Origin: Scenedesmus sp. PABB004
Taxonomy: Eukaryota
Direction of reading: 5' to 3'
Length of the DNA stretch: 64,000 nucleotides
Assembly (NCBI GenBank): GCA_014905635.1
Contig: JABVCE010000020.1
Location: 186,001-250,000, forward strand
Part shown: positions 1 through 64,000 of the stretch, in pieces
Position numbering within the stretch: the first letter of the stretch is position 1
Layout of the letters: each line of letters begins with the position of its first letter
Translations under genes and position numbers: made by a program
The notes under the pieces: generated by a model
What the model was told of the DNA's origin: nothing
What the model saw: only the letters and a program-made list of their open reading frames with translations
Database searches by the model: none

Positions 1-2030
1 AGCGGCGGCGACGGCGCCGTGCCGCCCTGGGAGAAGGTGCTCTGGCGGGCGCAGCCCTACCCGGACAACCACACGGACGCTAGCTTCCTGCAGCACCTCG
101 TGGGCCCCCCGCGCGCAGCGGCGGCGGTTGCGCCGGCGGTTGCGGCGGAGTGGCCCCGCCGCTGCTCGCGCCGCTGCTGGCGTCCGCCGCCGCCGCCGCC
201 GCACCCCCACCGCGCCGCCGCCGCCGCCGCCGCCGCAGATCGTCAACGCCGACGTGCCGCAGCGCGACTTTTGGACCGTCGCGCTCGACTCGGCGGCCGT
301 GAGCCAGCAGCTCGCGACCGTCGCGGCGGCGGTCGCCGTGCCCGTGCACCTGCGCCTCGGCCTGCTCAGCGCCCGCGCGCTGCTGGCCGCGAGCGCCGTG
401 CTGCTGCTGGTCGGTGAGCCACGCGGCGGCGGGCGCGCGCGGCGGCGCGGGGCAGCGGCGGCTGGCGCGGCGCGGCCTGCCTGGCTGCGAGGAGCAGGGC
501 TCACGGCGAGCGCCGCCGCGCGCCCCTCTCAGGCTATGCAGTGTGCGGGCTGCTCGGAGGCCACGTCCTGGGCGGCTCCCTGGTGAGCGGCGGGGGCGGC
601 GCCGGCGTTGCGGCGGGAGCTGCCGCGCCTCCCGCCGCTGGCCCGCAGCTCACGACGGGCCTGCTGCCCCATCCGACCTCCCGCCGCCCGCAGCGCCGCG
701 GCGTGCGCCAGGCGGCGCTGCTGTCGGGAGGTGCGCCGCCGACCGGGCGCCGGCGGCGCGGATCCCGCGCGGCGGCGGCGGCGTACTGCCGCCGCGCGGC
801 CCGCCCGCGCGCACCGACTCACGCCCGCCCTCGCGCTCCCCGCGCTCGCCGCGCCCGTCTCCCGCCCTGGGTGCTCCCTAAACCCTGCGCCCCTGCTGGG
901 CCGCCTAAACCCTGCACGCCCTCACCAGGCGTGTACCTCATGAGCCCCATGCTGCACAGCCTCACGCGGGCGGTCAGCGCCGACAGCGTCATCGCCATGG
1001 TCGCGGGCCTCTGCGGGCTGCACCTCTTCCTGCATGACTACAAGTGAGCACTGGCGGCTGTGTGGGCGTGTGACTGTGGGGGGGAGGGGGGGGGGCACAC
1101 AGGTGTCGGACCCGGCGCTAACCAGCCCGTGCGCCCGCTCGCCCCCCCCCCCCCCCCACACACACACACACCGCACATCGCCGCCGCCGCGCCGCAGCTT
1201 TGTCAACAGCGTGACGGAGCAGCTCACCGGCACGCTCTCGCTCGGCGCCGCTGTCTTTGCGTCGGTGCTGCTCGCGGGGCTGATGCGGTCCGAGTTTGAC
1301 GTGGTGCGGCGCGGCTGGCCGCCGCGCCGCCACGCCGCCGCGCCGCCGCGCCGCGCCGCGCGCCATCCCTCGATTCGCCGCCCCTTGACGCTGCGCCCCT
1401 CAGCGCTGCGTCCCTTCCCCACCCCCTTGCCCGCCCCCGCCCCTGCCCCTGCCCTGGCCCGCCTCTCAACCCCCCCCCCCCCCGCCGCCCGTCTGCCAGT
1501 TTGTGTGCGTGCTGTTCTGCCTGGAGCTCTACCTCCTCTCACCCTTCATGCGGCGCTACACGCGCAACGCCTCGCTCGCCGCGCACCTGCTGCTCACGGC
1601 CGCGATGGTGTGCGGCGCCGGGTGCGCGCTCGCGCGCCTCTCGCCCGCCGGCGGCGCCGCGTTTGCGCTCGCCGTGTGCGCGGTGTCGCTCGCGTGCCCC
1701 GCGGCGCTGGTGCGCACCCAGAAGTTCAAGGCCCAGATCAACGGCCCCTGGGACGAGGCGGTGCCGCACATGCCCACCAGCCTCCGCCCGCGCGGCGCCG
1801 AGCCGGACCGGCCGCGCGCGGGCGGCGAGCCGGCGGGCGGCGAGCCGGCACCGCACGCGGGCGGCGAGCCGGCGCGGCAACAGGTGGGCGGGGAGCCGGC
1901 ACAGCAGGCGGGCGGCGAGCCGGCGCGGCAGGCAGGCGGGGGGCGAGGCACGCCGCGGGCGCGGCGACAGCGGCGCAGCGAGGAGGCGCCTGGTGATGCG
2001 CTGGCGGCGGCTGCAGCGCCGGCGCGGTGA
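1..2030 (+). CDS. PIGC: Phosphatidylinositol N-acetylglucosaminyltransferase subunit C (PIG-C/GPI2); spliced, start lies upstream of window
   Basis: Spliced exons give PPWEKVLWRAQPYPDNHTDASFLQHL / IVNADV... / GVYLMSPMLHSLTRAVSADS...LHLFLHDY / TLSLGAAVFASVLLA / KFKAQINGPWDEA, the hallmark GPI2 motifs. First intron GT-AG 100-238; stop TGA 2028-2030. Confidence 0.92.
1819..1935 (+). repeat. Imperfect coding tandem repeat (GGCGGCGAGCCGGC core, 'GGEPA' units) in the PIG-C C-terminal tail
   Basis: AGGEPAGGEPAPHAGGEPARQQVGGEPAQQAGGEPARQ follows the conserved WDEA motif. Confidence 0.8.
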
Positions 2031-2145
2031 CACAGGCCATCGCTCTCTGCTGCTGTTTTATCTGTTCCTTGCTCATATGTGTGCGGGCCAGCGGCGCGCG
2101 CCGCGTGCGGTGCCCGCGCGGTCGGGCGCGCGGCAGCAGCACAGC

Positions 2146-2164
2146 GCGGCGGCGCGGTGACGCC
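2146..2164 (+). promoter_or_regulatory. Conserved 19-mer GCGGCGGCGCGGTGACGCC upstream of LRR gene 1
   Basis: The same 19-mer lies 340-365 nt upstream of all six LRR genes. Function is inferred. Confidence 0.45.
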
Positions 2165-2510
2165 GAGCGTGCGTGACGCTGGACCACGCAGCGCCGCGCC
2201 CGACGGCGCTCTGTTGCTGTCGGCCATCCATAGCCGCGCCGTCCAGGCCCGCTCGCCCGCGGCCCCCATCGGCAGCGCCCGGCCAGGTCCCACCCGCCAG
2301 GCTGCCTCCCCCGGCCCGCTGAGCCTCCCGGCCGTCGCGCCGCCCGGCAGTTCGCCGTCTCTCACCATGCAGGACCCAACTCGCGCCTCTCCCGCACCGC
2401 CCCGCTCACACACGGCCCGCGGCACCGTGTCGGGCATCGACCCTGCTCCCGCAGCGCGCGCCCACGCGGCGAGAGCGACCAGCGGCATGCTCCTGTCTCG
2501 TTGAGCCGAC

Positions 2511-4900
2511 ATGGCTTCACACAGCGATAGCGCTCCGGTTCGGGCAGCGCTCGCACTGGCGGCGGCGCTGGCGCTGCTCGCGGCCGCCCCGGCCGGCGGC
2601 GCAGCGGCGCGCCGCCCCGGGCGCGGCCTGCTGGCGGACGGGAGTGGCTACCGCAGCCTGCTGACAGCCACCACTGTGCCCGCGGCCGAGTGCCCGCCCG
2701 GCAGCGGCGTGTCAAATCGCGAAGGCGACTGCGCGCCGTGCAAGCGCAGCACCTGGTCGGCGGGCGGGCAGGGCGCCAAGTGCCAGCTCTGCCGAAAGGG
2801 CTACACCACGGCCAGCGACAGTGCAACATCGCCGGCGGCCTGCAGTGACTGCCGGGCCGGCTACGGGCGCGACCTCCACGCGCGGCCCAAACGCTGTGTT
2901 CTCTGCCCGGCCGGCACGTGGCGCGCGGCCAAGCCGGGGCAAGGCATCAGTTTCTGCCATGCCTGCCCCCTGCTGACAACAACGCCGGGCCCTGGTGCCA
3001 AGAGCGTCGCCGCGTGCAACGTGACCGTCGCCCTGCCCGACGACCCGCTGGCGTCGGCGCTGCTGCGCGGCCTGGCGGAGCTGGGCCCGGGACAGCTCGG
3101 CAACAATTGGCTGTCAACGTGGCGCCCCGGCACCGACCCCTGCACCTGGCAAGGCGTGGTATGCTCAGTGAGCACGCCGCGCGTGGTTAATTTGGTCAAC
3201 ATTGTCCTCACAGGACCGTGCACCGGCCGCCTGCCACGCGCGTGGGCCGAGCTCGGCGCCGGGCTGGAGGGGCTGTTCATCACTATCAACAGCCAAGGGG
3301 GTGAACAAAGCGGCCTCAGCGACGCGTCGTGGCCTGCGGAGTGGCGCAACCTCACCGGCCTCAAGCGCCTCCGGCTTGATGGCGTGGGCGTGACCGGCGC
3401 GCTGTCGCTCGCGGCGCTGCCGCCGACCATACAGAGCGTGGGGCTTTACAACAACCGCCTCACCTCCCTGGCCGACGACCTCGTGCCGGGCGCGCTGCCC
3501 GTGCTGGATGGGCTGATCATCCAGCAAGACCCTGCGCGCCCCATCGGCGGGACGCTCCCGGCGTCGTGGGGCACTCTCGCAAAGTTGGGGTCGCTGGACT
3601 TCCGCAACAAGGCGCTGATTGGCCCGCTGCCTGCCGCCTGGGGCGCCGGCATGGTGACACTTGGAGAGCTGTACTAGGGCGGCAACGCGCTGACCGGCCC
3701 CCTGCCTGCCGCCTGGGGCGACGGCATGGCGGCGCTCACACGGCTTGATCTGTCGCACAATGCCATCACGGGGCCCCTACCCGATGCGTGGGGCGGCCTG
3801 TCCAACCTTACATCGATGCAACTGTCGTACAACAACATCAGCGGCCCCATCCCTGAGGCCTGGGCCGGCGGCCTGGCGGCTCTGGGCACCCTGGACCTGT
3901 CGCACAACGCGCTCAACGGCTCACTGCCCGCCAGGGCGCTGAGCAACGTGCCGGTCCTGGACCTCAGTTACAACCAGGTGCGGCGCCTGGCAGGCCGGCG
4001 GCACAGCGCGCTGACACAGGCAGGCCCTGCGCGGGCTCACGGCAGGCGCGTACACGCACCGACCTGCGCTCTTCCCTGCCGCGGTGCCGCCGCCCCGCAG
4101 CTGACGGGGCGCGTAAACAACTGGGCGGGGTGGACAACGATCTCTAACTGCTCTGGACTCATGATTTACCCCATCCTGAACCTCGCGCACAATCAGCTCA
4201 CCGGCCCGCTGCCCGAGGCGCCGGGGGGCAAGGCTGGCCTCATCGACCTGTCGGACAACGCCCTCACCTCCACGCTGCCGGCCGCCTGGGCGCAGTGGGC
4301 CCGTGCCCCTGGTGAGCAACCCCCGCACTGGCTCAGCGCTGCGCGGCAGCTGCTGCATGCTGAGCGCGTGGCGCGCCACGCTCGCCCACCCAGTGCGGCC
4401 GCCGCTCCCTGCCTCCGCTGCGACCGCCGCCGCCGACAGGCTGCAGGCCGGACCTTGCACTTGAGCTCTCCAACAACCAGCTCCGCGGCCCGCTGCAGCC
4501 CGGGTGGGGCTCCTGGTCGGTGCCCTCGCAGGCGACGCTGAGCTGGCTCAACCTCACCGGCAACCCCCTCAACGCCACGCTGCCGCCCGAGTGGGGCAGC
4601 AGCGCAAGCCTGGGGTCGCTGGACGTGCGGCACTGCGGCCTGCAGGGCACGTTTCCAGCTGCAGCGTGGGCGGCGATGCGGCTCTACGAACTGGGCATCT
4701 GCGACAACCCAGACCTCTCCGGCTGCCTGCCGCACGCGTGGCTCCAGCGCGGCATGTCCCTGCTGGTGCACCCGCGCGCGTGCGAGCTGCCGGGCGACTG
4801 CGCCACGTGGGTGCCGATCAGCGAGCTAGCGAGAGGCGCAGCGCTGCACCCGGACCCGCTGCAAAACACTCGTATCACTGGCGTGTGCCCTGCGGCGTGA
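2511..4900 (+). pseudogene. LRR1: secreted Cys-rich-repeat (ephrin-receptor-like/GCC2-GCC3) + plant-type LRR protein, with an in-frame TAG
   Basis: Signal peptide, CxxC repeats, LRRNT (WRPGTDPCTWQGVVC) and LxxLxLxxNxLTGPLP repeats. Exons 2511-3977, 4101-4311, 4440-4900. TAG at 3675-3677 (ELY*GGNAL) replaces a framework Leu. Confidence 0.8.
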
Positions 4901-5448
4901 GCGCTGCTGCCACGGGGAGCGCTTGGGGGCGTTGAGAGCCAGCACTGTGGGGAGGGGCGCACCTGCGCGCACGCAGCATTGACGCAAGCGGCACTGCACT
5001 GCGTTGCTTGAAAAACACTAGCGGCGGGGCTCAGGCCACGCCAGCGGCGCGGCAGCACCGCAAACTGAGGGGTCAAGGCGGCGGCGTGGGAGTGGGACTG
5101 CTGATCTCACATGCGTGGCGGCACTGCGCTGGGCTGCGTGCGCATGAGCGGCGGTGGGCGTTTGCGGTCACGGACGGCTGGGTGCTAGTCGGCAGCGCGC
5201 GTGGTGCTTGGCAGGGCAGGCGTGAGCGCCCCGTGTGGCGCGTGCGTGGACTGCACTCGTGAGGGGCGCGTGGGCGCGGGGCAGGAGGCGGTTGCCTCGT
5301 GAGAGTTTCAATCAAGCGCTGGCCGCACAGCTCCTTTGCACATGGCGATCCTGGAAACCAAACCCTGTTCTCCCCTGGCGGCGGCGCGTCTCGCAGCGCC
5401 GGCCCCCGCCCGCCCGGCTGCAGCACCGCGCGCCTCGCCCGGCGCCCC

Positions 5449-6362
5449 TCACCACCACGGCGCCCGCGCCGCGGCGCCCGTCGCGCGCTCGCGCGGCGTG
5501 CGGCCGCGCTTGTCGTGGCTGCCCGCCGCGCTCGGCCCCGCGCGCAGCAGCGCGGCGGCCACGTCGGCGTGGCCCTGCGCCGCCGCCTTGTGCAGCGGGG
5601 TCTCGCCGTCCGCGTCGGCCAGCAGCGGGTCAGCGCCGGCCGCCAGCCTGCGCGCGCGGGCGCACGAGTCAGCAGGCGGCACCTAGCGTCCCGCGTGCCG
5701 CGCACCCACCGCCCCGCGCCGGCCCCGCGCCGCGCTCACAGCGCCTCCGCCACCTCCAGGTGCCCCGTGTGCGCCGCGCGCTGCAGCGGCGTCGCGCCGC
5801 CCGCGCGCGTGGCCGCGTCCACGGCGGCGCCTGCGGGCGCAGGTGCGGGCGCGGCGTTCGCGGCCCGCGCGCTGCGCAGGCCGCATGGCCGGGCGCGCCA
5901 GCAGCCGCCCGCGCGCACCGTGCCGCAGCAGCAGTTGCACCGCCTTGAGCTGCCCCGCGCGCGCTGCGTAGTGCAGCGGCGTGTAGCCGCTGCCGCCTGC
6001 GGCGCGCCGCGGCGCGGCGCACAGCATCGACGACGGCAGCAGCCTCAGCGCGCGCGCCCGCCCGAGGCGGGCCTGCGCGCGCCGCCGCACAGCTTTACGC
6101 CGCCCGCCCCAGGCGCCGCCCGCCCGAGCGCGCTGGCGCCGCCGCGCGCCGCGGCCGCCGCACCGCCCGCGCCGTCGCCGTGCAGCGCGTCCGGCCGCGC
6201 CGCGAGGACGCGCTCCAGCCGCTCCAGGGCGCCCGTGGCGGCGTAGTGGCAGGCGCTCCTCACGAACTCGAGCTCGTCCAGACCCTGCTGCGCCGGCCCC
6301 GCCCGCCCGGCGCAGGCGCAGGCCTCTGGGCCTGTGTGCCCGCAGTCTGCTGTGCCCCACAT
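5449..6362 (-). CDS. Ankyrin-repeat protein, ANKRD39-like; spliced
   Basis: Exons: QQGLDELEFVRSAC...; SGYTPLHYAARAGQLKAVQLLLRHG; AVDAATRAGGATPLQRAAHTGH; GADPLLADADGETPLHKAA. ATG at 6362, TGA at 5449. Confidence 0.85.
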
Positions 6363-6721
6363 CGGCGACCGCGCCGGGCTCACATCGCGAACCGGCGTCG
6401 GGGAGCGGGGAGCGTCGCTGTGGCGGGCGTGCGCGGGCGCAGCGGCCCAGAGGGGAGCGGGGCAGGCTGTCTGTTGCTCGGGCTCACTGCGCCCGCGTGC
6501 GACCGCCCAGCGCCCCCCCGCCGACCGCGGTCGCGCCGCCACGCCGCCAGGCACACACAGCGCGTGCCTCAGCGCCGCAGGGAAGCCCGCGCTCGGGACG
6601 GGCCGCCACCCGCCCGCAGCAGCAGCGACTGCTGCAGCCCCCGCGCGCAGCAGCAGCCCGCCTGCCTGGGCGCACCCGCCCCGCGGAGCGCAGGAGCAGC
6701 CACCCCCTGCCGCCCGCCACC

Positions 6722-7914
6722 ATGCGGGCGCAGGCGCGCGGCGCGGCGCCGCGCGGCAGCGCGCGGCCGCTGCCGCCGCCGGCAGCCGGCCGCGCCGGGC
6801 GCGGCGCGCCGCGGGCCCCGCCGGCGGCCGCCGTGGGCGGCAACGGCGCCGCGCCGTCAGGCGCGGGCAAGACCGTGACGCTGCTCGACTATGGCGCCGG
6901 CAACGTGCGCAGCGTGCGCAACGCCATCGCCAAGCTCGGGTTCACCATTAAGGACGTGAGAGCAGCGCCGCCCCGCGCGCGGCAGCCCCAGCGCCCCAGC
7001 GCCCCAGCGCCTCAGCGCCCCAGCGCCCAGGCCCTGGCGCGGCGCGGCGCGGCGCGGCGCGGCGCGGCTGCGCACCGCGTCGGGCCCTGCTGCCCGCCGC
7101 TCTGAAGCAGCCCCGCGCCGCAGCAGCCCCGCCCCTCACCTCACCGCCGCCCGCCGCCACCGCCCGCGCGCCCCCTCCTGCAGGTGTCCAGCCCGGCCGA
7201 CATCGCGTCCGCGGAGCGGCTCATCTTCCCGGGCGTGGGCAGCTTTGGCACGATGATGGACGTGCTGCGCCAGCGCGACTACCTCAAGCCCCTGGAGGAC
7301 TACATCGCGGTGCGCATCAGCCGCGCCGGCCGCCGCGTCAGGGGCGCGGGGCCCGTGCCGCCGCGGCAGCGAGCGCGCGGCCCGCGCTGGCGGCGGCGCC
7401 GGGCGGGCGGCGGGCCTGCCGCGCCGCGCGCCCACTCTGCCCACTCGCCCGCCCGCCCACTTGCCGCCGGCAGGCGGACAAGCCCTTCTTTGGCATCTGC
7501 CTGGGCATGCAGGTGGGGCCGCGCGCCCAGCGCGCACCGCGCGCCCAGTTCGCGCAGCGGCGCGGCGGCGCCGGCGGCCGGAGCGCCTCGCGCCCGCCCG
7601 CGCGCGCGCGCGCGCGCGCCCGCCCGCCCACGCGCCCACCCGCCCGCGCGCGCCTGTCCGCGCGCCGCGCTCAGGTCCTGTTTGAGGGCAGCGACGAGAG
7701 CGGCGGCGTGGAGGGCCTCGGGCTCATCGCGGGCCGCGTCGGCGCGTTTGACCCCGCGCGCGGCCTGCCCGTGCCCCACATCGGCTGGAACAGCCTGCGC
7801 CAGGCGCGCAGCAGCGACCTGCTCGCGGGCGCGGCGCCGACCGACCGCGTCTATTTCGTGCACTCGTTCAGGTGCGCTGTGTGCGGCTGCGGCTGCGCGT
7901 GTCGTTGTGGCTGT

Positions 7915-7945
<31 letters not shown>

Positions 7946-10270
7946 GGGGGGGGGGAGGGGGGGGGGACAAGGGCAGCCGCCAAGAGCAGCCGCCGGCGCC
8001 CGCCGCGAGCGCTGTGCCGTGTCGCCGCGTCCGCCCCACCCACCACGGGCGCCGCGCCGCGCCGCGCCGCCGCCGCCGCCCAGGGCGCTGCCGACCGAGG
8101 CCAACGTCGACTGGGTGCTCGCGACGAGCCACTACGGCGAGGACTTTGTGGCGGCCGTGGCCAAGGGGGCCGCGGCGGGGACGCAGTTCCACCCCGAGAA
8201 GAGCGGCCTGCTGGGGCTCGAGATACTGCGCGGCTTCCTCGACCCCGACAGCCCCGAGGCGGCCGCCGCGGCGGCGGCGGCCAACGCGCGCACGCTCGCG
8301 GGTGCGGCGCGGCGGGGGCGGAAGAGCGGGCAAGCGCGGGCGCGCGCGCGTCGGCGGCGGCGCGCGCGGGCGCGCCGAGCGCGCCCTGCGCCCTGCCTGC
8401 CCGCCCCCTGCTGCCCGGCAGCAGGGCTCGCGCGCGACGTCGACGCCGCGGGCGGCAGCGGGCTCGCGCGGCGCGTGATCGCGTGCCTCGACGTGCGCGC
8501 CAACGACGCGGGCGACCTGGTGCGCGCGCGCGCGCCTGCGCGCCGCCCGCGCCGCTGCCGCGCCTCACGCCGCGCCGCACACTGCGCTCCCACACGCGCG
8601 CGCCCCGCGCCCTGCCCCCCCCCCCCCCCCCCAACCCACCCACCCACCACCCACCCACCCACCCACCCACCCACCCACCCACCCACACCTGCGCGCCCTG
8701 CGCCCTGCGCCCCCCCCCCCAACTTCAGGTGGTGACCAAGGGCGACCAGTACGACGTGCGCGAGGACGAGGAGTCCGGCGGCGACGTGCGCAACCTGGGC
8801 AAGCCGGTCGAGCTCGCGGCGCGGTGCGCACGCCCCGCCGCGCCGCCGCGCCCGTGCACACGCCGCCCTGCGCCCCCCGCCGCCGCGCCGCCTCGCTCAC
8901 GTCCCTCCACCGCGCCTCTCATCCTTCCTCCCTCCCTCCCTCCTCCCCCTCCCTCCCTCCCACCCCCTCCCCCTCCCTCCGTCCCTGTTCAAACATTCAA
9001 AACCAACCAGCTACTTTGCCGAGGGCGCCGACGAGGTCGCGTTCCTTAACATCACAGGCTTCAGGGACTGCCCCCTCGAGGACCTGCCCATGCTCGGGGT
9101 GCGCGACGCCGCCGCCGCCGCCGCGCCGCGTGCCACGCCTGCGTCGCGCCGCGCGCGCGCCGCGCTGCGCGCCGCCGGCAGCTCGCGGACCCCGCCCGCG
9201 CGCGCGCCTCGCCCGCCCCGCGCAGGTGCTGCAGGCGGCGAGCGAGCGCGTGTTTGTGCCGCTGACGGTCGGCGGCGGCATTCGGGGTTCACCGCCGGCG
9301 GGCAGCAGTATGGGGCGCTGCAGGTCGCGGCCGAGTACTTCAGGCGCGGGGGAGCGCAAGGGCCACCCAAGGGCCCCCAGCGCCGCCCGCCCCGCCCCGC
9401 CGCGGCGCCGCCGCCGCCGCCGCGCGCGCCGCGCAGCACGCGCGCCGACGCCGCGCAGCACGCGCGCCGACGCCGCGCAGCACGCGCGCCGACGCCGCCT
9501 GCGCCGCCGCCGGCGCGCAGGTCTGGCGCGGACAAGGTCTCGATCGGCAGCGACGCGGTGCTCGCAGCGGAGGCCTACTACGCCGGCGGGCGCGCGCTGG
9601 ACGGCAGCACCGCGATTGAGCAGATCAGCGCCGTCTACGGCAAGCAGGCGGTCGTGGTGCGCACGCGCGCGGCGCGCGGCGCGGGGCGGGGGGGGGGGGG
9701 GCGCGTGCGCGCGGCGCGGGCCAGGGCGGCTCGCGCCCGGCCCCCGCAGACGGCTGACCGCAGACCGCTGGCTCGCAGGTGTCGATCGACCCGCGCCGCG
9801 TGTACGTGGCCGACCCCGGCGCCACGCCGCACGCGTGCGTGAAGGCCGCGGAGCCGGGGCCGGGCGGCGAGGCGTGGTGCTGGTGGCAGTGCACCGTCAA
9901 GGGCGGCCGCGAGGGGCGCGACATCGATGTGATTCAGGTGCGCCGGTGGTGCGGCGGTGCGGTCGTGGTGCGGTGGTGCGGTCGTGGTGCGGTGGTGCGG
10001 CGGTGGTGCGCCCGGCCGGGACGGACGCTGCACCGCCGCCTGGCCCAGCCGGCAAAGCCGCGCGGGCTGGCCGGCGGCGGCTGCAGACTGTGTGAGCGCG
10101 GCGGCCTCGGCGGCCTCGGCGCACGCGCCGCCCACGCCGCCGCCGCGTGCCGCCGCCGCGTGCGTCCGCCGCGCCGCGCCGCGCGGCCCGCAGGTCGCGC
10201 AGGCGGTGGAGGCGATGGGCGCGGGGGAGATCATGCTAAACTGCATCGACAACGACGGCCGCGGCCAGGT

Positions 10271-10338
<68 letters not shown>

Positions 10339-10931
10339 CTGCCGAGCAAGGGGGCGCTGTGCGCGCGCGCGCGCGGGCGCGTGGGCTGCGCCGCGCCGCA
10401 AGCCCCGCGCACGGGGCGCGCGCCCGAGTTTAAGCGACGCCCGCGCCGCGCACCGCGTGCGGCAGGGCTTTGACCTGGGCCTGGTGGATGCCGTGTCGCG
10501 GGCGGTGACCATCCCCGTGATCGCCTCGAGCGGCGCGGGCGCGCCGGCGCACTTCACCGAGGTGCGCGCGCCGCGCCGGGGGAGCGGCGGGGGCGGCTCC
10601 GCTGCCCGCACGCACGCACGCGCGGCGCCAAGCCGCGCCGCGCCGCCGCCGCCGCCGGTCCGCAGGTGTTCAAGCAGACGCGCGCCGCGGCGGCGCTGGC
10701 CGCGGGCATCTTCCACCGCGAGGAGGCGCGCGCAGCGCCTGAACCCTGCCGCGCGCCCGCGGCCCCGCCCGTGCCCCGCGCGCCCAGCTTGGGCGGCCCC
10801 GCCCTGCCCCCTGGAGCCGCCCCTGCCCTGCCCTCACTGCCGCCGCTGCCGCGTCCCGCGCGCAGGTGGGCATCGACGAGGTCAAGGCGCACATGGCTGA
10901 GAACCAGCTGCCCACGCGGCTCGCGGTCTGA
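6722..10931 (+). CDS. HIS7: Bifunctional imidazole glycerol phosphate synthase HisHF (HIS7/HISN4) with probable plastid transit peptide; about 14 introns
   Basis: TLLDYGAGNVRSV, LIFPGVGSFG, PFFGICLGMQ, VPHIGWN, YFVHSF, QFHPEKSG, RVIACLDVR, VVTKGDQYDVRE, FVPLTVGGGIR, SGADKVSIGSDAV, GAGEIMLNCID, IPVIASSGAG, AALAAGIFHR. TGA at 10929-10931. Confidence 0.96.
10271..10338 (+). repeat. (GCG)n microsatellite in a HisHF intron
   Basis: Uninterrupted GCG run directly after the GT donor at 10269. Confidence 0.95.
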
Positions 10932-10995
10932 GAGGGAGGGAGGCCCGCGGGGGCGCGGCGTGGGCTGGGCGCGCGTGGCGCGGCGCGGGCGAGCA

Positions 10996-11014
10996 GCGGC
11001 GGCGCGGTGACGCC
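10996..11014 (+). promoter_or_regulatory. Conserved 19-mer opening the shared ~350-nt upstream block of LRR gene 2
   Basis: GCGGCGGCGCGGTGACGCC. The block 10990-11342 aligns with the upstream regions of LRR3, 4, 5 and 6. Confidence 0.45.
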
Positions 11015-11342
11015 GCGCCCGTGCCGCACGCAGGCGGTGCTGATGACACCGTTTGCAGCTCTCAGGTCGGCCCAGGCGCCCAGCCGCGCTGCCAGCCCCG
11101 GACGCGCCCGCCAGGCCCTGCTTCCGGGGCTTGCGCACTCCTCCCCGCGACCAGGCCGCACCGCCGCTCCGCCGCCGCGCCGTTCGCCCCGCCTCTATCG
11201 CACCGGCACCTCAGCGCTGGCCCAGCGGCGCGCTGCCGCGGCCCACCGTGCACTGCGAGACCAACCCGGGCAATCCGCTGTCGCAGCGCGCCCCGGGCGG
11301 CCGGCAGGCCCCGCCCGCACTCGCTCCGCCGCCAGGCCAGTC

Positions 11343-13505
11343 ATGCCAGCCCGCAGCGGCCACGCGCTGGCGCGGCACGCGCTCGCACTGGCGGCGGCGC
11401 TGGCGCTGCTGCTCGCGGCCGCCCCGGCCGGCGGCGCGGCGGCGCGCGGGCCGCGGCGCGGCCTGCTGGCGGACGGGGGTGGCTCCCGCAGCCTGCTGGC
11501 CACCACCACTGCGCCCGCGGTCAACTGTACACCCGGCAGCGGCGTGTCGGCGGGCGGCGGCGAGTGCGCGCCTTGCGAGCGCGGCAGGTGGTCGCGAGGC
11601 GGGGCGAACGCCGTGTGCCGGCTCTGCGGAAAGGGCTACAACACTGCCGGCCCAAATGCAACATCAGCAAGGGCCTGCAGCGACTGCCGGGCCGGCTACG
11701 GGCGCCCGCCTGCCGGAGGACGCCGCACCTGCGCGCTCTGCTCGACCGGCACGTGGCGCGCCGCCAAGCCGGGGGCCGGCATCAAGGTCTGCCAGGTTTG
11801 CCCCGTGCTGACGACGACGTCAGGCCCCGGCGCCAAGAGCGCGGCCGCGTGCAACGTGACCGCCGCCCTCGACGACCCGATCGCGTCGGCGCTGCTGCGC
11901 GGCGCGCTGGAGCTGGGCCCGCAGTTCAGTGACCGTTCGCTGGCGTCCTGGCGCCCCGGCACCGACCCCTGCACCTGGCAAGGCATAATGTGCACAGACA
12001 GCACGCCGCGCGTGGTCAGAGCGATCGGCCTTCAACTCGGACCGTGCACCGGCCGCCTTCCGCGCGCGTGGGCTGAGCTCGGCCCCGGGCTGGAGGAGCT
12101 GAGCATCACCATCAATGGCGGGGCCAGCCTCGCCGACCCGTCGTGGCCCGTGGAGTGGCGCAACCTCACCGGCGTCAAGCGCCTCTCCCTGAATGGCGTG
12201 GGCGTGACCGGCGCGCTGTCGCTGGGGGCGCTGCCGCCGAGTGTGGAGCGCGTGGACCTTCTGAACAACCGCTTCACCTCCCTGGCCGATGATCTGGCGC
12301 CGGGCGCGCTGCCCGCGCTGGCTCAACTGGCCATCGGTCAAGACCCCGACCACCGCATCAGGGGCACGCTGCCGGCCTCGTGGTCGACGCTCGCCGCGCT
12401 GCAGTCGCTGGACCTCCGCAGCCAGGCGCTGACCGGCCCGCTGCCTCCAGCATGGCCCGGCATGGCGGCGCTTCGAGAGCTGCGCCTGAGCGGCAACGCG
12501 CTCAGTGGGCCACTGCCCGCCAAGCTGCCCCCCAACGTTTTGCACCTGGACCTCAGCCACAACCAGGTGCGGCGCCTTACCCAGGCGACGGCGCGGCGCG
12601 GCGCGCGCTGCGCCGCGGACGGCCCGACGCGAGCTGCTCAAGCGGGCGCGCGTGCACAGCCCGACCTGCGGCCCGCCGCGCGCTGCCGCAGCTGACGGGC
12701 CGCCTGGATGCCTGGGAGTGGTGGAACGATACTTGTGACCCCGTCTCCACTGCTGGATCGTGTGAGGAAAAGCGCGCCTTGTTCCTCGCCCACAACCAGC
12801 TGACCGGCGCGCTGCCCGAGGGCCCTGCGGGCAGGGCCTACTTGGTTGATCTGTCGGACAACGCCCTCACCTCCACGCTGCCGGCGGCCTGGGCGCACTG
12901 GGCCAGCAATGATCCAGGTGGGCTGTCGGCGAGCGCTGCGCGCCGCGGCCGGTGACGGTGGTTGGGGCGCGCGTGGTACGCTGCTGGCCGGCAGGCCCAG
13001 CCGCTGGCCGCCCCAACTCAGACATCTGCCGCCAACAGGCTCTGGTAGTCAGGCCGTCATGCTCAACCTCGCCGGCAACCAGCTCCGCGGCCCGCTGCCG
13101 CCCGAGTGGGGCAACTGGACGTGGCCCGCAGAGCGAGATTGGCTGCACGGCCTCAACCTCACCGGCAACCCGCTCAACGCGACGCTGCCGCCCGAGTGGG
13201 GCAGCTTGAACCTGTGGGCGCTGGACGCGAGCTTCTGCAGCCTGCGCGGCGAGCTTCCAGCGGCGTGGGCACCAATAAGGCTCTCCGCACTGGCCATCAG
13301 CGACAACCCAGACCTCTCCGGCTGCCTGCCCCGCGCGTGGCTTCAGCTTGAGGGCTTTATGCAGCTGCTGGTGCACCCGCGCGCGTGCGAGCTGCCGGGC
13401 GACTGCGCCACGTGGGTGCCGATCAGCGAGCTGACGAGCGGCGCGGCGCCGGACCCGGACCCGCTGCGAAACACTCACATCACTGGCGTGTGCCCGCCGC
13501 CGTAG
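11343..13505 (+). CDS. LRR2: secreted Cys-rich-repeat + LRR protein, apparently intact, short LRR array
   Basis: MPARSGHALARHALALAAALALLL signal peptide. Exons 11343-12566, 12692-12917, 13039-13505, with the same two intron positions as its paralogs. No TM helix seen. Confidence 0.85.
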
Positions 13506-13599
13506 CGCCGCTGCACAGTGCGAGGGGCGTGCATTTGTGTGTCTGCACCACACGAAGCGCATGCCGTGCTGAGCCGGCACACACGCATCGGGCACAAGC

Positions 13600-14430
13600 T
13601 GTTTGCGCCTGCCAGCAGGGCTGCGCTTGGGGGAGCTCATGGCGCAAGGCGCGGCTGCAAGGCTTGGGGGGCCGCCCGAACTGAACAGGCAGCGGGCGCT
13701 GCTCGCGGGCGGTCGGTGTGGTGTGGGCGCGGACGCGGCTGCGGGAAGCGCTGGTCGTTCAATGACAGGTGGGAAGCACTGCCGGCGGCATGCCGGCTCT
13801 GCATGGCTGCTGGGCGGCCAAACCAAGGCGGGGGCGGCTGGCCAAGGCTGCAGCGCTGGTGGGTGGTGGCGGCTGTGCGGTGGTGCAGGGGCCGCGGCAC
13901 GGCGCTGCCGTGCTGCTGGGCCATCACATGCACTGGCCTTGGGCGGGGCGGGCTGGACACGGCGTCTGCTGTGCGCTGAAGCACCTGGTGGGGAGTCCAC
14001 CGCGCTGCGGGCGCGGCGCTGGCTGCGCGCGTGCGCTGCTGGGCCGGCGCGGGCATTCATGACTTCAAGCGCGTGGGTGATGCGGGACTGAGCTCTGGTT
14101 TGCACTGGTCTGTGCTGCGGCGCGCTGCAGCGCGGCATTGTCGTCAACGCATCGACGCGGAAACAGAGGTGCCTGCAGGCACCAACGCATGCGCGCGCCG
14201 GCCGCGCGTGGGTCCGACAACAATCAGCAAGCTCTTGCGCGCGCTGCCTCGTGGCTGCGTTGGCTGCGAGATCTTGAGGGACACGTGCACAACCGCACCG
14301 TCGGTGTCCTGGCGGGTGCCGCGCACCCGCGGCCGCTGCCCCCGCTGCGCGTGCGCACCATGGGCGCCCCCCGCGCACGCCGCCGTGCATCGGCGTGTGC
14401 CCCGTTCCGAGCCCTCTGCTCGGATTCAGG
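13600..14430 (+). repeat. Degenerate intergenic repeat family flanking LRR/sulfatase genes (copy between LRR2 and LRR3)
   Basis: Shared motifs GCTGGTCGTTCAATG..AGGTGGGAAGCACTGCCGGCGG, GGCTGGCCAAGGCTGC and TTCAAGCGCGTGGGTGATGCGGGACTGAGCTCTGG recur near 17.9-18.25, 36.4-37.4 and 61.6-62.0 kb. Confidence 0.8.
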
Positions 14431-14862
14431 CCGTCACCTAGTAACGCCGGCCCAGCACGGACCCGCCGCGCCGCCACATCCCTGCCGCGCGCCGAGCGGG
14501 CGAGCGCGAGCAGCGGCGGCGCGGTGACGCCGCGCCCGTGCCGCACGCAGGCCGTGCGTTCACCGCCGTTCCGCTGTGCTGGGTCGTCCCAGGCGCCCAG
14601 CCGCGCTGCCAGCCCCGGACGCGCCCGCCAGGCCCCGCTTCCGGGGCGCTGCTGCTCGGGCTTGCGAGCTCCTCCCCGCTCGACCAGGCCGCGCCGCCGC
14701 TCCGCCGCCGCGCACTTCGCCCCGCCTCCATCGCACCGTCACCTGTGCACTGGCCCAGCGGCGCGCTGTCGCTGCCCACCGTGCACTGCGAGACCAACCC
14801 GGCCAAGGCAGCGCGCCCCGGGCGGTCGGCAGGCCTCGCCCGCACGCGCCTGCCAGCCAGTC

Positions 14863-17408
14863 ATGCCCAGCCGCAGCGGCCACGCGCTGGCGCGGCACGC
14901 GCTCGCACTGGCGGCGGCGGCGCTGGCGCTGCTGCTCGCGTCCGCCCCGGCCGGCGCCGCGGCGGCGCGCGGGCCCAGGCGCGGCCTGCTGCTCGCGGAC
15001 GGGAGCGGTCCCGCAGCCTGCTGGACACCGCGGCCGCGCCCAGCAAGGTGTGCAAGCCCGGTACCGGCGTGACACTGGGCGCAGGCAAGCGCGGCACTTG
15101 GTGCCGGCCGTGCAAGGCCGGCACCTGGTCTGCCGGCGGCCTCAACGCCAAGTGCAAGGCCTGTCGGCAGGGGTACAAGACCGTCGGAGGCGGCGCATCG
15201 AGCTGCAGCGACTGCCGGGGCGGCTATGGCCTGCCATTGAGCGCCGGCAACGCAACGAACGTCTGCGAACCCTGCCCGGCCGGCACGTGGCGCGACGCCA
15301 AGCCGGGGGAGGGCATCCAGCCCTGCAACGCCTGCCCTCCGCTGACGACGACAGCAGGCCCCGGCGCCAAGAGCGTCGCCGCCTGCAACCAGAGCCTCGC
15401 CCTCCCCGACGACCCGCTGGCGTCGGCGCTGCTGCGCGGCGCGGCGGAGCTGGGCCCGCAGTTGAGTGACAGTTCGCTGGCGTCTTAGCGGTCAGACACC
15501 AACCCCTGCACCTGGCGGGGCGTGATCTGCTCGGACAGCACGCCGCGCATGGTCACAGCGCTCGACATTTACTTGGGGCAGCAGCCGACCGGCCGCCTGC
15601 CGCGCGCGTGGGCCGAGCTCGGCCCCGGGCTGGAGTCGTTGTACATCACCATCAACAGCCAAGGCAGTGAACAAAGTGGCCTCAGCGACGCGTCGTGGCC
15701 CGTGGAGTGGCGCAACCTCACCGGCCTCAAGCGCCTCCGGCTTGATGGCGTGGGCGTGACCGGCGCGCTGTCGCTCGCGGCGCTGCCGCCGAGCGTGCAG
15801 AGCGTGACTCTTTACAACAACCGCCTCACCTCCCTGGCCGACGACCTCATGGGGGGAGCGCTGCCCGCTCTGGATGAGCTGATCATCCAGCAAGACCCTG
15901 CTTCTTACCCCATCGGCGGGACGCTGCCGGCGTCGTGGGGTGCGCTCGCAAAGTTGTGGTCGCTTGACCTCCGCAGGCAGGCGCTGACCGGCCCCCTGCC
16001 CGAGGCGTGGTCCGGCATGGTGGCGCTCCAAGATCTGCGCCTGAGCGGCAACGCGCTCAGCGGACCCCTGCCTGCCTCCTGGGGCGGCGGCATGGCGGCG
16101 CTCACCAGTCTGAACTTGAGCGGCAACGCGCTCAGCGGTCCCCTGCCTGCCGCCTGGGGCGACGGCATGGCGGCGCTCACCAGTCTGAACTTGAGCGGCA
16201 ACGCCCTCGGCGGCCCCCTGCCTGCCTCCTGGGGCGCCGGCATGGCGGCGCTCATGTTGCTGGACCTGTCGCACAATGCCATCACGGGGCGCCTTCCTGA
16301 TGCGTGGCGCATGGCCAAGCTCTCATGGCTGGACCTGTCGCGCAACAGCATCAGCGGCCCCATCCCCGAGGCCGTTACCGGCGGCCTGGTGGCACTGGGC
16401 ACCCTGGACCTGTCACACAACGCGCTCAGCGGGTCACTGCCCGCCAGGGCTTTCAGCAACGTTGGGGCCCTGGACCTCAGTTACAACCAGGCGCGGCGCC
16501 TGGCTGGGCGGCGGCGCGGCGGCGCGCTGACATAGGCAGGCCGTGCACGGGCTGCGCTGGCAGCTCACGGCAGGCTGAGCACTCACCTGCGGCGTGCCGC
16601 GGTGCTGCCGCTCCTTTGCAGCTGACGGGGCGCATCAAAGACTGGGCGAGATGGACGACGCTTGCCAGCTGCTTCACGGTCAATTTTGCCCACAACCAGC
16701 TGACCGGCCCGCTGCCCGAGGTGCGGTGGGACGGCCCTGGCGGCATCGACCTGTCGGACAACGCCCTCACCTCCACGCTGCCGGCCGCCTGGGTGCAAAG
16801 GGCGTGGACTGAAGGAGGTGGGCTGTCGCACTCGCTGCGCTGGGAACGCTGCTGGCGGTGCCTGAGCGCGGCACATGCTGGCCCAGGCCCAGCTGCCATG
16901 GTCACATGGCGCCCGACTCACATCTGCTGCCGCAGATTGCGGCTGGCGCGTGGACCTCAACCTCGCCGGCAACCAGCTCCGCGGCCCCCTGCCGCCCGAG
17001 TGGGGTGCCTGGACCCTAGACCCTTACGCTGGCCTTGGGGCTGTGTCTGTGGCGCTGGCCTCGCTCAACCTCACCGGCAACCCGCTCAACGCCACGCTGC
17101 CGCCCGAGTGGGGCAACATCACGAGCCTGGGGTCGCTGGACGTGCGGTCCTGCGGCCTGAGCGGCATTTTTCCCGCCGCAGAGTGGGCGCCGATGCGGCC
17201 CGACCGACTTGGCATCAGCGACAACCCAGACCTCTCCGGCTGCCTGCCCCGCGCGTGGCTCAAGCCAAAGGGCTACTCATCGCTTCTGTACTATCAGCCC
17301 AACTGCGCCTGCTCCATGCCGGTGGCGCTGAGCGAGCTGGCGAGCGGCAAGGCGCTGGACCCAGACCCGCTGCGCAACACGCAAATCGTCGGCATTTGCC
17401 CGGCGTGA
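14863..17408 (+). pseudogene. LRR3: Cys-rich-repeat + LRR paralog with a frameshift and a nonsense codon
   Basis: 1-nt deletion near 15009 (GGGAGCGGTCCCGCAGC versus paralog GGGGGTGGCTCCCGCAGC). TAG at 15486-15488 replaces the conserved LRRNT Trp. The first intron has a GC donor at 16491. Confidence 0.85.
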
Positions 17409-17689
17409 GCGCCGCCGCGGCTGCTCAGTGCGAGGGGCACGTGCGCGCTCGCACACCCGGCACGCTTATATGTCGACGGGCGGTGCGCGCGCGGCAGGCG
17501 CTGGGACCTCCCGGTTGCGCTGCGTGGGCGGCAGGCGGCCAGTGGCGCGTGCCGGGCGGTCAGAAGCTGCTAGCGTGAGTCGCCCGCTGGTCGCGCGCGT
17601 CAAAGCTTGGGACTTGCGCGCACAGCGCACGGGGCCGCCTCACTGCGCTTGGGGCTTGGGGCAGGGTTTGTGGCCGAGTGTGGCAGCAT

Positions 17690-18350
17690 GCCTGCGCTTG
17701 TGGGGGAAGCTCAAGACGTGCTGCTGCGCGTGCTTGTGAGCGCACGGCGTCGGGATGCGTGGGGCGCGGCCGCCAGGTGTGGCGCTGGCCGCCGCACTGA
17801 ACAAAAAGCATGCGCTGCTGTGGCGTGGGTCGGTGTGGGCGCCGCCGGCTGCGGGAGGCGCTGGTCGTTCAATGGCAGTGGGGAAGCGCTGCGGGCGGCA
17901 CGACGGCTCAGCGCGGGTGGGCGGCTCGTTGGGCAAGCTCGCCCGAACCAAGGTGGGGGCGGCTGGCCAAGGCTGCGGCGCATGCACAACGCTGGTGGGT
18001 GGCGGCGGCGGTACGGTGGGTGCACGGAACGCGGTGTGGCGTCGCCGTGCTGCATGTGCGGGGGGGGGGGGGGGCTTTAAGTGCTGTTGGCCGAGGGGGC
18101 TGGGCGGCGCATCTGATGTGCGCCCAAGCAGCTGCTGGGGAGTCCACCGCTGCCCGGGGCGGCGCTGGCTGCGCGCGTGCGCTGCCAGCGCTGCTGGCGC
18201 CGGGCGCTCAAGCGCGTGGGTGGTGCGGGACTGAGCTCTGGTTTGCACTGGAGACCACTGCGCGCGCCGTCAAGCCCAGCTCGCACAGGTGGCGTCGCAA
18301 CGTAGAGGCACACCCGACTCGCGCCGGGGCACGCGCGCTGGTCGAAATCC
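17690..18350 (+). repeat. Degenerate intergenic repeat family (copy downstream of LRR3)
   Basis: Colinear with 13620-14220; e.g. CAAGCGCGTGGGTG.TGCGGGACTGAGCTCTGGTTTGCACTGG near 18210-18250. Confidence 0.8.
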
Positions 18351-18364
18351 GCCGACCCTTGGCC

Positions 18365-21354
18365 TCACCGCCGGTCGCGAACGCCCGTGCCCCTCAGCTG
18401 CTGCAGCGCGCCGTCTGCGCGGGGCGTGCCTGCGCCTGGGCCGCCGTCGCCCAGCCCCGCCAGCGCCGCAGCAGCGCTGACCCGCCGCGCGCCCGACTGG
18501 CCGCCGATCGCCGCCAGGGCCGGCCCGCTGGACTGCGGCTGCGCCGCGCTGGCGCTGCGACGGCGGGCGGGCGGCACGCTGCCAGGCGGGCCGCCGCCTG
18601 GCACGCCCCGCAGCTGCCGCACGCCTGCAGGCGCGCCGCCGCCGGCGCCGAGCACGCCGCCCAGCATGCACCCGACGACTTGGCTGAACGCAGCCGCCGC
18701 GGCCTCGTCGCGCGCCGCCGCTGCCGCGGCGGCCAGCAAGCGGCGCCGCCGAGCCGGCTCGAGCGCTGCGCCAGCGCCCGCCGGCGCCGGCGCAGCGCTG
18801 GGCTGCGTGGCGGCACCGCCCGGGCGCAGCGAGAGGCTCAGCTCATAGATGCTGCGGGCCACGTCGGCGGCCGCGTCGCCCGACCCCGCCGCCAGCGCGC
18901 TCTCCAGCCGGTGCTCGAGCGCACTGAGCTGCTCCTGCTCCGCAAGCAACAGCGGCGGCGGCGCCGTGCCGCCGCTGCTGCAGGGCGGGCTCGCAGGCCG
19001 CGGCCGCTCCAGCAGGGCGCCGCCGCCGCCGACGCTGCCGCCGCCTGGCTCCCTGGCTGCGCCGCCGTCCTGGGAGCGCTCGACCGCGGATGCGCTGCCG
19101 CACGGCAGCGCAACGGCCGGGACGCCCTCGTCCTCGAGGCTCGCCACCACCAGCGCCCAGAGCTGGTCGCCGCCGTCGCAGGCCAGCCGCGGCAGCCCCC
19201 CCTCCGCCGCGCAGCCGCCACCGGCCTCCTCCTGCGCACGCGTCGCGCCGCCGCGCAGCTGGTGCAGCAGCACCCGCAGCTGCTCGTCCTGCGCGGCGGC
19301 CGCAGACGCTGCCGCTGCTGTGCCCTCGCCGCCGAGCGCCGCCACGGGGCCGCCGGCCTCCAGCTGCTGCTGCTGCTGCTGCCGCTGCTCGCGGCGGTGG
19401 CGTTGCGCGTCGACCTGCTCCACAGCTTGCTGCGCCGGCCTGGCCGCCGAGGTGGGGTCGAGCTCCTTCCACCGCGCGCGCGCCTGCTCGCGCGCCATGC
19501 GCTGCTCCACGGCGCGCGCCTCGGCGCGCCTCTCGGCTTGGGTCTGCTGCGCCGCGTCCCAGGCCGCTGCGGCGTCCCATGCGCGCACTGACCGCCGCGT
19601 GCCCGGGGTCGCCACCGGCGCCGGCAGCGCGGCCAGCGCGGCCGCGGCGCTGCTGCCCCGGCCGCCGCCAGGCGCGCCGGCTGCGCCCTGCTCGGCTGCT
19701 GCGGCGGCCGCAGCGGCCGGCGCGGCCGTGCCGCGCGCCGCGGGCTGGCCGCCGACCGCGGCCAGGCGCCGCAGGTGGTGGCGCACTATGTGCGTGCATA
19801 GCAGCTGGCCCGTGGTCGGCCGGTCGTCCGGGTCGGCGCGCAGCAGCGCAGCCACGACCGTGCGCAGTCGCGGGCTCGCGCAGCCGGCGGGCAGCGGCGT
19901 GTGGGCGCCGCGCAGGATCCTGGCCACGAGCTGCGGCGAGCGCGGGTGGGAGGTCGGGCGCGCCGCGCCGGTCGACGCGCGCGCGCGGCGCGGCGCGGCG
20001 CGCGCGCTGGCCGCCCGCGCACCTGCGGCAGGCCGCGCGCGTTGAAGGCGGGGCGGCGCGCAGCCATCTCAAAGGCCACCAGCCCCAGCGCCCACATGTC
20101 GGCCGCCGCGCTGTACGGCCGGCGCGCGATCACCTCGGGCGCAGTGTACTGCGGCGTGCCTGCGCGGCGGCGGCGGCGGCGGCGGCCGGTGGGCGCGCGA
20201 CGCGGGCACGAGGGGCGCGGACGTGACGAGCGCGGGCGCGAGCAGGCGCAAGCGAGCGGGAGCGGGCGCGCGCGAGCGCGCCGGGCGCACCGACGCAGGT
20301 CGTGGCGAGCGCGCCGGCCTGCAGCTGCGTGCTGCAGCCAAAGTCGGCGAGGCGCAGCACGCGCAGGTTGGGCGACAGCAGCACGTTGTCCGGCTGTGTG
20401 GACGAGAGCGCGCGCGCGTGCACGCGCGGCGGCGGCAGCAGCGGCAGCGGCGTGGGTGCTCTGGCCACGCGCCGGTGCATGTGGGCAGTGTGGGCACACA
20501 CACGCACACACCTTGAGGTCTCTGTGCAGCACGCCGCGCGTGTGCAGATGGTGCAGGGCAACCAGGAGCTGCACCAGCCAGCACCACACCATGTCCTCGC
20601 CAAACCACCCCTCGGCCGCGCCGCCTGCGCGGCTCTGTGAGCCGGGCGGAGCGGGCGGCGCTCAGCGGGGCACGGCACGCGAGCCAGCGCGTGCGCTGTG
20701 CCTGCGCCGCCGCCCAGCCAGCCCCGCAGCCGCTGCCTCACCCGCAGCAGCGCCGCGAGCGTGCCGCCGCCGCAGCGGCCCAGCAGCAGGCAGGGGGCGC
20801 CGCCGGCGTCGACGAACCATCCGCCCAGCTTCACCAGGTTTGGGTGGTCGCCTGCCGTGCAGAGGATTTCAATCTCGTTGGCCGCCTGACGCTCAACGGG
20901 CGGGCACAGGGCGAGCGGGGCGGGGGCGGCGCGGGGCGTGGGCGCGCCGCCCCCGCCGCGGCGCGGGGCGTGGGCGCGCCGCCCCCGCCGCGGCGCGGGG
21001 CCGCGCGGCGCGCCGCCGAGGCCTGCCGCCGCGCGCCGCAGACGTGCGCACCTGGCCGGCGTGGTCCGACCGGACGACCTTGACCACCCACGCGCCGCCG
21101 CCGCCCGCCAGGGTGGCTGAATACACGGTGGCAAACGCGCCCGCGCCGAGGCGGCGCCCGAGCGTGACGCTGCCCGCCGGCAGCATGCGCGCCGCGACCG
21201 CGGGCGCGGCCGACGGCGACAGCCCCGGCAGCAGCGCGAGCACCGCCTCGGGCGTGGGCGGCGGCGCCGGCGGCGGCGGCACCGGTGGCGGCTCGCCCGC
21301 CGCGGGCTCGTGCTCGTGCTGCGCTGCCTGGGCCGTCGCCGGCGCGCCGTCCAT
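18365..21354 (-). CDS. NIMA/NEK-like Ser/Thr protein kinase with a long low-complexity C-terminus; spliced
   Basis: LGAGAFATVY, VVKVV, ANEIEIL...HPNLVKL, WLVQLLVALHHLHTRGVLHRDLK/PDNVLL, LADFG, GTPQYTAPEVIARRPYSAAADMWALG, AFNARGLPQLVARILRG, DPDDRPT. The C-terminal end is less certain. Confidence 0.88.
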
Positions 21355-21369
21355 GCGCCTGGCCGCCTG

Positions 21370-22512
21370 CTACTGCTGCTGCTCCTGCTGCTCTGTCTCA
21401 GCGACAGCCCCCGCCCCGCCCGCGCCGGCGCCTTCGCTCTCGGGCTCACCGCCGCCGCCGCCGCCCTGCTCGCCCGGCGCCGCCGCGGCCGCTGCGCCGC
21501 CCGGCGCCGCCACCCCGTCCGCTGCCTCCCCGGCGCCACCGCCGCCCGTGCCGGCCGAGGGGCTGTTCCAACTCGCGGCCGCGGCGTCGCGCATGAGCTC
21601 GAGATTGCTGCGCTTCACGGCGTCCAGGCTCAGGCGCTGCAATTGGTCAAACTCAAAGTCTGACTCGACGTAGGCCGCGCGCACCTCGAGCAGGCGCAGC
21701 GCTGCACGCGTGTGTGTGTGAGGCGGCGGCGCAGCAGCGGCGGCGGCGTGAGCGCGTGCGCGCGCCTGCGGGCTGCGCGGCGCGCGCGCCACAGCGCGCG
21801 TGCGCCGCCCGCTCCGCACCGAGTGCCTTGTCCTTGGCGAACAGCTGCGCGAGCCACGCGTGCGGGTCGCGCAGCGGCTCCTGCGCGAGGTGCGCCGCGA
21901 GCGTGGCGCACTGCTCCGCGTTGTAGCTGCCGAGCGCGCCGCGGCCGCTGCCCTCCAGCTGAGCCAGCACGACCCTGCGGCGGACGTCAGCGGCGCGGCG
22001 GCCGCGCGGCGGACGTCAGCGCGAGCCGCAGCGCGAGCCGCGCTGGCTGCTGACCGCGCACGGCTCCGGCCGTGCGCCGCCCCGGCCGGCGGCGCGCACT
22101 TGGCGGCCACGAAGGTGAAGAGCTGCTCCAGCGCGCGCGCGGCCTTGCGCTCGGGCGAGACGCCGCCGAAGCTGTGTGGCGGGCGAGCAGCGGCGCGCGC
22201 CGAGCAGCGCGGGCGGCGCGGCGCCGGTCAGCAGCGCCGCCGGGCTCGCTCGGGGGCGCGCTCGAGGGTGCGCTGGGGGAGAGCGGCGCCGCCGCTGGAG
22301 CGGTCCGAGCAGAACAGTCGACCGCCGCGCCGCGGGCGCCGCGCGCCGCCCGCCGCGCCAACGGGCGCTGCGCACCTGTCGCTGGGGACGTACATCTTGC
22401 CTGAGCCGCATCGCACGCCGCGGCCGCGCCGGACGGCGCGCGGCTGCGGTTGCGGGCGCGCCGCCGCCGCCGCGCGCCCACCGCAGCAGCTGCGCGCGGA
22501 CGGCCGCAGCAT
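21370..22512 (-). CDS. RBCX: RuBisCO assembly chaperone RbcX (class II-like) with transit peptide; 3 introns
   Basis: KMYVPSD/SFGGVSPERKAARALEQLFTFVAAK/VVLAQLEG...AWLAQLFAKDKAL/ALRLLEVRAAYVESDFEFDQLQRLSLDAVKRSNLELMR matches algal/plant RbcX. TAG at 21370-21372. Confidence 0.9.
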
Positions 22513-22873
22513 GGCCGCAGCCCAGGCGCGCGCGACTGGCCGGAGCGAGACGCCGGCAGGTGCGGCCGCTGCCGCGTCGCGCCGGGCGCCGCTGCCGCCG
22601 CTGCTGCCGCGGCGCGCTGCGGCTGCTGCTGTGGTGGGCGTGTGCACTGCAGGAGGCCGCTAGGTGCTGTGGGCTGTGGGGGCGCGGGGGGGCGCGCCTT
22701 CGCCGCCGCGCGAGCGCCCGCGCGCAGTGGCGGCGCGGTGAGCCCTGCCGTCCCGGAGCCGCCCACCGCCGCCAATCGCTCGCCGCTGGCGTCCTCCGCC
22801 GGCCACAGTGCGCGGCGCCGCACCCACCGCAGGCAGGCAAGGCAGGGCCGCCCCCCGGGGCCGGTGCAGCAGG

Positions 22874-25800
22874 ATGCCGCCCAACAGGGCGCTCAGCCGG
22901 CTGAAGAGCGTGGATTTTTACAAAAAAATCCCCAGGTGCGTGTGCAATGAACGCCTGACATCGCGTACGGCGCAGCAGCGGCGCCCGGCGGCGCCAGGGG
23001 GCGCGGGAATGGGGGGCAACTGGATGCGGCCCGCGATGGCCCCCGGCCCCCGGCGCGCTCGGCGCCGCAGCCGGGCCGCCGTGGCGCCCAGACCCTGACT
23101 CGGCCTCGTGTGCCGCGCCCTGGCCGCCCTCGCCGCGCCCAGCGACCTCACGGAGGCCACGCTCACGGGGGCATGGATTTCGATTGCTGCTGCCGTGCTC
23201 ATGGCGCTGCTGCTGGTGCTGGTGAGGAGCCGCGGGCCGCCACGGCCGGGGGCAGCAGCGACCGCGCGTCCTGGCGGCAGCCGGCGGGGTGCGGGCGCGC
23301 GCGCGCGCGCTGCGGGTGCCGCCAACCGCCGCGCGGGCGGCGGCCGCCGCCGCTGCGGGCGCGCAGGAGCTGTCGGCCTTCCTCAGCACGCAGACCACCA
23401 CGGAGCTGGTGGTGGACCGGAGCTCGCAGAACGACCTGCTCAAAGTCACGTTCAACATCAGGCGCGCCGCGCGGCCCGGCAAGAGGCGGCGCCGTGCGCT
23501 GCCGCCAGCGGCAGCGCGCGGCCCGCCCGGCCCGCTCGCGACGCCCCGTCCGCCGCGCCGCGCCGCGCCCGCAGCTTCCCCGCGCTGTCCTGCGAGTTTG
23601 CGACGCTGGACGTCAGTGACGCGCTGGGCACGGTGCGCGCGGGCCGCGGCGGCGCGAGCCCGGGGCGGCGGAGCCGCCGGGCAGCGGAGCCGCCCGGCGG
23701 CTGCAGCCGCGCGGCGGCTGCAGCGTCGGCGGCCAGCGCTGCATCTGGCGCAGCGGCCGCCGGCCGCCGGCGGGCCGGGCGCAGCAGGGGCCGCCGGCGC
23801 AGCGGCAGTCACCGGCGCGGGCTGAGCCCCGCCGCGCGCCCCGCCTGCCCTCCCTCCCCTCCCTCTCTCCCTCTCCCTCTCTCCCTCTCCCTCTCCCTCC
23901 CCCCCTAAACCCTCTCCCTCTCCCTCCCCTGTAACCCCCGCAGAAGCGCATGAACCTGACCAAGACGGTGCGCAAGGCGCCGATCGACCTCAACCTTGAG
24001 CGTACTGGCGCGGCGTACGAGGACGCGGACCACCCGCAGCCAAAGTACGACGACGAGGACATGTGGGTGAGTGCTGCCGGCGGAGGAGGACACCAGGGGG
24101 GCGCGGCAGCGCGCCCGACGCGGCGCGGCGGCGGGGCCCGCGCGCCGGCGCGAGCCCCGCGCGGCGCCCCTCCCCCCCCCCCGCTCACGTCACCCCGCCC
24201 GCCCTCCCCCGCCCGCCCCGCACCCCCACCACCGCCACGCCCGCCACCACCACCACCACCACCACCACCGCCCCGCCCCCCGCGCCAGTGGGACCACCTG
24301 GACCTCACGCAGCCGATCAACCACGAAAACTTCATGCAGACGCTCAACCGCTACCCAATCGTGGTCGTCAACTTCTACGCGGTGCGCCGCGGGTCAGCGG
24401 GGCAGCGGGGGGGGGGGGGGGCAGCGGGGCGGAGGGTGGGGCGGAGAGGGCGCGGCGGGGCGGACAGTGGAGGCGGGGGGCGCGGCGGAGGGTGGGGCGG
24501 TGCGCGGGCGGAGGGTGCGGAGGGCGGCGGAGGACGCGGCGCAGCGGCGACGCGCGCACCGCCCCGCGCCGCCGCGCCGCGCCCGCAGCCGTGGTGCCAC
24601 TGGTGCCAGCGGCTCGAGCCCGCGTGGGAGGCGGCGACCAAGGAGGTGCACGAAAAGTACCCAGAGGCGACCGACGGCCGCATCCGCTACGCCAAGGTGG
24701 GCTTAGGGTTCAAGGGTTGAGGGCTGGGTGTAGACGGCGCCGCGCCGCTCCTGCCTCAGCGGGCCCCGAGCGCGCCGCATCCCTGACGACCACGGACGCC
24801 CCCCGGCAACGCCCCGCGCCCCACCGCGCCGCCGCGCCCAACGCCCCATCGCGCCTCCGCGCCCCGCGCCCCACCGCGCCGCCGCGCCCCGCGCCCCGCG
24901 CCCCACCGCGCCGCCGCGCCCCGCGCCGCGCTCCCCGCAGGTCGACTGCACGGCCGAGGTGGACCTGTGCCGCACGCACTTTATCACCGGCTTCCCATCG
25001 ATCCGCGTCTTTCGCCGCGCGCACGACGACATCTACCTCCAGGCGGGTCCCGCCGGGGGCCGAGCACGCCACGTGCGCACGTGTCACACGCACACACAAC
25101 TGACGCGCCCACCCCACGCGCACCACACGCCCGCCGCACACGCCCACCGCACACACGCACCACACACGCCCGCCACACGCCCACCGCACACACGCACGCC
25201 GACACGCGCCAACGCGCACCACACACGCCCGCCGCGCACGCCAACGCGCGCCAACGCGCACGCCCCCCCCCCCCCCCCGCCTCCCCGCGCCGCCGCGCAG
25301 GGGCACCACGAGCACGAGGCCTACATGGGCGACCGCACCAAGGAGGCGCTCGTCGCGTTTGCCGACTCGCTCGTCCCCAGCTCGGGCCAGCCGCACCTGC
25401 GGCACGGGCAGCTCAAGGCCGCGCCGCGCACGCCGGGCTGCAACGTCAACGGTGCGGCGATCCACGTGCTGCGCGCCCCCGCGCGCGCTGGCGCACACGT
25501 GCTCGCGCACACGCGCCGCCCCACGCCCACACACAAACCCACAAACACACAACGCGCGCTGCGCCGCGCCCGCGCCCGTGCGCCCGCCTCAGGCTTTGTG
25601 CTGGTGAAGAAGGTCCCCGGCACGCTGCACTTTACGTCGCGCGCCGAGGGACACAGCTTTGACCACGCCTGGATGAACATGACACACGCCGTGCACGGGC
25701 TCTACTTTGGTGCGGCGCCACACGTCGCCGCCTGGTCCCGTCGCCGCCGCCCGGCCGCCGCCGCACCCGCCGCCGCCGCCTGGCCGCCGCCGCCGCTACC

Positions 25801-27165
25801 TGGCCGCCGCCCGCGCCTGCGCCCGGTTTGCCGCCGGCCCGGCGCGACGACGCGCCTGCGTCCACACTGCGCGCGCAGGCACGCGGCCGACGCCGCGCAT
25901 GCTGTACGAGCTCAAGAAGCTCCACCCGCTCGGCCTCAGCCCCGAGTGGCTCGACAAGCTGCACGGCCAGCAGTTCTTCAGCGAGCACCCGCAGGCGCGC
26001 GGCGGCGCAACGCGGCGCCGCCGCGCTGCGCCGCGGCGCCCGCCCCCCGCGGCGCCGCCGCCTGACCGCGCACTCCCTCCCGCCCCCGCCACACGCACGC
26101 GCACACGCGCATGCACACGCACACACGCACACGCGTACACACACACGCACACACGCACGCAGCACACGCACGAGCACTACCTGCAGGTCGTGCTGACCTC
26201 GATCCTGCCCAAGGGCGCGCGGCGGGGCGCCGGCTACGACGCGTACGAGTACATCGCGCACAGGCGCGGGCGGGGCTCAGGGGGCTCAGGGGGCTCGCGG
26301 CTTAGGGCTTGGGGGGGCCGGGGCCGAGAGAGAGGCTGGGGAGGGCGGAGGCCGCCCTGCGCGGACCCGCGGCCCGCGCGACACGCCCCCGCGGCGCGGC
26401 GCGTGACGCGTCCGCCGCGTCCGCCGCGTGCGCGTCCGCGCGCGCGTCCGCGTGCGCGCAGCCACACGTACATGTCGGACAACCAGCCGACCGCCAAGTT
26501 CACGTACGACCTCTCGCCCATCCAGGTGCGCGCCGCCGACGCCGCCGACGCGCCCGCCGCGCGCGCCCCGCCGCCGCGCCGCCGCGGCGGCCGGGGGGGG
26601 GGGGGCGGCCGGCCGCTCGAGGCGTGGCGGCTGCGTCCGGGCCGGCCCGCCCGCGGTGCATCAAGCCCTGCCCGCAGTTCCCTAAACCCTGCCCGCGCGC
26701 TGCGCGCAGGTGGTGGTGCGGGAGCAGCCCAAGGCGCTCTACCACTTCCTCACGACCCTCTGCGCGTGCGTGCGACGCGCGCTGCGCGTGCTGCGCGCCG
26801 CCCTGCGCCGCCCCGTGCTGCCGCGCACCCCCGCACCCCCGCTCTCGCGCTCTCGCGCTCACGCGCCCCACACGCGCCCACACGCGCCGCGCAGCATCAT
26901 CGGCGGCGTCTTCACGGTCGCCGGCATCCTGGACAGCCTGCTCTACGCTGGCTTCAAAATGTGAGCAGTCAGTCAGCCAGCCAGTCAGTCAGCTCTGGGG
27001 CCTTGTGCGTTCGCGCGAGCTCGGGGCGCGCCCTTGCGACCGCCCGCGCCGCGCCCGAGCCGTGGGCGCGGGCGCCGGCGGCCCGCCGACCGCTGGGCGC
27101 CGCCGCCCGCGCGCCCGCCCGCCGCGCGCAGGGCGAAGAAGGTGGAGCTGGGCAAGCAGGGATGA
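22874..27165 (+). CDS. PDI-C / PDIL5-4-type protein (Erv41/Erv46 ERGIC domains with inserted thioredoxin, WCHWC); about 15 introns
   Basis: LKSVDFYKKIPRDLTEATLTGA, FPALSCEFATLDVSDALG, VVVNFYAPWCHWC, FITGFPSIRVFR, HEHEAYMGDRT, GCNVNGFVLVKKVPGTLHF, HEHYLQVV, AKFTYDLSPIQV, FLTTLCAIIGGVFTVAGI, KKVELGKQG*. Confidence 0.93.
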
Positions 27166-27197
27166 CGGCTGCCACACGGATCCAGGTTGAGGGTCTT

Positions 27198-30100
27198 CCG
27201 CAGGGGGCTGGGCTGGCGGGCGGGTCAGCAGCGCGCGGGCTGCTGCGGGGCGGGTGGCGGTGGCGAGCGGCCGCGCGGCGCGGGGGCGCGCGGCCGCGGC
27301 CGCGAGCGCCGTGAGTGCGGAGGGACCCTGAACTGCGCCCTGCCGGTGCGAACATGGCCGGTCGCCGCGCCGCCCGCTCGCGAGGGCGGCGGCCGCTGAA
27401 GCGCGGCGCGCCGCGGTCGGCAGAGCAACGGGCAGGCCGGGCCTCGCCACACCACTGGCTCGCTGAGGCACCGCCGCGCCGCTGGCAGGCCGTCGGAATA
27501 GCTAGGCCGTCGGATAGCGCTCTGCGAGGGGCCCGAGACGCGCCGCCCCTGATGGCCGGCGCACCGGCCGCGATGCTCGTGGCGATGGCCCTGCTGGCGC
27601 TGGTGGTCGGGTCGGGAGCCGCAGGTGCGTCGCGGCCCGCGAGACGCTCGGCATCGACGCCCATGCCGCTGCGCACGCGCCGCGCCCCTGCGCCTGAGCA
27701 CAAGCCGACACGACTGCTCGGCCACAGGCACGCTGCAGGACGCGCTCTCGACCGCGGCCAGCGGCAGCCCCGTTGCGAGCGCCGCCGCCGCCGCTGCTGC
27801 TGCTGCTCCCGGTGACGCCGGCGACTGCCAGCCCGGGGAGGTCGACCAGCCCATGCAGCTGCTGCATGGTGAGGGGGCGGTCGAGCCAGAGGCGCACGGG
27901 CGGCGAGCGCGACGTCACCGGCTGGCAGCGGCGCGCAGCGCGGTGGCCGTTGAGCTGGTTGTGCCAGCGCTGATCGGCCGCGCGGCTAGGGCTCACACCG
28001 CGCCGCCACCGCAGGGATGTCCTCTGAGCCGTCGCCTGCCAAGGTGCCCATCCCGCCCCTGCCCCAGGGCGAGCGGCCCAACATCCTGCTGATCGTTACA
28101 GATGACCAGGTGCGGGGTCTGGCGCGCGGCGAGCGCAGCGGCGCGGCGCCCTGGCCCACCGCCCACCGGCGCAATCCGCTGCGCGCGCCCCTGTGGCCAG
28201 GGCTACGATGACATTGGGATGCACAACCCGGCCTGGGTGAACACGCCGCACCTCGACGCATTCATGCGTGCCGGCACGCGCTTTGACAACTTTTACACCG
28301 CGCCCCAGGTCGGCACAGGCGGCGGCTAACCGCCCGTGCGGCGCAGGCTGCGCGTCGCAGGCAGCCCGGGCATGGCGGCAGGCGCACGCGCGCCGTCCAA
28401 CCCACCCGACCGCTGCCGCCGCCCGCCTCTGCGCCGCCTGGCCGCCCGCCCGCGTGCCGAGTGCAGTGCGCGCAGACACGTGCCGAGCTGCTCACGGGGC
28501 GCAACCACGCACGCACTGGCGTGCTGCTGGTGCATGCGGGTGCGCGGCGGGCGGCCGCACTGCGACTGTGGATCCGGCAGCGCCTGCGGTCTCGGGCGCT
28601 GCGCGGCGGCGCCTCGCGGGCCTGGGGGCTGTCGGCCGCCCCGCGCCGGGACGCACGGCACGACTCTGCCCTGCCCCTTCCACCCCCTCACCCTTTGCCA
28701 GGCTACGACTTTGTGAGCCGCGACGAGGTCACTGGCGCGGAGCTCCTGCGGCGCGCCGGCTACAAGACCGCGCACTTTGGCAAGTTTCACAACCAACAGA
28801 TTGATGGTTACATGCCGTGGCAGATAGGGTATGACAGCGTTTGGGTGCCCGGTCTCACTGCTGCCAACGCCAGCTTCCTGACCCACAATGGCAGGGTTGA
28901 GCAGGCGGCTCGCGGCATGCCAGACGACGTGATGGCAGACAAGCTGGTCAGCTACATCGCCGACGCTGCTGCCAACACCACGGCGCAGCCGTTCTTTGCG
29001 ACGTTTGCGACCCACGGCATGCATTTGAGCCGCTACCCTGGGTTTGGTCGTCGAGCGTTCAGGTTCTTTCCGGAGCGATACAACACCAAGTATCACAGCA
29101 GGCAGGCCGCACGCGTGCCCGCAGCGTGCGCCAGGCGCTGGCGCCGCCTGCCGCCCGGCGCCGCTGCCTGCCCCACGCTGGCCGCGACCGCCCCGCTCAC
29201 ACCGCGTCGTCGCCTGTGCCCGCGCGCCTCTGCCCGCGCGCAGCGCCAAGTACCGCTCCTTTGCAAAGGACACCCGCGACGTGCGCCTGCGCGGCTGGCA
29301 TGGGGACCAGGGCTCTCAGCTCTGGGCGCCCGGCCGCGCGCTCTGGCCTGCCCTCGCACGCGCGCAGCGCTGACCCGCGCCCTCCGGCTGCCTCGCCGGC
29401 GCCAGGTGTTTGCCATGGCCAACTACCTGGACAGCGTGCTCGGCAAGGTGCTGCGCGCGTTGGACGACACAGGCTTGGCCAAGGTGCGCGCTGCCGCCGC
29501 TGTGCTGCTGCTGCTGCAGCCTGCAGCTGAGCCAGGTCTGCGGCGCGGCAGTGCGTGTGGCGCCCACGGCGGGTCTCACGTGCGCCCGCCCGCGCAGCGC
29601 ACGCTGGTGCTAGTGCTGGGAGACAACGGCAGCTCCCTGACAGATTCACAGCGAAACAACGCCAGAGAGCGCGCGGTGAGCGCGGGAGGGCCGCTGCTGG
29701 CGCCGCACAAGGCAGGCCTTTGCTGCGTGCCTGGCGCCTCACGCCCGCCACCGCCGCCGCCGCGGCTGCAGGCCCGCATGCCGTCGAAGATGGTGGGCGA
29801 GAAGGACTGGGTGTGGGAGGGCGGCGTGCGCGGCTGGCTGGCCGCGCGCGGGCCCGGCGTGCCGGTCGGCGCGGTGGACAGCACGCTGCTGTACACGCCC
29901 GACATTGTGCCCACGCTGCTGGACCTCGCGCGCGCACGCTCGCCTGCCGGCGGCCCAAACCTGCCGGCGTTTGACGGCAAAAGCTTTGCGGCCCACCTGA
30001 GGCCAGCGTCGGCCGTGCAGCACGCCGCGCCGCCCGCGGGCCGGTTTGACGCCCGCACGCTGTTCTTCCTGTCACCTCACTGCTGGGACGCAGATGCGGT

Positions 30101-33100
30101 CCCGCAGCTCGGGCCCGACAGGCGCGTGCTGCGGCCACAGCCGCTGCTGGACTTTGACACCGGCGGCGTGGTGAACGCGCATGAGAGCGAGTACATGATG
30201 CTTGTTAAGCAGCAGCGCGGCGGCGCGCCCCCTGGCTTTGCGCGCTGCATTGCGGTGCGGCACAAGGACTTCAAGCTCCAGGGCCACGACGGCAAGGTCT
30301 ATCGCCTGCCCGGCGCCTCCCGCGTGGAGCTCGGCTGCAATGAGGTGACCGGGCCGCTGCGCGCGCGCCTCACGGCGGAGCTGGGCGCCGCCGCACGTGC
30401 ATGGTGGGCGGGGCTGGTCGAGGGCGCGGACAGCCACGCATTCGCCAAGCCCGTGTTCTATTTGGGCTTCCGCGTCCGCGGGACCAGCATCTTGGCGGCG
30501 GCTGCCCACGAGCGCACACCCAAGTCCATCGTGCTGCTGCCCAACGGCGCGCGCGGCTTTGTGGACCCTGGCGACCGCATGTGCTGGGCCGCGATGGTGC
30601 GCGCGCGTGCTCGGGGCCCCTGCGGCCCCGCCGCCGGCCGCCCGCCAGCCCGCGGCGCGCGTGGCACCACCGCCGCGGCGGCCGCCACGCAGGTGTCCAA
30701 GGCTGGGACCTACAGTTTCAGCGCGCTGCACCTGAGTGCCGCGGCGGCGCGCTTCAGGCTGTCGCTTGGGCCGTTCGCCGCCATCGCCGATGGCTCCGCG
30801 CCGGCGGTCGAGGCCAAGCTGCCGCGCACGGTGCGCGCAGCCCCTACTCGGGCCCCTGCTTGTGCGTGCGTGGTCGCCTGACGCGCCGCCTCGACCTTCC
30901 CCCCCCCCCCCCCCCCGCCTGCGCAGACGGTGGTGAACGGCACGGAGCTTGGCCAGCTCGAGCTGCAGCCAACGGCGGGCCCCGTTGACCTCTGCCTCGA
31001 GTTGGTGACCACCACGTCGCCCGGCCGTCCCGTGCTCAAGTTTTTTGGGGCGCTGCAATCATATCTGGTCCCACACACGCCGCAGAGCAGCAGCCTTGCA
31101 CGCTCGACGGCTGCGGGTGTGGCGGTGGACGACGCCGCTGCGGACGGCCCCGCGGTCGACAGCGCTGCGGTCGACAGCGCCACTGTGGCTGCGTGGGCGG
31201 CGCTGCGGCACGCCAACGGCGTGCCAGACGGCCAGCCGGAGCTGCTCGGTGCCAACATGTACTCGCCGTACGACGCCGAGGGCATCGACGCGTGCGACGC
31301 GTGCAAGCCGCCCGTTTGAGGCACGGCAGCGCTGCTTGCATGTGCCTTGCATGCTGTGCGCGGCGCTCGGACGGTGCAGCAGCATGTTGCGCGCGCACGG
31401 GCGTCTGGCGCAGAGGCTCGTCAAGGACTGTGCATGGCGCTGGACCACCGCCGCTGACTGCGCGCATGTGCTGCCAGTGGGCGACCACCACGCCAAACTT
31501 TCATGTCGGCGGCGCTTCTCCTGCAGGATTGGCTTGGATTTTGACCGGCCGCACACGACTATATGCAGCGCACATCTCTGTGTGAGCAGATGCAGCGCTG
31601 GCCGACTCGTCGCAGGCACGCCCCAGGCGATTTGATGCGTTTGACACTCTGTCACGTTGCATGGCTGCTGTTGTTTGGTCCATGTCGGGCGGCGCACGTT
31701 CTGCTGCGGTTGAGCCACCTTAAACCGGGCACGCCGCTGCCAAGACTGCCGGGTGGGGGTGCGAGCGAGCGTCGGCGCTCCCCCTGTTTGAACGTTCCGG
31801 CTCCGGCCGACCTGCACTGCCACGCGGGCTGCACCACCAACCTTGTGCCTAGGCACGGAGCGTAGTATGACTGCTAGAGCAGCTGGGCATGATCCAGCAT
31901 TTACTACGCATTTACACGCAGGCCGGCTCCGACGTCGTACTGCGCCCTGTTCAGACGTGACGGCTGCATGGACGGCGGGGCCCGCAGCAGCTCGCAGGGC
32001 GGCATGGGTCGGGCTGGGCTGGTAAAGGCGGCCAGGGGCGGGCGTGACGGCGCAGGGGGCTGGGCTGGCGGGCGGGTCAGCAGCGCGCGGGCTGCTGCGG
32101 GGCGGGGTGGCGGTGGCGAGCGGCCGCGTGGCGCGGGGGCGCGCGGCCGCGGCCGCGAGCGCCGTGAGTGCGGAGGGACCCTGAACTGCGCCCTGCCGGT
32201 GCGAACATGGCCGGTCGCCGCGCCGCCCGCTCGCGAGGGCGGCGGCCGCTGAAGCGCGGCGCGCCGCGGTCGGCAGAGCAACGGGCAGGCCGGGCCTCGC
32301 CACACCACTGCTGGCTCGCTGAGGCACCGCCGCGCCGCTGGCAGGCCGTCGGAATAGCTAGGCCGTCGGATAGCGCTCTGCGAGGGGCCCGAGACGCGCC
32401 GCCCCTGATGGCCGGCGCACCGGCCGCGATGCTCGTGGCGATGGCCCTGCTGGCGCTGGTGGTCGGGTCGGGAGCCGCAGGTGCGTCGCGGCCCGCGAGA
32501 CGCTCGGCATCGACGCCCATGCCGCTGCGCACGCGCCGCGCCCCTGCGCCTGAGCACAAGCCGACACGACTGCTCGGCCACAGGCACGCTGCAGGACGCG
32601 CTCTCGACCGCGGCCAGCGGCAGCCCCGTTGCGAGCGCCGCCGCCGCCGCTGCTGCTGCTCCTCCTGGTGACGCCGGCGACTGCCAGCCCGGGGAGGTCG
32701 ACCAGCCCATGCAGCTGCTGCATGGTGAGGGGGCGGTCGAGCTCACGACGCACGGGCGGCGAGCGCGCAGCGCGGTGGCCGTTGAGCTGGTGTGCCAGCG
32801 CTGGCGGTCGGCCGCGCGGCTAGGGCTCACACCGCGCCGCCACCGCAGGGATGTCCTCTGAGCCGTCGCCTGCCAAGGTGGCCCATCCCGCCCCTGCCCC
32901 AGGGCGAGCGGCCCAACATCCTGCTGATCGTTACAGATGACCAGGTGCGGGGTCTGGCGCGCGGCGAGCGCAGCGGCGCGGCGCCCTGGCCCACCGCCCA
33001 CCGGCGCAATCCGCTGCGCGCGCCCCTGTGGCCAGGGCTACGATGACATTGGGATGCACAACCCGGCCTGGGTGAACACGCCGCACCTCGACGCATTCAT

Positions 33101-36100
33101 GCGTGCCGGCACGCGCTTTGACAACTTTTACACCGCGCCCCAGGTCGGCACAGGCGGCGGCTAACCGCCCGTGCGGCGCAGGCTGCGCGTCGCAGGCAGC
33201 CCGGGCATGGCGGCAGGCGCACGCGCGCCGTCCAACCCACCCGACCGCTGCCGCCGCCCGCCTCTGCGCCGCCTGGCCGCCCGCCCGCGTGCCGAGTGCA
33301 GTGCGCGCAGACACGTGCCGAGCTGCTCACGGGGCGCAACCACGCACGCACTGGCGTGCTGCTGGTGCATGCGGGTGCGCGGCGGGCGGCCGCACTGCGA
33401 CTGTGGATCCGGCAGCGCCTGCGGTCTCGGGCGCTGCGCGGCGGCGCCTCGCGGGCCTGGGGGCTGTCGGCCGCCCCGCGCCGGGACGCACGGCACGACT
33501 CTGCCCTGCCCCTTCCACCCCCTCACCCTTTGCCAGGCTACGACTTTGTGAGCCGCGACGAGGTCACTGGCGCGGAGCTCCTGCGGCGCGCCGGCTACAA
33601 GACCGCCCACTTTGGCAAGTTTCACAACCACAACATTGATGGCTACATGCCGTGGCAGATAGGGTATGACGACGCATGGATTCCTGGCCTGACCTCTGCC
33701 AACGCCAGCATCCTGACCCACAATGGCCAGTTTGACGAGCAGGGCCGCGGCATGCCCGACGATGCAATAGCAGACAAGCTGGTCAGCTACATCGCCACCG
33801 CTGCTGCCAACACCACGGCGCAGCCGTTCTTTGCGACGTTTGCGACCCACGGCATGCATTTGAGCAACTTTCGTGCTTGGGGGGACCAACCGTTCAGGTT
33901 TTATCCTACGCGATACAACACCAAGTATCACAGCAGGCAGGCTGCACGCGTGCCCGCGTGTGTGCCGGGCGCCAGGCGCTGGCGCCGCCTGCCGCCTGGC
34001 GCCGCTGCCCTACGCTGGCCGCTACCGCCCCGCTCACACCGCGTCACCGTCTCTGCCGGCGCACCTCTGCCCGCGCGCAGCGCCAAGTACCGCTCCTTTG
34101 CAAAGGACACCCGCGACGTGCGCCTGCGCGGCTGGCATGGGGACCAGGGCTCTCAGCTCTGGGCGCCCGGCCGCGCGCTCTGGCCTGCCCTCGCACGCAC
34201 GCAGCGCTGACCCGCGCCCTCCGGCCGCCTCGCCGGCGCCAGGTGTTTGCCATGGCCAACTACCTGGACAGCGTGCTCGGCAAGGTGCTGCGCACGTTGG
34301 ACGACACAGGCTTGGCCAAGGTGCGCGCTGCCGCCGCTGTGCTGCTGCTGCTGCAGCCTGCAGCTGAGCCAGGTCTGCGGCGCGGCAGTGCGTGTGGCGC
34401 CCACGGCGGGTCTCACGTGCGCCCGCCCGCGCAGCGCACGCTGGTGCTAGTGCTGGGAGACAACGGCAGCTCCCTGACAGATTCACAGCGAAACAACGCC
34501 AGAGAGCGCGCGGTGAGCGCGGGAGGGCCGCTGCTGGCGCCGCACAAGGCAGGCCTTTGCTGCGTGCCTGGCGCCTCACGCCCGCCACCGCCGCCGCCGC
34601 GGCTGCAGGCCCGCATGCCGTCGAAGATGGTGGGCGAGAAGGACTGGGTGTGGGAGGGCGGCGTGCGCGGCTGGCTGGCCGCGCGCGGGCCCGGCGTGCC
34701 GGTCGGCGCGGTGGACAGCACGCTGCTGTACACGCCCGACATTGTGCCCACGCTGCTGGACCTCGCGCGCGCACGCTCGCCTGCCAGCGGCCCAAACCTG
34801 CCGGCGTTTGACGGCAAAAGCTTTGCGGCCCACCTGAGGCCAGCGTCGGCCGTGCAGCACGCCGCGCCGCCCGCGGGCCGGTTTGACGCCCGCACGCTGT
34901 TCTTCCTGTCACCTCACTGCTGGGACGCAGATGCGGTCCCGCAGCTCGGGCCCGACAGGCGCGTGCTGCGGCCACAGCCGCTGCTGGACTTTGACACCGG
35001 CGGCGTGGTGAACGCGCATGAGAGCGAGTACATGATGCTTGTTAAGCAGCAGCGCGGCGGCGCACCCCCTGGCTTTGCGCGCTGCATTGCGGTGCGGCAC
35101 AAGGACTTCAAGCTCCAGGGCCACGACGGCAAGGTCTATCGCCTGCCCGGCGCCTCCCGCGTGGAGCTCGGCTGCAATGAGGTGACCGGGCCGCTGCGCG
35201 CGCGCCTCACGGCGGAGCTGGGCGCCGCCGCACGTGCATGGTGGGCGGGGCTGGTCGAGGGCGCGGACAGCCACGCATTCGCCAAGCCTGTGTTCAACCT
35301 GGGCTCTGATGATGTCTTGGGGACCAGCATCTTGGCGCCTGGTGCCCACGAGCGCACACCCCAGTCCATCGTGCTGCTGCCCAACGGCGCGCGCGGCTTT
35401 GTGGACCCTGGCGACCGCATGTGCTGGGCCGTGACAGTGCGCGCGCGTGCTCGGGGCCCCTGCGGCCCCGCCGCCGGCCGCCCGCCAGCCCGCGGCGCGC
35501 GTGGCACCACCGCCGCGGCGGCCGCCACGCAGGTGTCCAAGGCTGGGACCTACAGTTTCAGCGCGCTGCACCTGAGTGCCGCGGCGGCGCGCTTCAGGCT
35601 GTCGCTTGGGACATTTGCTGCTATCGTCGATGGCTCCGCGCAGGCGGTCGAGGCCAAGCTGCCGCACACGGTGCGCGCAGCCCCTGCTCGGGCCCCTGCT
35701 TGCGCGTGCGTCGTGGTCGCCTGACGCGCCGCCTCGCCCTGCCTCGCGCCCGCCTGAGCAGACGGTGGTGAACGGCACAGAGCTTGGCCAGCTCGAGCTG
35801 CAGCCGACGGCGGGCCCCGTTGACCTCTGCCTCGAGCTGGTGACCACCACGTCGCCCGGCCGTCCCATGCTCAAGTTTTTTGGGGCGCTGCAAGCTTATC
35901 GAATGAAGGTTGAGGCACCGAGCGGTGGCCTTGCACACTCGGTGGCCGCGGGTGCGGCGGTCGACAGCGCCGCCGCGGACGGCGCTGCGGTTGACAGCGC
36001 TGCGGTCGACACTGCATCTGCGGCTGCGTGGGTGGCGCTGCGGCGCGCCAACGGCGTGCCAGACGGCCAGCCGGAGCTGCTCGGTGCCAACATGTACTCG

Positions 36101-36153
36101 CCGTACGACGCCGAGGGCATCGACGCGTGCGACGCGTGCAAGCCGCCCGTTTG
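27198..36153 (+). repeat. Recent tandem duplication of a ~4.1-kb sulfatase cassette (27198-31318 and 32052-36153)
   Basis: Upstream sequence and most introns are letter-for-letter identical. Homology begins at GCAGGGGGCTGGGCTGG and ends at the stop codon. Confidence 0.95.
27552..31319 (+). CDS. Sulfatase copy 1: secreted formylglycine-type (S1) sulfatase with a C-terminal beta-sandwich-like domain; spliced
   Basis: Signal peptide MAGAPAAMLVAMALLALVVG; RPNILLIVTDDQ/GYDD; TPHLD; CAQTRAELLTGR; AGYKTAHFGKFH; ATHGMH; YLDSVLGKVL; LGDNG; GEKDWVWEGGVR; DIVPTLLDLA; FDGKSF. Confidence 0.9.
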
Positions 36154-36154
36154 A
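32408..36154 (+). pseudogene. Sulfatase copy 2 with a +1 frameshift before the catalytic domain (pseudogene or assembly error)
   Basis: AAGGTGGCCCATC at ~32875-32887 versus AAGGTGCCCATC in copy 1. The shifted frame stops at about 32938. The remaining exons are open. Confidence 0.75.
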
Positions 36155-36284
36155 CCTGCTAGCGGGCGAAAGTGCAGTGCCAAGCTGACCCCGCGCGACG
36201 AGCAAGTTGGCTGCACACAAGGCCGCAAGTTGGTCCGCCTTACCAACAGTTTGTAGGGCGGGGGAAAGGTTTTTTTGCATGCCA

Positions 36285-37420
36285 GCATGACTGCGCTGGG
36301 GGGAGCTCGTGGCATGGGGCGCGGCCGCCAGGCTTGGCGCGCCGCGGGGCTGAGCAGGCAGCGTGCGCTGCTGGCGGGGGTCGGTGAGTGATGTGGGCGC
36401 GGCCAGCTGCGGAAGGCGCTGGCTCTTCAACGACAGGTGGGAAGCACTGCCGGCGGCTGCGCATGGCCGGCCCTGCAGCACTGGGCGGCTCGCCTGAGCG
36501 TGGAGGGGCGGCTGACCAAGGCAGCGCACGGCTGCGACGCTTGCACGTGCTGTTGGTGGGCGCCGTGGTGGGGAACGCTGCGTGGTGCCGCCGTGCTAAA
36601 AGTGCGGTGGCGGGCACAGGATGCACTGGCCTTTGGGATGGGGCTGGTTTGGGTGCGTTGGCTGCTGCGCACGCAACTGCTGGGGGCGTCCAACGCTCTG
36701 GGGCGCCGCTGGCTGCGCGCGTGCGCTGCCGGCGTGGGCATTCACTGACCCATGCACATGGCGGTGCATTCACAGACTCGGCGACTCAGTTGGTGCCGCA
36801 AAGGTTGGTGCGGGCGCGCCTGCTGGCTGGGCGCCTCAAAGCACGCCGCACCGGCGGCATGCGCGCAATTGCGCTGCTTGGGCGGGCTAATGAATGAATG
36901 AACGCTGATTGAGTGTGCGGAGGCCGCGAGCTTGTACACAACCAGGTGTGTCTCACAACTGCCCACATTTGCGTCCGGCGTGGGCACTTTGCTGGGGCGG
37001 GTGGCAGGGAGGGGGGGCTGCTCAGCTCGCGCAGCTGCTGTGGATAGATCTCAACGCAGGCGGCGCCACTTGCTGCGCGCGTGCGCGGCCGGCGCGGACA
37101 TTCTCCAGTTTCATTCAAGAGCGGCGTGGGTGATGCATGATTGCGCTTTGGCTTGCGCTGGTCTGCGCGACGCGCTGCCGTTGGACACAGGCGAGGCATC
37201 ACTGCTCCGACGGTCGTGAAGGCTGGCCAAGGCTGCGGCGCATGCACAGCGCTGGTGGGTGGCGGCGGTGCGGTGGTGGGGCAACGCCATGCTGCGCGTG
37301 CTGAGGCGCCAGGCACACTGATCTTGGGCGGGGACGGGCTGGGCGTGGTGGCTGCTGTGCGCTGCTGCCGAGTCCGTGGCGCTCAGGGGGGCGGCGCTGG
37401 CTGCGCGCGTGTGCAGCCGG
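36285..37420 (+). repeat. Degenerate intergenic repeat family (copies downstream of sulfatase 2)
   Basis: GGGGGAGCTCGTGGC, ACAGGTGGGAAGCACTGCCGGCGG (~36433), GGCTGGCCAAGGCTGCGGCGCATGCAC (37221) and GGCGCTGGCTGCGCGCGTG, all as found after LRR2 and LRR3. Confidence 0.78.
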
Positions 37421-37883
37421 GGCGAGCATGCATGACTGCCGTTGGACGATCCAACAGCCGCGGCTGGCTGCCGCTCAACGTTGTTTGAACGCACGCGCCG
37501 GCCTCAGGTTGTCGGCATTCCACCTAAGCTCTCACGCGCGCCGGACGGCTGCAGCGCTTGGGCCCACGTGGGCCACGTCGGGCGGCGCACATTCAACGGC
37601 TGGTGCCCGCGGTTTGTGTGTCTCACGCACACCAATAAGTGGCCGGCAGGCTGGCTGTGCCAGGGCAGCACTGGCGCGGGGGGCTGGTGGCGCGGTCAAG
37701 TTGCCCAGCGCGCGCCGGCGGCGTGTCAACACCTCCGCGCAACGCCGCTTTTGCCGGGCACCGTGCACGCACGCGCGAGCACCCGCCCGCGCTCAGCCTC
37801 CAGGCGCGTGCAGCGAGCAGGCCCCAAGAGACCCGCCCTGAGCGCGCAGTGACGCGCTGGGGCCCCGGCCGCTTGCCCACCTG

Positions 37884-40876
37884 CTACGGCGCCGCCGCCC
37901 CGGCCCAGGCTGCCAGCTGCGCGCGCCGCGCGGGCGGCACTGACGGCGGCACCTTCGCCAGCGCGGCGTCAAAGTCGTCCGGCGTAAGGGCGCGCGCCGC
38001 GCGCTGCGGGCGCGCGGCGGAGGGCCGGAGGGGGTTTGGGTGGCGGCCGCGCGCGCGCAGCCGCGCAAAGCGCCGCGCGCAGCGGCCGGCCGCACCTCCT
38101 GCACCGGCCGCAGCGCCGCCTCGTGGCAGAGCTGCAGCAGGTCTGCGCAGCTGTAGCCCTCCGTCGCCCTGCCGCGCGCGCGCGGCAGCGCCCGGGCAGC
38201 GGCATCGGCGCGGCGCCGGCGCGGCCCGCGCGCGTACGGCGGCGCGGCTGCGCCGAGCCCCGCCGCCAGCGCCTCACCGCGCCAGGCGCTCGACGTCTGG
38301 CACGCCCAGCGCCGCGTCGCGGGACATGAGCCAGCCCGAGAGCAGCTCCTCCCTGCTCTCGGCGGCGGGCAGGTCCAACAGCAGCCGGTGCGGCAGGTGC
38401 GCCAGCAGCGCCGGGTCGAGCGCCTCTGGGTGGCGCGTCGCCAGCACCACCACGACCGGCGCGTGAGCGCAGGCCGGGGGGTGGCGCGGCTGCGCTTGCG
38501 CCTGTGAGACGTCGGCGGTCGCGGCGGCGGCGGCGGCGGCGGCGGCATGGGCAGGGCGCCGCGCGTGCGCCCGGGGCCAGGCTCAAGCACCACGCCTGAG
38601 CAGCTCGACCGCGCTGCGCCGCCGGGGCGCCTGCCCAGGTCGCCGCACGCACCCTGGGCTGCGGTGTCGCCTCGCCGCCGCCCCCGACCAGCCCCCAGGG
38701 CGGCCGCTTGGCGGCGGCCGGCGCGGGCGACGCCATGCCGCTGCCCGCGCCGGCGCCCTGGCGGCCGCCGACGGGGCGCTGCTCGAGCTGCGCCTGCGCG
38801 TCCGCCAGCGCTTGCAGCTGCACCGCAAGCTCCACGACCAGCCGCTGCCGCGCAGCTGCGCCGCCGCCGCCGGCCTCGCTGCCGGGGCGGGGCTCCGCGG
38901 GGAAGCTCCGGTGCGCGTCGTCAAACGCAACCTGGCGGCGCGGCGCGGCTCGAGCGTGAGCTGTGGCGCAGCCGCCACAGAGCGCCCCCCCCTCCCCCGC
39001 GCGCCCCCCGCGCGCCCCTGCGGCACGGCCAGCGGCGGCCGCGGCGCCGCGCTGCAGCCCTGCGGCGGCGGCGCGCGGCGGCCGTGGCCCCACGCGCGCG
39101 CGGCTGGCGCGGCTGGCAGCTCACCACGCACGGCGCCGCCCGGCGCGCGACCTGCGCGGCGCGGCGCAGCGTGGGCGCGCGCGCGCGGCGGCGGCGCGGC
39201 CGCGCGCGGCGAGGCGCCCGGAGCGACCGGGCGCGGCGCCGCCGCGGCCGCACGCGCGCGCGCACCTTGAACAGCGCGCGCAGCAGCTGCGGCCCCTGCT
39301 CCGCGTGGCTGCGCAGCAGGTCGCCGGCGGGCAGGTACAGTAGGTGGCTGCCCATCTCTTGCGCGAGACGGTGCAGCAGCTCCGTCTTGCCCGCGCCGCT
39401 GGGGCCAACCAGCAGCACGGCGAGCGACGCATACCCCGCCGCGCGGCCGCCGGCGCGCTTGAGCGGCGCCACGGCGTGCGCCTGCAGCCAGCGCTTTGCG
39501 GGCTCCGGCCCCGCGAGCGCGCCCTCCGGCGCGTCTGCACGCAGCGCGGGGGTGGCGGCATCGGCGGCGGCGGCGGCAGGCTCGGCTCCGGTGCTTGGCG
39601 GTCAGGCGGTTGGCGCCCGCGCGCGCGCGCGCTCACCCGGGTCCGTGATGCGCATGCAGCGTTCGACCAGCGCCTCCAGCGCCCGCCCCTCCTGCCCCGG
39701 CGCCGCCTCCGGCCCGGACGGCACCGTGCGCCGCGCCGGCCGCTGCAGGGGCGTGGGCGGCGGCGCCGCGGGCGCGAGCGCAGGCGCGGCGGGCAAGGGC
39801 GCCGCTGCGGAGCCGTTTGCCGCTGGCGCCGGCGCCGGCCGGCGGGCGGCCGACGCTGCGCCCGCGCCGGGCACGCGCGGCTGGCTGGGCGCGACGCGCC
39901 GCGCCGAGCCCAGCACCGCCGCGCGTGGCGACAGCAGGGTGCTGGCCGCCGTGCCCGGTGCGGCGGCTGCGGCGACGCCGTCCGCGCACAGCGGGCCGCC
40001 AAACGCCCGCACCTGCTGGCGCGGCGGAGTCACCGCGCCCGGCTGGGCCGGCGCCGCGGCGGCCGCGCTGCGGGCCAGCCGGCCTGCCGCCGTGGGCGCC
40101 GCTGCGCTGCCCGGCACGCGCACGCGGACGGGTGTGTTGAGCACGCCGGCCTGCTGCGGCTGCACGCGCGCCAGCGCGCCGCCCGCGCCCCCCGCGGCCT
40201 GCCGGCCCGGCGCCGGCAGCCTGCTCGGCGTCGCGGCGGCCTCCGCGCGCTCGCGCCGCAGCTGCGCTCCCGCCGTGTATGACGACGCAGCGGCCGCCTG
40301 CTGCTGCTGCGGCGGCGGCGTCCTGCAGGCGGCCGGCGCGGGCGCCGCGCGCGCCCCGCGTGCGCCGACGTCGGGCGGCGCCACGCAGAGCTCCGCGAGC
40401 GCTGCGGCGATCGTCGCTGCCTGGTCTGGCCGCACGACGCTGCCGGCATCGTCGGCGGGCAGCGCCACGGGCTGCCCCGAGAGCCTGCAGCTGCTCATGC
40501 AGCCGGCGCCGGACGCCGCCCGCCGCGCGTCGCCGTCCTGCGGCACCGCAGCCAGCTGGTCGCCCCCGCCGGGGCACGCGCCTGGGCGGCGGCGGCGGTC
40601 GGCGGCCGGTCGGCGGGCGCGCGCTGCAGCATAAGGGCCCTGCCTCCCCCTGAATAGCGCTGCCGGTGAGCAGGCCGTTCACGCACCTGGGCTGCCGCTC
40701 TGCTCGCCGCTCGCGCGCAGCAGCTCGTCGACGATCGCGGCGCTGCTCACGCCGTTTGCGCGCACGCCGTGCTCCTTGGCGAGCGCCTGCAGGTCCTTGC
40801 GGCTCAGCGCCTCCAGCTCGGCCCGCAGCTCCAGGCGCTCAACCTCCAGCTCCACGGAGTGCAGCGGGCTCGCCAT
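37884..40876 (-). CDS. Katanin/spastin/fidgetin-clade AAA+ protein with degenerate catalytic motifs and an N-terminal SAP/HeH-like motif; spliced
   Basis: VLLVGPSGAGKT (Walker A), LLRALFKVARRAAPCV/VAFDD, VVVVLATRHPEALDPAL, LDLPAAESREELL, ATEGYSCADLLQLCHEAALRPV, LTPDDFDAALAKVPPSV. Exon 1 gives LEALSRKDLQALAKEHGVRAN; its linkage to the AAA exons is inferred. Confidence 0.78.
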
Positions 40877-41473
40877 GTCGTCGCGCTGCTCGCTGGCGGC
40901 GGTTGAGGGCTGCGGAAGCGCCGGCAGCCCGCAGCGCTGCCGTCCGCGCCAGTGCGTCATCGGGTTGAGAACGCAGCGAGCGGGCGCTCGTCTGCGCGCG
41001 GACGCCGCCGGCTGTCATTCGCGGTTTGCGCAGCGCGCTGGCCGTCATTCGCAGGTTTGCGCGGCGAGTTGCGCCGCTCCACTCGGGGAGCCTGTGCGCC
41101 GCGCTGCCTCCCGTCGCACCGCGAGAGCAGCTCGAGAGGTCACCTGTCGGTCCCGGCACCCGCCCGCCGCCGCCGCCCGCGCGAGCCCCGCGGCGCAGAT
41201 GTGACCGAGAACGTGCCATCAGGCCGCACGCTGCACAGACCCGATCCCGAGCCCCACACCGGCGCAACTAGGAGGTGTGGGCTAATAGGTGTGTAGTCAG
41301 TCAGAGGGCAGTCACGCTGGCATTTTGAGAAACCCGCCCCACGTCTCCAGCAGCAAAGCTCGCGCGGGCGCTTGTGCCCGTCCGTGAGCAACGTACCCGA
41401 CGCGCGTGCGCGACCATCGCAGCAAGGGCAAGGAAAAGCAAGTTCTTTGCGTGGCAGCCACCCTGCGCATACA

Positions 41474-44400
41474 TCAAATGGGCGGCTTGCACGCGTCGCA
41501 CGCGTCGATGCCCTCGGCGTCGTACGGCGAGTACATGCTGGCACCAAGCAGCTCCGGCTGGCCGTCTGGCACGCCGTTGGCGCGCCGCAGCGTCGCCCAC
41601 GCAGCCGCAGATGCAGTGTCGACCGCAGCGCTGTCGACCGCAGCGCCGTCCGCAGCGGCGCTGTCGACCGCCGCACCCGCGGCCACCGAGCGTGCAAGGC
41701 TGCCGCTCGGTGCCTCGACCTTCATTCGATAAGCTTGCAGCGCCCCAAAAAACTTGAGCACGGGACGGCCAGGCGACGTGGTGGTCACCAGCTCGAGGCA
41801 GAGGTCCACAGGGCCCGCCGTCGGCTGCAGCTCGAGCTGGCCGAGCTCCGTGCCGTTCAGCACCGTCTGCACAGGCGGGCGGGAGGCAGGGCGAGGCGGC
41901 GCGTGAGGCCACCACGACGCACGCGCAAGCAGGGGCCCGAGCAGGGGCTGCGCGCACTGTGTGCGCCAGCTTGGCCTCCACCGCCGGCGCGGAGCCATCG
42001 GCGATGGCGGCGAACGGCCCAAGCGACAGCCTGAAGCGCGCCGCCGCCGTGCTCAGGTGCAGCGCGCTGAAACTGTAGGTCCCAGCCTTGGACACCTGCG
42101 TGGCGGCCGCCGCGGCGGTGGTGCCACGCGCGCCGCGGGCTGGCGGGCGGCCGGCGGCGGGGCCGCAGGGGCCCCGAGCACGCGCGCGCACCGTCACGGC
42201 CCAGCACATGCGGTCGCCAGGGTCCACAAAGCCGCGCGCGCCGTTGGGCAGCAGCACGATGGACTTGGGTGTGCGCTCGTGGGCAGCCGCCGCCAAGATG
42301 CTGGTCCCGCGGACGCGGAAGCCCAAATAGAACACGGGCTTGGCGAATGCGTGGCTGTCCGCGCCCTCGACCAGCCCCGCCCACCACGCACGTGCAGCCG
42401 CGCCCAGCTCCGCCGTGAGGCGCGGACGCAGAGCGCCAGTCACCTCGTTGCAGCCGAGCTCCACGCGGGAGGCGCCGGGCAGGCGATAGACCTTGCCGTC
42501 GTGGCCCTGGAGCTTGAAGTCCTTGTGCCGCACCGCAATGCAGCGCGCAAAGCCAGGGGGTGCGCCGCCGCGCTGCTGCTTAACAAGCATCATGTACTCG
42601 CTCTCATGCGCGTTCACCACGCCGCCGGTGTCAAAGTCCAGCAGCGGCTGCGGCCGCAGCACGCGCCTGTCGGGCCCGAGCTGCGGGACCGTGTCTGCGT
42701 CCCAGCAGTGAGGTGACAGGAAGAACAGCGTGCGGGCGTCAAACCGGCCCGCGGGCGGGGTGGCGTGCTGCGCGGCCGACGCTGGCCTCAGGTGGGCCGC
42801 AAAGCTTTTGCCGTCAAATGCCGGCAGGTTTGGGCCGTCGGCCGGTGAGCGTGCGCGCGCGAGATCCAGCAGCGTGGGCACAATGTCGGGCGTGTACAGC
42901 AGCGTGCTGTCCACCGCGCCGACCGGCACACCGGGCCCACGCGCGGCCAGCCAGCCGCGCACGCCGCCCTCCCACACCCAGTCCTTCTCGCCCACCATCT
43001 TTGACGGCATGCGGGCCTGCAGCCGCGGCGGCGGAGGCGGCGGGCGTGAGGCGCCAGGCACGCAGCAAAACAAAAGGCCTGCCTTGTGCGGCGCCAGCAG
43101 CGGCCCGCCCGCGCTCACCGCGCGCTCTCTGGCGTTGTTTCGCTGTGAGTCTGTCAGGGAGCTGCCGTTGTCTCCCAGCACTAGCACCAGCGTGCGCTGC
43201 GGTGGCGGGCGGGCGTGAGACCCGCCGTGGGCGCCACGCACCACCGCGCCGCAGACCTGGCTCAGCTGCAGGCAGCAGCAGCACAGCGGCGGCCGCGCGC
43301 ACCTTGGCCAGGCCTGTGTCGTCCAATGCGCGCAGCACCTTGCCGAGCACGCTGTCCAGGTAGTTGGCCATGGCAAACACCTGGCGCCGGCGAGGCGGCC
43401 GGAGGGCGCGGGTCAGCGCTGCGTGCGTGCGAGGGCAGGCCAGAGCGCGCGGCCCGGCGCCCAGAGCTGAGAGCCCTGGGGCCTCCTGTCAGCCGCACGG
43501 CGCACGTCGCGGGTGTCCTTTGCAAAGGAGCGGTACTTGGCGCTGCGCGGGCAGCGCGCGAATAGGGGCGGCGGTGTCGCGCGGTGTCAGCGGGATGGAT
43601 GGTCGCGGCGTGTGCGGGGTCGGGCAGCGCCCGCGGCGCCAGGCGCCAGGCGGCGGGCGCGCGGCGGCCTGCCTGTCTTGGTACTTGGCGTCGTATCTCT
43701 CTGGGTAGAACCTGAACGCTCGACCTCCAAAGCCAGGAAAGTGGCTCAGGTGGATGCCATGGGTGGCCAAGGTCGCAAAGAACGGCTGCCCGCCGCCCGT
43801 GGTGTTGGCAGCAGCGGCGGCGATGTAGCTGACCAGCTTGTCCGCCATCACGTCGTCTGGCATCCCGCGACTTACTTCGTACCTGCCATTGTGGGCGACG
43901 AAGCTTGAATTGGCGGAGGTCAGGCCAGGAACCCATGCGTCGTCGTAGCCAATCTCCCACGGCATGTAGCCATCAATGTTGTGGTTGTGAAACTTGCCAA
44001 AGTGGGCGGTCTTGTAGCCGGCGCGCCGCAGGAGCTCCGCGCCAGTGACCTCGTCGCGGCTCACAAAGTCGTAGCCTGGCAGAGGGTGAGGGGGTGGAAG
44101 GGGCAGGGCAGAGTCGTGCGGTGCGTCCCGGCGCGGGGCGGCCGACAGCCCCCGGGCCCGCAGCGCAGCGCCAAGATTGCACGCGCTGCCGGATCCACAG
44201 CCGCTGTGCGGCCGCCCGCCGCGCACCCGCATGCACCAGCAGCACGCCAGTGCGTGCGTGGTTGCGCCCCGTGAGCAGCTCGGCACGCGTCTGCGCGCAC
44301 TGCACTCGGCACGCGGGCGGGCGGCCAGGCGGCGCAGAGGCGGGCGGCGGCAGCAGTCGGGTGGGTTGGACGGCGCGCGTGCGCCTGCCGCCATGCCTGG

Positions 44401-45179
44401 GCTGCCTGCGCCGCGCGGGCGGTCAGCCGCCCCGTGCCAACCTGGGGCGCGGTGTAAAAGTTGTCAAAGCGCGTGCCGGCACGCATGAACGCGTCGAGGT
44501 GCGGCGTGTTCACCCAGGCCGGGTTGTGCAGCCCGACGTCGTCATAGCCCTGGCCACAGGGGCACGCGCAGCGGCAGGCGCCGGTGGGCGGCGGGCCAGG
44601 GCGCCGCGCCGCTGCGCTCGGCGCGCGCCAGGCCGGCCCGCACCTGGTCATCTGTGACGATCAGCAGGATGTTGGGCCGCTCGCCCTGGGGCAGGGGCGG
44701 GATGGGCACATTGGCAGGCGACGGCTCAGAGGACATCCCTGCGGTGGCGGCGCGGTGTGAGCCCCAGCCGCGCGGCCGACCACCAGCGCTGGCACAACCA
44801 GCTCAACGGCCACCGCGCTGCGCGCTCGCCACCCGTGCGTCGTTAGCTCGGCCGCCCGCTCACCAGGCAGCAGCTGCATGGGCTGGTCGGCCTCCCCGGG
44901 CTGGCAGTCGCCGGCGTCACCGGGAGCAGCAGCAGCAGCGGCGGCGGCGATCGCAACGGGGCTACCGCTGGCCGCGGTCGAGAGCGCGTCCTGCAGCGTG
45001 CCTGTGGCGGGGAGCAGGCGTGTCGGCTTGCACTCACGCGCAGGGGCGGAGCGCGAGCGCTGCGGCATGGGCGCCGATGCCGAGCGTCTCGCGGGCCGCG
45101 ACGCACCTGTGGCTCCCGCCCCGACCACCAGCGCCAGGAGGGCCATCGCCACGAGCATCGCGGGCGGTGCGCCGGCCAT
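41474..45179 (-). CDS. Sulfatase copy 3, inverted, apparently intact
   Basis: Same exon structure and catalytic motifs as copy 1. ATG at 45179; ends ...DACDACKPPI*. Confidence 0.88.
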
Positions 45180-45599
45180 CACGGGCGGCGCCCGCTCGGC
45201 TCGGGCTGTCTGCCGGCCGCCTGCGTCCGAGCTTTGCGGGCTAGCTGTCCCGACGCGCCCAGCTGCGCTCCGGTGTGTCGCAGCAAGCGCAACCTCGGCC
45301 AGCGAGCAAGCGCTTGGTGCCGCACCACCACCGGTGCCGGTGCGGCAGCTGTTTCTGCTGGTTGCTGCGGCTCTCACGCTGCCGAGGTGCCCGGTGCGCT
45401 GCCGCTCACTGTCGGCAAGAAATGACGCCGACTATGCAGCTGGCTGGCTGCCGGCTGCCGGCTGTTGCATGCCGTCAACGACGGCAGTGTCGCGGTTTCG
45501 CGGCGCGCTGCGCCGCCGCCGCCGCCTCGGCTCGCGCCGCCAGGAAGCACCAGGACTTACGCAGCATGCGGCCAAGGTCGACGCAGCTCGAGGCCAGTC

Positions 45600-46110
45600 G
45601 CGACACGCGCAGCGGGCGCCGCCAGCACAGTCGTGCGTGCGCAAGCTTGCGCCGGCTTTAGCCGGCTGCGGCTGCCCGTGCAGGTAGCGGACCTCTGCAT
45701 GCACGGCAGCGCCGCCGCGCAGGCCAGTTAAAAGCCAAGCTCAGTACCCCGTCGCCCACACTCTTGTGTTGCTGAAAAGGCCCGCGCTGGCAGCACACGC
45801 GCGGCCAGCGGCGCCCCAGCAATCGCATGCGCACAGCAGCCGACGCCCAGCCAACCCACCAACTGTCTAAAGTGCACCCAATCGCCCATGCAGTACGGCG
45901 CGCAGCGCGCCGCGCTCCTCAAACCGCTTCCACCCACCGGCGCGCACGTGCGCCGCAGCTTGGGCTCTTAGCCGGCCGCCCCCGTCGACCCCTACGTGTG
46001 CCACCAACCCACACCACAGCGCATGCCTGCTGCCAGTCCCGCGGCGCGCCAAGCCCGGCGGCCGCGACACGCGCAACATGCATCGACCTCCGAGTGCAGT
46101 CATGCGGGCA
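45600..46110 (-). repeat. Degenerate intergenic repeat family (inverted copy between LRR4 and sulfatase 3)
   Basis: The minus strand reads CATGACTGCACT...GCGGCCGCCGGGCTTGGCGCGCCGCGGGACTG, matching 36287-36350, and GGGGCGCCGCTGGCCGCGCGTG, matching ~36700. Confidence 0.65.
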
Positions 46111-46182
46111 TGTGGACAAAAGCAACCGCCCTCCTGGTGCGCAAGCACGCGCACGTTGCTTGGGCTGTGCAGCAGCGGCTGC

Positions 46183-48577
46183 TCACGCAGGGCAGATGCC
46201 GGTGAGTTGCGTGTTGCGCAGCGGGTCCGGGCCTACCTGGCCGCTCGCCAGCTTTTTTAGCGACACCAGCATGGAGCAGGTGCAGTTGGGCTGATAGTAC
46301 ATCAGCGATGTGTAGCCCGTGGCCAGCCACGTGCGCGGCAGGCAGCCGGAGAGGTCTGGGTTGTCGCTGACGCCCAGTTGGTAGAGCCGCATCGGCGCCC
46401 ACTCCGCCGCTGGAAACGTCCCCTGCAGGCCGCAGGACCGCACGTCCAGCGACCCCAGGCTTGTGCTGTTCCCCCACTCGGGCGGCAGCGTGGCGTTGAG
46501 CGGGTTGCCGGTGAGGTTGAGCCAGCTCAGCGTCGCCTGCGAGGGCACCGACCAGGCGCCCCACTCGGGCGGCAGCGGGCCGCGGAGCTGGTTGTTGGAG
46601 AGCTCAAGTGCAAGGTCCGGCCTGCAGCCTGTCGGCGGTGGCGGTCGCAGCGGGGGCAGGGAGCGGCGGCCGCGCTGGGTGGGCGAGCGTGGCGCAAGCC
46701 ATGCGCTCAACATGCAGCAGCTGCCGCGCAGTGTTGTGCTGTGCCAGTGCGGGGGTTGCTCACCAGGGGCACGGGCCCACTGCGCCCAGGCGGCCGGCAG
46801 CGTGGAGGTGAGGGCGTTGTCGGACAGGACGATGCGGCCAGCCCTGCCCCCTGGCGCCTCGGGCAGCGGGCCGGTGAGCTGATTGTGCGCGAGGTTGAGG
46901 GTGGGATAGTCGGTGAAGGATCCAGAGCAGTTCACAATCGTCGCCCATCCCGCCCAGTCGGCCACGCGGCCCGTCAGCTGCGCGGAGCGTCGGCAGCGCA
47001 GCAGGGGCGCGGGTTGGGTTGGGTCCACGCGCAAGCAAAGGTGCCGCGGCCAGCGTGCGCGGGGCCTGTCTGCAGCAGTGCGCCGCTGCGCCGCGCCGCC
47101 GCCCAGCCAGGCGCCGCACCTGGTTGTAACTGAGGTCAAGGTCCGGCACGTTAACAAATGCCGCGGCAGGCAGTGACCCGCTGAGCGCGTTGTGTGACAG
47201 GTCCAGTTTCACCAGCGTCGCCAGGCCGCCGGCCCAGGCCTCAGGGATGGGGCCGGTCAGGTTGTTGTACGACAGTTGCATTGATGTGAGCTTGTCCAAG
47301 GCGCCCCACGCATCGGGAAGGGGCCCCCTGAGCGCGTTGTGTGACAGGCGCAGCTGTGTGAGCGCCGCCATGCCGCCGCCCCAGGAGGCAGGCAGGGGAC
47401 CGGTCAGCGCGTTGCCGCCCAAGTCGAGAGTGGTGAGCGCCGCCATGCCGGACCACGCCTCCGGGAGCGGGCCGGCCAGGGCCAGGTTGGTGAGGTCCAG
47501 CGACTGCAGCGTTGCAAGCGTGCCCCACGACGCCGGCAGCGTCCCGCCGATGGGGTAAGAAGCAGGGTCTTGCCGGACGGTCAGCTCAACCAGCGCGGGC
47601 AGCGCGCCCGGCGTCACGTCATTGCCCAGGGAGGTGAGGCGGTTGCCGTAAAGCGTCACGCTCTCCACGCTCGGCGGCAGCGCCGCCAGCGGCAGCGGTC
47701 CGGTCATGCCAACCCTGTCGATGGAGACGTACTTGAGGCCGGTGAGGTTGCGCCACTCCAGGGGCCACGACGCGTCGCTGAGGTTGGCCCCGCCGTTGAT
47801 GGTGATGCCCAGATACTCCAGCCCGGGGCCGAGCTCGCCCCACGCGCGCGGAAGGCGGCCGGTGCACAGTCCGAGCTGAAGGTCGACCTGTCTGACCACG
47901 CGCGGCGTGCTGCCTGTGCAGCCCACGCCTTGCCAGGTGCACGGGTCGGCGTCGGGGCGCCACGATGACAGGAAGTTGTTGCCGACCGCTCCTGGGCCGA
48001 GCTCCATCACGCCGCGCAGCAGCGCCGACGCCACCGGGTCGTCGGGGAGGGCGAGGCTCTGGTTGCACGCGGCCGCGCTCGTGGTGCCGGGGCCTGACGT
48101 CGTCGTCAGCACGGGGCAGGCGTGGCACGGCTGGATGCCCGCGCCCGGCTTGGCGGCGCGCCACGTGCCGGCCGGGCAGAGCGCACAGCGCTTGCCGGGC
48201 GCGTGCAGGTCGCGGCCGTAGCCGGCCCGGCAGTCGCCGCAGGCGCGCGCCGACATCGCGCCCTCAGTGGCGGTGGTGTAGCCTTTGGGGCAGCCCCGGC
48301 AGAGCGCGCCTGACCCGCCGGCCGACCAGGTGCCGCGCTTGCATTTTGCGCAGGCCCCGGCGCCCGCCGACACGCCGCTGCCGGGCGGGCAGCTGACGGT
48401 GGGCGCAGCGGCCGGCGCGGCCAGCAGGCCGCGGGAGCCACCCAAATCCGCCAGCAGGCCGCGCCGGGGCCCGCGCGCCGCCGCGCCGGCCGGGGCGGCG
48501 GCGAGCAGCAGCGCCAGCGCCGCCGCCGCCAGTGCGAGCGCGTGCCGCGCCAGCGCGTGGCCGCTGCAGCTGGGCTT
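46183..48577 (-). pseudogene. LRR4: Cys-rich-repeat + LRR paralog, frame open but start codon mutated (ATG>AAG)
   Basis: The minus strand reads TAA GTC AAG CCC AGC TGC AGC GGC CAC where paralogs read GTC ATG CCC AGC CGC AGC GGC CAC. It has the same two introns and ends TGICPA*. Confidence 0.72.
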
Positions 48578-49375
48578 GACTTACAGGGAGGCGGAGCGCG
48601 TGCGGGCGGGGCCTGCCCGCCACCCGGGGCGCGCTGCGACTGCGCTGCGACTGCGGGTTGGTCTCGCGCTCGGTGGGCCGCGGCGCTAACGTGGCAGATC
48701 GCGAGGTGACGGTTTCTCGGAGGCCGAGCGAATGGTGCGGCGACTGGGCGTGAAGCGGCCTGGTCGGCCGCGGGCATGAAGCGGAGCTGCAAGGCCCCGA
48801 GAAGCGGAGCCGTGCGGGCGCGCCCGCCCGGCTGGCAGCGCGGCCGGGCGTTTTGCAAGATCCTGCGCTGCGAATCACTGCACGTGCGCGGCACGGGCAC
48901 GGCGTCACCGCGCCGCCGCTGCTGCGCGCCCACGAGGGCGCGGCTCGGCGGCGTCGCGCCAGCCACGCGCGTCCACCGATCGGCGCGCAACTTGCTGTGC
49001 GGCGCCTGCCCGTTGGCGCGAGCGGTGGCAGGGCCCGCGGCTGCGGCTCCGTCACCAGTCCGTGACCAGTCCGTGCGTGCGGTCGCGCGGCGGCTCGCGG
49101 CGCGGTCACGCGCGGCGGCGCCGTCTCACATCAGCATTGCATCGAGTCGCGTGTTTTGTGGGAGCGTGGCACCGCGCATCGTAATCATGCGGCGCCGCCT
49201 CAGTGAGGCGGCCTCACACCCGCTGCTGCTCGGTCTTCCGCGCAGCCCCGCGGCGCCGCCAGTCCCCCGCGCGCCGCCGCCCGCTGCCCACAGCGCGTGA
49301 CGGCCACCCCCCTGCGATAAACGACCGCCCGCGCGGCCCTTTGTCGGCCCTTTGCCGGCGCCGGGGCCGCGAGAG

Positions 49376-52300
49376 ATGTCGGGCAAGTGCCCAGCCCTGC
49401 TGGCAGCAGCTGCTGCCGGCGCCGCCGCGGCCAGCGCGGCGGGGTACGTCGCCTACACCGCCGCCGCGAGGCGCGTTGAGTATGTGGTGATCTGGAGCGA
49501 GGGCGCCAAGACCGGCGTCCGCCTGGCCCGCGTGGAGAGCCTGGACGACCTGCGCGCGGCCGTGGAGGAGCGCCTTCACGTCGAGGAGGCGCGCCTGTTC
49601 CTCGACCAGGTGCGCGGCGCCCGTGCATGCGCCCACACACGCGCAGCTGATGAGACCGGCCTGCGCGAGCTGCTGGGGCCCTCGCCGAGGCCGCGGCCGG
49701 CAGCGCCACGGGCCTGGGCAGCGCCCGGCGACGCCGGCGTCCCAGATCCGGCCCCGCAGCGGCGCGCGGGCGGGCGGCGGCGCGCGCGGCAACCGCCGCC
49801 GCGCGGGGGCGCCGCCCGGCGCGCGGCACGCACTGCCGACGGCGCGCACCCCGCCCCTCGGCGCCCCCCGTCTCCGCAGCTCGATGGCAAGCCCGAGCTC
49901 ACCAGCACCGAGGCGCTGCGCGGCGCGTACGCCGACCCGGCGGCCTGCCTGCAGGGCGCCCTGCTGCTCGTCGCGACCGCCGGCGGCGCGGCGCTCGGCG
50001 CCGAGGCCGCCGCCGCGCCGCGCCTCGCGCCCGTGCCGGACGGCCCGCGGCCGCTGCCGGGTGCGCCGGTCAGGCGGCGCGCGCCTCGAGGGGGCCCGGC
50101 GGCCGCGCGCGCAGCCGCCGCGGCCCTCCCAAGCCCTCAACTACACGCGCGCACGGCGACACGCCCGCACACGCGCCCGCCCACGCGCCCGCACACACGC
50201 GCCCGCACACACGCGCCGCACACATACGCCACGCAGTGCTGGGCAACTTCACCGCGTACCTGCGCGGCGGGCAGGGCCATCCCGCGTACAACCTGGCGGC
50301 CAACGTCTTCGCCCCCGAGCGCCGGGCGGCCTGGGGCGACACCGTCGTGCTGCACCTGCCCAACTGCGCCGCCGGCGGCGACACGTTCAAGGCGCGCAGC
50401 GCCACGAGGCAGCGCGCGGCGCGCGGCGCCGCCGTCGCCGCCGCCGCGCGGCGCCGCGGGGCAGCGCAGCGCGCGCCGCGCACGCACGCGCGCCGCCTCC
50501 TCCACGCGCGCCCGCGCGCAAACGCGCCGCCGCCGCCGCCGCCGCCGCCCGCCCGCCCCCGCGCGCCCGCCGCCGCCCGCAGGAGGCGCCGCCGGGCATG
50601 GTCGACTGGGCGGTCACGACGTGCGACCCGGAGGTGGTTGCGGAGCTGCTCGAGCGCCAGCCCGACTTCCCCAAGCTCTGGGGCCGCGAGGCGATCGAGC
50701 GCGCGCTGCAGGACGTCGCGGGTGCGCGTGGGTGTGGAGCCCGGGCGCGCGGCGGCGCGGCGCGCGGCGGCGCCGCGTCGGGGGGCCGGCGGCGCGCCGC
50801 GGCTGGCCGCACACGCCCGCGCCGCGCCGCCCGCGCCCGCGCTGCCCCGCCCCCAGGCAACGGCCTCTTCACCAGCTCCACGCTCGACCACGACTGGTGC
50901 GTCCAGGGTTTAGCGGCTGGGGTGGCTTGGCCGGGCGAGTCCCCGGTCGCGGCCCCCGGCCGGTCCCGCCGGGCGGCCTGAGCGCCCCGCCGACGCAACC
51001 GCGCGCCGCCGCCGCGCAGGGAGTCGGCGCACGGGCTGCTGCCGCGCGGGTTCAACCAGATCCGCATCAAAAACTACTACCCGGTGGGGCGCGGGGGGCT
51101 CGAAAGGGGAGGGCATAACAGGGTTTAGGGCGCGGGGGCCGGGACAGGGCTTAAACTATAAACCCTGGGAGGCCGCGCCTCGACGCCGGCCGCTGCCGCC
51201 GCCGCCGCCAGGTCATGCTGGACAAGACGCGCTCCTTTGCGGCGGCGTGGGCGGCGGTGCCCCAGGTGCGCGGCCGCGCCGCGGCGGCGCGGGCGCGGCG
51301 CCCAGGTTGTGGCCGCGCCCCGCGGCGCCCGGGTTGTGGCCGCGGCGCGGGCGGCGCGCGCGCGCACGAGCGCGCCGCTGCGCCGCCGCCCGCCGCGCCC
51401 GCAGGGCGGCGAGCTGTGTGAGATCAACGACTGGCTCACCTGCATGACGGCCGACGCGGTGGTCAAGGCCAGCATGGGCCTGGTGCGGCGCGCGGCGGGG
51501 GCGCGGCGCGCGGCGGCGCCTGGGGGGAGGGCCAAGTCACGCCTACGGCAGCGCGCGCGGCCCGACACACCCCGCCACACCCGACAAACCCCGGCGCGCC
51601 TCGCCCGCCGCCGCCGCGGCGGCCAGGACATGGGCAACGTGGAGGCCAAGGCCTCGGGCAGGCCGCTGCACAAGTTCATCGAGGCCTTCCGCTACGCGCT
51701 CAAGGCGGCGATCGGGACGTGCGTGGCGCCGCGCCAGCGCCGGCGGTTTTGGCGGCGGGCGCGCGCCTGGCGCGCGCCTGGCGCGTGCGGCGGCGCGCCG
51801 CCGCCGCCCGCGCGGCGAGCTGACCGCCGCCGCCGCCGCTCTGCTGCCGCCGCCGCCGCCGGCGGCGTCCGCGCAGCGCGACGGTGAAGAGCGAGTTTGG
51901 GCAGCTCGCGGCGGTCAACCCCTTTTTCGACGGCAAGGCCGCGCTCGCGGCGAAAAAGGCGGCCGCGGTCAAGGCGGCGCAGGAGGTGGTCAACGAGCTG
52001 CTCGAGCGCACGCGCAAGGTGCGTGCGTGTGTGTGACCGGCCGCGTCGCGTCGCGCGCCGACTGCGCGTGCCGCGCCGCGCCGCGCCGCACCCAGTGCCG
52101 GCGCGCGCGGCGCCGCGGCGCCCGGCCGCCCCGCCACGCGCCCGCGCGCTCACGCGCGGGCGCCGCCGCCGCGCCGGTCAGGGCGAGATCGGCGGCAGCG
52201 GCAGCGTGCTGTCGGCGATGCTGAACGACGTGAGCCCCGGCACCGGCGACTACGTGCGCCTGTGCAACATCTATGGCCAGGTCATGAACCTCATGATTGC

Positions 52301-55300
52301 GGGTGAGCCGCCCGGGGTTTAGCGGGGGCCTGAGCCGGGGTTTAGCGGGTTAGGCGCTAGGGGGCAAGCCGACATCCGCGCGAGGGGGCTAGAGGGGGAG
52401 GGGGGGGGGCGACGCCTCGCGCGGACGCGGCCCTCGCGGGCAAGGCGGCGCGTGGGGGGCCGCGGGCTCCGCCACTGCCGGCTCCCCGCCAGCCGCCCCG
52501 CCGGCCCGCCGCGCTGACCCGGCCCGGCCGCCGGCGCCGCCGAACCGCCCAGGGCACGAGACGACCGCCGCGACGCTCGCGTGGACGCTGTACTACGTGG
52601 CGACGCACCCCGAGGTCGAGGCCAGGGCGCTGGCAGAGATTGAGGCCGTGCTTGGCGACCGCATGGAGCCGCGCGTGGACGACGTGCCCAAGCTGGTGCG
52701 GCGGTCGACGGGGCCGGGTGCAAGGGCTTAGTTGGGGCGCCGGGCCCGGGGCGGACGGGGCCGATGGAGAGCGCGCGCCGCCCTGCGCGCGCCGTCGAGC
52801 GCCCTGCCCGCCGCGCCGTGGGGCGCCGCCGCCGCCGCAGTTCTACCTGGAGGCGTGCTTCCGCGAGGCGCTGCGCCTGCACCCCGCGGTCGGCACGGTC
52901 ACGCGGGACGTGATGCACGACACCACGCTTAAGGGTGCGCCCAGGGCGCTGTGGTTCAGGGTTTTTTGGGTCTTGTTCAGGCTGCCCCGTGCGGCCGCCG
53001 CGCCCCGTCCGACCGCGCTGTGCCGGCGCCGGCGCCGCCGCCGCCGCCGTGGCAGGCAAGTGGTTTGTGCGCAAGGGCCAGCGCGTCGACATCAACAACG
53101 TCGCCCTGCAGCGCCGCGAGGACCAGGCGCGCGCCGCGCGCCGCGCGCCCCCACAGCCGCCGCCCGCGCGCGCGGCCGCCGACCTCCGCCGCCGCCGCCC
53201 TGACCCCGCGCGCGTCTCGCCGCGGTGCGTGTGTTGTGTTTGTTGCTTGCCGCGCAGTGGGGCGGCAAGTTTGGCGACCCCAACAAGTACAACCCCGATC
53301 GCTTCATGCCCGGTGAGACCGGCCGCCTGTTGGCGCAGGAGGGCCCCCAGCGAGCTGGGGGCGGGGGGGGGGGGAGAGGCACCCCAAGCGCGCTTGCTTT
53401 TCCAGCCCGCGCGCTCGAGCCAGTGCGCGCGCCCGCGCGCCAGGCGCCCACCGCGCCGCCGCCGACGCCGCCGCAGGCGCGGCCGAGGAGACGGGGCGCC
53501 ACCCCAACGCGTTCAACCCGTGGGGCTTTGGCGTGCGCGCGTGCATCGGCAGCCAGTTTGCGCTGTGGGAGGCCAAGACGTTCCTGGCCATGATCCTCCG
53601 CTTCTTCAAGTGAGTCTCAAGACTGAAGACCCACATTTTATTAGGCGCTCCTTTGGTTTTGGTTGGGATCAGGAAGAGAAGGGGGACTGGGGGGTGGACT
53701 TCGCTGCGCTCGGCCGGCCGAGCTGCGCACCGCCGCGCGCCGCGCCGCGCGCCCCGCCGCAGGCTGCGCGTGCCCGAGGGCTTTGGCGTGCCGCTGCCGA
53801 GCGTCGCCGACGGCGGCGCCGCGCCGACGCCGCACCACCTGCGCCTGCGCATCTGGAAGCGCAAGGGCGCGCTCGAGGTGACCCCACGCCGCCGCTGGTG
53901 GCGGGCGGGCGGTCGCGTGGGGTTGAGGCAGCAGCCGGGGCGGCTGAGCACTCTCTCGCGCCCGCGGCAGCCTCGCTCACACGTCCGCGCCTCTGCCCCG
54001 GCCGCGCCCGCAGAGCCTGCAGGCGGCCGCGTCGGCCGCGTCGCCCGCCGTCGCGCCCGCCGCCGGCGGCGCCGCGCCCGCCGCCGCCGGCGCCGCGCCG
54101 GCCGCCGCCGGCGCCGCCGCCGACGCGGGCGGGCACGGCACGCCGCTGCTGGTGCTCTACGGCTCCAACGGCGGCACGTGCGAGGAGCTCGCGTCTGCTC
54201 TCGCGTCCAAGGCCGCAAGCGCGGGCTTTGCCGCCACGGCGGCGAGCCTCGACAACGCGCTCAAGGCCAAGCTGCCCGGCGCCAAGGCGGTGCTCGTGGT
54301 CACGAGCACCTACAACGGCACGCCGCCCGACAACGCCGCCGCGTTTGCAAAGTGGCTGCCCGCGCAGGCCGCGGGTGCGCGCCCCCGCGCCACGCCGCTG
54401 CGCGCTCGCCGTGCCACACGCCCTCCGCGCTCGTGCTCGCGCTCTCGCGCGCGCCCTGCGCAAACACGCGCACACACACACGCGCCGCAGGCTCGCTCTC
54501 GTCCGTCAACTTTGCCGTCTTTGGCGTCGGCAACAGCCAGTGGGCCCAGACGTACCAGGCCTTCCCGCAGCAGGTCGCGCTGCAGCTCGCGCGCGCGGGC
54601 GCCAACCAGGTGCGTGCGCGCCGCGCGTTGTTTTGTGCGCGCGCGCCGCCGCCGCGCCGTGCCGCGCCGCGCCCGCTAGCCTCCCTCTGCTCCCGCGAGT
54701 CAACAGCTCAACAGCAAAGCCCCGCCCGCCAAAAACCCGCCCGCCCACGCGCGCAACGCGCGCAGCTGCTGGAGATGGCGGTCGGCGACGTGGACGGCAA
54801 CGAGTGGATGGACGCGTTTGACGACTGGACGCGCGAGGTGCGGCGCGCGCCGCGCCGGCAGCCCACGGGCGTCAAACCCCCGCGCGCGCCGGGCCGCCGC
54901 AGCGCCGCTGCCGCTGCCGCAGCCCTGATTACACGGCCGAAGCTCACCGCCCACGGCCCTCCTCCACCCCCGCAGGTGATCAAGGCGCTGCTGTGCAGCT
55001 ACGGCGTGGAGCCGCCCGCGACGTACAAGGCCGCCGCGGGCGAGGGCGGCGGCGACGGCAAGGACCGCCTGCACCTGCGCCTGCTCGGCGCCGACGAGCC
55101 GGGCACGCCGGCGACCGTGGCCGACGCAATCGCCCGCCTCTCGGCGGCGCACCCCGACGACGCGTACGCGATGCTCACGGTGCTCGAGAACCGCGAGCTG
55201 CAGGGCCCCAAGAGCGACCGCTCGACGCGCCACGTGCAGCTGCAGCTCCCGCCCGGTCCCGCCGGCGCGTACACCGCCGGTGCGCGCCGCCGCGCCTGTC

Positions 55301-57840
55301 GCCGCCGCCGCGCAGGCGGGCGGGCCGGGCGCCGGCCGGCAGCACAGCGCCGCCGCCGCCGCGCCGAGCGCCCGCCCCTCCCGCTCACCGCCTGCGTCCC
55401 GCGCCCCCCTAAACCCTGCGCCTCGCTCTCTGAACCCAGGCGACCACCTGGAGGTGATGGGCAACAACGACACGGCGCTCGTCGCCGCAGCGCTCAAGCT
55501 GCTCGGACTCAAGGGTGAGTGAGCGCCCTCCCCTGGGGGCCGGCCCTGCCTGCGCGCGCCAGGCGCCCTGCTCGCCGCTTGCGCGCGCCGCCGACGCCGC
55601 AGCCGCCGCCGCGCGCCTCGCCGGCCGGCCGCAGGCGACGAGCGCGTGGAGTGGACGACCAACTTTGAGGACGGCGACGGCGCGGCGCGCGGCCTGGGCG
55701 GCGGGCAGAAGCTCGTTATCATCCTCACCGCCACCACGGCCCTCACCTGTGCGCGCGCTGCCCGCGGCTGCTGCGCGCCCGCGCGCCCGCCGCGCCCGCC
55801 GCGCCCGCCTGCGCACCCCCTCCCCTCCCTGCTGGCCCCCTGCCCGCTGCCGAGGGGGCAGCGCCCGCACGCACAACATCATCCGACCCGCCGCGCACCT
55901 GCGCCCGCGTCGCCGCGGCACGACGCAGGGCTGGTGGACCTCGCCGCCGTGCCGACGCGGCGCACGATTGTGGCGCTCGCCGAGGCGTGCCCCTGCCCGC
56001 CCGAGGCGGCGGCGCTCAAGGAGCTCGCCGACGAGGCGACCTACAAGGACAAGGCGCGTGCGCTCTTGCCTGACGCAGTCGCTGGGCGCGCATGCGTGCC
56101 CTGTGTTGCGTGCCCTGTGTCGCGCGCGCCGCCCTTTTAAGCGCGCGCGCGGCGCGCCTCGTGCCTCACTCGTGCCTCACCCCCGCCCGCCGCTGCTGCG
56201 TCCGCAGGTGGGCGGGCAGCGCCTGACGCTGGTGGAGCTGCTCAGCCGCTTCCGCTCCGTGCCGGTCAACCTCGGCGCGATCGCCAACATGCTTCCCCGC
56301 ATGGGCCCGCGGTGCGCGGCTTGGGGCGTCGGCCGCGCCGCCGCCCAGCCGAGCCTGCCACGCCGCCGCCGCCGCCGCTTCGCAAACCGCTTCCACCCCC
56401 CCCCCCCCCTTTCCTGCCCTCCCTCCCTCCCTCCCTGAACCCTCAACCCTCAACCCTGAAACTAAACCCTACCCCCGCCCTCACCGCCCGCCCGCAGCTA
56501 CTACTCCATCTCCAGCTCGCCCCTCGCGCGCCCGGGGACCGCCTCGATCAGCGTCGGGCGCGTCGCGTTCACCACGCCGACCGGCCGGCCCCACAAGGGC
56601 GCGGCGAGCGCGACGATCGCGGCCACGCCCGTCGGCGGCGCGCTCGTCGGCAGCGTGCGCCGGCTGTCGAGCAGCTTCCGCCTGCCCAAGGACCCCGCCA
56701 CGCCGGTCATCATGGTCGGCCCCGGTGCGACTGCGCCGCCCTGCCGCCCGCGCGCCCGGCCGCGCTGCCGGGCGCCGCGCTCCCGGCCGCGCCGCGCGCT
56801 CGGCTGCAGCTGAGCGCAGCGCGCCCGTCCCTCCACCCGCGCGCCAGGCACGGGCGTGGCGCCGATGATGGGCTTCCTGCAGGAGCGCGCCGCGCTCGCG
56901 GCCGGCGGCGCGGCGCTCGGCCCGGCGCACCTCTTCTTCGGCTGCCGCAGGTGCGGAGCGCCGCGCCGCCGCGCCCGCGCCGCGCCGCGGCACCTGCGCC
57001 ACGCTGCCGCACGTGCGCCGCGCCGCCGCGGGCGCACACGGCCTCTGCTCACACGCGCCCGCTCAAACGCCCCCGTTATAACATGTAACGCCCCCGTCAC
57101 AACGGGGCAGCGCTGCCGACGACTTCATCTACCGCGCCGAGCTGGAGGGCTACGCCCACAGCGGCGTGCTCGCGGGCCTGCACGTCGCGTTCAGCCGCGA
57201 CGGCGCGTCCAAGGTGCGCCCCGCGGCGCGACGCGCGTGCCCCCTGCGTCCGCCCGTGGGAGCCCGGGCGGGCTTCCCGCGCGCGGTGGCGGCTGCCGCT
57301 CCCCGGCCGAACCCGCCCTGCGCTCGCCTCTGCGCCTCGTGTGCCACGCAGGTGTACGTCCAAGACCTCATCCTCCAGCAGGGCGAGGCGCTGTGGGCCC
57401 TGTTTGAGCGCGGCGCGCACGTCTACGTCTGCGGCGACGCGCGGCGGTGCGTTGCTCGCGTGCGCGCGCGCGCGGCCGGCCGGCTGGCGGCGGCGGCGGC
57501 GCGCCGTCTCGGGCGCGCGCGGCCCTGCTGTGCCGCCTCTCTGCCGCCGTGTTGCCGACCAAGCCGCACTCGCCTGCCGCCCCTGCTTGCAGGATGGCGC
57601 CCGACGTGCGCAGCGCGTTCAAGGAGATTGCAAAGGTGCGGCGGCGCGCTACGCGGGCGGGGCGGGCTGGAGCCAGGCAGCAACGGCGCCGGGCCGCGGC
57701 GTCGACGGGGCCTTGCTCACGCGCCGCCGCCGCCTACCGCCGCGCAGACGTGGGGCGGCCGCAACGGCGCCGCCGCGGAGAGCTGGATGGGCGGCCTGGT
57801 GGAGGCCAAGCGCTACCTGGAGGACGTCTGGGCGGGCTGA
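49376..57840 (+). CDS. Self-sufficient cytochrome P450 / NADPH-P450 reductase fusion (CYP102/CYP505, BM3-like); about 30 introns
   Basis: GPRPLP/VLGN, GNGLFTS, MIA/GHETTA, EALRLHP, YNPDRF, PWGFGVRACIGSQFALWEA (heme Cys), VLYGSNGGTCE, TSTYNGTPPDNA, FAVFGVGN (FMN), RYYSISSSP, MVGP/GTGVAPMMGFLQER, LFFGCR, YVCGDARRMAPDV, RYLEDVWAG*. Confidence 0.95.
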
Positions 57841-58592
57841 GCTGAGGACGTCTGGCGGGCCGAGCTGTCACAGCTGTGACGGAGCTCGGCGGCAGTGTGG
57901 GCGCGGGGCGGGCAGCGCGGCGTCCCGCACAGCACGAGGCCGGGCCGCTGCGGCCGAGTTCTGGAGGAGGGATTGCAGCAGGCGGCTGGCCGGCGCGAGA
58001 ATGGCCGTGCGGCTTCTGGGAGGAGGGGCAGACAAGAACTGGCGCGGGATGCTCTTAGATTGCGCTGCTGCTCTGCGAGTGAAACGCACTGCTCCTTTGC
58101 CCACCGCGGGGACGCGTTGCCCCGGTCCGCGTGCGCTCCTGGACTCAGGCTGGATTCAGGCCGTCACCAGGCAACGCCGCCCCCCACACGGACCCGCTGC
58201 GCCGCCACGCCTGGCGCGCTCCGAGCGGGCGGGGGCCGAGCAGCGGCGGCGCGGTGACGCCGGCGCCCGTGCTGCACGCAGGCCGTGCGTTCGCCGCCGT
58301 TCCGCGGTTCTGGGTCGTTCCAGGCGCCCAGCCGCGCTGCCAGCCCCGGACGCGGCCCGCCAGGCCCTGCTTCCGGGCTTGCGAGCTCCTCCCCGCTCGA
58401 CCAGGCCGCACCGCCGCTCCGCCGCCGCGCCGTTCACCCCGCCTCCATCGCATCGTTACCTGAACACAGGCCCAGCGGCGCGCTGCCACGGCCCACCGTG
58501 CTCTGCGAGACCAACCCGGGCAATCCGCTGTCGCAGCGCGCCCTGGGCGGTCGGCAGGCCCCGCCCGCACGCGCTCCGCCTCCCGGCCCGTC

Positions 58593-60859
58593 ATGCCCAG
58601 CCGCGGCGGCCACGCGCTGGCGCGGCACGCCCTCGCACTGGCGGCGGCGGCGCTGGCGCTGCTGCTCGCGTCCGCCCCGGCCGGCGGCGTGGCGCGCGGG
58701 CCCAGGCGCGGCCTGCTGGCGGACGGGAGTAACTCCCGCAGCCTGCTGGTCGCCAACGCTGCGCCCGCCGTTGATTGCCCGGCCGGCAGCGGCGTGCCGG
58801 CGGGCGGCGGCGGCGACTGCGCGCCGTGCAAGCGCGGCACCTGGTCGGCCGGCGGGCCAGACGCGCGGTGCCGGGGCTGTCCCGAGGGCTACAACACGCC
58901 CGGCGAGGGCGAAACGTCGGCGGCGGCCTGCACCGACTGCCGGGCCGGCTACGGCAAACCGGCCGACAGCCGTGTGCGCACGTGCGAGCCCTGCCCGCCA
59001 GGCGCGTGGCGCAACTCGAAGCCAGGCGGCGGCATCAAGCCCTGCCATGCCTGTCCTGTGCTGACGACGACACCAGGCCCCGGCGCCAAGAGCCCGGCCG
59101 CGTGCAACGTGACCCTTGCCCTCCCCGACGACCCGGTGGCGTCGGCGCTGCTGCGCGGCCTGCTGGAGCTGGAGCTGGGCGCAGAGCTCATTGGTCGTCG
59201 CGGCCTGGGGTCGTGGAACCCCGGCACCAAACCCTGCACCTGGTCGGGCGTGGTCTGCTCACGAGGCGCGCCGCGCGTGGTCACATGGGTCAGTGCTTAC
59301 TTCAGGCGGCCGCCGACGGGCCGCCTGCCGCGCGCGTGGGGGGAGCTCGGCCCCGGGCTGGAGTCGCTGTACCTCAGCACGGACCCCGGAGTGAGCGGCG
59401 GGGCAAACCTCAGCGACGCGTCGTGGCCGACAGAGTGGCGCAGCCTCACCGGCCTCAAAAACCTCGCACTCAGAGGCATGGGCGTGACCGGCCCGCTGTC
59501 GCTGGCAGCGCTGCTGCCGCCAAACTTGGAGCGCGTGGACATTGGCGGCAGCCGCTTCACCTCCCTGGCCGACGACGTCACGCCGGGCGCGCTGCCTGCG
59601 CTGACTCAGCTGAACTTCCAGCAGGACGACGACCACCCTATCGGCGGGACGCTGCCGGCGTCGTGGGGCGCGCTCCCCGCGCTGCAGACGCTGGCCCTGA
59701 CGAATCTGGGTCTCACCGGCCCGCTGCCGGAGGCCGGCTTTCACAACCTCACGAACCTGATCCTGCCGCACAACGCGCTGTCAGGGCCGCTGCCGGGGGC
59801 CGGCTTTCCCAGCCTCAAGAACCTGGCCCTGCCGTTCAACGCGCTCTCAGGGCCGCTGCCGGCCAAGCTGCCGGCCAACTTGGTGTTCCTGGACCTCAGC
59901 CACAACCAGGTGCGGCGCACGGCACAGGGCCACGGCCGCTGCGCAGCGCACGCTGCGCCAGGGCGCAGACATGCCCCGCGCCGGCTGCGCTGGCAGCGGC
60001 AGGGGGCGCGCGGACACACGCACCGACTTGCGGTGCCGCCCAACCCCCGCGCAGCTGACGGGGCGCCTGGATGGCTGGGAGCTGTGGGCGCGTGGGCGCA
60101 GCCCGAGCGGTGACTGTGTCGACGACCTCAACCTTTCCCACAACCAGCTCACGGGCCCGCTGCCCGAGGCGCCGGGGGCCTGGCATGGCATGTTTCTGTC
60201 GGACAACGCCCTCACCTCCACGCTGCCGGCCGCCTGGGCGAAGTGGACGTTTCCTGAAGGTGGGCCAGGGCCGTTGCGTGCGATGCGCTGCAGCCGAGCG
60301 GCGAGAGGCTGGGCACGCCCAGCGTGCTGCTGGCCTGGCAGGCCCGGCCGCAGCCCGCGGCCGCACATGCTCATGCCCACCTCAACCCCGGCCGCCACCA
60401 GGCTGCGGCGGCGGAAGCGTGTACCCTGACCTCTCCAACAACCAGCTCCGCGGCCCCCTGCCGCCCGAGTGGGGCGCCTGGTCAGAGCCCATGCAGGCGA
60501 CGCTGGGCTGGCTCAACCTCACCGGCAACCCGCTCAACACCATGCTGCCACCCGAGTGGGGCAACATCACAAACCTGGGGTCGCTGGACGTGCGGTCCTG
60601 CGGCCTGCAGGGGACGTTTCCAGCTGCAGCGTGGGCGCCGCTGCGGCTCTATGCACTGGGCATCAGCGACAACCCAGGCCTCTCCGGCTGCCTGCCACGC
60701 GCGTGGCTTGAGCACGGGACGGAGCTGGTGAGGCCCACGTGCGAGGTGCCTGGAGGCTGCTGGGGCCCAGGGGTGCCCCTGACCGACCTGGTGAGCGGCG
60801 CGCCGCTCGACCAGGACCCGCTGCGCAACACCGACATCACCGGCCTGTGCGCGCCGTAG
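58593..60859 (+). CDS. LRR5: secreted Cys-rich-repeat + LRR protein, apparently intact
   Basis: Exons 58593-59909, 60055-60259, 60402-60859. Signal peptide, CxxC repeats, LRRNT, LRRs and a DNPGLSGCLP cap. Confidence 0.87.
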
Positions 60860-61069
60860 TGCTGAGCAAGCATTGCTGGGTCATGTGCGTGCCTGCCGGG
60901 CGGTGCGGGGTGTGAGGGTGGGGGTGCAGCGGCACCTGGGCGGCGCTGCGTTGCTTGCGTGGTTCTTGGTAGGCGCGCTGGCGGCGCGCGGCAAGCACGC
61001 GTGGTGTGCTTGGGCGCGTCACTGCGCGTCACTGCTCTTGATGCTCGGTGAATGATTGTTTCCGCGTCT

Positions 61070-62300
61070 GCATGACTGCGCTTGGGGTGGCGCTCAAGGC
61101 CAGGTCTGGTGCCGCGCCGGACACGCTGGTTGCAGAACTGGCAGAGGGAAGCACAGCTGGGGCATGCGAGCTCTGCATGGCGGCGGCGGTGCGGTGGTCC
61201 GGGAAACGCGGCGGCGGGGCAGCACGTGGGTGGCGCGGCGCCCTCGGCTGCTGTGCGCTCACACGATTGCGCGGGGAAGGGGGGGGGGGCTGGCTGCACG
61301 CGTGCGTTTGCCAGCGCGCGGGGCATTTCCACAGCTTGTGTGTGAGCGCTGCGCATGCGCATGAGGGACTGAGCTTGGGTTGGACTTGTGTGCGCGCGTT
61401 GGCGCTTGACTCTCGAACAGAGGCGGCTGCCGCCCAAACGCATCGTGGGGCGGTGGCATCCAAGCTGTCGTGGGCGCTGCTGCTACAGTTTGGCTGCTGC
61501 AGTTTGGCCAGTTTGTTTGGCCGCTTCTGGCTGTGGTGCCGCAACACGACGGCACTGCGCTCGGCCGGGAGGGCGTGCGCTGCCGACGCGGGCAGCCCGA
61601 TCTCAAATTCAAGCGCGTGGTTGATGCAGGACTGAGCTTTGGGTCTGCGCTGGCCCGCGCGGCAGCTTGACAGTACAACACAGTGGCGGCTGCATGTCCC
61701 CCGCCTCATCGCACGCATTCAAAAGGCTCGTCCCTCGCGCACACCCTGCGTCGGTGTGCAAATGTTTGATCGTGTGGTCGCGGCACACGTGCGCTGGGCA
61801 CAGATGAATTGGTCTTGGGCGGGGGCGGGCTGGGCACGGCGGCTGCTGTGCGCTCAAGCGACCGCTGGTGGGTCCACCGCCCTGCGCGGGGCGGCACTGG
61901 CTGCGCGCGTGCGCTGCCGGCGCACGCATTTTCCAATTCAAGCGCGTGGGTGATGCGGGACTGAGCTCTGGCTCTGCACTGGTCTGGTGCGGCGCGCTGC
62001 CGCGGCAGCAGCGTCAACGCCAACAGAGCCGGCTGCAGGCAGTGCCTGGCGCCAGCGCATGCGCGCCGGCCTCGCGTGGGGCCCCCGGCATTCAGCAAGC
62101 TCTCGTGCACGCTGCCACATGGCTGCAGTGGTTGGGACTTCAATGTTGTTGAGGTACACGTGCACAAACTGCAAGGCGGTGTGAGGGCGGCTGCGGGACG
62201 CGCAGCTGCCGCGGCCGCTGCCCCCGACAGGGCCCCGCAGCACCGAGGTCGCCCCGGCCCACCCCGCCGTGCACTGTGCGCCGGTCCGCGTGCGCTCCTC
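61070..62300 (+). repeat. Degenerate intergenic repeat family (between LRR5 and LRR6, with internal duplication)
   Basis: TTCAAGCGCGTGG.TGATGC.GGACTGAGCT occurs at ~61608 and ~61937. The stretch 61890-62340 is colinear with 14010-14470. Confidence 0.8.
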
Positions 62301-62746
62301 AGCTTCAGGCCATCACCAGGCAACGCCGGCCCCACACGGACCTGCCGCGCCGCCACGCCCGGGCGTGCGCCGAGCGTTCGAGCGCCGAGCTGCGGCGGCG
62401 CGGTGACGCCCGCGCCCCCGTGCCGCACGCACGCCGTGCGGATGATGCCGTTTTGCAGCTCTCCGGTCGGCCCAGGCGCCCAGCCCCGCTTCCAGCCCCG
62501 GACGCGCCCGCCAGGCCCTGCTTCCGGGGCGCTGCACGGGCTTGCGAGCTCCTCCCCGCGACCAGGCCGCACCGCCGCTCCGCCGCCGCGCCGTTCGCCC
62601 CGCCTCCATCGCACCGGCACCTCCGCACTGGCCCAGCGGCGCGCTGCCGCGGCCCACCGCGCGCACGAGACCAACCCGCGGCTGTCGCAGCGCGCCCCGG
62701 GCGGTCGGCAGGCCCCGCCCGCACGCGCTCCGCCTGCCAGCCAGTC

Positions 62747-64000
62747 ATGTCCAGTCGCAGCGGCCACGTGCTGGCGCGGCACGCGCTCGCACTGGCGGCG
62801 GCGCTGGCGCTGCTGCTCGCGGCCGCCCCGGCCGGCGGCGCGGCGGCGCGCGGGCCGCGGCGCGGCCTGCTGGCGGACGGGGGTGGCTCCCGCAGCTTGA
62901 TGGCCGCTACTGCAGAGCCGGCCGTCGTTTGCCCGCCCGGCAGCGGCGTGTCGGCGGGCAGCGGCGGGGCCTGCGCGCCGTGCGCGCGCGGCACCTGGTC
63001 GGCCGGCGGGCCAGACGTGCGCTGCCGGGGCTGCCTCAAGGGCTACAACACGCCCGGCGAGGGCGCAACGTCGGCGGCGGCCTGCAGCGACTGCAGGGCC
63101 GGCTACGGCCGCGCGCGCGAGCGCAACCGGCCGGGCTGGCTATTGGTCAACCGCTTCCACTACGTCTGCGCGCTCTGCCCGACCGGCACGTGGAGCGCCA
63201 CCAAGCCGGGCGCCGGCATTCAACGCTGCCGCCCCTGCCCCGCGCTGATGACGACGTCAGGCCCCGGCGCCAAGAGCGCGGCCGCATGCAACGTGACCCT
63301 CGCCCTCCCCGACGACCCGGTGGCGTCGGCGCTGCTGCGCGGGGCGATGGAGCTGGGCCTGCCTGCCGGCAACCCTTCCCTGGCATCCTGGCGCGCCGAC
63401 ACCGACCCTTGCACCTGGTCGGGCGTGCGCTGCTCATCGAGCGCACAGCGTGTGGTCGCGGAGCTGGGCGTCAGCCTGTCTGGGCAACCGACCGGCCGCC
63501 TGCCGCGCGCGTGGGGCGAGCTCGGCCCTGATCTGGTGTCGCTGACCATCGGCGCACACGACACCCCCAAGTTCAGCGACCCGTCCGTGCCCCAGGAGTG
63601 GCGCAACCTCACCGGCCTCAGGACGTTGTGGCTAGTCGGCCTAGGCCTGTCCGGCCCGCTGTCGCTGGCGGCGCTGCCACCAAACGTGGACACCGTGCGG
63701 TTTGGCAGCAACAACTTCACCTCCCTGGCCGACGATCTGGCGCCGGGCGCGCTGCCCGCGCTGGGCGACCTAGCAATCTGGCAAGACCCCGTGTGCCCCA
63801 TAACGGGGACGCTGCCGGTCTCGTGGTCGATGCTTACGGCGGTGCTGTCGCTGCGCCTTGCCAACCATGCGCTGACCGGCCCCCTGCCTCCCACCTGGGG
63901 CACCGGCATGGCAGCGCTCACGACGCTGGACCTGTCGCACAACGCGCTCACGGGGGCCCTCCCCCATGAGTGGGACGGCATGGCCAAGCTCTTGCAACTT
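62747..64000 (+). CDS. LRR6: secreted Cys-rich-repeat + LRR protein, runs off the window end
   Basis: ATG at 62747 gives MSSRSGHVLARHALALAAALALLL; LRRNT WRADTDPCTWSGVRC; LTTLDLSHNALTGALP. It is absent from the ORF track because no stop lies in the window. Confidence 0.85.
   Translation, partial: MSSRSGHVLARHALALAAALALLLAAAPAGGAAARGPRRGLLADGGGSRSLMAATAEPAVVCPPGSGVSAGSGGACAPCARGTWSAGGPDVRCRGCLKGYNTPGEGATSAAACSDCRAGYGRARERNRPGWLLVNRFHYVCALCPTGTWSATKPGAGIQRCRPCPALMTTSGPGAKSAAACNVTLALPDDPVASALLRGAMELGLPAGNPSLASWRADTDPCTWSGVRCSSSAQRVVAELGVSLSGQPTGRLPRAWGELGPDLVSLTIGAHDTPKFSDPSVPQEWRNLTGLRTLWLVGLGLSGPLSLAALPPNVDTVRFGSNNFTSLADDLAPGALPALGDLAIWQDPVCPITGTLPVSWSMLTAVLSLRLANHALTGPLPPTWGTGMAALTTLDLSHNALTGALPHEWDGMAKLLQL

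Follow-up and report, generated by a model that had tools for sequence, protein, structure and literature searches.

The 64-kb window analyzed here, from the very GC-rich green alga Scenedesmus sp. PABB004 (the whole stretch, to which all counts of gene copies and of the repeat R described below refer) contains six LRR and three sulfatase gene copies, as found by self-BLAST of the window (Table 1). Both families and their neighbor genes were confirmed by Pfam domain matches in the ORFs of the window, the neighbors being GPI2/PIG-C, ankyrin (minus strand), His_biosynth, Pkinase (minus strand), ERGIC_N/thioredoxin/COPII_ERV and AAA (minus strand). An earlier note on this DNA had described the family genes as cassettes in gaps between single-copy genes, three of the gaps lying between the convergent pairs PIG-C/ankyrin, HisHF/NEK and PDI-C/AAA, and the strands of the Pfam matches fit these orientations in 3/3 cases. 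All three complete clusters lie in convergent gaps, each co-oriented with its upstream gene, a placement that a targeting mechanism would also predict. The shared sequence was said to start close behind the upstream gene, and it does: homology between S1 and S2 begins at 27199, 33 nt past a stop codon (27163–27165), the 5′ homology of LRR2 begins at most about 100 nt from the HisHF stop (10898–10900), and an LRR-associated 19-mer is located at 2146, about 120 nt past the PIG-C stop. LRR4 and S3 are adjacent and inverted, as had been reported, both being on the minus strand. For a 605-aa ORF at 49301–51115, the top ESM Atlas score of 0.77 was uninformative.

Table 1 Positions of LRR genes, sulfatase genes, repeat R and spacer sequences in the window.
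Feature	Position	Strand	Details
LRR1	2146–4910	+	gene body 2543–4910; 19-mer 2146–2164; in-frame stop 3675–3677; no R downstream
LRR2	10996–13528 (self-BLAST from 10968)	+	Ephrin_rec_like, LRRNT_2 and LRR; 19-mer at 10996; stop 13503–13505
LRR3	14385–17460 (self-BLAST from 14422)	+	in-frame stop 15486–15488 at conserved Trp position
LRR4	46133–48998 (self-BLAST 48944–46133)	-	19-mer 48919–48901
LRR5	58118–60857	+	19-mer at 58243
LRR6	62267–64000 (self-BLAST from 62277)	+	continues past window end; 19-mer at 62392
Sulfatase S1	27199–31319	+	5′ flank, 10 exons, 9 introns; frame intact; S2 homology ends at TGA stop
Sulfatase S2	32051–36154	+	CDS 32429–36154, equal to KAF8059387.1 in all 10 exons
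Sulfatase S3	41474–45288 (self-BLAST 45191–41474)	-	inverted; frame intact
R after LRR2, full	13579–14133	+	5′ start motif at 13610; core 24-mer at 14019
R after LRR3, full	17661–18274	+	abuts 3′ side of minus-strand kinase gene
R after S2	36251–37437	+	full copy 36251–36764; extra 3′ units 36998–37178, 37214–37437
R after LRR4, partial	45709–46149	-	between LRR4 and S3
R after LRR5, degenerate	61051–62001	+	four pieces; 3′ units 61244–61395, 61573–61662, 61800–61986
Degenerate R 3′ unit after S1	31449–31548	+	E 5.8e-05; core 24-mer with 2 mismatches at 31454–31477
Exact R 5′ start motif after S3	41306–41322	-	152 nt past S3 stop; remainder of R absent
Spacer, R to LRR3 5′ flank	14100–14429	+	homologous to 61975–62308
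Weak match to center of LRR-array spacer	37488–37562	+	E 0.032; collinear behind R of S2

The LRR copies have their 5′ flanks, R and a spacer in common. The exact 19-mer is present upstream of 6/6 LRR copies, and an exact match upstream of 0/3 sulfatases. Upstream homology of LRR1, LRR2 and LRR4 begins only at the 19-mer, and approximately 100 nt of additional upstream homology beyond it is common to LRR3, LRR5 and LRR6. Pairwise identity among LRR2–6 was 76–80%, and the LRR tree was star-like, with support for none of its three inner branches. By motif search, the intron junction AACCAG|GTGCGGCGC occupies the same position in LRR1, LRR2, LRR4 and LRR5, and no match was obtained in LRR3 or the in-window part of LRR6. 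One in-frame stop each was observed in LRR1 and LRR3, within otherwise collinear protein alignments. Since the stop of LRR3 falls at a conserved Trp position, LRR3 is a probable pseudogene; LRR1 is a probable pseudogene as well. Higher-identity patches between distant LRR copies, such as the 94% identity of 4373–4743 to 46325–46695, suggest sequence exchange.

In the sulfatases, 9/9 introns align across the three copies and the reading frames are intact in 3/3. The retention of these introns, together with the LRR junction in four copies, bears out the proposal that copying took place at the DNA level. Homology among the three sulfatases ceases at the TGA stop. Based on sliding windows and a table of identities per exon and per intron, identity within the genes is a mosaic in which the closest pair changes. 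S1 and S2 were 99–100% identical over 32051–33580 and 34090–35283, while at roughly 33580–34090 every sulfatase pair was 70–87% identical; in 35209–35433 the closest pair was S1/S3 (98–99%), and in 35800–36100 it was S2/S3 (95–96%), with S1 and S2 at 75–82% there. The alternation of 100% tracts with 70–87% tracts indicates that the sharp, cassette-like borders of the sulfatases are due to gene conversion. Exons 6 and 10 are strongly diverged between copies despite the intact frames, hence conversion is only partial, and selection may act against it. The traces of R at all three sulfatases are far more diverged than the sulfatase gene bodies.

R is a G/T-rich non-coding repeat of approximately 0.5 kb, located 3′ of LRR2, LRR3, LRR4, LRR5 and S2, that consists of a unique 5′ part and a 3′ unit recurring every 330–360 nt. 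Its copies, which were placed by nhmmer profile searches of the window, are today approximately 60–87% identical. A profile built from the R copies of LRR2 and LRR3 alone finds the S2 copy with an E value of 7.8e-60 (197 bits), and the top match in five composition-matched simulated windows, used as control, reached 3.6 bits. One degenerate repeat thus lies behind two unrelated families, as the earlier note had claimed, and the five ranges given for it were matched by our placements. Its presence at the cassettes holds for LRR2–5 and S2; at LRR1 none was found by profile search (best E 0.8), at S1 there is only a degenerate 3′ unit, and at S3 only the start motif. All significant matches of a 3′-unit model (10/10) were located 3′ of LRR or sulfatase genes and shared the strand of the gene directly preceding them, with no significant match beside the other roughly nine genes in the window. 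The 5′ start motif had 5 exact matches in the window vs 0.51 expected, and the core 24-mer had 7 matches at ≤2 mismatches vs 0.01 expected.

The start motif follows five stop codons at distances of 73–273 nt and is on the sense strand in each case. Such a fixed position and strand, the near-invariant core 24-mer and the G/T-rich sense strand (GC skew of +0.11 at 36–38 kb) would suit a selected functional 3′ module, i.e., a putative terminator, polyadenylation region or 3′-UTR element, that was spread between the families by recombination. We consider this improbable, given that LRR1 is without R and that S1 and S3 have intact frames yet R reduced to traces. The consensus fold of eight R cores lent no covariation support, with compensatory change in 1/18 pairs, and the Rfam scan of the window gave 0 matches. 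TGTAA, a poly(A) signal motif, was not enriched in the window (4 on the plus and 14 on the minus strand vs about 5 expected per strand) and was absent from the R regions (0 occurrences). Separately, head-to-tail genes ahead of a convergent neighbor are an arrangement that a putative 3′ module would suit.

The internal structure of R, with the 3′ unit occurring three times after S2 and three times after LRR5, would also be compatible with an old degenerate dispersed repeat (a transposon relic or minisatellite-like) that landed independently at the ancestors of both families, making the association incidental. R is about equally diverged beside both families, the cores of the three S2 units being 61–68% identical among themselves and 61–74% identical to the LRR copies, and a search of the sulfatase flanks for relics of LRR coding sequence yielded none (best E 0.23). 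This origin appears rather unlikely, because within the window the 3′-unit matches keep to the two families and to the strand of the upstream gene, and because the ends of R have neither a TIR nor a poly(A) tail. Moreover, part of the LRR-array spacer is also present behind R at S2, a situation better explained by copying of the region between two LRR units than by insertion of R on its own. Repeats make up just 1.31% of this genome according to published data (PMC12571836), which likewise argues against a dispersed repeat. Eight metagenome loci for the R core 24-mer were rejected as chance matches, as only approximately 30 nt of them fits the R profile; five of the eight are one locus in related assemblies.

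The earlier note had further proposed a Pack/Helitron-like gene carrier. The LRR and sulfatase units would then be the cargo of a non-autonomous Pack-type or Helitron-like element, with R as its 3′ part, in keeping with units that start shortly past the stop of the upstream gene and occupy three convergent gaps, with whole genes copied together with their promoters, and with one 19-mer that opens the 5′ homology in LRR1, LRR2 and LRR4. The flanks do not bear this out, and we regard such a carrier as hardly probable at all. A 5′-flank profile of either family matches that family only, the 19-mer is LRR-specific, and the homology of LRR5 reaches approximately 100 nt beyond it, so that the families have no 5′ terminus in common. 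The sequence common to LRR and sulfatase units is on the 3′ side only, and the same terminal sequences were not found around both types of cargo. The 3′ ends are ragged: homology of LRR3 and LRR4 ends at the end of R, that of LRR2 and LRR5 continues through the spacer, and that of S2 extends into part of the spacer. With homology ends that differ among sites at both 5′ and 3′, no Helitron-like defined termini were found.

Scans of the window and of three R regions for inverted repeats detected nothing beyond gene-to-gene arms and short GC-rich pairs, and no TIR that recurs between copies; GC-rich palindromes near the end of R are uninformative at 76% GC. No transposase or Rep/helicase domain was detected above noise in the ORFs of the window. 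A lone DDE_5 match at 51154–51423 (minus strand), with an E value of 0.006 among 91 ORFs, was treated as noise. Target-site duplications were not seen, at unit ends that are too ragged and old for short ones to be placed. The copies themselves are old, with 70–80% identity, and, conversion tracts aside, none of the pairs is young; the sharp borders that resemble cargo come from conversion. That R with the spacer serves as a module for recombination, or represents one degenerate terminus of a non-autonomous element, by which unrelated secreted-protein genes are moved or swapped into terminator-to-terminator gaps, is in our view highly improbable; if it were so, this compact algal genome of extreme GC content would have an accessory layer built of cassettes.

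Metagenome contigs of an approximately 96–97% identical relative, from three DNA contig sets of two studies (X1, X2 and X3), have the same local arrangement and the same junctions where they bridge, which also argues against mobile cargo. A bridge was counted from 31 letters; the X1 contig that joins the sulfatase stop to the S1–S2 spacer, with 30 letters on the gene side, was left uncounted. X1 record 6 spans the 3′ flank of S2 into R (36125–37262), and an X2 contig connects the inverted coding end of S3 with the 3′ flank of that gene, the shorter side being 180 letters long. Contig depth is no copy number, and depth over R and the uncovered parts were not interpreted. X3 consisted mostly of contigs of other organisms that match the AAA domain.

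Taken as a whole, we favor local DNA-level duplication with birth-and-death and gene conversion, in which R together with the spacer separates the units of the LRR array, at a probability of approximately 0.6. The copies are locally clustered together with their introns and flanks, show mosaic identity and include decaying members, as is the case for tandem or segmental duplication. The repeat-mediated local hopping of the earlier note fits the data and is possible, and is essentially ordinary tandem or segmental duplication. Under local duplication, the independent associations of a gene with R would number about two, one per family ancestor, instead of eight. The identity of R could count against this reading: approximately 70% with a near-invariant 24-mer, vs 76–80% in the LRR coding sequence, could mean that R is constrained or a repeat family of its own. 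The lack of any LRR coding relic in the flanks of the sulfatases counts against it as well.

We infer the following order of events, including the gain of R by the sulfatases. Ephrin-receptor-like/LRR ectodomain genes and arylsulfatases, as lineage-specific secreted-protein families, would multiply by local tandem and segmental duplication, with the LRR4–S3 block arising from one inverted duplication. Terminator-to-terminator gaps between convergent housekeeping genes would be where new copies persist. R and the spacer that follows it would have separated the units of the LRR array, and the sulfatase ancestor would have gained this 3′ flank on a single occasion, probably when a duplication placed it within or beside an LRR unit; R would then have been carried along in later sulfatase duplications. 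Conversion would then homogenize the gene bodies while the flanks decay, so that the stop codon becomes the sharp border of an apparent ‘cargo’, and LRR1 and LRR3 may be copies on their way out. In the present-day arrangement, LRR4–R–S3 is a case of a sulfatase beside an LRR unit.

Plant LRR receptor-like and NLR genes form tandem arrays with birth-and-death evolution. The local LRR-ectodomain clusters described here are similar in that copies come with promoters and flanks and some (LRR1 and LRR3) are likely pseudogenes. They differ in being small arrays interspersed with housekeeping genes over 64 kb, and in the combination of Ephrin_rec_like, LRRNT_2 and LRR, for which the protein collection contains only a single further annotated close relative, located on the 737-kb contig that also includes the window. 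Gene conversion is the general concept behind concerted evolution of duplicated genes, and the sulfatases conform to it in their 100% tracts vs 70–87%, the shifting closest pair and the loss of homology at the diverged flanks; unlike in full concerted evolution, exons 6 and 10 remain strongly diverged. Non-allelic recombination between low-copy repeats gives rise to segmental duplication and inversion. Here, direct and inverted R copies flank the duplicated genes (S1-r-S2-R, and the LRR4 copy of R inverted with respect to the S2 copy), which is the kind of substrate that this recombination requires, but at approximately 60–87% identity R is now a poor substrate and no breakpoint inside it was demonstrated. 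Pack-MULEs, other Pack-type TIR elements and Helitrons capture genes, and the present units are alike in that host genes with introns were duplicated at the DNA level beside shared non-coding sequence. In contrast to such elements, these are complete genes with their own promoters rather than fragments, and neither a TIR, two common termini, Helitron-type ends nor a transposase was found.

Protein searches recovered only one of the nine family genes in the window (S2), so at least eight family copies, of which two are probable pseudogenes, may lack public annotation. The invariant LRR 19-mer and the near-invariant core of R are candidate cis-elements. The locus also provides a worked example of how sharp, cassette-like borders made by conversion can be mistaken for the cargo of a mobile element. 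It further indicates how, even in a small (39.8 Mb), repeat-poor algal genome of 78.5% GC, an accessory set of secreted LRR proteins and sulfatases is built up locally.

The G/T-rich non-coding repeat R (~0.5 kb; a 5' part and a 3' unit) was found downstream of genes from two families, the Ephrin-receptor-like/LRR genes (LRR1–LRR6) and the sulfatases (S1–S3). In a self-BLAST of the window, 13596–14063 matched 36266–36749 (72% over 506 nt) and also 17763–18251. A nhmmer profile built only from the R copies of LRR2 and LRR3 detected the S2 copy with an E value of 7.8e-60, while the best match in five composition-matched simulated windows reached 3.6 bits. The same degenerate repeat thus does lie 3' of two unrelated families, as the earlier note had claimed. 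The 5' part of R opens with the motif TGCCAGCRTGACTGCNC (5 matches at ≤2 mismatches in the window vs 0.51 expected), which starts 73–273 nt past the stop codon at five genes. The 3' unit of ~200 nt has the core CTGGCTGCGCGCGTGYGCNGCCRG (7 matches at ≤2 mismatches vs 0.01 expected) and is present in three copies behind each of S2 and LRR5, at a spacing of ~330–360 nt. Five metagenome contigs from related assemblies (L001, L002, L003, L006 and L007) share one ~120-nt locus with the R core 24-mer; it was rejected as a copy of R, to which it bears no relation beyond that motif.

A model of the 3' unit gave ten matches with E <1e-4 in the window, the next having an E value of 0.23. All ten were located 3' of LRR2, LRR3, LRR4, LRR5, S1 or S2 and on the same strand as that gene, and no significant match was seen near the other approximately nine genes of the window. 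That R is a selected 3' module, which such placement would suit, seems improbable to us given its uneven retention: no R was found at LRR1 by profile search (best E 0.8), S1 has only a degenerate unit (31449–31548), and S3 only the exact 5' start motif, 152 nt past the stop. In the core, LRR2 was 87% identical to the last LRR5 unit and 79% to LRR3. The three S2 units were 61–68% identical among themselves and 61–74% identical to the LRR copies; the S2 units are therefore old and do not reflect recent local amplification. An old dispersed repeat that landed beside the ancestors of both families is an unlikely reading given the confinement of R to these genes in the window, if a better one than a selected module.

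The gene map was based on the window self-BLAST and on Pfam domain matches to window ORFs. Window GC was ~70–83%. The LRR proteins carry Ephrin_rec_like, LRRNT_2 and LRR domains. Just upstream of LRR5, P450, flavodoxin and FAD-binding matches at 52361–57840 (+) are co-directional over ~5.5 kb, suggesting one gene in which P450 and reductase are fused (self-sufficient P450 type). A long GCG/CGG trinucleotide run was present at 10253–10374 within the HisHF-like gene region, with similar runs at several other window sites.

Features of the window, with positions in nucleotides unless marked kb
Feature	Position	Strand	Remark
PIG-C/GPI2	1 to ~2027	+	
LRR1	2543–4910	+	
Ankyrin gene	~5.7–6.5 kb	-	
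HisHF-like gene	ends 10900	+	
LRR2	10968–13528	+	
LRR3	14422–17460	+	
Kinase	18.4–21.6 kb	-	
RbcX-like weak match	21373–22227	-	E 1.6e-4, below Pfam cut-off; between kinase and PDI-C-like gene
PDI-C-like gene	ends 27165	+	ERGIC_N, thioredoxin, COPII_ERV
S1	27199–31319	+	
S2	32051–36154	+	
AAA ATPase	~37.8–40.7 kb	-	
S3	45191–41474	-	
LRR4	48944–46133	-	
ORF region without explanation	49.3–51.1 kb		
P450-flavodoxin-FAD-binding gene	52.3–57.8 kb	+	
LRR5	58118–60857	+	
LRR6	62277 to window end	+	
19-mer sites	2146, 10996, 14513, 48919 (-), 58243, 62392		

Sharing between the two families was confined to the 3' side. The profile built from LRR 5' flanks matched the six LRR copies and found nothing upstream of any sulfatase in the window, and the sulfatase 5' profile matched only sulfatases there. 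The 19-mer GCGGCGGCGCGGTGACGCC has six exact occurrences, one ahead of each LRR start region at a distance of ~360–400 nt, and none at any of the three sulfatases. The sequence around it is conserved only at ~70–80%, and the LRR copies are otherwise 68–80% identical. Judged by this conservation, the 19-mer looks like a candidate cis-element of the LRR promoter or 5' UTR rather than a transposon end; it contains a TGACG core that presumably resembles bZIP sites. Past R, LRR2 and LRR5 run on through a homologous ~330-nt spacer to the next LRR, and S2 runs into part of this spacer (37488–37562; E 0.032 alone, but collinear), while LRR3 and LRR4 homology goes no further than R itself. Upstream of the genes, LRR1, LRR2 and LRR4 are homologous only from the 19-mer onward, and homology among LRR3, LRR5 and LRR6 reaches ~100 nt further, so that the unit ends are ragged. 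Inverted-repeat scans revealed no recurring inverted terminal repeat at the R ends, and Pfam searches of the window ORFs (n = 91) no transposase or helicase domain. A DDE_5 match was rejected as a transposase, its E value of 0.006 among 91 ORFs being at noise level. With family-specific 5' flanks, ragged ends and none of these element features, the proposal that LRR and sulfatase genes are cargo on one shared backbone is not supported, and a gene-carrying element bearing both units is the least probable explanation considered.

The S2 coding sequence starts at 32429, ends with the TGA at 36152–36154 and has ten exons. In every exon its product matches KAF8059387.1 ('sulfatase [Scenedesmus sp. 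PABB004]') without a difference; as that protein is encoded on a contig of 737,270 bp from this alga, the window derives from it or from a near-identical strain. Upstream of the ATG, homology covers 378 nt between S1 and S2 and ~110 nt for S3; downstream, it ends in all three copies exactly at the TGA stop. In S2 coordinates, S1 and S2 were 99–100% identical over 32051–33580 and 34090–35283, and around exon 6 and intron 6 (33580–34090) every pair dropped to 70–87%. The closest pair was S1/S3 at 35209–35433 (98–99%) and S2/S3 in exon 10 (35800–36100; 95–96%), where S1 vs S2 was just 75–82%. Read from the alignments, such a mosaic marks old duplicates that have undergone gene conversion repeatedly. 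Their real age can be read from the tracts that escaped conversion; flanking sequence equally old can hardly be aligned, which explains the differing, decayed trace of R at each sulfatase. All three reading frames are intact, every indel being a multiple of three.

The LRR copies form a star-like tree without a supported inner branch (76–80% pairwise identity among LRR2–6; 68–75% for LRR1 vs the others). High-identity patches between distant copies, e.g., 94% between 4373–4743 and 46325–46695, suggest conversion here also. LRR1 (3675–3677) and LRR3 (15486–15488, at the position of a conserved Trp) each have one in-frame stop within an otherwise collinear alignment to the LRR protein KAF8059413.1; they are probable young pseudogenes, or the stops are sequencing errors. 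The junction AACCAG|GTGCGGCGC, read through by tblastn, is conserved in LRR1, LRR2, LRR4 and LRR5 and marks a retained intron. As all nine sulfatase introns are likewise present in the three copies, the earlier observation of intron retention was borne out.

In one study, two metagenome runs yielded contigs ~96–97% identical to the window. One spans 36125–37262: it begins in the final 30 nt of S2, crosses the unique 3' flank of that gene and reaches R. Another links the inverted S3 coding end with the 3' flank of S3, the shorter side of the junction measuring 180 letters. Hence the arrangement is no assembly artefact and is common to a relative at this small distance, which informs on no older events. 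Genome statistics of PABB004 (assembly GCA_014905635.1) taken from PMC12571836 give 39.8 Mb in 77 contigs, 78.5% GC, 1.31% repeats and 7,092 genes. Protein searches in the near-length range recovered the product of S2 and, from outside the window, a single LRR paralogue, KAF8059413.1, the sole other annotated close LRR relative (same contig, 26 accession numbers from the S2 product), and none for LRR1–LRR6, S1 or S3, so the public annotation with its 7,092 genes may lack them.

The simplest account, to which we assign a probability of about 60%, is that the genes duplicated locally at the DNA level in the ordinary way, with birth-and-death of copies and gene conversion. R and the spacer behind it would together separate the units of the LRR array, and an ancestral sulfatase would have gained this 3' flank once. 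The families are interleaved in the surviving order LRR4-R-S3; if a block of this kind were duplicated, R would come to lie behind a sulfatase. There would then be about two independent gene–R associations rather than eight. The copies presumably persist in the convergent gaps (PIG-C/ankyrin, HisHF/NEK kinase and PDI-C/AAA) because insertion there would disturb no promoter. Within the sulfatases, the parts of exon 6/intron 6 and exon 10 that are 70–87% identical between copies lie beside 100% tracts in intact frames; at 33580–34090 and 35800–36100, selection may oppose conversion, or the copies may be diversifying.

Follow-up and report, generated by a model that had tools for sequence, protein, structure and literature searches.

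A clustered family of secreted-type LRR proteins with variable predicted concave faces in the green alga Scenedesmus sp. PABB004

Introduction

PGIPs consist of an LRR domain only, with about 10 LRRs in about 330 aa. In the Cf-4/9 and Xa21 families, sequence is exchanged between paralogs and the solvent-exposed strand residues are hypervariable, as in the algal genes reported here. The available text of PMC4115169 describes PGIPs as small clustered gene families that evolve by birth and death. The Ectocarpus families LRR-ROCO and NB-ARC-TPR are presented, in the accessible part of Zambounis et al. 2012 (PMC3341825), as immune candidates with high levels of birth and death and with diversifying selection on the repeats.

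We analyzed a 64-kb window (the whole stretch of DNA under study) of a very GC-rich green alga, assigned to Scenedesmus sp. PABB004 by a 100% protein match; the window contains six LRR paralogs (c1–c6). Taking all the evidence together, we consider it probable that these genes form a PGIP/Cf-like birth-and-death family with diversified concave faces, the products of which act as soluble or wall-bound extracellular binders.

Results

Gene models and locus

An initial annotation of the window had proposed six paralogs that share nearly invariant framework blocks. All six were present at the implied places, with the GRLPRAW block in every copy (Table 1). Most copies also had the other blocks: EWRNLTG, TSLADD, and PGALP occurred in five of the six copies each, GGTLPASW in four, and LSLAALPP in three, the remaining three being one residue or one insertion off.

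Each gene has three exons and only two introns; exon 1 alone encodes LRR1–11, and the protein ends approximately 45 residues past the last LRR. Exons 2 and 3 of c1 have GT..AG borders. The number of LRRs in c2 is below that in c1, c3, and c4. The c2 product matched the central portion of the deposited protein P0017 with 100% identity, and the c5 product was 99–100% identical to the C-terminal part of P0018. With two further members elsewhere on the same contig, the family comprises at least eight genes, all on one contig. The minus-strand position of c4, the three-exon structure, the Cys-rich N-terminal domain, the lesions, the small size of the family, and the lack of VLR-like cassettes had escaped the initial annotation. 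Three near-identical secreted-type sulfatase genes lie within the same cluster as the LRR paralogs.

Table 1. Positions of the six paralogs and of their lesions in the window.
Feature	Position	Strand	GRLPRAW block	Description
Paralog c1	2511..4900	+	3225	Exons 2511-3977, 4101-4311, 4440-4900; 712 codons read through; premature stop
c1 lesion	3675..3677	+		In-frame TAG versus TTG (Leu) in c3 and c4; position 6 of LRR7; from DNA alignment and ORF break
Paralog c2	11343..13505	+	12051	Exons 11343-12566, 12692-12917, 13039-13505; 638 aa; intact
Paralog c3	14863..17408	+	15591	Exons 14863-16490, 16622-16817, 16936-17408; extra LRRs; three lesions
c3 lesion	15008..15009	+		1-bp deletion versus the other five copies; signal-peptide region and remainder of the gene in different frames; from alignment
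c3 lesion	15486..15488	+		In-frame TAG in place of conserved TGG (Trp) in the LRRNT motif
c3 intron-1 donor	16491..16492	+		GC, not GT (AACCAG/GCGCGG versus AACCAG/GTGCGG)
Paralog c4	46183..48577	-	47860(-)	Exons 48577-47120, 46977-46764, 46628-46183; 705 codons; start codon lost
c4 lesion	48575..48577	-		AAG versus ATG in the other five copies
Paralog c5	58593..60859	+	59319	Exons 58593-59909, 60055-60259, 60402-60859; 659 aa; intact
Paralog c6	62747..64000	+	63494	Open for 418 codons; leaves the window end within LRR8

Domain architecture and fold

The proteins start with a signal-peptide-like N-terminus, which is followed by the Cys-rich Ephrin_rec_like domain, the LRRNT_2 cap, approximately 14–20 LRRs of the plant type, and a C-terminal cap that bears Cys; the full-length models have 638–765 residues and about 17 LRRs. 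A match above the gathering score was taken as the criterion for Pfam membership. Exon 1 of c1 matched Ephrin_rec_like (PF07699) in two stretches with 43.9 bits (cut-off 23.1, E = 2e-11) and LRRNT_2 (PF08263) with 28.6 bits (cut-off 20.7, E = 1.8e-6). PF08263 is also among the precomputed families of the deposited proteins P0002 and P0017, and the Cys columns of Ephrin_rec_like are invariant in the six-sequence alignment.

The Pfam matches of c1 exon 1 and the precomputed families were limited to Ephrin_rec_like, LRRNT_2, and LRR, and the kinase families PF00069 and PF07714 were absent both from these c1 matches and from the families of P0002 and P0017–P0019. No TM segment was found after the LRRs in the five full-length models, in which the sole Kyte-Doolittle peak of ≥1.5 over 19 residues was N-terminal. 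These results agree with the earlier statement that TM and kinase domains are missing, and they support the prediction of a secreted-type LRR family. The name "FLS2" under which the paralog P0002 was deposited does not indicate membership, because these proteins lack a TM segment, a juxtamembrane region, and a kinase.

The repeat is approximately 24 residues long (LxxLxLxxNxLxGxLPxxW/L), and its register could be read in all copies. In the AF2 model (mean pLDDT 81.6), each LRR encoded by exon 1, 11 in all, had one strand, on positions 3–5 (up to 8). The best Foldseek matches were the plant LRR ectodomains MIK2, FLS2, PEPR1, ERL, and PGIP, with E values of 1e-14 to 1e-12.

Variability of the strand positions

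All 30 strand strings quoted in the initial annotation were reproduced exactly in our alignment. The pairwise amino-acid identity of eight paralogs was 0.35 at the x-positions of xxLxLxx, compared with 0.68 at the remaining exposed positions and 0.71 in the rest of the LRRs. Among columns with at least five copies, 16% of the x-columns were invariant and 36% contained at least four different residues, compared with 52% and 7%, respectively, of the other LRR columns. These values bear out the hypervariability of the strands, which exceeds chance, and support a concentration of amino-acid change on the predicted concave β-strand positions of a conserved scaffold.

The x-codons were also richer in A/T, as the initial annotation had noted, with a GC content of 64.1% versus 71.1% in the LRR framework codons. 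In LRR1–5, the corresponding values were 60.7% and 72.5%, and GC3 was 0.80 versus 0.88, the GC gap lying mostly at codon positions 1–2. Synonymous diversity was 0.228 adjacent to hypervariable columns and 0.069 at nine or more codons away; therefore, part of the contrast between x-positions and the rest is regional and not selective.

Variability restricted to the strands of a constant scaffold, together with A/T-richer x-codons, gives the family a superficial likeness to a VLR- or antibody-like system, in which diversity would arise somatically, either from the joining of LRR cassettes or from mutation directed at the strand codons. The structure of the locus speaks against this. A tblastn search of the window with three full-length copies gave 81 HSPs, none of which fell outside the six genes as an LRR fragment or donor cassette. 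Every gene is a complete germline unit, and the presence of eleven LRRs in one exon excludes shuffling of one repeat per exon. The synonymous diversity of the strand-core codons (positions 1, 4, 6, and 9) was 0.148, not above the value of 0.185 found elsewhere in the framework, which argues against a strand-targeted mutator. Somatic assembly of the VLR type is close to refuted for the window, and we regard such a system as extremely improbable. The proposal of an antibody-like repertoire was not upheld, given a family of at least eight members on one contig, the breakage of three of the six window copies, and the absence of donor cassettes from the window.

Codon models and tests of selection

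Codon models were fitted with our own implementation on a fixed topology, using six sequences that are recombinant. Equality of the x-positions and the other exposed LRR positions was rejected with 2ΔlnL values of 59 (MG94) and 83 (GY94) at 1 df. The ML ω values of the two classes were 1.08 and 0.40 with MG94 and 0.88 and 0.26 with GY94. Pairings that require no tree gave ω values of 0.79–1.33 for x-positions, 0.22–0.47 for other exposed positions, and 0.27–0.45 for the rest, and the NG86 value for x-positions was 1.32. The expectation of a higher dN/dS on the exposed strands than elsewhere was borne out, and the data support an x-position rate about threefold higher than in any other class, the remaining solvent-exposed LRR positions being one of these classes. 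The values of 0.26–0.40 at these remaining exposed positions indicate that a site is not freed just by being exposed.

In regards to ω values above 1, the outcome depended on the model and on the repeats included. Over all 17 LRRs, the x-position ω was 0.88–1.16 and statistically indistinguishable from 1 (LRT 0.7–2.5; 0.7 for the MG94 value of 1.08). It exceeded 1 nominally only with MG94, at 1.27 for the exon-1 LRRs (LRR1–11; LRT 4.9) and 1.38 for LRR1–5 (LRT 6.2). Giving the x class its own rate lowered ω to 0.90 with MG94 and 0.49 with GY94 (LRT 11.4 against ω = 1). The values for LRR6–11 and LRR12–17 were 1.22 and 0.70, and those for the individual strand positions were 1.97 (p3), 1.21 (p5), 1.11 (p2), 0.94 (p7), and 0.53 (p8). 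An average of approximately 1 over 85 x-positions that include p8 and LRR12–17 implies that other positions lie above 1. Outside the x class, ω was 0.3–0.45 in the framework and N-terminal domain and 0.55–0.75 in the C-terminus.

M2a was preferred over M1a, with 2ΔlnL values of 45 and 114 and with 9–11% of sites at ω 4–11 in the six recombinant sequences; recombination inflates the LRTs of site models and gives false positives. The x-positions, which make up 74 of the 648 columns, accounted for 7 of the 14 sites with P>0.8 in MG94 and 13 of 44 in GY94, an enrichment with an odds ratio of 4–8. Most candidate selected sites fell outside the x-positions, and, of the nine sites that MG94 placed at P>0.9, four adjoin an indel in the Cys-rich domain. 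Overall, the diversifying selection proposed earlier is weakly supported at the x-positions, and ω>1 is not robust to model choice.

Relaxed constraint alone would explain several of these values. According to this reading, the genes are decaying tandem duplicates with unconstrained concave x-positions (ω = 1), and neither adaptive diversification nor a recognition repertoire is involved. It is consistent with x-position values that mostly do not differ from 1, with a gene-wide ω that is high for a functional protein, and with site-model signals produced by recombination. It does not readily account for the span from p3 and LRR1–5 down to p8 and LRR12–17, or for the low ω at the other solvent-exposed positions.

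Disabling lesions

Disabling lesions were found in three of the six window copies, c1, c3, and c4 (Table 1), which also agrees with relaxed constraint, all the more as c3 carries three of them. TAG, the codon found in c1, genuinely terminates the reading frames of c2 and c5. The intron-1 donor is GT in the four other copies that reach that point, in contrast to c3. In c4, the AAG is preceded by an in-frame stop two codons upstream, and the signal-peptide region has no other Met. As assembled, half of the window copies are unable to yield the full secreted protein.

The lesion-bearing copies had 19, 13, and 13 private changes at conserved columns, compared with 8 in c2 and 16 in c5, and c6 had 9 as counted from exon 1 only. 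The lesions appear to be recent, because the copies that bear them show no clear excess of such changes. All Cys and framework residues have been retained in the intact copies c2 and c5 and in the part of c6 that lies in the window. Both the retained residues and the absence of marked excess damage weigh against relaxed constraint as the only cause, which we consider somewhat unlikely.

Exchange between paralogs and lineage restriction

The identity between c1 and c4 was 95–98% over intron 2 and exon 3 and 75–83% elsewhere. Identity reached 93% between c1 and c3 in LRR3–4 and 90% between c2 and c4 in LRR2, and trees of different segments conflict among the paralogs, which are recombinant mosaics. 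The LRR count varies among copies. The comparison shows a birth-and-death mode of evolution, with duplication, whole-repeat loss and gain, segment exchange, and recent inactivation of copies.

No ortholog was found in other species, the matches outside this species covering generic LRR sequence only, with at most 38% identity, and none was detectable among the other Scenedesmaceae and Sphaeropleales proteins in the databases searched. A search with the N-terminal module returned only the query itself and one weak Ephrin_rec_like match. The LRR family appears to be restricted to this lineage, as far as database sequences indicate.

This distribution bears on a role in self-recognition or development, either in the alga's own cell–cell or cell-wall interactions (for example, in forming the coenobium, in assembling the autospore wall, or in gamete recognition) or in the binding of endogenous peptides, with fast evolution as in reproductive or adhesion proteins and not as in immunity. 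A secreted Cys-rich LRR architecture with 6–9 NxS/T sites would suit wall or matrix glycoproteins, peptide-hormone and immune receptors are both among the closest solved folds, and the accessible text of PMC12757656 argues that chlorophyte LRR ectodomains may act in wall integrity or peptide signaling. The lack of a detectable ortholog in the related algae searched would be unexpected for a core developmental function, the loss of copies is tolerated, and the data fit binding of non-self equally well. We therefore regard a self or developmental role as improbable.

Discussion

The copies keep one fold and present different concave surfaces. Amino-acid replacement is focused on the x-positions lining the predicted concave face, most strongly at positions 3 and 5 of LRR1–11. 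These positions evolve near the neutral rate or slightly above it, while the scaffold remains under purifying selection. The proteins may be soluble or wall-bound and may bind extracellular ligands as PGIPs or the ectodomains of Cf-type proteins do. The ligands would differ from copy to copy or change, and candidates for them are molecules of pathogens, of grazers, or of the alga itself.

An immune role of the family is a matter we can only infer. In the stronger form, which is tentative and rather doubtful, the genes would be an independent chlorophyte PGIP/Cf-like set, the faces of which are diversified by positive selection and paralog exchange for defence against parasites, algicidal bacteria, and grazers. 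If so, a defence set would have arisen in a lineage otherwise thought poor in immune receptors. The sulfatase neighbours suggest a bolder form, in which the locus would be a module that senses or neutralizes foreign sulfated cues; the grazer kairomones that act on Scenedesmus are aliphatic sulfates.

Comparison with known systems

The VLRs of lampreys share with the paralogs an LRR solenoid with variability on the concave strand residues. They differ in having animal-type LRRs and caps, whereas those of the paralogs are plant-type; the window contained neither an incomplete germline gene nor flanking cassettes, nothing indicated somatic assembly, and the family consists of at least eight germline genes only.

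The families LRR-ROCO and NB-ARC-TPR of Ectocarpus are, as here, algal birth-and-death LRR families, and the accessible part of PMC3341825 proposes them as immune candidates. The same text describes GTPase or NB-ARC proteins that are intracellular and in which each repeat has its own exon and exons are shuffled. In contrast, the paralogs are predicted to be extracellular, have 11 LRRs in one exon, and owe their diversity to point substitution and segment exchange. With this exon structure, they do not belong to the exon-shuffled receptors of the ROCO type.

Cf-type RLPs and LRR-RLKs of the Xa21/FLS2 type, both of land plants, have in common with the paralogs LRRNT_2, the plant-type LRR ectodomain fold, and tandem clustering. 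The paralogs lack the TM segment, the juxtamembrane region, and the kinase, and they carry the extra Cys-rich N-terminal domain; lacking both TM segment and kinase domain, they were not classed as LRR-RLKs or LRR-RLPs.

PGIPs are, and the paralogs are predicted to be, secreted plant-type extracellular LRR proteins without TM segment or kinase. Both form small clustered birth-and-death families, as the available text of PMC4115169 states for PGIPs, and in both the variation is gathered at the xxLxLxx positions. The paralogs are approximately twice as long, with about 17 LRRs, and add the N-terminal Ephrin_rec_like module, and this build sets them apart from the short LRR-only PGIPs. There is no sequence orthology to PGIPs (25% identity in the structural alignment), and the host here is a chlorophyte. 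The PGIP structures 1ogq and 8ikw were among the Foldseek matches of the model (E = 7e-12 and 1.8e-12, respectively), and this likeness of predicted fold is the extent of the support for binding or inhibition of polygalacturonases by the paralogs.

Gene Models and Protein Architecture

We scanned all six frames of the window, in which G+C amounts to 70-83% in every 2-kb bin, for the framework blocks described in the initial annotation, and the blocks matched at six places, as had been claimed. The six paralogs (c1-c6) were then delimited by stop-to-stop ORFs, DNA alignment, and splice-site searches. The complete genes have three exons each: exon 1 of 1.2-1.6 kb with the 3′ border AACCAG/GT, exon 2 of 196-226 bp, and exon 3 of 446-473 bp, separated by GT..AG introns of 118-145 bp.

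Positions of the LRR paralogs, their lesions, and neighbouring features in the window
Feature	Position	Strand	Remarks
c1	2511-4900	+	ORF, alignment, splice sites
c1 premature TAG	3675-3677	+	aligned c3 and c4 carry TTG
c2	11343-13505	+	intact
c3	14863-17408	+	carries lesions
c3 1-bp deletion	~15008-15009	+	signal peptide cut off from remainder
c3 TAG	15486-15488	+	replaces conserved LRRNT Trp
c3 intron-1 donor GC	16491-16492	+	lesion
c4	48577-46183	-	carries lesion
c4 AAG for start ATG	48575-48577	-	stop two codons upstream
c5	58593-60859	+	intact
c6	62747 to window end	+	open as far as visible
c6 insertion	~63135-63165		in frame, ~30 nt
Cap type LLVHPRACELPGDC...	4760-4900, 13360-13505, 60720-60859		c1, c2, c5 (variant form)
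Cap type LLYYQPNC.CSM...	46183-46330, 17250-17408		c4, c3
Deposited 'HISN4' (P0017, 1971 aa)	6722-17405		histidine-biosynthesis gene (6722-10268) + c2 + c3
Deposited 'cypD' (P0018, 1978 aa)	49376-60856		P450-reductase gene (49376-57825) + c5
~4.1-kb repeat, first copy	27199-31319		Sulfatase ORF
~4.1-kb repeat, second copy	32051-36154		Sulfatase ORF
~4.1-kb repeat, third copy	45191-41474	-	Sulfatase ORF
~450-500-bp repeat	13596-14108		downstream of c2
~450-500-bp repeat	17757-18251		downstream of c3
~450-500-bp repeat	36266-36749		after second ~4.1-kb copy

The encoded proteins, predicted from their overall anatomy to be secreted, begin with a hydrophobic, signal-peptide-like N-terminus. This is followed by a Cys-rich stretch with similarity to Ephrin_rec_like (PF07699, E 2e-11), by an LRRNT_2 cap (PF08263, E 1.8e-6), approximately 17 plant-type LRRs (LxxLxLxxNxLxGxLPxxW; LRR1-17), and a short C-terminus bearing Cys. 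Repeats have been gained and lost in the family. The Kyte-Doolittle scan of five full-length models gave no hydrophobic peak besides the N-terminal one, and no kinase family was listed for any relative, in agreement with the initial description of proteins without TM or kinase domains. Two alternative C-terminal caps occur, the LLVHPRACELPGDC... type also being found in P0002 and P0019, two deposited proteins of the same contig; their distribution is at odds with the grouping of the copies in the LRR region. The insertion in c6, unusually A/T-rich and unique to this copy, lies between two conserved Cys of the Cys-rich domain.

Annotation, Family Size, and Distribution

The deposited protein P0017 from the PABB004 genome (39.8 Mb, 78.5% GC, and 7,092 genes according to the available text of PMC12571836) lies on a contig of 737,270 bp and contains a stretch with 100% identity to c2 exon 1. 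The deposited models that contain family members are chimeras, and the splicing of P0017 skirts the lesions of c3. Further family members are P0002, a protein named 'FLS2', and the tail of P0019, named 'radA'; they match the window at no more than 59-70% identity, which indicates two more paralogs elsewhere on the contig. Protein searches did not recover c1, c4, and c6 as deposited proteins. The family, counted from protein databases, therefore has at least 8 members.

The near-length protein search gave 15 proteins at E 1e-3 or better, the best foreign match showing 38% identity over half of the query; outside PABB004, the protein searches found generic LRR similarity only. Among the best 150 representatives from a library of 1.84 billion proteins, P0002 alone had its best stretch starting before query residue 99. 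When only the Cys-rich and LRRNT part was searched, the single match besides the query was a weak Ephrin_rec_like one. No account of the family was found in the literature searched, and the term 'leucine-rich' is absent from the available text of PMC12571836; the supplements of PMC13315243 and PMC12757656 may list its genes. The family appears to be restricted to this chlorophyte lineage and consists of secreted-type Cys-rich and LRR proteins with a fast-evolving concave face.

Variability and Fold of the Predicted Concave Face

All 30 strand strings (30/30) quoted in the initial annotation were present in the alignment. We defined class X as positions 2, 3, 5, 7, and 8 of each LxxLxLxxN, the predicted concave β-strand face. 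The mean pairwise amino-acid identity among the eight paralogs was 0.35 for class X, compared with 0.68 for other exposed LRR positions, 0.71 for the remaining LRR positions, and 0.68 for the N-terminal domain. The copies share one conserved solenoid scaffold and differ from each other in its concave surface. The strand patches had also been described as richer in A/T, and the GC content of X codons was indeed 64.1% vs 71.1% for LRR framework codons (60.7% vs 72.5% within LRR1-5); the first two codon positions account for most of the difference, and GC3 in LRR1-5 is 0.80 vs 0.88.

The AlphaFold2 model of c4 exon 1, built from the six-sequence alignment (mean pLDDT 81.6), places a β-strand at positions 3-5 in each of 11 repeats, extending up to position 8 in LRR1-5, and it is this strand register that constitutes the evidence of the model on the concave face. 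Its best PDB matches were plant LRR ectodomains and PGIP.

Tests for Selection on the Concave Face

Nei-Gojobori dN/dS pooled over the 15 pairs in exon 1 was 1.32 for class X, 0.54 for the LRR framework, and 0.74 for the N-terminal domain. Because third positions are 88% G+C, we wrote our own implementation of fixed-class likelihood models (MG94 and GY94 F3x4) and applied it to the six sequences. The ω value of class X (ωX) was 1.27 in exon 1 only (55 X codons; 2ΔlnL vs ω = 1, 4.9) and 0.88-1.16 over the 17 LRRs (85 X codons; LRT 0.7-2.5), where the framework gave 0.28-0.39 and the N-terminal domain 0.31-0.45. When class X had its own rate, ωX was 0.90 (MG94) and 0.49 (GY94).

The cleanest result of the selection analysis was obtained with an exposed control (positions 10, 12, 14, 17, 18, 20, and 21 of LRR6-17; 83 codons). 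The ω values of this control vs class X were 0.40 vs 1.08 (MG94) and 0.26 vs 0.88 (GY94), and equality of the two was rejected with 2ΔlnL of 59 and 83, respectively. Tree-free fits to five sets of three disjoint pairs gave 0.79-1.33 for ωX, 0.22-0.47 for exposed positions, and 0.27-0.45 for the rest. By position, ωX was 1.97 at p3, 1.21 at p5, 1.11 at p2, 0.94 at p7, and 0.53 at p8; by block, it was 1.38 in LRR1-5 (LRT 6.2 against 1), 1.22 in LRR6-11, and 0.70 in LRR12-17.

M2a was favored over M1a (2ΔlnL 45 for MG94 and 114 for GY94), with 9-11% of sites at ω 4-11. Class X, which occupies 74 of 648 columns, contained 7 of the 14 sites with P>0.8 under MG94 and 13 of the 44 under GY94 (Fisher odds ratios 8.5 and 3.7). 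The majority of the candidate selected sites lie outside class X. Under MG94, nine sites had P>0.9, and four of these adjoin an indel in the Cys-rich domain.

We consider the face-specific acceleration solid, with class X averaging close to the neutral ω level. A part of class X, namely positions 3 and 5 of LRR1-11, is likely, but not proven, to be under positive selection. The diversifying selection proposed in the initial annotation is weakly supported: class X exceeds the exposed control, M2a is preferred, and its sites are enriched at class X, but ωX above 1 depends on the model, and the data are recombinant and comprise six sequences.

Exchange between Paralogs and Silent-Site Patterns

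The trees of individual segments conflict and are star-like. The c1-c4 pair reaches 98% and 95% identity over two windows of 50 codons each within exons 2-3, and 95% over intron 2, compared with 70-86% elsewhere; further high-identity tracts are c1-c3 in LRR3-4 (93%), c2-c4 in LRR2 (90%), and c2-c6 in the signal peptide (96%). Which copies share a strand variant differs from repeat to repeat, so that the exchange of segments between paralogs reshuffles the variants.

In codons with invariant amino acids (six copies, exons 1-3), silent diversity decreased steadily from 0.228 adjoining hypervariable columns to 0.069 at a distance of ≥9 codons, so that a model with shared dS can overstate ωX. Nucleotide-identical codon runs were longer than under permutation (maximum 11 vs mean 4.9, P = 0.001). 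This pattern fits homogenization of the framework blocks with divergence kept around the variable patches; homogenization through conversion, or nucleotide-level constraint, could account for it. A mutator targeted to the strands is unlikely, since the synonymous diversity of strand-core codons was not raised (0.148 vs 0.185). The DNALTSTLP and LNLTGN blocks are nucleotide-identical in all copies.

Introns were also considered as a neutral yardstick. Their optimized pairwise identity (0.75-0.79 vs 0.69-0.70 for shuffled sequences) is near saturation for this composition, which makes calibration of dS impossible, and the comparison was useful solely for revealing the c1-c4 tract in intron 2. 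The 300 nt upstream of the c2, c3, and c5 starts are 91-92% identical, which exceeds the similarity of silent sites in their own coding regions (pS ~0.24-0.27, N-terminal part), and the region upstream of c1 is at the shuffled baseline. The upstream identity could represent a conserved promoter or 5′UTR, or recent conversion.

Broken Copies and Neighbouring Repeats

A variant genetic code reading through the TAGs of c1 and c3 was rejected: c2 and c5 end in TAG as their normal stop, and the internal TAGs replace Leu (c1) and Trp (c3), so that such a code does not rescue the broken copies. Because segment trees conflict, we counted private replacements at conserved columns in place of branch-specific ω. 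The lesion-bearing copies had 19, 13, and 13, c2 had 8, c5 had 16, and c6 had 9 (exon 1 only). There was thus no clear excess in the lesion-bearing copies, which suggests that gene death is recent or that some lesions are assembly errors.

The three copies of the ~4.1-kb repeat are 90-95% identical, and each contains an ORF for a Sulfatase (PF00884); the LRR genes, at 70-81% identity, are much older duplicates. The third repeat copy adjoins c4 on the downstream side. Together with the LRR paralogs, these repeats indicate that the locus multiplies two kinds of secreted-type genes. The copies of the ~450-500-bp repeat are 69-72% identical.

Implications and Comparison with Known Systems

Few immune receptors are recognised in green microalgae, according to the available part of PMC13315243, and chlorophyte LRR ectodomains have been studied mainly in receptor kinases, according to that of PMC12757656. 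A clustered, lineage-restricted, secreted-type LRR family with a fast face is a concrete candidate for binding extracellular ligands or non-self, in an industrially used algal group. Its products, either soluble or attached to the wall, may bind extracellular ligands with a specificity that would differ between copies, and this candidate role is testable via expression, pull-down, and knock-out. An immune role is likewise a candidate. With few members, some of them broken, and an equivocal ω, the family is of limited value for now. The deposited annotation conceals the family, since members are fused to HISN4, P450-reductase, and radA models or named FLS2, and domain-based surveys would consequently overlook or misfile it.

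The conserved scaffold with a fast concave face, as envisaged in the initial annotation, is supported, but the antibody-like repertoire is not: none of the 81 HSPs in the window lies outside the six genes, so that the LRR cassettes of a VLR-like system are absent there. Hypervariable xxLxLxx residues and sequence exchange between paralogs are features of the Cf/Xa21 clusters. The PABB004 family resembles PGIP families and Cf-type clusters in these two respects and in birth and death, which the available text of PMC4115169 describes for PGIP. It has no orthology to either and is a member of neither: its proteins lack TM and kinase domains, carry an added Ephrin_rec_like module, and are twice as long as PGIP. 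It also differs from the Ectocarpus receptors, in which each exon encodes one repeat (available text of PMC3341825).

Follow-up and report, generated by a model that had tools for sequence, protein, structure and literature searches.

Mosaic LRR paralogs in a green alga and a probable history of interlocus gene conversion

Introduction

Do the LRR paralogs clustered in this stretch of a very GC-rich green algal genome follow one tree, or is each a mosaic of the others built by exchange between copies? A sequence-only reading had proposed the latter from peptide motifs shared by different pairs of copies at different points along the gene, and all 13 of its peptide matches were located in the copies it named. 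LRR1 shares YGRDLHA (2862-2882, + strand; 48200-48220, - strand) and CRPDLALELSNNQ (4442; 46588) with LRR4, ITINSQG (3279; 15645) and LKRLRLDGVGVTG (3360; 15726) with LRR3, and LLVHPRACELPGDCATWVPISEL (4760; 13365) with LRR2. LRR4 shares ITINGGA with LRR2 (12105 in LRR2; 47786 in LRR4), and QDPASYPIGG (15891 in LRR3; 47543 in LRR4) and YYQPNC (17289; 46282) with LRR3, while LRR2 and LRR5 have LDLSHNQ (12546; 59889) and LTGRLD (12692; 60055) in common.

Results

Self-BLASTN of the 64-kb window (the whole stretch of DNA analysed) identified six paralogous loci with pairwise identities of 73-87%; the five named earlier are real, and a sixth, LRR6, had been missed. LRR6 (62747..64000, +) is truncated by the window end, up to which its reading frame stays open from the ATG at 62747 (418 codons), and each of the five complete paralogs has three exons. 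Two complete copies are intact: LRR2 (11343..13505, +; exons 11343-12566, 12692-12917 and 13039-13505; 638 aa), a short form with about four LRR units fewer, and LRR5 (58593..60859, +; exons 58593-59909, 60055-60259 and 60402-60859; 659 aa). The other three carry disabling lesions that were absent from the earlier reading. LRR1 (2511..4900, +; exons 2511-3977, 4101-4311 and 4440-4900; 712 codons; GT..AG introns) has an in-frame TAG at 3675-3677 (+). The pseudogene LRR3 (14863..17408, +; exons 14863-16490, 16622-16817 and 16936-17408) has, on the same strand, a 1-bp deletion before 15009, a TAG at 15486-15488 that replaces the LRRNT Trp, and a GC donor at 16491-16492 where GT is expected. LRR4, the inverted copy (46183..48577, -; exons 48577-47120, 46977-46764 and 46628-46183; 705 codons), reads AAG where the other copies keep ATG, with a TAA just before it (48583-48581) and the first in-frame ATG at codon 109. 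The cluster thus appears to be partly decaying, with three of five complete copies disabled.

Four copies are direct and form two adjacent pairs, and the spacer 5' of LRR3 (from 13909) matches the spacer 5' of LRR6 (from 61788) at 81.6%, from which it follows that a gene pair was once duplicated segmentally. Flanks, intron lengths and repeat number are particular to each copy: the 5' flank of LRR1 is non-homologous to those of the other copies (upstream identity 43-68%), and LRR3 contains a tandem array of a 75-bp LRR unit (16013-16254, +; 3.2 copies, 91% matches). The same window holds two sulfatase copies that are 100% identical over long stretches.

The encoded protein is predicted to be secreted and ectodomain-only: a predicted signal peptide is followed by Cys-rich repeats of the Ephrin_rec_like type, then by LRRNT_2 and a run of about 12-17 plant-type LRRs, and the C-terminal cap contains Cys. 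Pfam matches to Ephrin_rec_like (PF07699, a GCC2/GCC3-type Cys-rich repeat) reach 36.3 and 38.8 bits against a cut-off of 23.1 and, lying above the gathering score, place it in that family. For LRRNT_2 the matches reach 26.5 and 29.8 bits (cut-off 20.7), for LRR_8 in LRR2 32.7 bits (cut-off 27) and for LRR_4 in LRR5 27.1 bits (cut-off 27), LRR2 exceeding the cut-offs for Ephrin_rec_like, LRRNT_2 and LRR_8 alike, and the motif L..L.L..N.L finds 17 LRR units in LRR4; the LRRNT_2 cap together with Pfam-matching LRR units would place the protein among plant-type extracellular LRR proteins. The sole hydrophobic 19-residue window (Kyte-Doolittle at least 1.6) is N-terminal, at residues 7-34 (LRR4 lacks the ATG), and in such windows no hydrophobic segment that could serve as a transmembrane or C-terminal anchor was found past the N-terminus. 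C-termini of the type ...ITGVCPAA have no hydrophobic tail, and the stop codons align across all five complete copies, with similarity vanishing downstream. The Pfam search gave no Pkinase match in the exon 1 or exon 3 translations. An FLS2-like LRR receptor kinase was rejected because both transmembrane helix and kinase domain are missing, and an LRR receptor-like protein (RLP) of the Cf-9 type because there is no C-terminal membrane anchor. The gene appears to be lineage-restricted. Its N-terminal part had a single match among 1.84 billion library representatives. This match, P0001 of Scenedesmus sp. PABB004, is also the closest protein in the database and is annotated FLS2, a label that is annotation transfer and no sign of FLS2 membership. 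A search of metagenome contigs found no relatives.

When the MAFFT genomic alignment is scanned in 150-column sliding windows, the nearest neighbour switches along the gene, as had been claimed. The closest pair is LRR2-LRR6 and likewise LRR3-LRR5 at column 600 (96%), LRR5-LRR6 at column 825 (91%), LRR2-LRR4 at columns 1275-1350 (87-88%), LRR1-LRR3 at columns 1425-1575 (93-94%) and LRR1-LRR4 at columns 2550-2925 (93-97%), before columns 3075-3225 pair LRR1 with LRR2 (84-88%) and LRR3 with LRR4 (85-87%). Each of the 10 possible two-copy splits is backed by 21-59 sites, clustered by position.

The strongest shared tract joins LRR1 4146-4695 (+) to LRR4 46932-46373 (-), with 95.3% identity inside and 76.5% outside and dS of 0.10 and 0.33, respectively. 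It spans exon 2, intron 2 and the 5' half of exon 3; intron 2 has 121 matches over 128/135 nt between these copies and 60-74% identity in the other nine pairs. Intron 1 has no pair-specific similarity (66-77% across all 10 pairs). Toward the 5' end, LRR1 3279-3605 (+) corresponds to LRR3 15645-15974 (+) at 91.4% inside and 74.5% outside (dS 0.16 versus 0.34), and LRR2 11994-12126 (+) to LRR4 47917-47785 (-) at 90.2% and 75.4% (p = 0.002; dS 0.09 versus 0.33). In the C-terminal cap, the 'LLVHPRACELPGDC' type is the tract shared by LRR1 4762-4910 (+) and LRR2 13367-13514 (+), at 91.4% inside and 75.6% outside (dS 0.12 versus 0.31), and the 'YYQPNC.CSM' type that shared by LRR4 46532-46169 (-) and LRR3 17053-17421 (+), at 86.3% by BLASTN (dS 0.19 inside, 0.31 outside). 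LRR4 46606-46382 (-) is further paired with LRR5 60427-60651 (+) at 93.6% inside and 73.8% outside (dS 0.13 versus 0.32). At the signal-peptide end, LRR5 58587-58728 (+) matches LRR3 14857-15004 (+) at 96.2% inside and 71.5% outside, and LRR2 11337-11490 matches LRR6 at 96.1%, with dS of 0.05 and 0.04.

Over the 11 tracts tested, dS is 0.04-0.19 inside and 0.31-0.39 outside. Low dS and the presence of an intron within the tracts point to common ancestry rather than constraint, and the spread of dS to events of different age. None of the tracts is near-identical, even the strongest; exact runs shared by two copies do not exceed 127 bp and mostly span 32-89 bp, so that none of the exchange events detected appears to be recent. 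The tracts give no direction of transfer from donor to recipient. Because a breakpoint can be placed only between two informative sites, it always seems to fall inside a conserved stretch, and the earlier idea that constant framework blocks served as crossover points is unsupported.

That no single tree explains the locus, as the sequence-only reading held, was borne out by every test, namely counterparts of PHI, GENECONV and 3SEQ that we scripted in place of the published programs, together with AU tests and simulations. On 327 informative sites the PHI-type statistic gave z = -13.5, -14.7 and -10.7 at neighbourhoods of 10, 20 and 40 sites, with none of 2000 permutations as low as observed. 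In the pairwise best-fragment test, seven of 10 pairs reached the permutation floor (p = 1/2001) and the other three gave p = 0.0015, 0.002 and 0.011, although conservation of the signal-peptide region inflates some of these results. Half of the 30 triplets (15) had p <= 0.0015 in the maximum-descent test, under the Bonferroni limit of 0.05/30. AU tests on eight equal blocks left no topology that fits throughout: for each of the 15 five-taxon topologies one block or more gave a rejection at p < 0.05, with 25|1|34, 12|3|45 and 12|4|35 escaping individual rejection under a strict Bonferroni correction for eight blocks. The accepted trees all pair LRR1 with LRR3 in segment S5 and LRR3 with LRR4 in segment S9, both segments having been picked post hoc from the data; the equal blocks and the simulations are the unbiased version. 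Holding the whole alignment to one topology, even the best, costs 38.7 lnL units relative to the block-wise best trees. Alignment is unreliable in the LRR region of variable repeat number (columns ~1790-2170), of which the tests use the few gap-free columns. The locus carries the recombination signal of type I gene-conversion clusters, and, judged by neutral sites (dS, intron 2), its shared tracts are younger than the sequence around them.

Discussion

The LRR paralogs are mosaics of one another, and the best reading, to which we give a probability of about 85%, is old and repeated interlocus gene conversion among the six. Under this reading the copies would first have diverged to ~75% nucleotide identity, after which stretches of ~130-550 bp would repeatedly have been copied between them by interlocus (ectopic) conversion, with partners including copies ~42 kb apart in opposite orientation; each copy would end as a patchwork whose closest relative varies along its length. 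The earlier claim of ectopic exchange between dispersed and even inverted copies is supported by the recombination tests, dS and intron 2, with LRR4 included. Its description of the exchange as recurrent holds in the sense of several events differing in age but does not extend to ongoing exchange, given the length of the longest exact run.

What such exchange may have been for is more doubtful. The sequence-only reading saw combinatorial binding surfaces, and the tracts do differ in exposed, hypervariable residues, but three of the five complete copies are disabled. A maintained generator of diversity, in which LRR blocks are shuffled into new binding surfaces and disabled copies possibly act as donor cassettes, is an unlikely possibility. 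At predicted exposed xxLxLxx positions 55% of pairwise comparisons show a difference, versus 26% at other LRR positions, about twice as often, and disabled and intact copies share tracts (LRR3-LRR5, LRR4-LRR5, LRR1-LRR2 and LRR2-LRR4). dN/dS is 0.81-1.72 at exposed codons and 0.47-0.72 elsewhere, nominally above 1 at exposed codons in nine of the 10 pairs, though these pairs are non-independent and a GC3 of 0.85-0.89 probably lowers dS and so makes absolute dS and dN/dS values unreliable. The same set of features is read as adaptive in plant R-gene clusters (PMC3113787). Against this, the youngest tracts have a dS of ~0.04 with no identical tract among them, and the disabled copies also fit plain decay.

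A reciprocal origin, by unequal crossing-over or through chimeric genes born at duplication, is improbable for the mosaic as a whole. It would suit the paired arrangement of the four direct copies, the segmental duplication of a pair, the variable repeat number and the tandem array of LRR3. The LRR3-like stretch of LRR1, however, sits between LRR4-like stretches and needs double crossovers, a crossover with the inverted LRR4 would invert the interval and copy nothing, and at the signal-peptide end LRR2 goes with LRR6 and LRR3 with LRR5, opposite to the flank relationship left by the pair duplication. Internal tracts with other relationships on both sides, together with one inverted partner, thus favour non-reciprocal conversion over crossing-over as the probable mechanism, while certain tract boundaries could reflect crossing-over or chimeric duplication instead.

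A chimeric consensus from collapsed or mis-joined reads of similar paralogs is very unlikely. The copies are locally alike enough to mislead an assembler, the identity of the sulfatase pair would do the same, and the 1-bp deletion in LRR3 resembles a typical long-read assembly error; but a chimeric join predicts tracts identical to their source, which neither the 95.3% of the strongest tract nor the 127-bp run satisfies, tract dS varies in the way that events differing in age would produce, and flanks, intron lengths and repeat number are distinct for every copy. Least credible of all is the absence of exchange, with uneven constraint or convergent selection on one underlying tree giving local similarity: conserved framework blocks are present and five copies agree at 91-97% over the signal-peptide region, yet pair-specific identity runs through intron 2, synonymous divergence is 2- to 8-fold lower inside tracts, simulating the single ML tree with gamma rate variation gave a cost of 0.0-9.1 lnL units over 40 alignments where 38.7 was observed, and autocorrelated rates should not lower PHI.

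Interlocus conversion has well-known settings, and this locus resembles a further example of the type I R-gene cluster pattern, to which the tomato Cf-4/9 Hcr9 cluster, another R-gene/RLP cluster, also belongs; exchange here would come on top of rapid amino-acid change at the xxLxLxx positions predicted to face the ligand. The coffee SH3-CNL cluster is a type I example with frequent sequence exchange among paralogs (PMC3113787, which cites Kuang et al. for type I genes). The likenesses comprise clustered LRR paralogs chimeric of one another, gene conversion between paralogs including inverted ones, pseudogenes and copy-number change in a birth-and-death pattern, and hypervariable exposed xxLxLxx residues with Ka/Ks >1, a value that is nominal in the algal cluster. 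The differences are that the host is a unicellular chlorophyte rather than a land plant, that the algal protein begins with Ephrin_rec_like Cys-rich repeats and has no NB-ARC, membrane anchor or kinase, and that the algal cluster has no known pathogen link.

Polygalacturonase-inhibiting proteins (PGIP) are secreted, ectodomain-only plant LRR proteins that share the signal peptide (predicted in the algal protein), LRRNT_2, ~24-residue plant-type LRRs, Cys-containing C-terminal cap and lack of a membrane anchor, and likewise occur as small families in clusters; the algal protein adds the N-terminal Ephrin_rec_like module and has ~12-17 LRR units rather than 10, and its gene has two introns within the LRR region. 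FLS2 shares LRRNT_2 and plant-type LRRs, but the algal protein lacks its transmembrane segment and kinase domain and has the Ephrin_rec_like module. The LRR family of Ectocarpus, also algal, shows high birth-and-death rates, diversifying selection on LRRs and shuffling that blurs paralogy; there, however, one repeat is one exon, whole exons are shuffled and the proteins are cytoplasmic GTPases, whereas here tracts cross exon borders, one of them taking in intron 2, and secretion of the proteins is predicted. Green algae possess LRR ectodomain-only proteins and LRR-RLPs (PMC10834447).

A bolder reading, somewhat less likely still than a maintained generator of diversity, is that this unicellular chlorophyte has an R-gene-like recognition repertoire of clustered, secreted LRR proteins, with diversifying selection on ligand-facing residues and new variants arising by conversion from the disabled LRR1, LRR3 and LRR4 into the intact, putatively expressed LRR2 and LRR5. 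If true, the repertoire would give pseudogene-templated diversification a counterpart among algae.

Results

Gene copies and their predicted products

Self-BLASTN of the window recovered six paralogous loci of 2.2–2.6 kb each, with LRR1 (2511–4900), LRR2 (11343–13505), LRR3 (14863–17408), LRR5 (58593–60859) and LRR6 (from 62747, truncated where the window stops) on the forward strand and LRR4 (48577–46183) on the reverse strand. Five of these copies had been described in a sequence-only reading, with LRR6 as an additional copy that was missed. Nucleotide identity between copies ranges from 73–87% in pairwise comparisons. All five complete copies have a common three-exon model, with a phase-0 intron of 123–145 nt and a phase-1 intron of 118–142 nt, and introns in the window are of the GT..AG type. 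With 70–83% G+C in 2-kb bins, 255 stop-free frames of at least 150 codons over the six frames of the window, and no Pfam match above cut-off for 22 long inter-LRR ORFs, ORF length is no guide to genes, and most long ORFs are spurious at this G+C. The 22 ORFs gave just two matches, both sub-threshold, to Pkinase (24.4 bits, cut-off 31.7) and Flavodoxin_1 (23 bits, cut-off 25).

Exon-1 translations of LRR2 and LRR5 matched Ephrin_rec_like (36–39 bits, cut-off 23.1) and LRRNT_2 (26.5–29.8 bits, cut-off 20.7), in addition to LRR_8 in LRR2 (32.7 bits, cut-off 27) and LRR_4 in LRR5 (27.1 bits, cut-off 27). The products span 638–712 codons with 21–23 cysteines and 6–9 N-glycosylation sequons. As the sole hydrophobic 19-residue stretch is N-terminal and both a kinase domain and a membrane anchor are absent from the LRR products, these are predicted to be secreted, ectodomain-only LRR proteins.

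Mosaic relationships along the gene

When the genomic sequences were aligned with MAFFT (3507 columns), identity in 150-column windows revealed that the nearest neighbor of the copies switches along the gene. LRR2 pairs with LRR6 and LRR3 with LRR5 at the signal-peptide end (96% identity), followed by LRR5-LRR6 at column 825 (91%), LRR2-LRR4 at columns 1275–1350 (87–88%), LRR1-LRR3 at columns 1425–1575 (93–94%) and LRR1-LRR4 at columns 2550–2925 (93–97%), while at the 3' end LRR1 pairs with LRR2 (84–88%) and LRR3 with LRR4 (85–87%). Every peptide match listed in the sequence-only reading was found at the copies named. Among the five complete copies, 916 of 2045 gap-free columns are variable, and all 10 possible two-copy groupings are supported by 21–59 sites each, with these sites clustered by position.

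Three tests of a single tree were performed as analogues of the PHI, GENECONV and 3SEQ programs. The PHI-type statistic (327 informative sites) fell 10.7–14.7 SD below the permutation mean, with none of 2000 permutations as low. The best-fragment test reached the permutation floor for seven of the ten pairs (p = 0.0015, 0.002 and 0.011 for the remainder), and 15 of 30 triplets passed Bonferroni correction in the maximum-descent test. Initial AU tests used three segments chosen after inspection and are therefore post hoc and illustrative only; one accepted solely trees pairing LRR1 with LRR3, a second accepted three LRR1+LRR4 trees plus two others, and the third accepted solely trees pairing LRR3 with LRR4, such that the accepted sets were disjoint and no topology occurred in more than one. 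Because of this post hoc choice, the AU tests were repeated on eight equal blocks, where none of the 15 topologies was accepted throughout (rejection at p < 0.05 in one block or more), with three topologies escaping individual rejection at the strict Bonferroni limit for eight blocks. The comparison of summed likelihoods carries more weight: the best single topology was 38.7 lnL units worse than the block-wise trees, whereas 40 alignments generated under the single ML tree (HKY+G4, alpha 0.6) gave costs of 0.0–9.1. The earlier claim that no single tree fits the copies is upheld by these results. It had also placed the crossover points in the constant framework blocks; a breakpoint can be placed only between informative sites, which makes a test of that preference circular, and a single haplotype is represented.

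Several further features accompany the copies. Approximately 250 bp 5' of the ATG in LRR2, LRR3, LRR5 and LRR6 (about 11092–11340, 14609–14860, 58340–58590 and 62492–62745) is more strongly conserved than the coding region, with 95–100% identity at columns 300–400, where LRR4 has 74–77%; LRR1 is without a homologous flank. This stretch could be a constrained 5'UTR/promoter or could have been homogenized by conversion. A 75-bp tandem array in LRR3 (16013–16254; 3.2 copies, 91% matches) encodes three almost identical 25-residue LRR units, and about four LRR units of LRR1, LRR3 and LRR4 are missing from LRR2 and LRR5, so the number of LRR units also changes via intragenic duplication or deletion. 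A repeat of 110–190 bp (78–83% identity) lies directly downstream of LRR2 (13607–13793), LRR3 (17757–17899) and LRR4 (46112–46002) and after the second copy of a sulfatase unit (36277–36460), and may represent either a 3' flank that these genes have in common or a dispersed element of small size.

Age and mechanism of the tracts

The strongest tract of unusual similarity joins LRR1 4146–4695 and LRR4 46932–46373, with 95.3% identity inside and 76.5% outside, and passes through intron 2, where these copies have 121 matches of 128/135 nt compared to 60–74% for the other nine pairs. Synonymous divergence is 0.04–0.19 inside the 11 tracts tested and 0.31–0.39 outside, and the tract similarity reflects shared ancestry, not constraint. 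Values of about 0.04–0.05 for LRR2-LRR6 and LRR3-LRR5, 0.10 for LRR1-LRR4, 0.16 for LRR1-LRR3 and 0.19–0.21 for LRR3-LRR4 indicate several events spread over time.

Short internal tracts have other relationships on both sides and the inverted partner copy is about 42 kb away, which together point to non-reciprocal interlocus gene conversion between copies rather than single crossovers. Segmental duplication occurred as well: the spacers preceding LRR3 and LRR6 match each other (81.6%, self-BLASTN). Despite this match, at the adjacent signal-peptide ends LRR3 groups with LRR5 and LRR2 groups with LRR6, which again requires exchange after duplication. Chimeric assembly is an unlikely source of the mosaics, as every tract differs from its partner and the longest stretch that any two copies share exactly measures 127 bp.

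The window also contains three copies of a unit of ~4 kb for a sulfatase-domain protein (27199–31400 and 32051–36240, forward strand; 45540–41390, reverse strand), including an ORF (28287–30881) that matched sulfatase PF00884 (E = 1.4e-14). The two tandem copies (A and B) are 100% identical over long stretches and just 83–93% identical at columns 1600–2200. Near column 3400 the inverted third copy shares 99% identity with A; near column 4000, where A and B are just 80% identical, it shares 95% with B. This patchy identity suggests recent exchange or duplication.

Disabled copies and exposed residues

Three of the five complete copies (LRR1, LRR3 and LRR4) are disabled by lesions that the sequence-only reading missed. 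LRR1 has an in-frame TAG (3675–3677). In LRR3, one base pair is missing before 15009, a TAG (15486–15488) takes the place of the LRRNT tryptophan codon and a splice donor reads GC (16491–16492). In LRR4 the conserved ATG position reads AAG with a TAA before it, and the first in-frame ATG is codon 109, past the signal peptide. Only LRR2 and LRR5 are intact, and LRR6 is open up to the window end. The use of TAG as a sense codon was ruled out, since TAG is the terminating codon of LRR2 and LRR5, where the stops of the copies align. The 1-bp deletion in LRR3 could be an assembly error, which is less likely for the three base substitutions.

The xxLxLxx positions predicted to be exposed to solvent (85 columns in 17 LRR units) differ in 55% of pairwise comparisons versus 26% at other LRR positions. 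The dN/dS of exposed codons was 0.81–1.72, exceeding 1 in nine of ten pairs, compared to 0.47–0.72 elsewhere; these values are descriptive, as the pairs are non-independent, and a GC3 of 0.85–0.89 probably depresses dS.

Relatives of the family

The nearest protein among 5.8 billion clusters was P0001, a database entry named 'FLS2 [Scenedesmus sp. PABB004]' (55% identity over 90% of the query), with the second-best match at E = 3e-15. This search, which covered proteins of near-equal length, returned 18 proteins, of which P0001 was the sole family member. In a search of every one of 1.84 billion representatives, P0001 alone covered the N-terminal part among the matches listed. Almost all of the remaining 149 proteins in the list are long (all but two >1,100 aa), match mostly via many short stretches in the LRR part and are presumed, as a group, to be generic LRR proteins; three of the 149 (P0023, P0028 and P0117) have a longer single match extending into the pre-LRR part. 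The genome of Scenedesmus sp. PABB004 is given as 78.5% G+C in PMC12571836, consistent with the composition of the window. Combined with the sole N-terminal match to a protein of the same alga, the family looks lineage-restricted. In metagenome contigs, a protein-alignment scan returned 598 stretches that matched low-complexity signal-peptide patterns, none confirmed as relatives, and an invariant 29-base block had no match.

The name FLS2 is an annotation transfer. P0001 aligns as a member of the kinase-less family of the window, and its gene model seems to omit the portion equivalent to exon 2 of these genes, so P0001 is probably both mis-annotated and mis-named.

Discussion

For the resistance genes of land plants, it is textbook knowledge that clustered LRR paralogs exchange sequence. 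Rather than a novel type of system, the cluster described here is a sound and statistically robust case of this known process, in a lineage and with a domain architecture that are new for it. PMC3113787 describes exposed-residue hypervariability and raised dN/dS for plant R-gene clusters, and the type I clusters, the class with frequent sequence exchange, are alike in their chimeric paralogs, conversion that includes inverted copies, and hypervariable exposed residues. Brown-algal ROCO genes undergo a similar shuffling of LRR exons (PMC3341825), whereas tracts in the window disregard exon borders. Ectodomain-only LRR proteins have been recorded in green algae (PMC10834447), and our literature search found no report of exchange among clustered LRR paralogs in a chlorophyte microalga.

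The mosaics had been proposed to produce combinatorial binding surfaces. Taken with the disabled copies and the lack of recent tracts, the dN/dS pattern fits two readings: a cluster that generates diversity, or one in partial decay where changes at unconstrained positions are simply tolerated.

For annotation and phylogeny the locus calls for caution: gene trees of the LRR family are meaningless unless partitioned, ignoring the lesions would result in half of the copies being mis-called as intact, and the nearest database relative carries the wrong label FLS2. If the exposed hypervariability reflects selection, the locus would point to rapid evolution of extracellular recognition in a unicellular green alga, and would offer a compact, testable example. 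The targets of this recognition could then be pathogens, grazers, symbionts or mates.

Follow-up and report, generated by a model that had tools for sequence, protein, structure and literature searches.

Interlocus gene conversion as the probable cause of the mosaic divergence of three sulfatase genes in Scenedesmus sp. PABB004

Gene conversion between paralogues is ordinary and already well known. The pattern described below has been reported for tandem paralogues elsewhere (10.1101/2025.10.29.685298; PMC3728101). In the GOT1 genes of Tigriopus, rare transfer of divergence islands creates new combinations, and both neutral (heterology and indels) and selective readings of the islands have been discussed (PMC3728101). 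Across S1 sulfatases, the glycan-binding regions vary around an invariant sulfate site, and the nucleophile consensus is given as C/S-x-P/A-x-R (PMC10154612).

Here we analyzed a 64,000-nt stretch of DNA from the green alga Scenedesmus sp. PABB004 (the window), which contains three paralogous S1 sulfatase genes (c1, c2, and c3). The three copies had been recognized in a sequence-only reading, and blastn with c1 as the query recovered both of the others, c2 at 32051-36154 (95.0% over 4146 nt) and the inverted c3 at 45191-41474 on the minus strand (90.6% over 3811 nt). The features of the locus are as follows.

27199-27572, plus strand: 5′ region common to c1 and c2 only, matching 32051-32428 (98.7% over 378 nt)
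27573-31319, plus strand: c1 (copy 1), S1 sulfatase gene with 12 exons and an intact 805-codon frame under predicted splicing
27573-27624, 27728-27868, 28015-28109, 28201-28308, 28467-28539, and 28702-29101, plus strand: predicted exons 1-6 of c1
29244-29280, 29406-29483, 29598-29675, 29772-30596, 30693-30830, and 30927-31319, plus strand: predicted exons 7-12 of c1
31320-32050, plus strand: unique 731-nt spacer 3′ of the c1 stop codon
32429-36154, plus strand: c2 (copy 2), in tandem with c1, located by exact spliced mapping of the NCBI model P0002
32880, plus strand: single additional G in exon 3 of c2, located by alignment and sequence context
37796-39601, minus strand: AAA+ ATPase gene (Pfam AAA, AAA_33, and AAA_lid_3) between the convergent c2 and c3
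41474-45158, minus strand: c3 (copy 3), inverted relative to c1 and c2, with 12 exons and an intact 805-codon frame in the predicted model

The 12-exon model of c1 was taken from the c3 part of the public model P0161 via the three-way alignment, and its splicing is predicted. Every acceptor in it is AG; the donors are GT in ten cases and GC at exon 6, and the translation contains a single, terminal stop. The large exon of c1 was absent from public protein models in all length classes searched. c3 is publicly annotated inside P0161, a chimeric 2177-aa model that joins an LRR gene, the sulfatase, and an AAA ATPase gene (Pfam domains LRR, AAA, and sulfatase), and residues 689-1464 of this model map exactly to c3. 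P0002 (818 aa, 10 exons) matches c2 exactly, conflicts with the family alignment at three places, and is devoid of ca. 22 residues following the second catalytic His that are present in every close relative. c2 reads AAGGTGGCCC where c1 reads AAGGTGCCC, and the extra G is missing from c3 too. It shifts the frame within the conserved VPIPPLPQGERPN segment and, under the 12-exon model, leaves c2 out of frame from exon 3 on. The extra G is either a very recent pseudogenizing change or a single-base assembly error, and thus points to a fault either in the assembly or in the gene.

Residues 87-387 of P0002 match the Pfam sulfatase family PF00884 (134.5 bits versus a cut-off of 25), which marks the N-terminal domain as alkaline-phosphatase-like, and 73 sulfatases of solved structure are matched at E ≤0.001. 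D95, D96, C134, R138, K185, H187, H265, D317, N318, and K345, which we take to have the catalytic roles, are identical in c1, c2, and c3. The metal- and sulfate-binding positions (DD, R, K, H, H, DN, and K) are invariant or nearly so in a 91-sequence alignment. The nucleophile motif is C-A-Q-T-R, which keeps Cys and Arg and departs from the consensus at the P/A position. Among the 91 family members, this position is P in 72, Q in 11, T in 7, and A in 1, and Q is found chiefly among the nearest relatives (9 of 16 rows listed). About 400 more residues with a conserved Cys-rich tail follow toward the C terminus, where no Pfam match was found, and no NCBIfam equivalog was matched at its cut-off. 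Alignment with AtsA of Pseudomonas aeruginosa (1hdh) was limited to residues 10-42 of exon 6. The three products are putative S1 formylglycine-class sulfatases of the secreted type.

To describe the mosaic, the three sequences, all from one assembly, were aligned three ways and the polymorphic sites were shuffled 10000 times. c1 and c2 are the same letter for letter in seven runs of at least 150 nt (2420 nt in total, the longest 726 nt), a 100% identity that read-based polishing of the repeat may have inflated slightly. In sharp patches adjoining these runs, they differ by 13-16%. Among 3640 ungapped columns, 317 were polymorphic; the odd one was c3 in 163, c1 in 79, and c2 in 70, and all three differed in 5. 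The site pattern switched 101 times along the alignment, and as few switches were seen in 0 of 10000 shuffles. Conflicting pairings of this kind along the sequence are expected of concerted evolution. The longest runs of concordant polymorphic sites were 33 for c1=c2, 16 for c1=c3, and 11 for c2=c3, lengths reached in 0, 0, and 1 of 10000 shuffles, respectively. A recombination test on the three-way alignment, proposed with the sequence-only reading, thus gave significant shared-site runs in all three pairings, and runs of identity and sharing beyond chance are expected of interlocus conversion. In seven of the 11 introns, c1 and c2 do not differ at all, and for intron 10 this identity extends to c3. 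Patch alleles are paired as c2=c3 at 28772-28860 and in patch 3, and as c1=c3 in patch 2. The earlier claims that gene conversion homogenized most of the gene, that c1 and c2 share most introns unchanged, and that patch alleles occur in differing pairings across the copies are all borne out. Probably, the trio represents old paralogues in concerted evolution by interlocus gene conversion, in which old divergence persists as islands.

Four such islands were delimited, listed here with the longest exact run between c1 and c2.

27805-28045 (c2, 32661-32880), plus strand: island 0, mostly intron 2, with a 24-nt indel; c2 resembles c3
28046-28771 (c2, 32881-33606), plus strand: longest exact c1=c2 run (726 nt), covering exons 3-5, introns 3-5, and the start of exon 6
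28772-29226 (c2, 33607-34063), plus strand: island 1, exon 6 from after the GKFH His to the exon end and nearly all of intron 6
30452-30596 (c2, 35289-35436), plus strand: island 2, loop in exon 10 after the conserved F/YLG motif, with a 3-nt indel
30771-31210 (c2, 35611-36045), plus strand: island 3, end of exon 11, intron 11, and most of exon 12

Islands 1-3 lie where the sequence-only reading had placed its three patches (c1 coordinates); the fourth tract, island 0, had escaped it. The four peptide contrasts that it had drawn, namely NQQID versus NHNID, RYPGFGRRAF / NFRAWGDQPF / HFPGFGGRAF, VFYLGFRVRGTS versus VFNLGSDDVLGTS, and QSYLVPHTPQSS versus QAYRMKVEAPSG, are present in the copies.

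Between c1 and c2, island 0 differs at 2 of 95 exon sites plus 1 gap column and at 6 of 121 sites plus 28 gap columns in intron 2. In island 1, c2 equals c3 in the first ca. 90 nt, and beyond this c1, c2, and c3 all differ. The c1-c2 differences amount to 53 of 330 exon sites and to 13 of 121 sites plus 26 gap columns in intron 6. For this island, dS is 0.30-0.69 and dN/dS 0.19-0.50. In island 2, c1 equals c3, the two being identical across 30402-30591, and c2 is distinct, with 19 of 145 sites and 3 gap columns (c1-c2 dS 0.18, dN/dS 0.61). In island 3, c2 is near c3 and c1 is distinct, c1 and c2 differing at 51 of 344 exon sites and at 8 of 88 sites plus 11 gap columns in intron 11, which carries an 8-nt poly-C indel and a 3-nt indel (c1-c2 dS 0.22, dN/dS 0.53). 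At least one indel is present in every island. Family conservation is lower at island positions than elsewhere (0.60 versus 0.71, p=1e-11). Four-fold GC3 is 0.76-0.80 in the islands and 0.86-0.88 elsewhere, which agrees with GC-biased conversion without proving it.

The three genes cease to be homologous precisely at the stop codon. The spacer at 31320-32050 resembles neither the c2 nor the c3 3′ flank on a gene scale, and matches between 3′ flanks came to one of 27 nt for c1 versus c2, one of 41 nt for c2 versus c3, and none for c1 versus c3. Upstream, c3 shares just ca. 33 nt before the ATG. Introns homogenized inside the unit and unrelated 3′ flanks are as conversion predicts, and since the 3′ flanks lack homology, conversion tracts cannot extend beyond the stop codon.

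The sequence-only reading had gone further, holding that conversion homogenizes the scaffold while substrate-recognition loops are diversified and shuffled. On this model, selection would keep the loops divergent and reshuffle them among the three copies, and the sulfatases of the alga would differ in specificity. It shares the conversion mosaic with the explanation preferred above and departs from it solely in the reason for the survival of the islands; we regard it as unlikely. Diversifying selection after the model of MHC or LRR genes predicts dN above dS and divergence restricted to coding sequence. By the Nei-Gojobori method, dN never exceeded dS, either in single patches (dS 0.16-0.69, dN/dS 0.19-0.61) or in the three dense clusters (dS 0.18-1.2, dN/dS 0.17-0.87), and introns 2, 6, and 11 lie in islands. 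With the three patches pooled, dS was 0.24-0.29 and dN/dS 0.29-0.54, whereas in the remainder of the gene dS was 0.010 for c1-c2 and 0.090 for c1 or c2 versus c3, the latter with dN/dS of 0.17-0.19. High dS with dN below dS indicates that the islands are older DNA that escaped conversion rather than sites of accelerated protein change, and the claim of diversified exons on a conserved scaffold therefore fails. The higher dN/dS of the islands speaks for selection on loops and leaves room for some selection for difference.

The patches are not exon-specific, as had been claimed, because introns 2 and 11 and almost the whole of intron 6 fall within them, with both substitutions and indels. Exons diverge more than introns for c1-c2 only (5.3% versus 2.2%); against c3, introns are slightly higher (6.5% versus 7.5% for c1-c3 and 6.4% versus 6.8% for c2-c3). 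The coding share is 70% in the islands and 64% in the whole gene, and random placement of four tracts gave at least the observed share in 28% of 20000 trials (P=0.28). The supposed reversal of the neutral expectation thus does not hold, and the c1-c2 exon excess would be a by-product of chance tract positions in a gene that is 64% coding.

The location of island 1 favors selection on loops, its differences starting at H187+2 and resuming at H265+3 (P0002 numbering), near GKFH and the second catalytic His. So do the radical changes, that is, the charge reversal from R-V-R to D-D-V-L in island 2 and the net-charge shift after the second His, and the different combinations of patch alleles found among the three copies and among metagenome contigs. 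It would also accord with the variation of S1 glycan-binding regions round an invariant sulfate site (PMC10154612) and with the occasional link of divergence islands under conversion to function (PMC3728101). Against it, island 3 lies mainly in a C-terminal stretch of poor family conservation (0.53 versus 0.71) rather than in a recognizable substrate loop, and island 0 is mainly intron 2. The indel in every island could alone stop conversion, and c2, which has the two most derived loops, is frameshifted under the family-supported model. A stricter form of this proposal, somewhat more doubtful still, regards the islands as cassettes for specificity next to the invariant sulfate site. They would comprise the loops that follow GKFH and the second catalytic His and one loop in the C-terminal domain; selection would keep them apart, and rare conversion would now and then transfer them intact among the three genes, the inverted one included. 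If so, strains would carry differing combinations of sulfatase specificities, and the metagenome mosaics would represent this shuffling in action.

A false identity or a false mosaic could arise if repeats had been collapsed or polished wrongly, or if haplotypes had been set in tandem. The genome has 78.5% G+C (PMC12571836), which makes polishing difficult, c1 and c2 are exactly identical across long runs, and the single-base insertion in c2 is typical of consensus errors. However, the unrelated 3′ flanks and the unique spacer are unlike a tandem-placed haplotig, and c3 is inverted, 5.3 kb off, and separated by another gene. Independent reads also carry the alleles, in contigs from four metagenome runs of three studies. 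c1-type patch 1 occurs in X1 record 3 (28809-28988, 1 other letter) and X4 record 28 (28888-29081, 4 other letters). X2 record 14 has c2-type patch 2 beside c3-like variants at 30341-30401, and X1 record 5 has c1/c3-type patch 2 beside the same variants. The latter, a short contig (997 nt) of a related strain, has the c1=c2 state at 15 sites, the c3 state at 13, and 9 private changes, and is a mosaic unlike c1, c2, or c3. In X2 record 16 and its loose end, homology breaks off at the stop codon in a c3-like manner. A complete second locus was not found in two metagenome contig scans. An assembly artefact is very improbable as the source of the pattern. We give hardly any credence to a tandem duplication that gave rise to c1/c2 very recently, with later hypermutation or complex multi-nucleotide mutation confined to the patches, as the dense clusters next to flawless identity (17 differences in 52 nt in island 2) might suggest, given that the unrelated 3′ flanks show the duplication not to be recent, c3 shares patch alleles, synonymous and intron sites in the patches have diverged as much as replacement sites, both patch 2 alleles are present in other samples, a search of the rest of the window found no template for the clusters, and realignment with gaps failed to bring back identity.

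Under interlocus conversion, tracts would begin in similar sequence and take along the short introns (91-162 nt) with the exons, probably through break repair that copies from a paralogue. Recent conversion would have made c1 and c2 identical along most of their length, and sequence would also have passed to and from the inverted c3; the directions of transfer are inferential, as three sequences from one assembly give neither direction nor dating. The four islands, each with at least one indel and mostly in less constrained parts of the protein, would have escaped recent conversion, presumably because indel and mismatch heterology blocks it there, and would retain older divergence alike at synonymous, non-synonymous, and intron sites.

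The trio compares with known systems as follows. It has the invariant residues of the S1 sulfatase family in common and differs from it by the C-A-Q-T-R motif (PMC10154612); it also adds the ca. 400-residue C terminus with the Cys-rich tail that is unmatched in Pfam. HMA4 of Arabidopsis halleri likewise comprises three clustered paralogues whose short introns are converted with the coding sequence, and there too the conversion rate varies along the gene, producing a mosaic, and drops with divergence (10.1101/2025.10.29.685298). The parts of HMA4 that escape are introns of at least 1 kb and the neighboring first exons, whereas in the sulfatase trio all introns are short, the islands consist of exon and intron sequence with indels, and one copy is inverted; compared with HMA4, the trio is known from one genome only. 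In GOT1p1/GOT1p2 and GOT1Sr/GOT1Sd of Tigriopus californicus, high and low divergence alternates under ongoing conversion (PMC3728101), as in the trio. In the copepod pair that has exon islands, introns and indels are both absent, and selection is therefore favored there (PMC3728101). In contrast, every island of the sulfatase trio contains an indel and intron sequence.

Three paralogous S1 sulfatase genes, the tandem copies c1 and c2 and the inverted copy c3, are located in the window, whose G+C content is 70–83%. In blastn searches against the window, c1 (27199–31319) matched c2 (32051–36154) with 95.0% identity over 4146 nt and c3 (45191–41474) with 90.6% identity over 3811 nt. Among proteins of three length classes, no further paralogue with >55% identity in the large exon was found, and neither Rfam nor tRNA scanning of the locus gave a match. 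Since the window also contains six or more genes or gene fragments of the Ephrin_rec_like and/or leucine-rich-repeat (LRR) type, the sulfatase trio lies within a receptor-like paralogue cluster. The region upstream of c1 (24800–26200) contains CA/CG-rich short tandem repeat arrays with periods of 20–48 and shows strong strand asymmetry (GC skew −0.15, AT skew +0.27).

Sulfatase copies and neighbouring receptor-like genes or gene pieces
2505–4538 (+), Ephrin_rec_like and/or LRR
10932–12692 (+), Ephrin_rec_like and/or LRR
14445–16532 (+), Ephrin_rec_like and/or LRR
27573–31319 (+), sulfatase c1
32429–36154 (+), sulfatase c2
45158–41474 (−), sulfatase c3
46186–48580 (−), Ephrin_rec_like and/or LRR
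58464–60110 (+), Ephrin_rec_like and/or LRR
62153–64000 (+), Ephrin_rec_like and/or LRR

In the three-way alignment, c1 and c2 were 100% identical in most 100-nt windows, and their identity dropped to 74–93% in the 100-nt windows around 28770–29240, 30430–30530, and 30730–31220. Seven exact c1–c2 runs of ≥150 nt totaled 2420 nt (longest, 726 nt); c3 shared one such run with c1 (190 nt) and one with c2 (203 nt). The c1–c2 differences were grouped in four large tracts, island 0 (27805–28045, c1 coordinates), island 1 (28772–29226), island 2 (30452–30596), and island 3 (30771–31210), of which island 0 was absent from the patches listed in the sequence-only reading. Every island contained an indel, and the middle of island 1 carried private changes in each of the three copies. 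The mosaic of identical c1–c2 runs next to sharply divergent tracts is real, and all four peptide contrasts quoted in that reading were confirmed.

Polymorphism was found at 317 of the 3640 ungapped columns, with c3 as the odd one out at 163, c1 at 79, c2 at 70, and a three-way difference at 5. The site patterns were arranged in blocks with 101 switches, and none of 10000 shuffles gave as few. In 10000 shuffles, concordant runs as long as the longest observed (33 sites for c1 = c2, 16 for c1 = c3, and 11 for c2 = c3) occurred 0, 0, and 1 times, respectively. The proposed gene conversion and allele sharing among the three copies are thus upheld by the three-way alignment and the shuffle tests.

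The public models of these genes were compared. P0002 ("sulfatase [Scenedesmus sp. PABB004]", 818 aa) matched 32429–36154 of c2 letter for letter in ten exons. It lacks ~22 residues after the second catalytic histidine that are present in all close relatives, and the donor of its exon 6 is GT in c2 only. P0161 (2177 aa; 37000–48580, minus strand) is a chimera that joins c3 to an Ephrin-receptor-like/LRR gene and an AAA+ ATPase gene. The sulfatase portion aligns exactly with c3, and its exon structure agrees with the family; compared with P0002, exon 3 is longer, exon 6 is extended to a GC donor, an additional 37-nt exon encodes SAKYRSFAKDTRD, and an extra intron lies within the large exon. We carried this structure over to c1 and c2 via the three-way alignment. 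The resulting 12-exon model, a prediction drawn from homology, splice-site conservation, and a public gene model, yielded an uninterrupted frame of 805 codons in both c1 and c3, and its splice sites were conserved.

Features of the predicted 12-exon model
c1 29102–29243 (+), putative intron 6 with a GC donor (GCAGGC) in all three copies, from the public model and family homology
c1 29244–29280 (+), putative 37-nt exon, next after intron 6, from the public model and family homology
c1 30597–30692 (+), c2 35437–35532 (+), c3 42191–42096 (−), putative intron 10, 96 nt, extremely G+C-rich and identical in all copies

P0002 treats intron 10 as coding. Exon 3 of c2 has one G more (at 32880) than c1 and c3, which shifts the frame in a family-conserved segment; this base reflects either recent pseudogenisation or a single-base assembly or consensus error, and P0002 dodges it through a different exon 2/3 structure. 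Searches of three length classes turned up no public protein model with the large exon of c1. The public annotation problems exposed here are the missing model of c1, the mis-splicing of c2 around a possible frameshift, and the fusion of c3 with two neighbours. P0162 and P0163, two further long models in the public record for this organism, likewise combine a sulfatase domain with unrelated domains. The fused models P0161, P0162, and P0163 fit the low gene count of 7,092 reported for the PABB004 genome (39.8 Mb, 77 contigs, 78.5% G+C; PMC12571836).

The sequence-only reading had regarded exons diverging more than introns as the reverse of neutral expectation. With the 12-exon model, there were 128 differences between c1 and c2 among 2418 exon sites (5.3%) and 29 among 1292 intron sites (2.2%), the introns adding 49 gap columns. 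The exon and intron values were 6.5% vs 7.5% for c1–c3 and 6.4% vs 6.8% for c2–c3, with 103–130 intron gap columns. Seven of the 11 introns were identical between c1 and c2, and introns 2, 6, 7, and 11 differed. Intron sequence within the islands diverged at 6 of 121 sites (plus 28 gap columns) in island 0, 13 of 121 (plus 26) in island 1, and 8 of 88 (plus 11) in island 3. The coding share was 70% in the four tracts vs 64% gene-wide, and when tracts of equal length were placed at random, 28% of 20000 trials reached a share at least as high. Because the tracts show no coding enrichment and the c3 pairs are reversed, the c1–c2 exon excess comes down to one pair and the positions of four tracts. 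This excess is no departure from neutrality, and the argument from neutral expectation fails, since the islands include introns and their coding share is close to that of the whole gene. The exon/intron and dN/dS conclusions were unchanged between the NCBI 10-exon and the corrected 12-exon models.

Nei-Gojobori estimates of dS and dN/dS were 0.30–0.69 and 0.19–0.50 in island 1, 0.18–0.20 and 0.44–0.61 in island 2 (comparisons with c2), and 0.16–0.22 and 0.22–0.53 in island 3. The three densest clusters (after H-L-S, in the YLG loop, and at YLVPH) gave dS of 0.18–1.2 and dN/dS of 0.17–0.87. In the rest of the gene, dS was 0.010 between c1 and c2, and 0.090 (dN/dS, 0.17–0.19) between c1 or c2 and c3. 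dN exceeded dS in no island or cluster. These results indicate that the islands are older DNA, diverged at silent, replacement, and intron sites alike. The idea of exon-specific diversification of recognition loops was not borne out, as the islands contain introns and dN was never above dS. Two other sources of the dense clusters were rejected. Frameshift pairs would require gapped realignment to restore identity, which it did not, and a search of the window beyond c1, c2, and c3 for a possible template gave nothing but chance matches of ≤16 nt.

PF00884 matched residues 87–387 of P0002 with 134.5 bits, and 73 solved sulfatase sequences matched the protein. In a 91-sequence alignment (P0002 numbering), G98, R138, G144, G177, G184, K185, H265, D317, N318, G319, and K345 were invariant and D95, D96, C134, and H187 were nearly invariant, and all of them were identical across c1, c2, and c3. 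These residues would have the catalytic roles described in the arylsulfatase literature. The nucleophile motif is C-A-Q-T-R (c1 exon 5, 28467–28539, and its equivalents in c2 and c3). Compared with the S1 consensus given in PMC10154612, C/S-x-P/A-S/x-R, the trio has glutamine at the proline/alanine position, and the cysteine may still be converted to formylglycine. Glutamine occurred at this position in 11 of the 91 aligned rows, mostly the closest relatives. The C-terminal ~400 residues had no Pfam match, and the large exon 10 and the last exon had none even at E ≤1. An Atlas feature search on this part provided only a lead, SGSH_C in 12–19% of the bacterial cluster members. The last exon of all copies encodes a conserved Cys-rich tail, SP(Y/F)DAE.ID.C.AC.P.(V/I) (c1 ~31240–31316), which is shared by 9 of 14 compared family members.

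Family conservation was 0.60 for island residues vs 0.71 overall, with 0.63 in island 1 and 0.53 in island 3; that of island 2 (0.71) was not different from overall. Island 1 starts two residues past H187 and resumes three residues past H265. The sequence alignment with Pseudomonas aeruginosa AtsA covers only residues 10–42 of exon 6.

Parts of the stretch were present in five metagenome runs from three studies, and four of the runs were compared with c1. The c1-type island 1 occurred nearly exactly in run X1 (record 3, a contig; 28809–28988, 1 other letter) and run X4 (record 28; 28888–29081, 4 other letters). The same c3-like variants at 30341–30401 were joined to a c2-type island 2 in record 14 of run X2 and to a c1/c3-type island 2 in record 5 of X1. 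The latter had 23, 39, and 26 substitutions compared with c1, c2, and c3, respectively; it carried the c1 = c2 state at 15 sites, the c3 state at 13, and 9 private changes, and is a different mosaic from all three copies. The match of X2 record 16 ended at 31319, and its loose end resembled the c3 flank by eye. Neither a protein-guided scan nor a 36-nt exact pattern scan found related loci in the metagenome contigs. The contigs from the four runs belong to relatives and not to the sequenced strain. They establish the patch alleles as real and as predating the split between the strains, and hint that the mosaic may differ between strains. They do not prove the exact c1–c2 identity.

Three-copy homology stops at the stop codon, and the 3′ flanks have only chance-sized matches. 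Upstream of the ATG, 374 nt are common to c1 and c2, and ~33 nt are shared by c3. Because the 3′ flanks are unrelated and c3 shares only ~33 nt upstream, the copies are old. Taken together, these data are best explained by interlocus gene conversion among old paralogues. Conversion would renew similarity within the gene, carrying short introns along with exons, and would halt where adjoining homology ends; islands would persist where homology is broken by indels and dense mismatches. Four-fold GC3 was 0.76–0.80 in the islands vs 0.86–0.88 elsewhere, a hint compatible with GC-biased conversion in the homogenised parts. Selection may help to keep islands 1 and 2 distinct.

The main value of the trio is a caution: identical introns with divergent exons in paralogues mimic diversifying selection, and the contrast dissolves with a corrected gene model, synonymous-site counts, and conversion tracts as the units of observation. 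The trio is also a clean three-copy case of concerted evolution, with one partner inverted, in a green alga of 78.5% G+C. If the islands set the substrate range, it would be a handy natural chimera set with which to map specificity within a so far uncharacterised clade of algal sulfatases.

The process itself is known, and the trio adds a new case of it. In the account of the three tandem HMA4 genes (10.1101/2025.10.29.685298), conversion takes in short introns as well as coding sequence, as in the trio, and drops with divergence. Islands are also described in the copepod GOT1 paralogues (PMC3728101), for which both neutral and selective causes are discussed.
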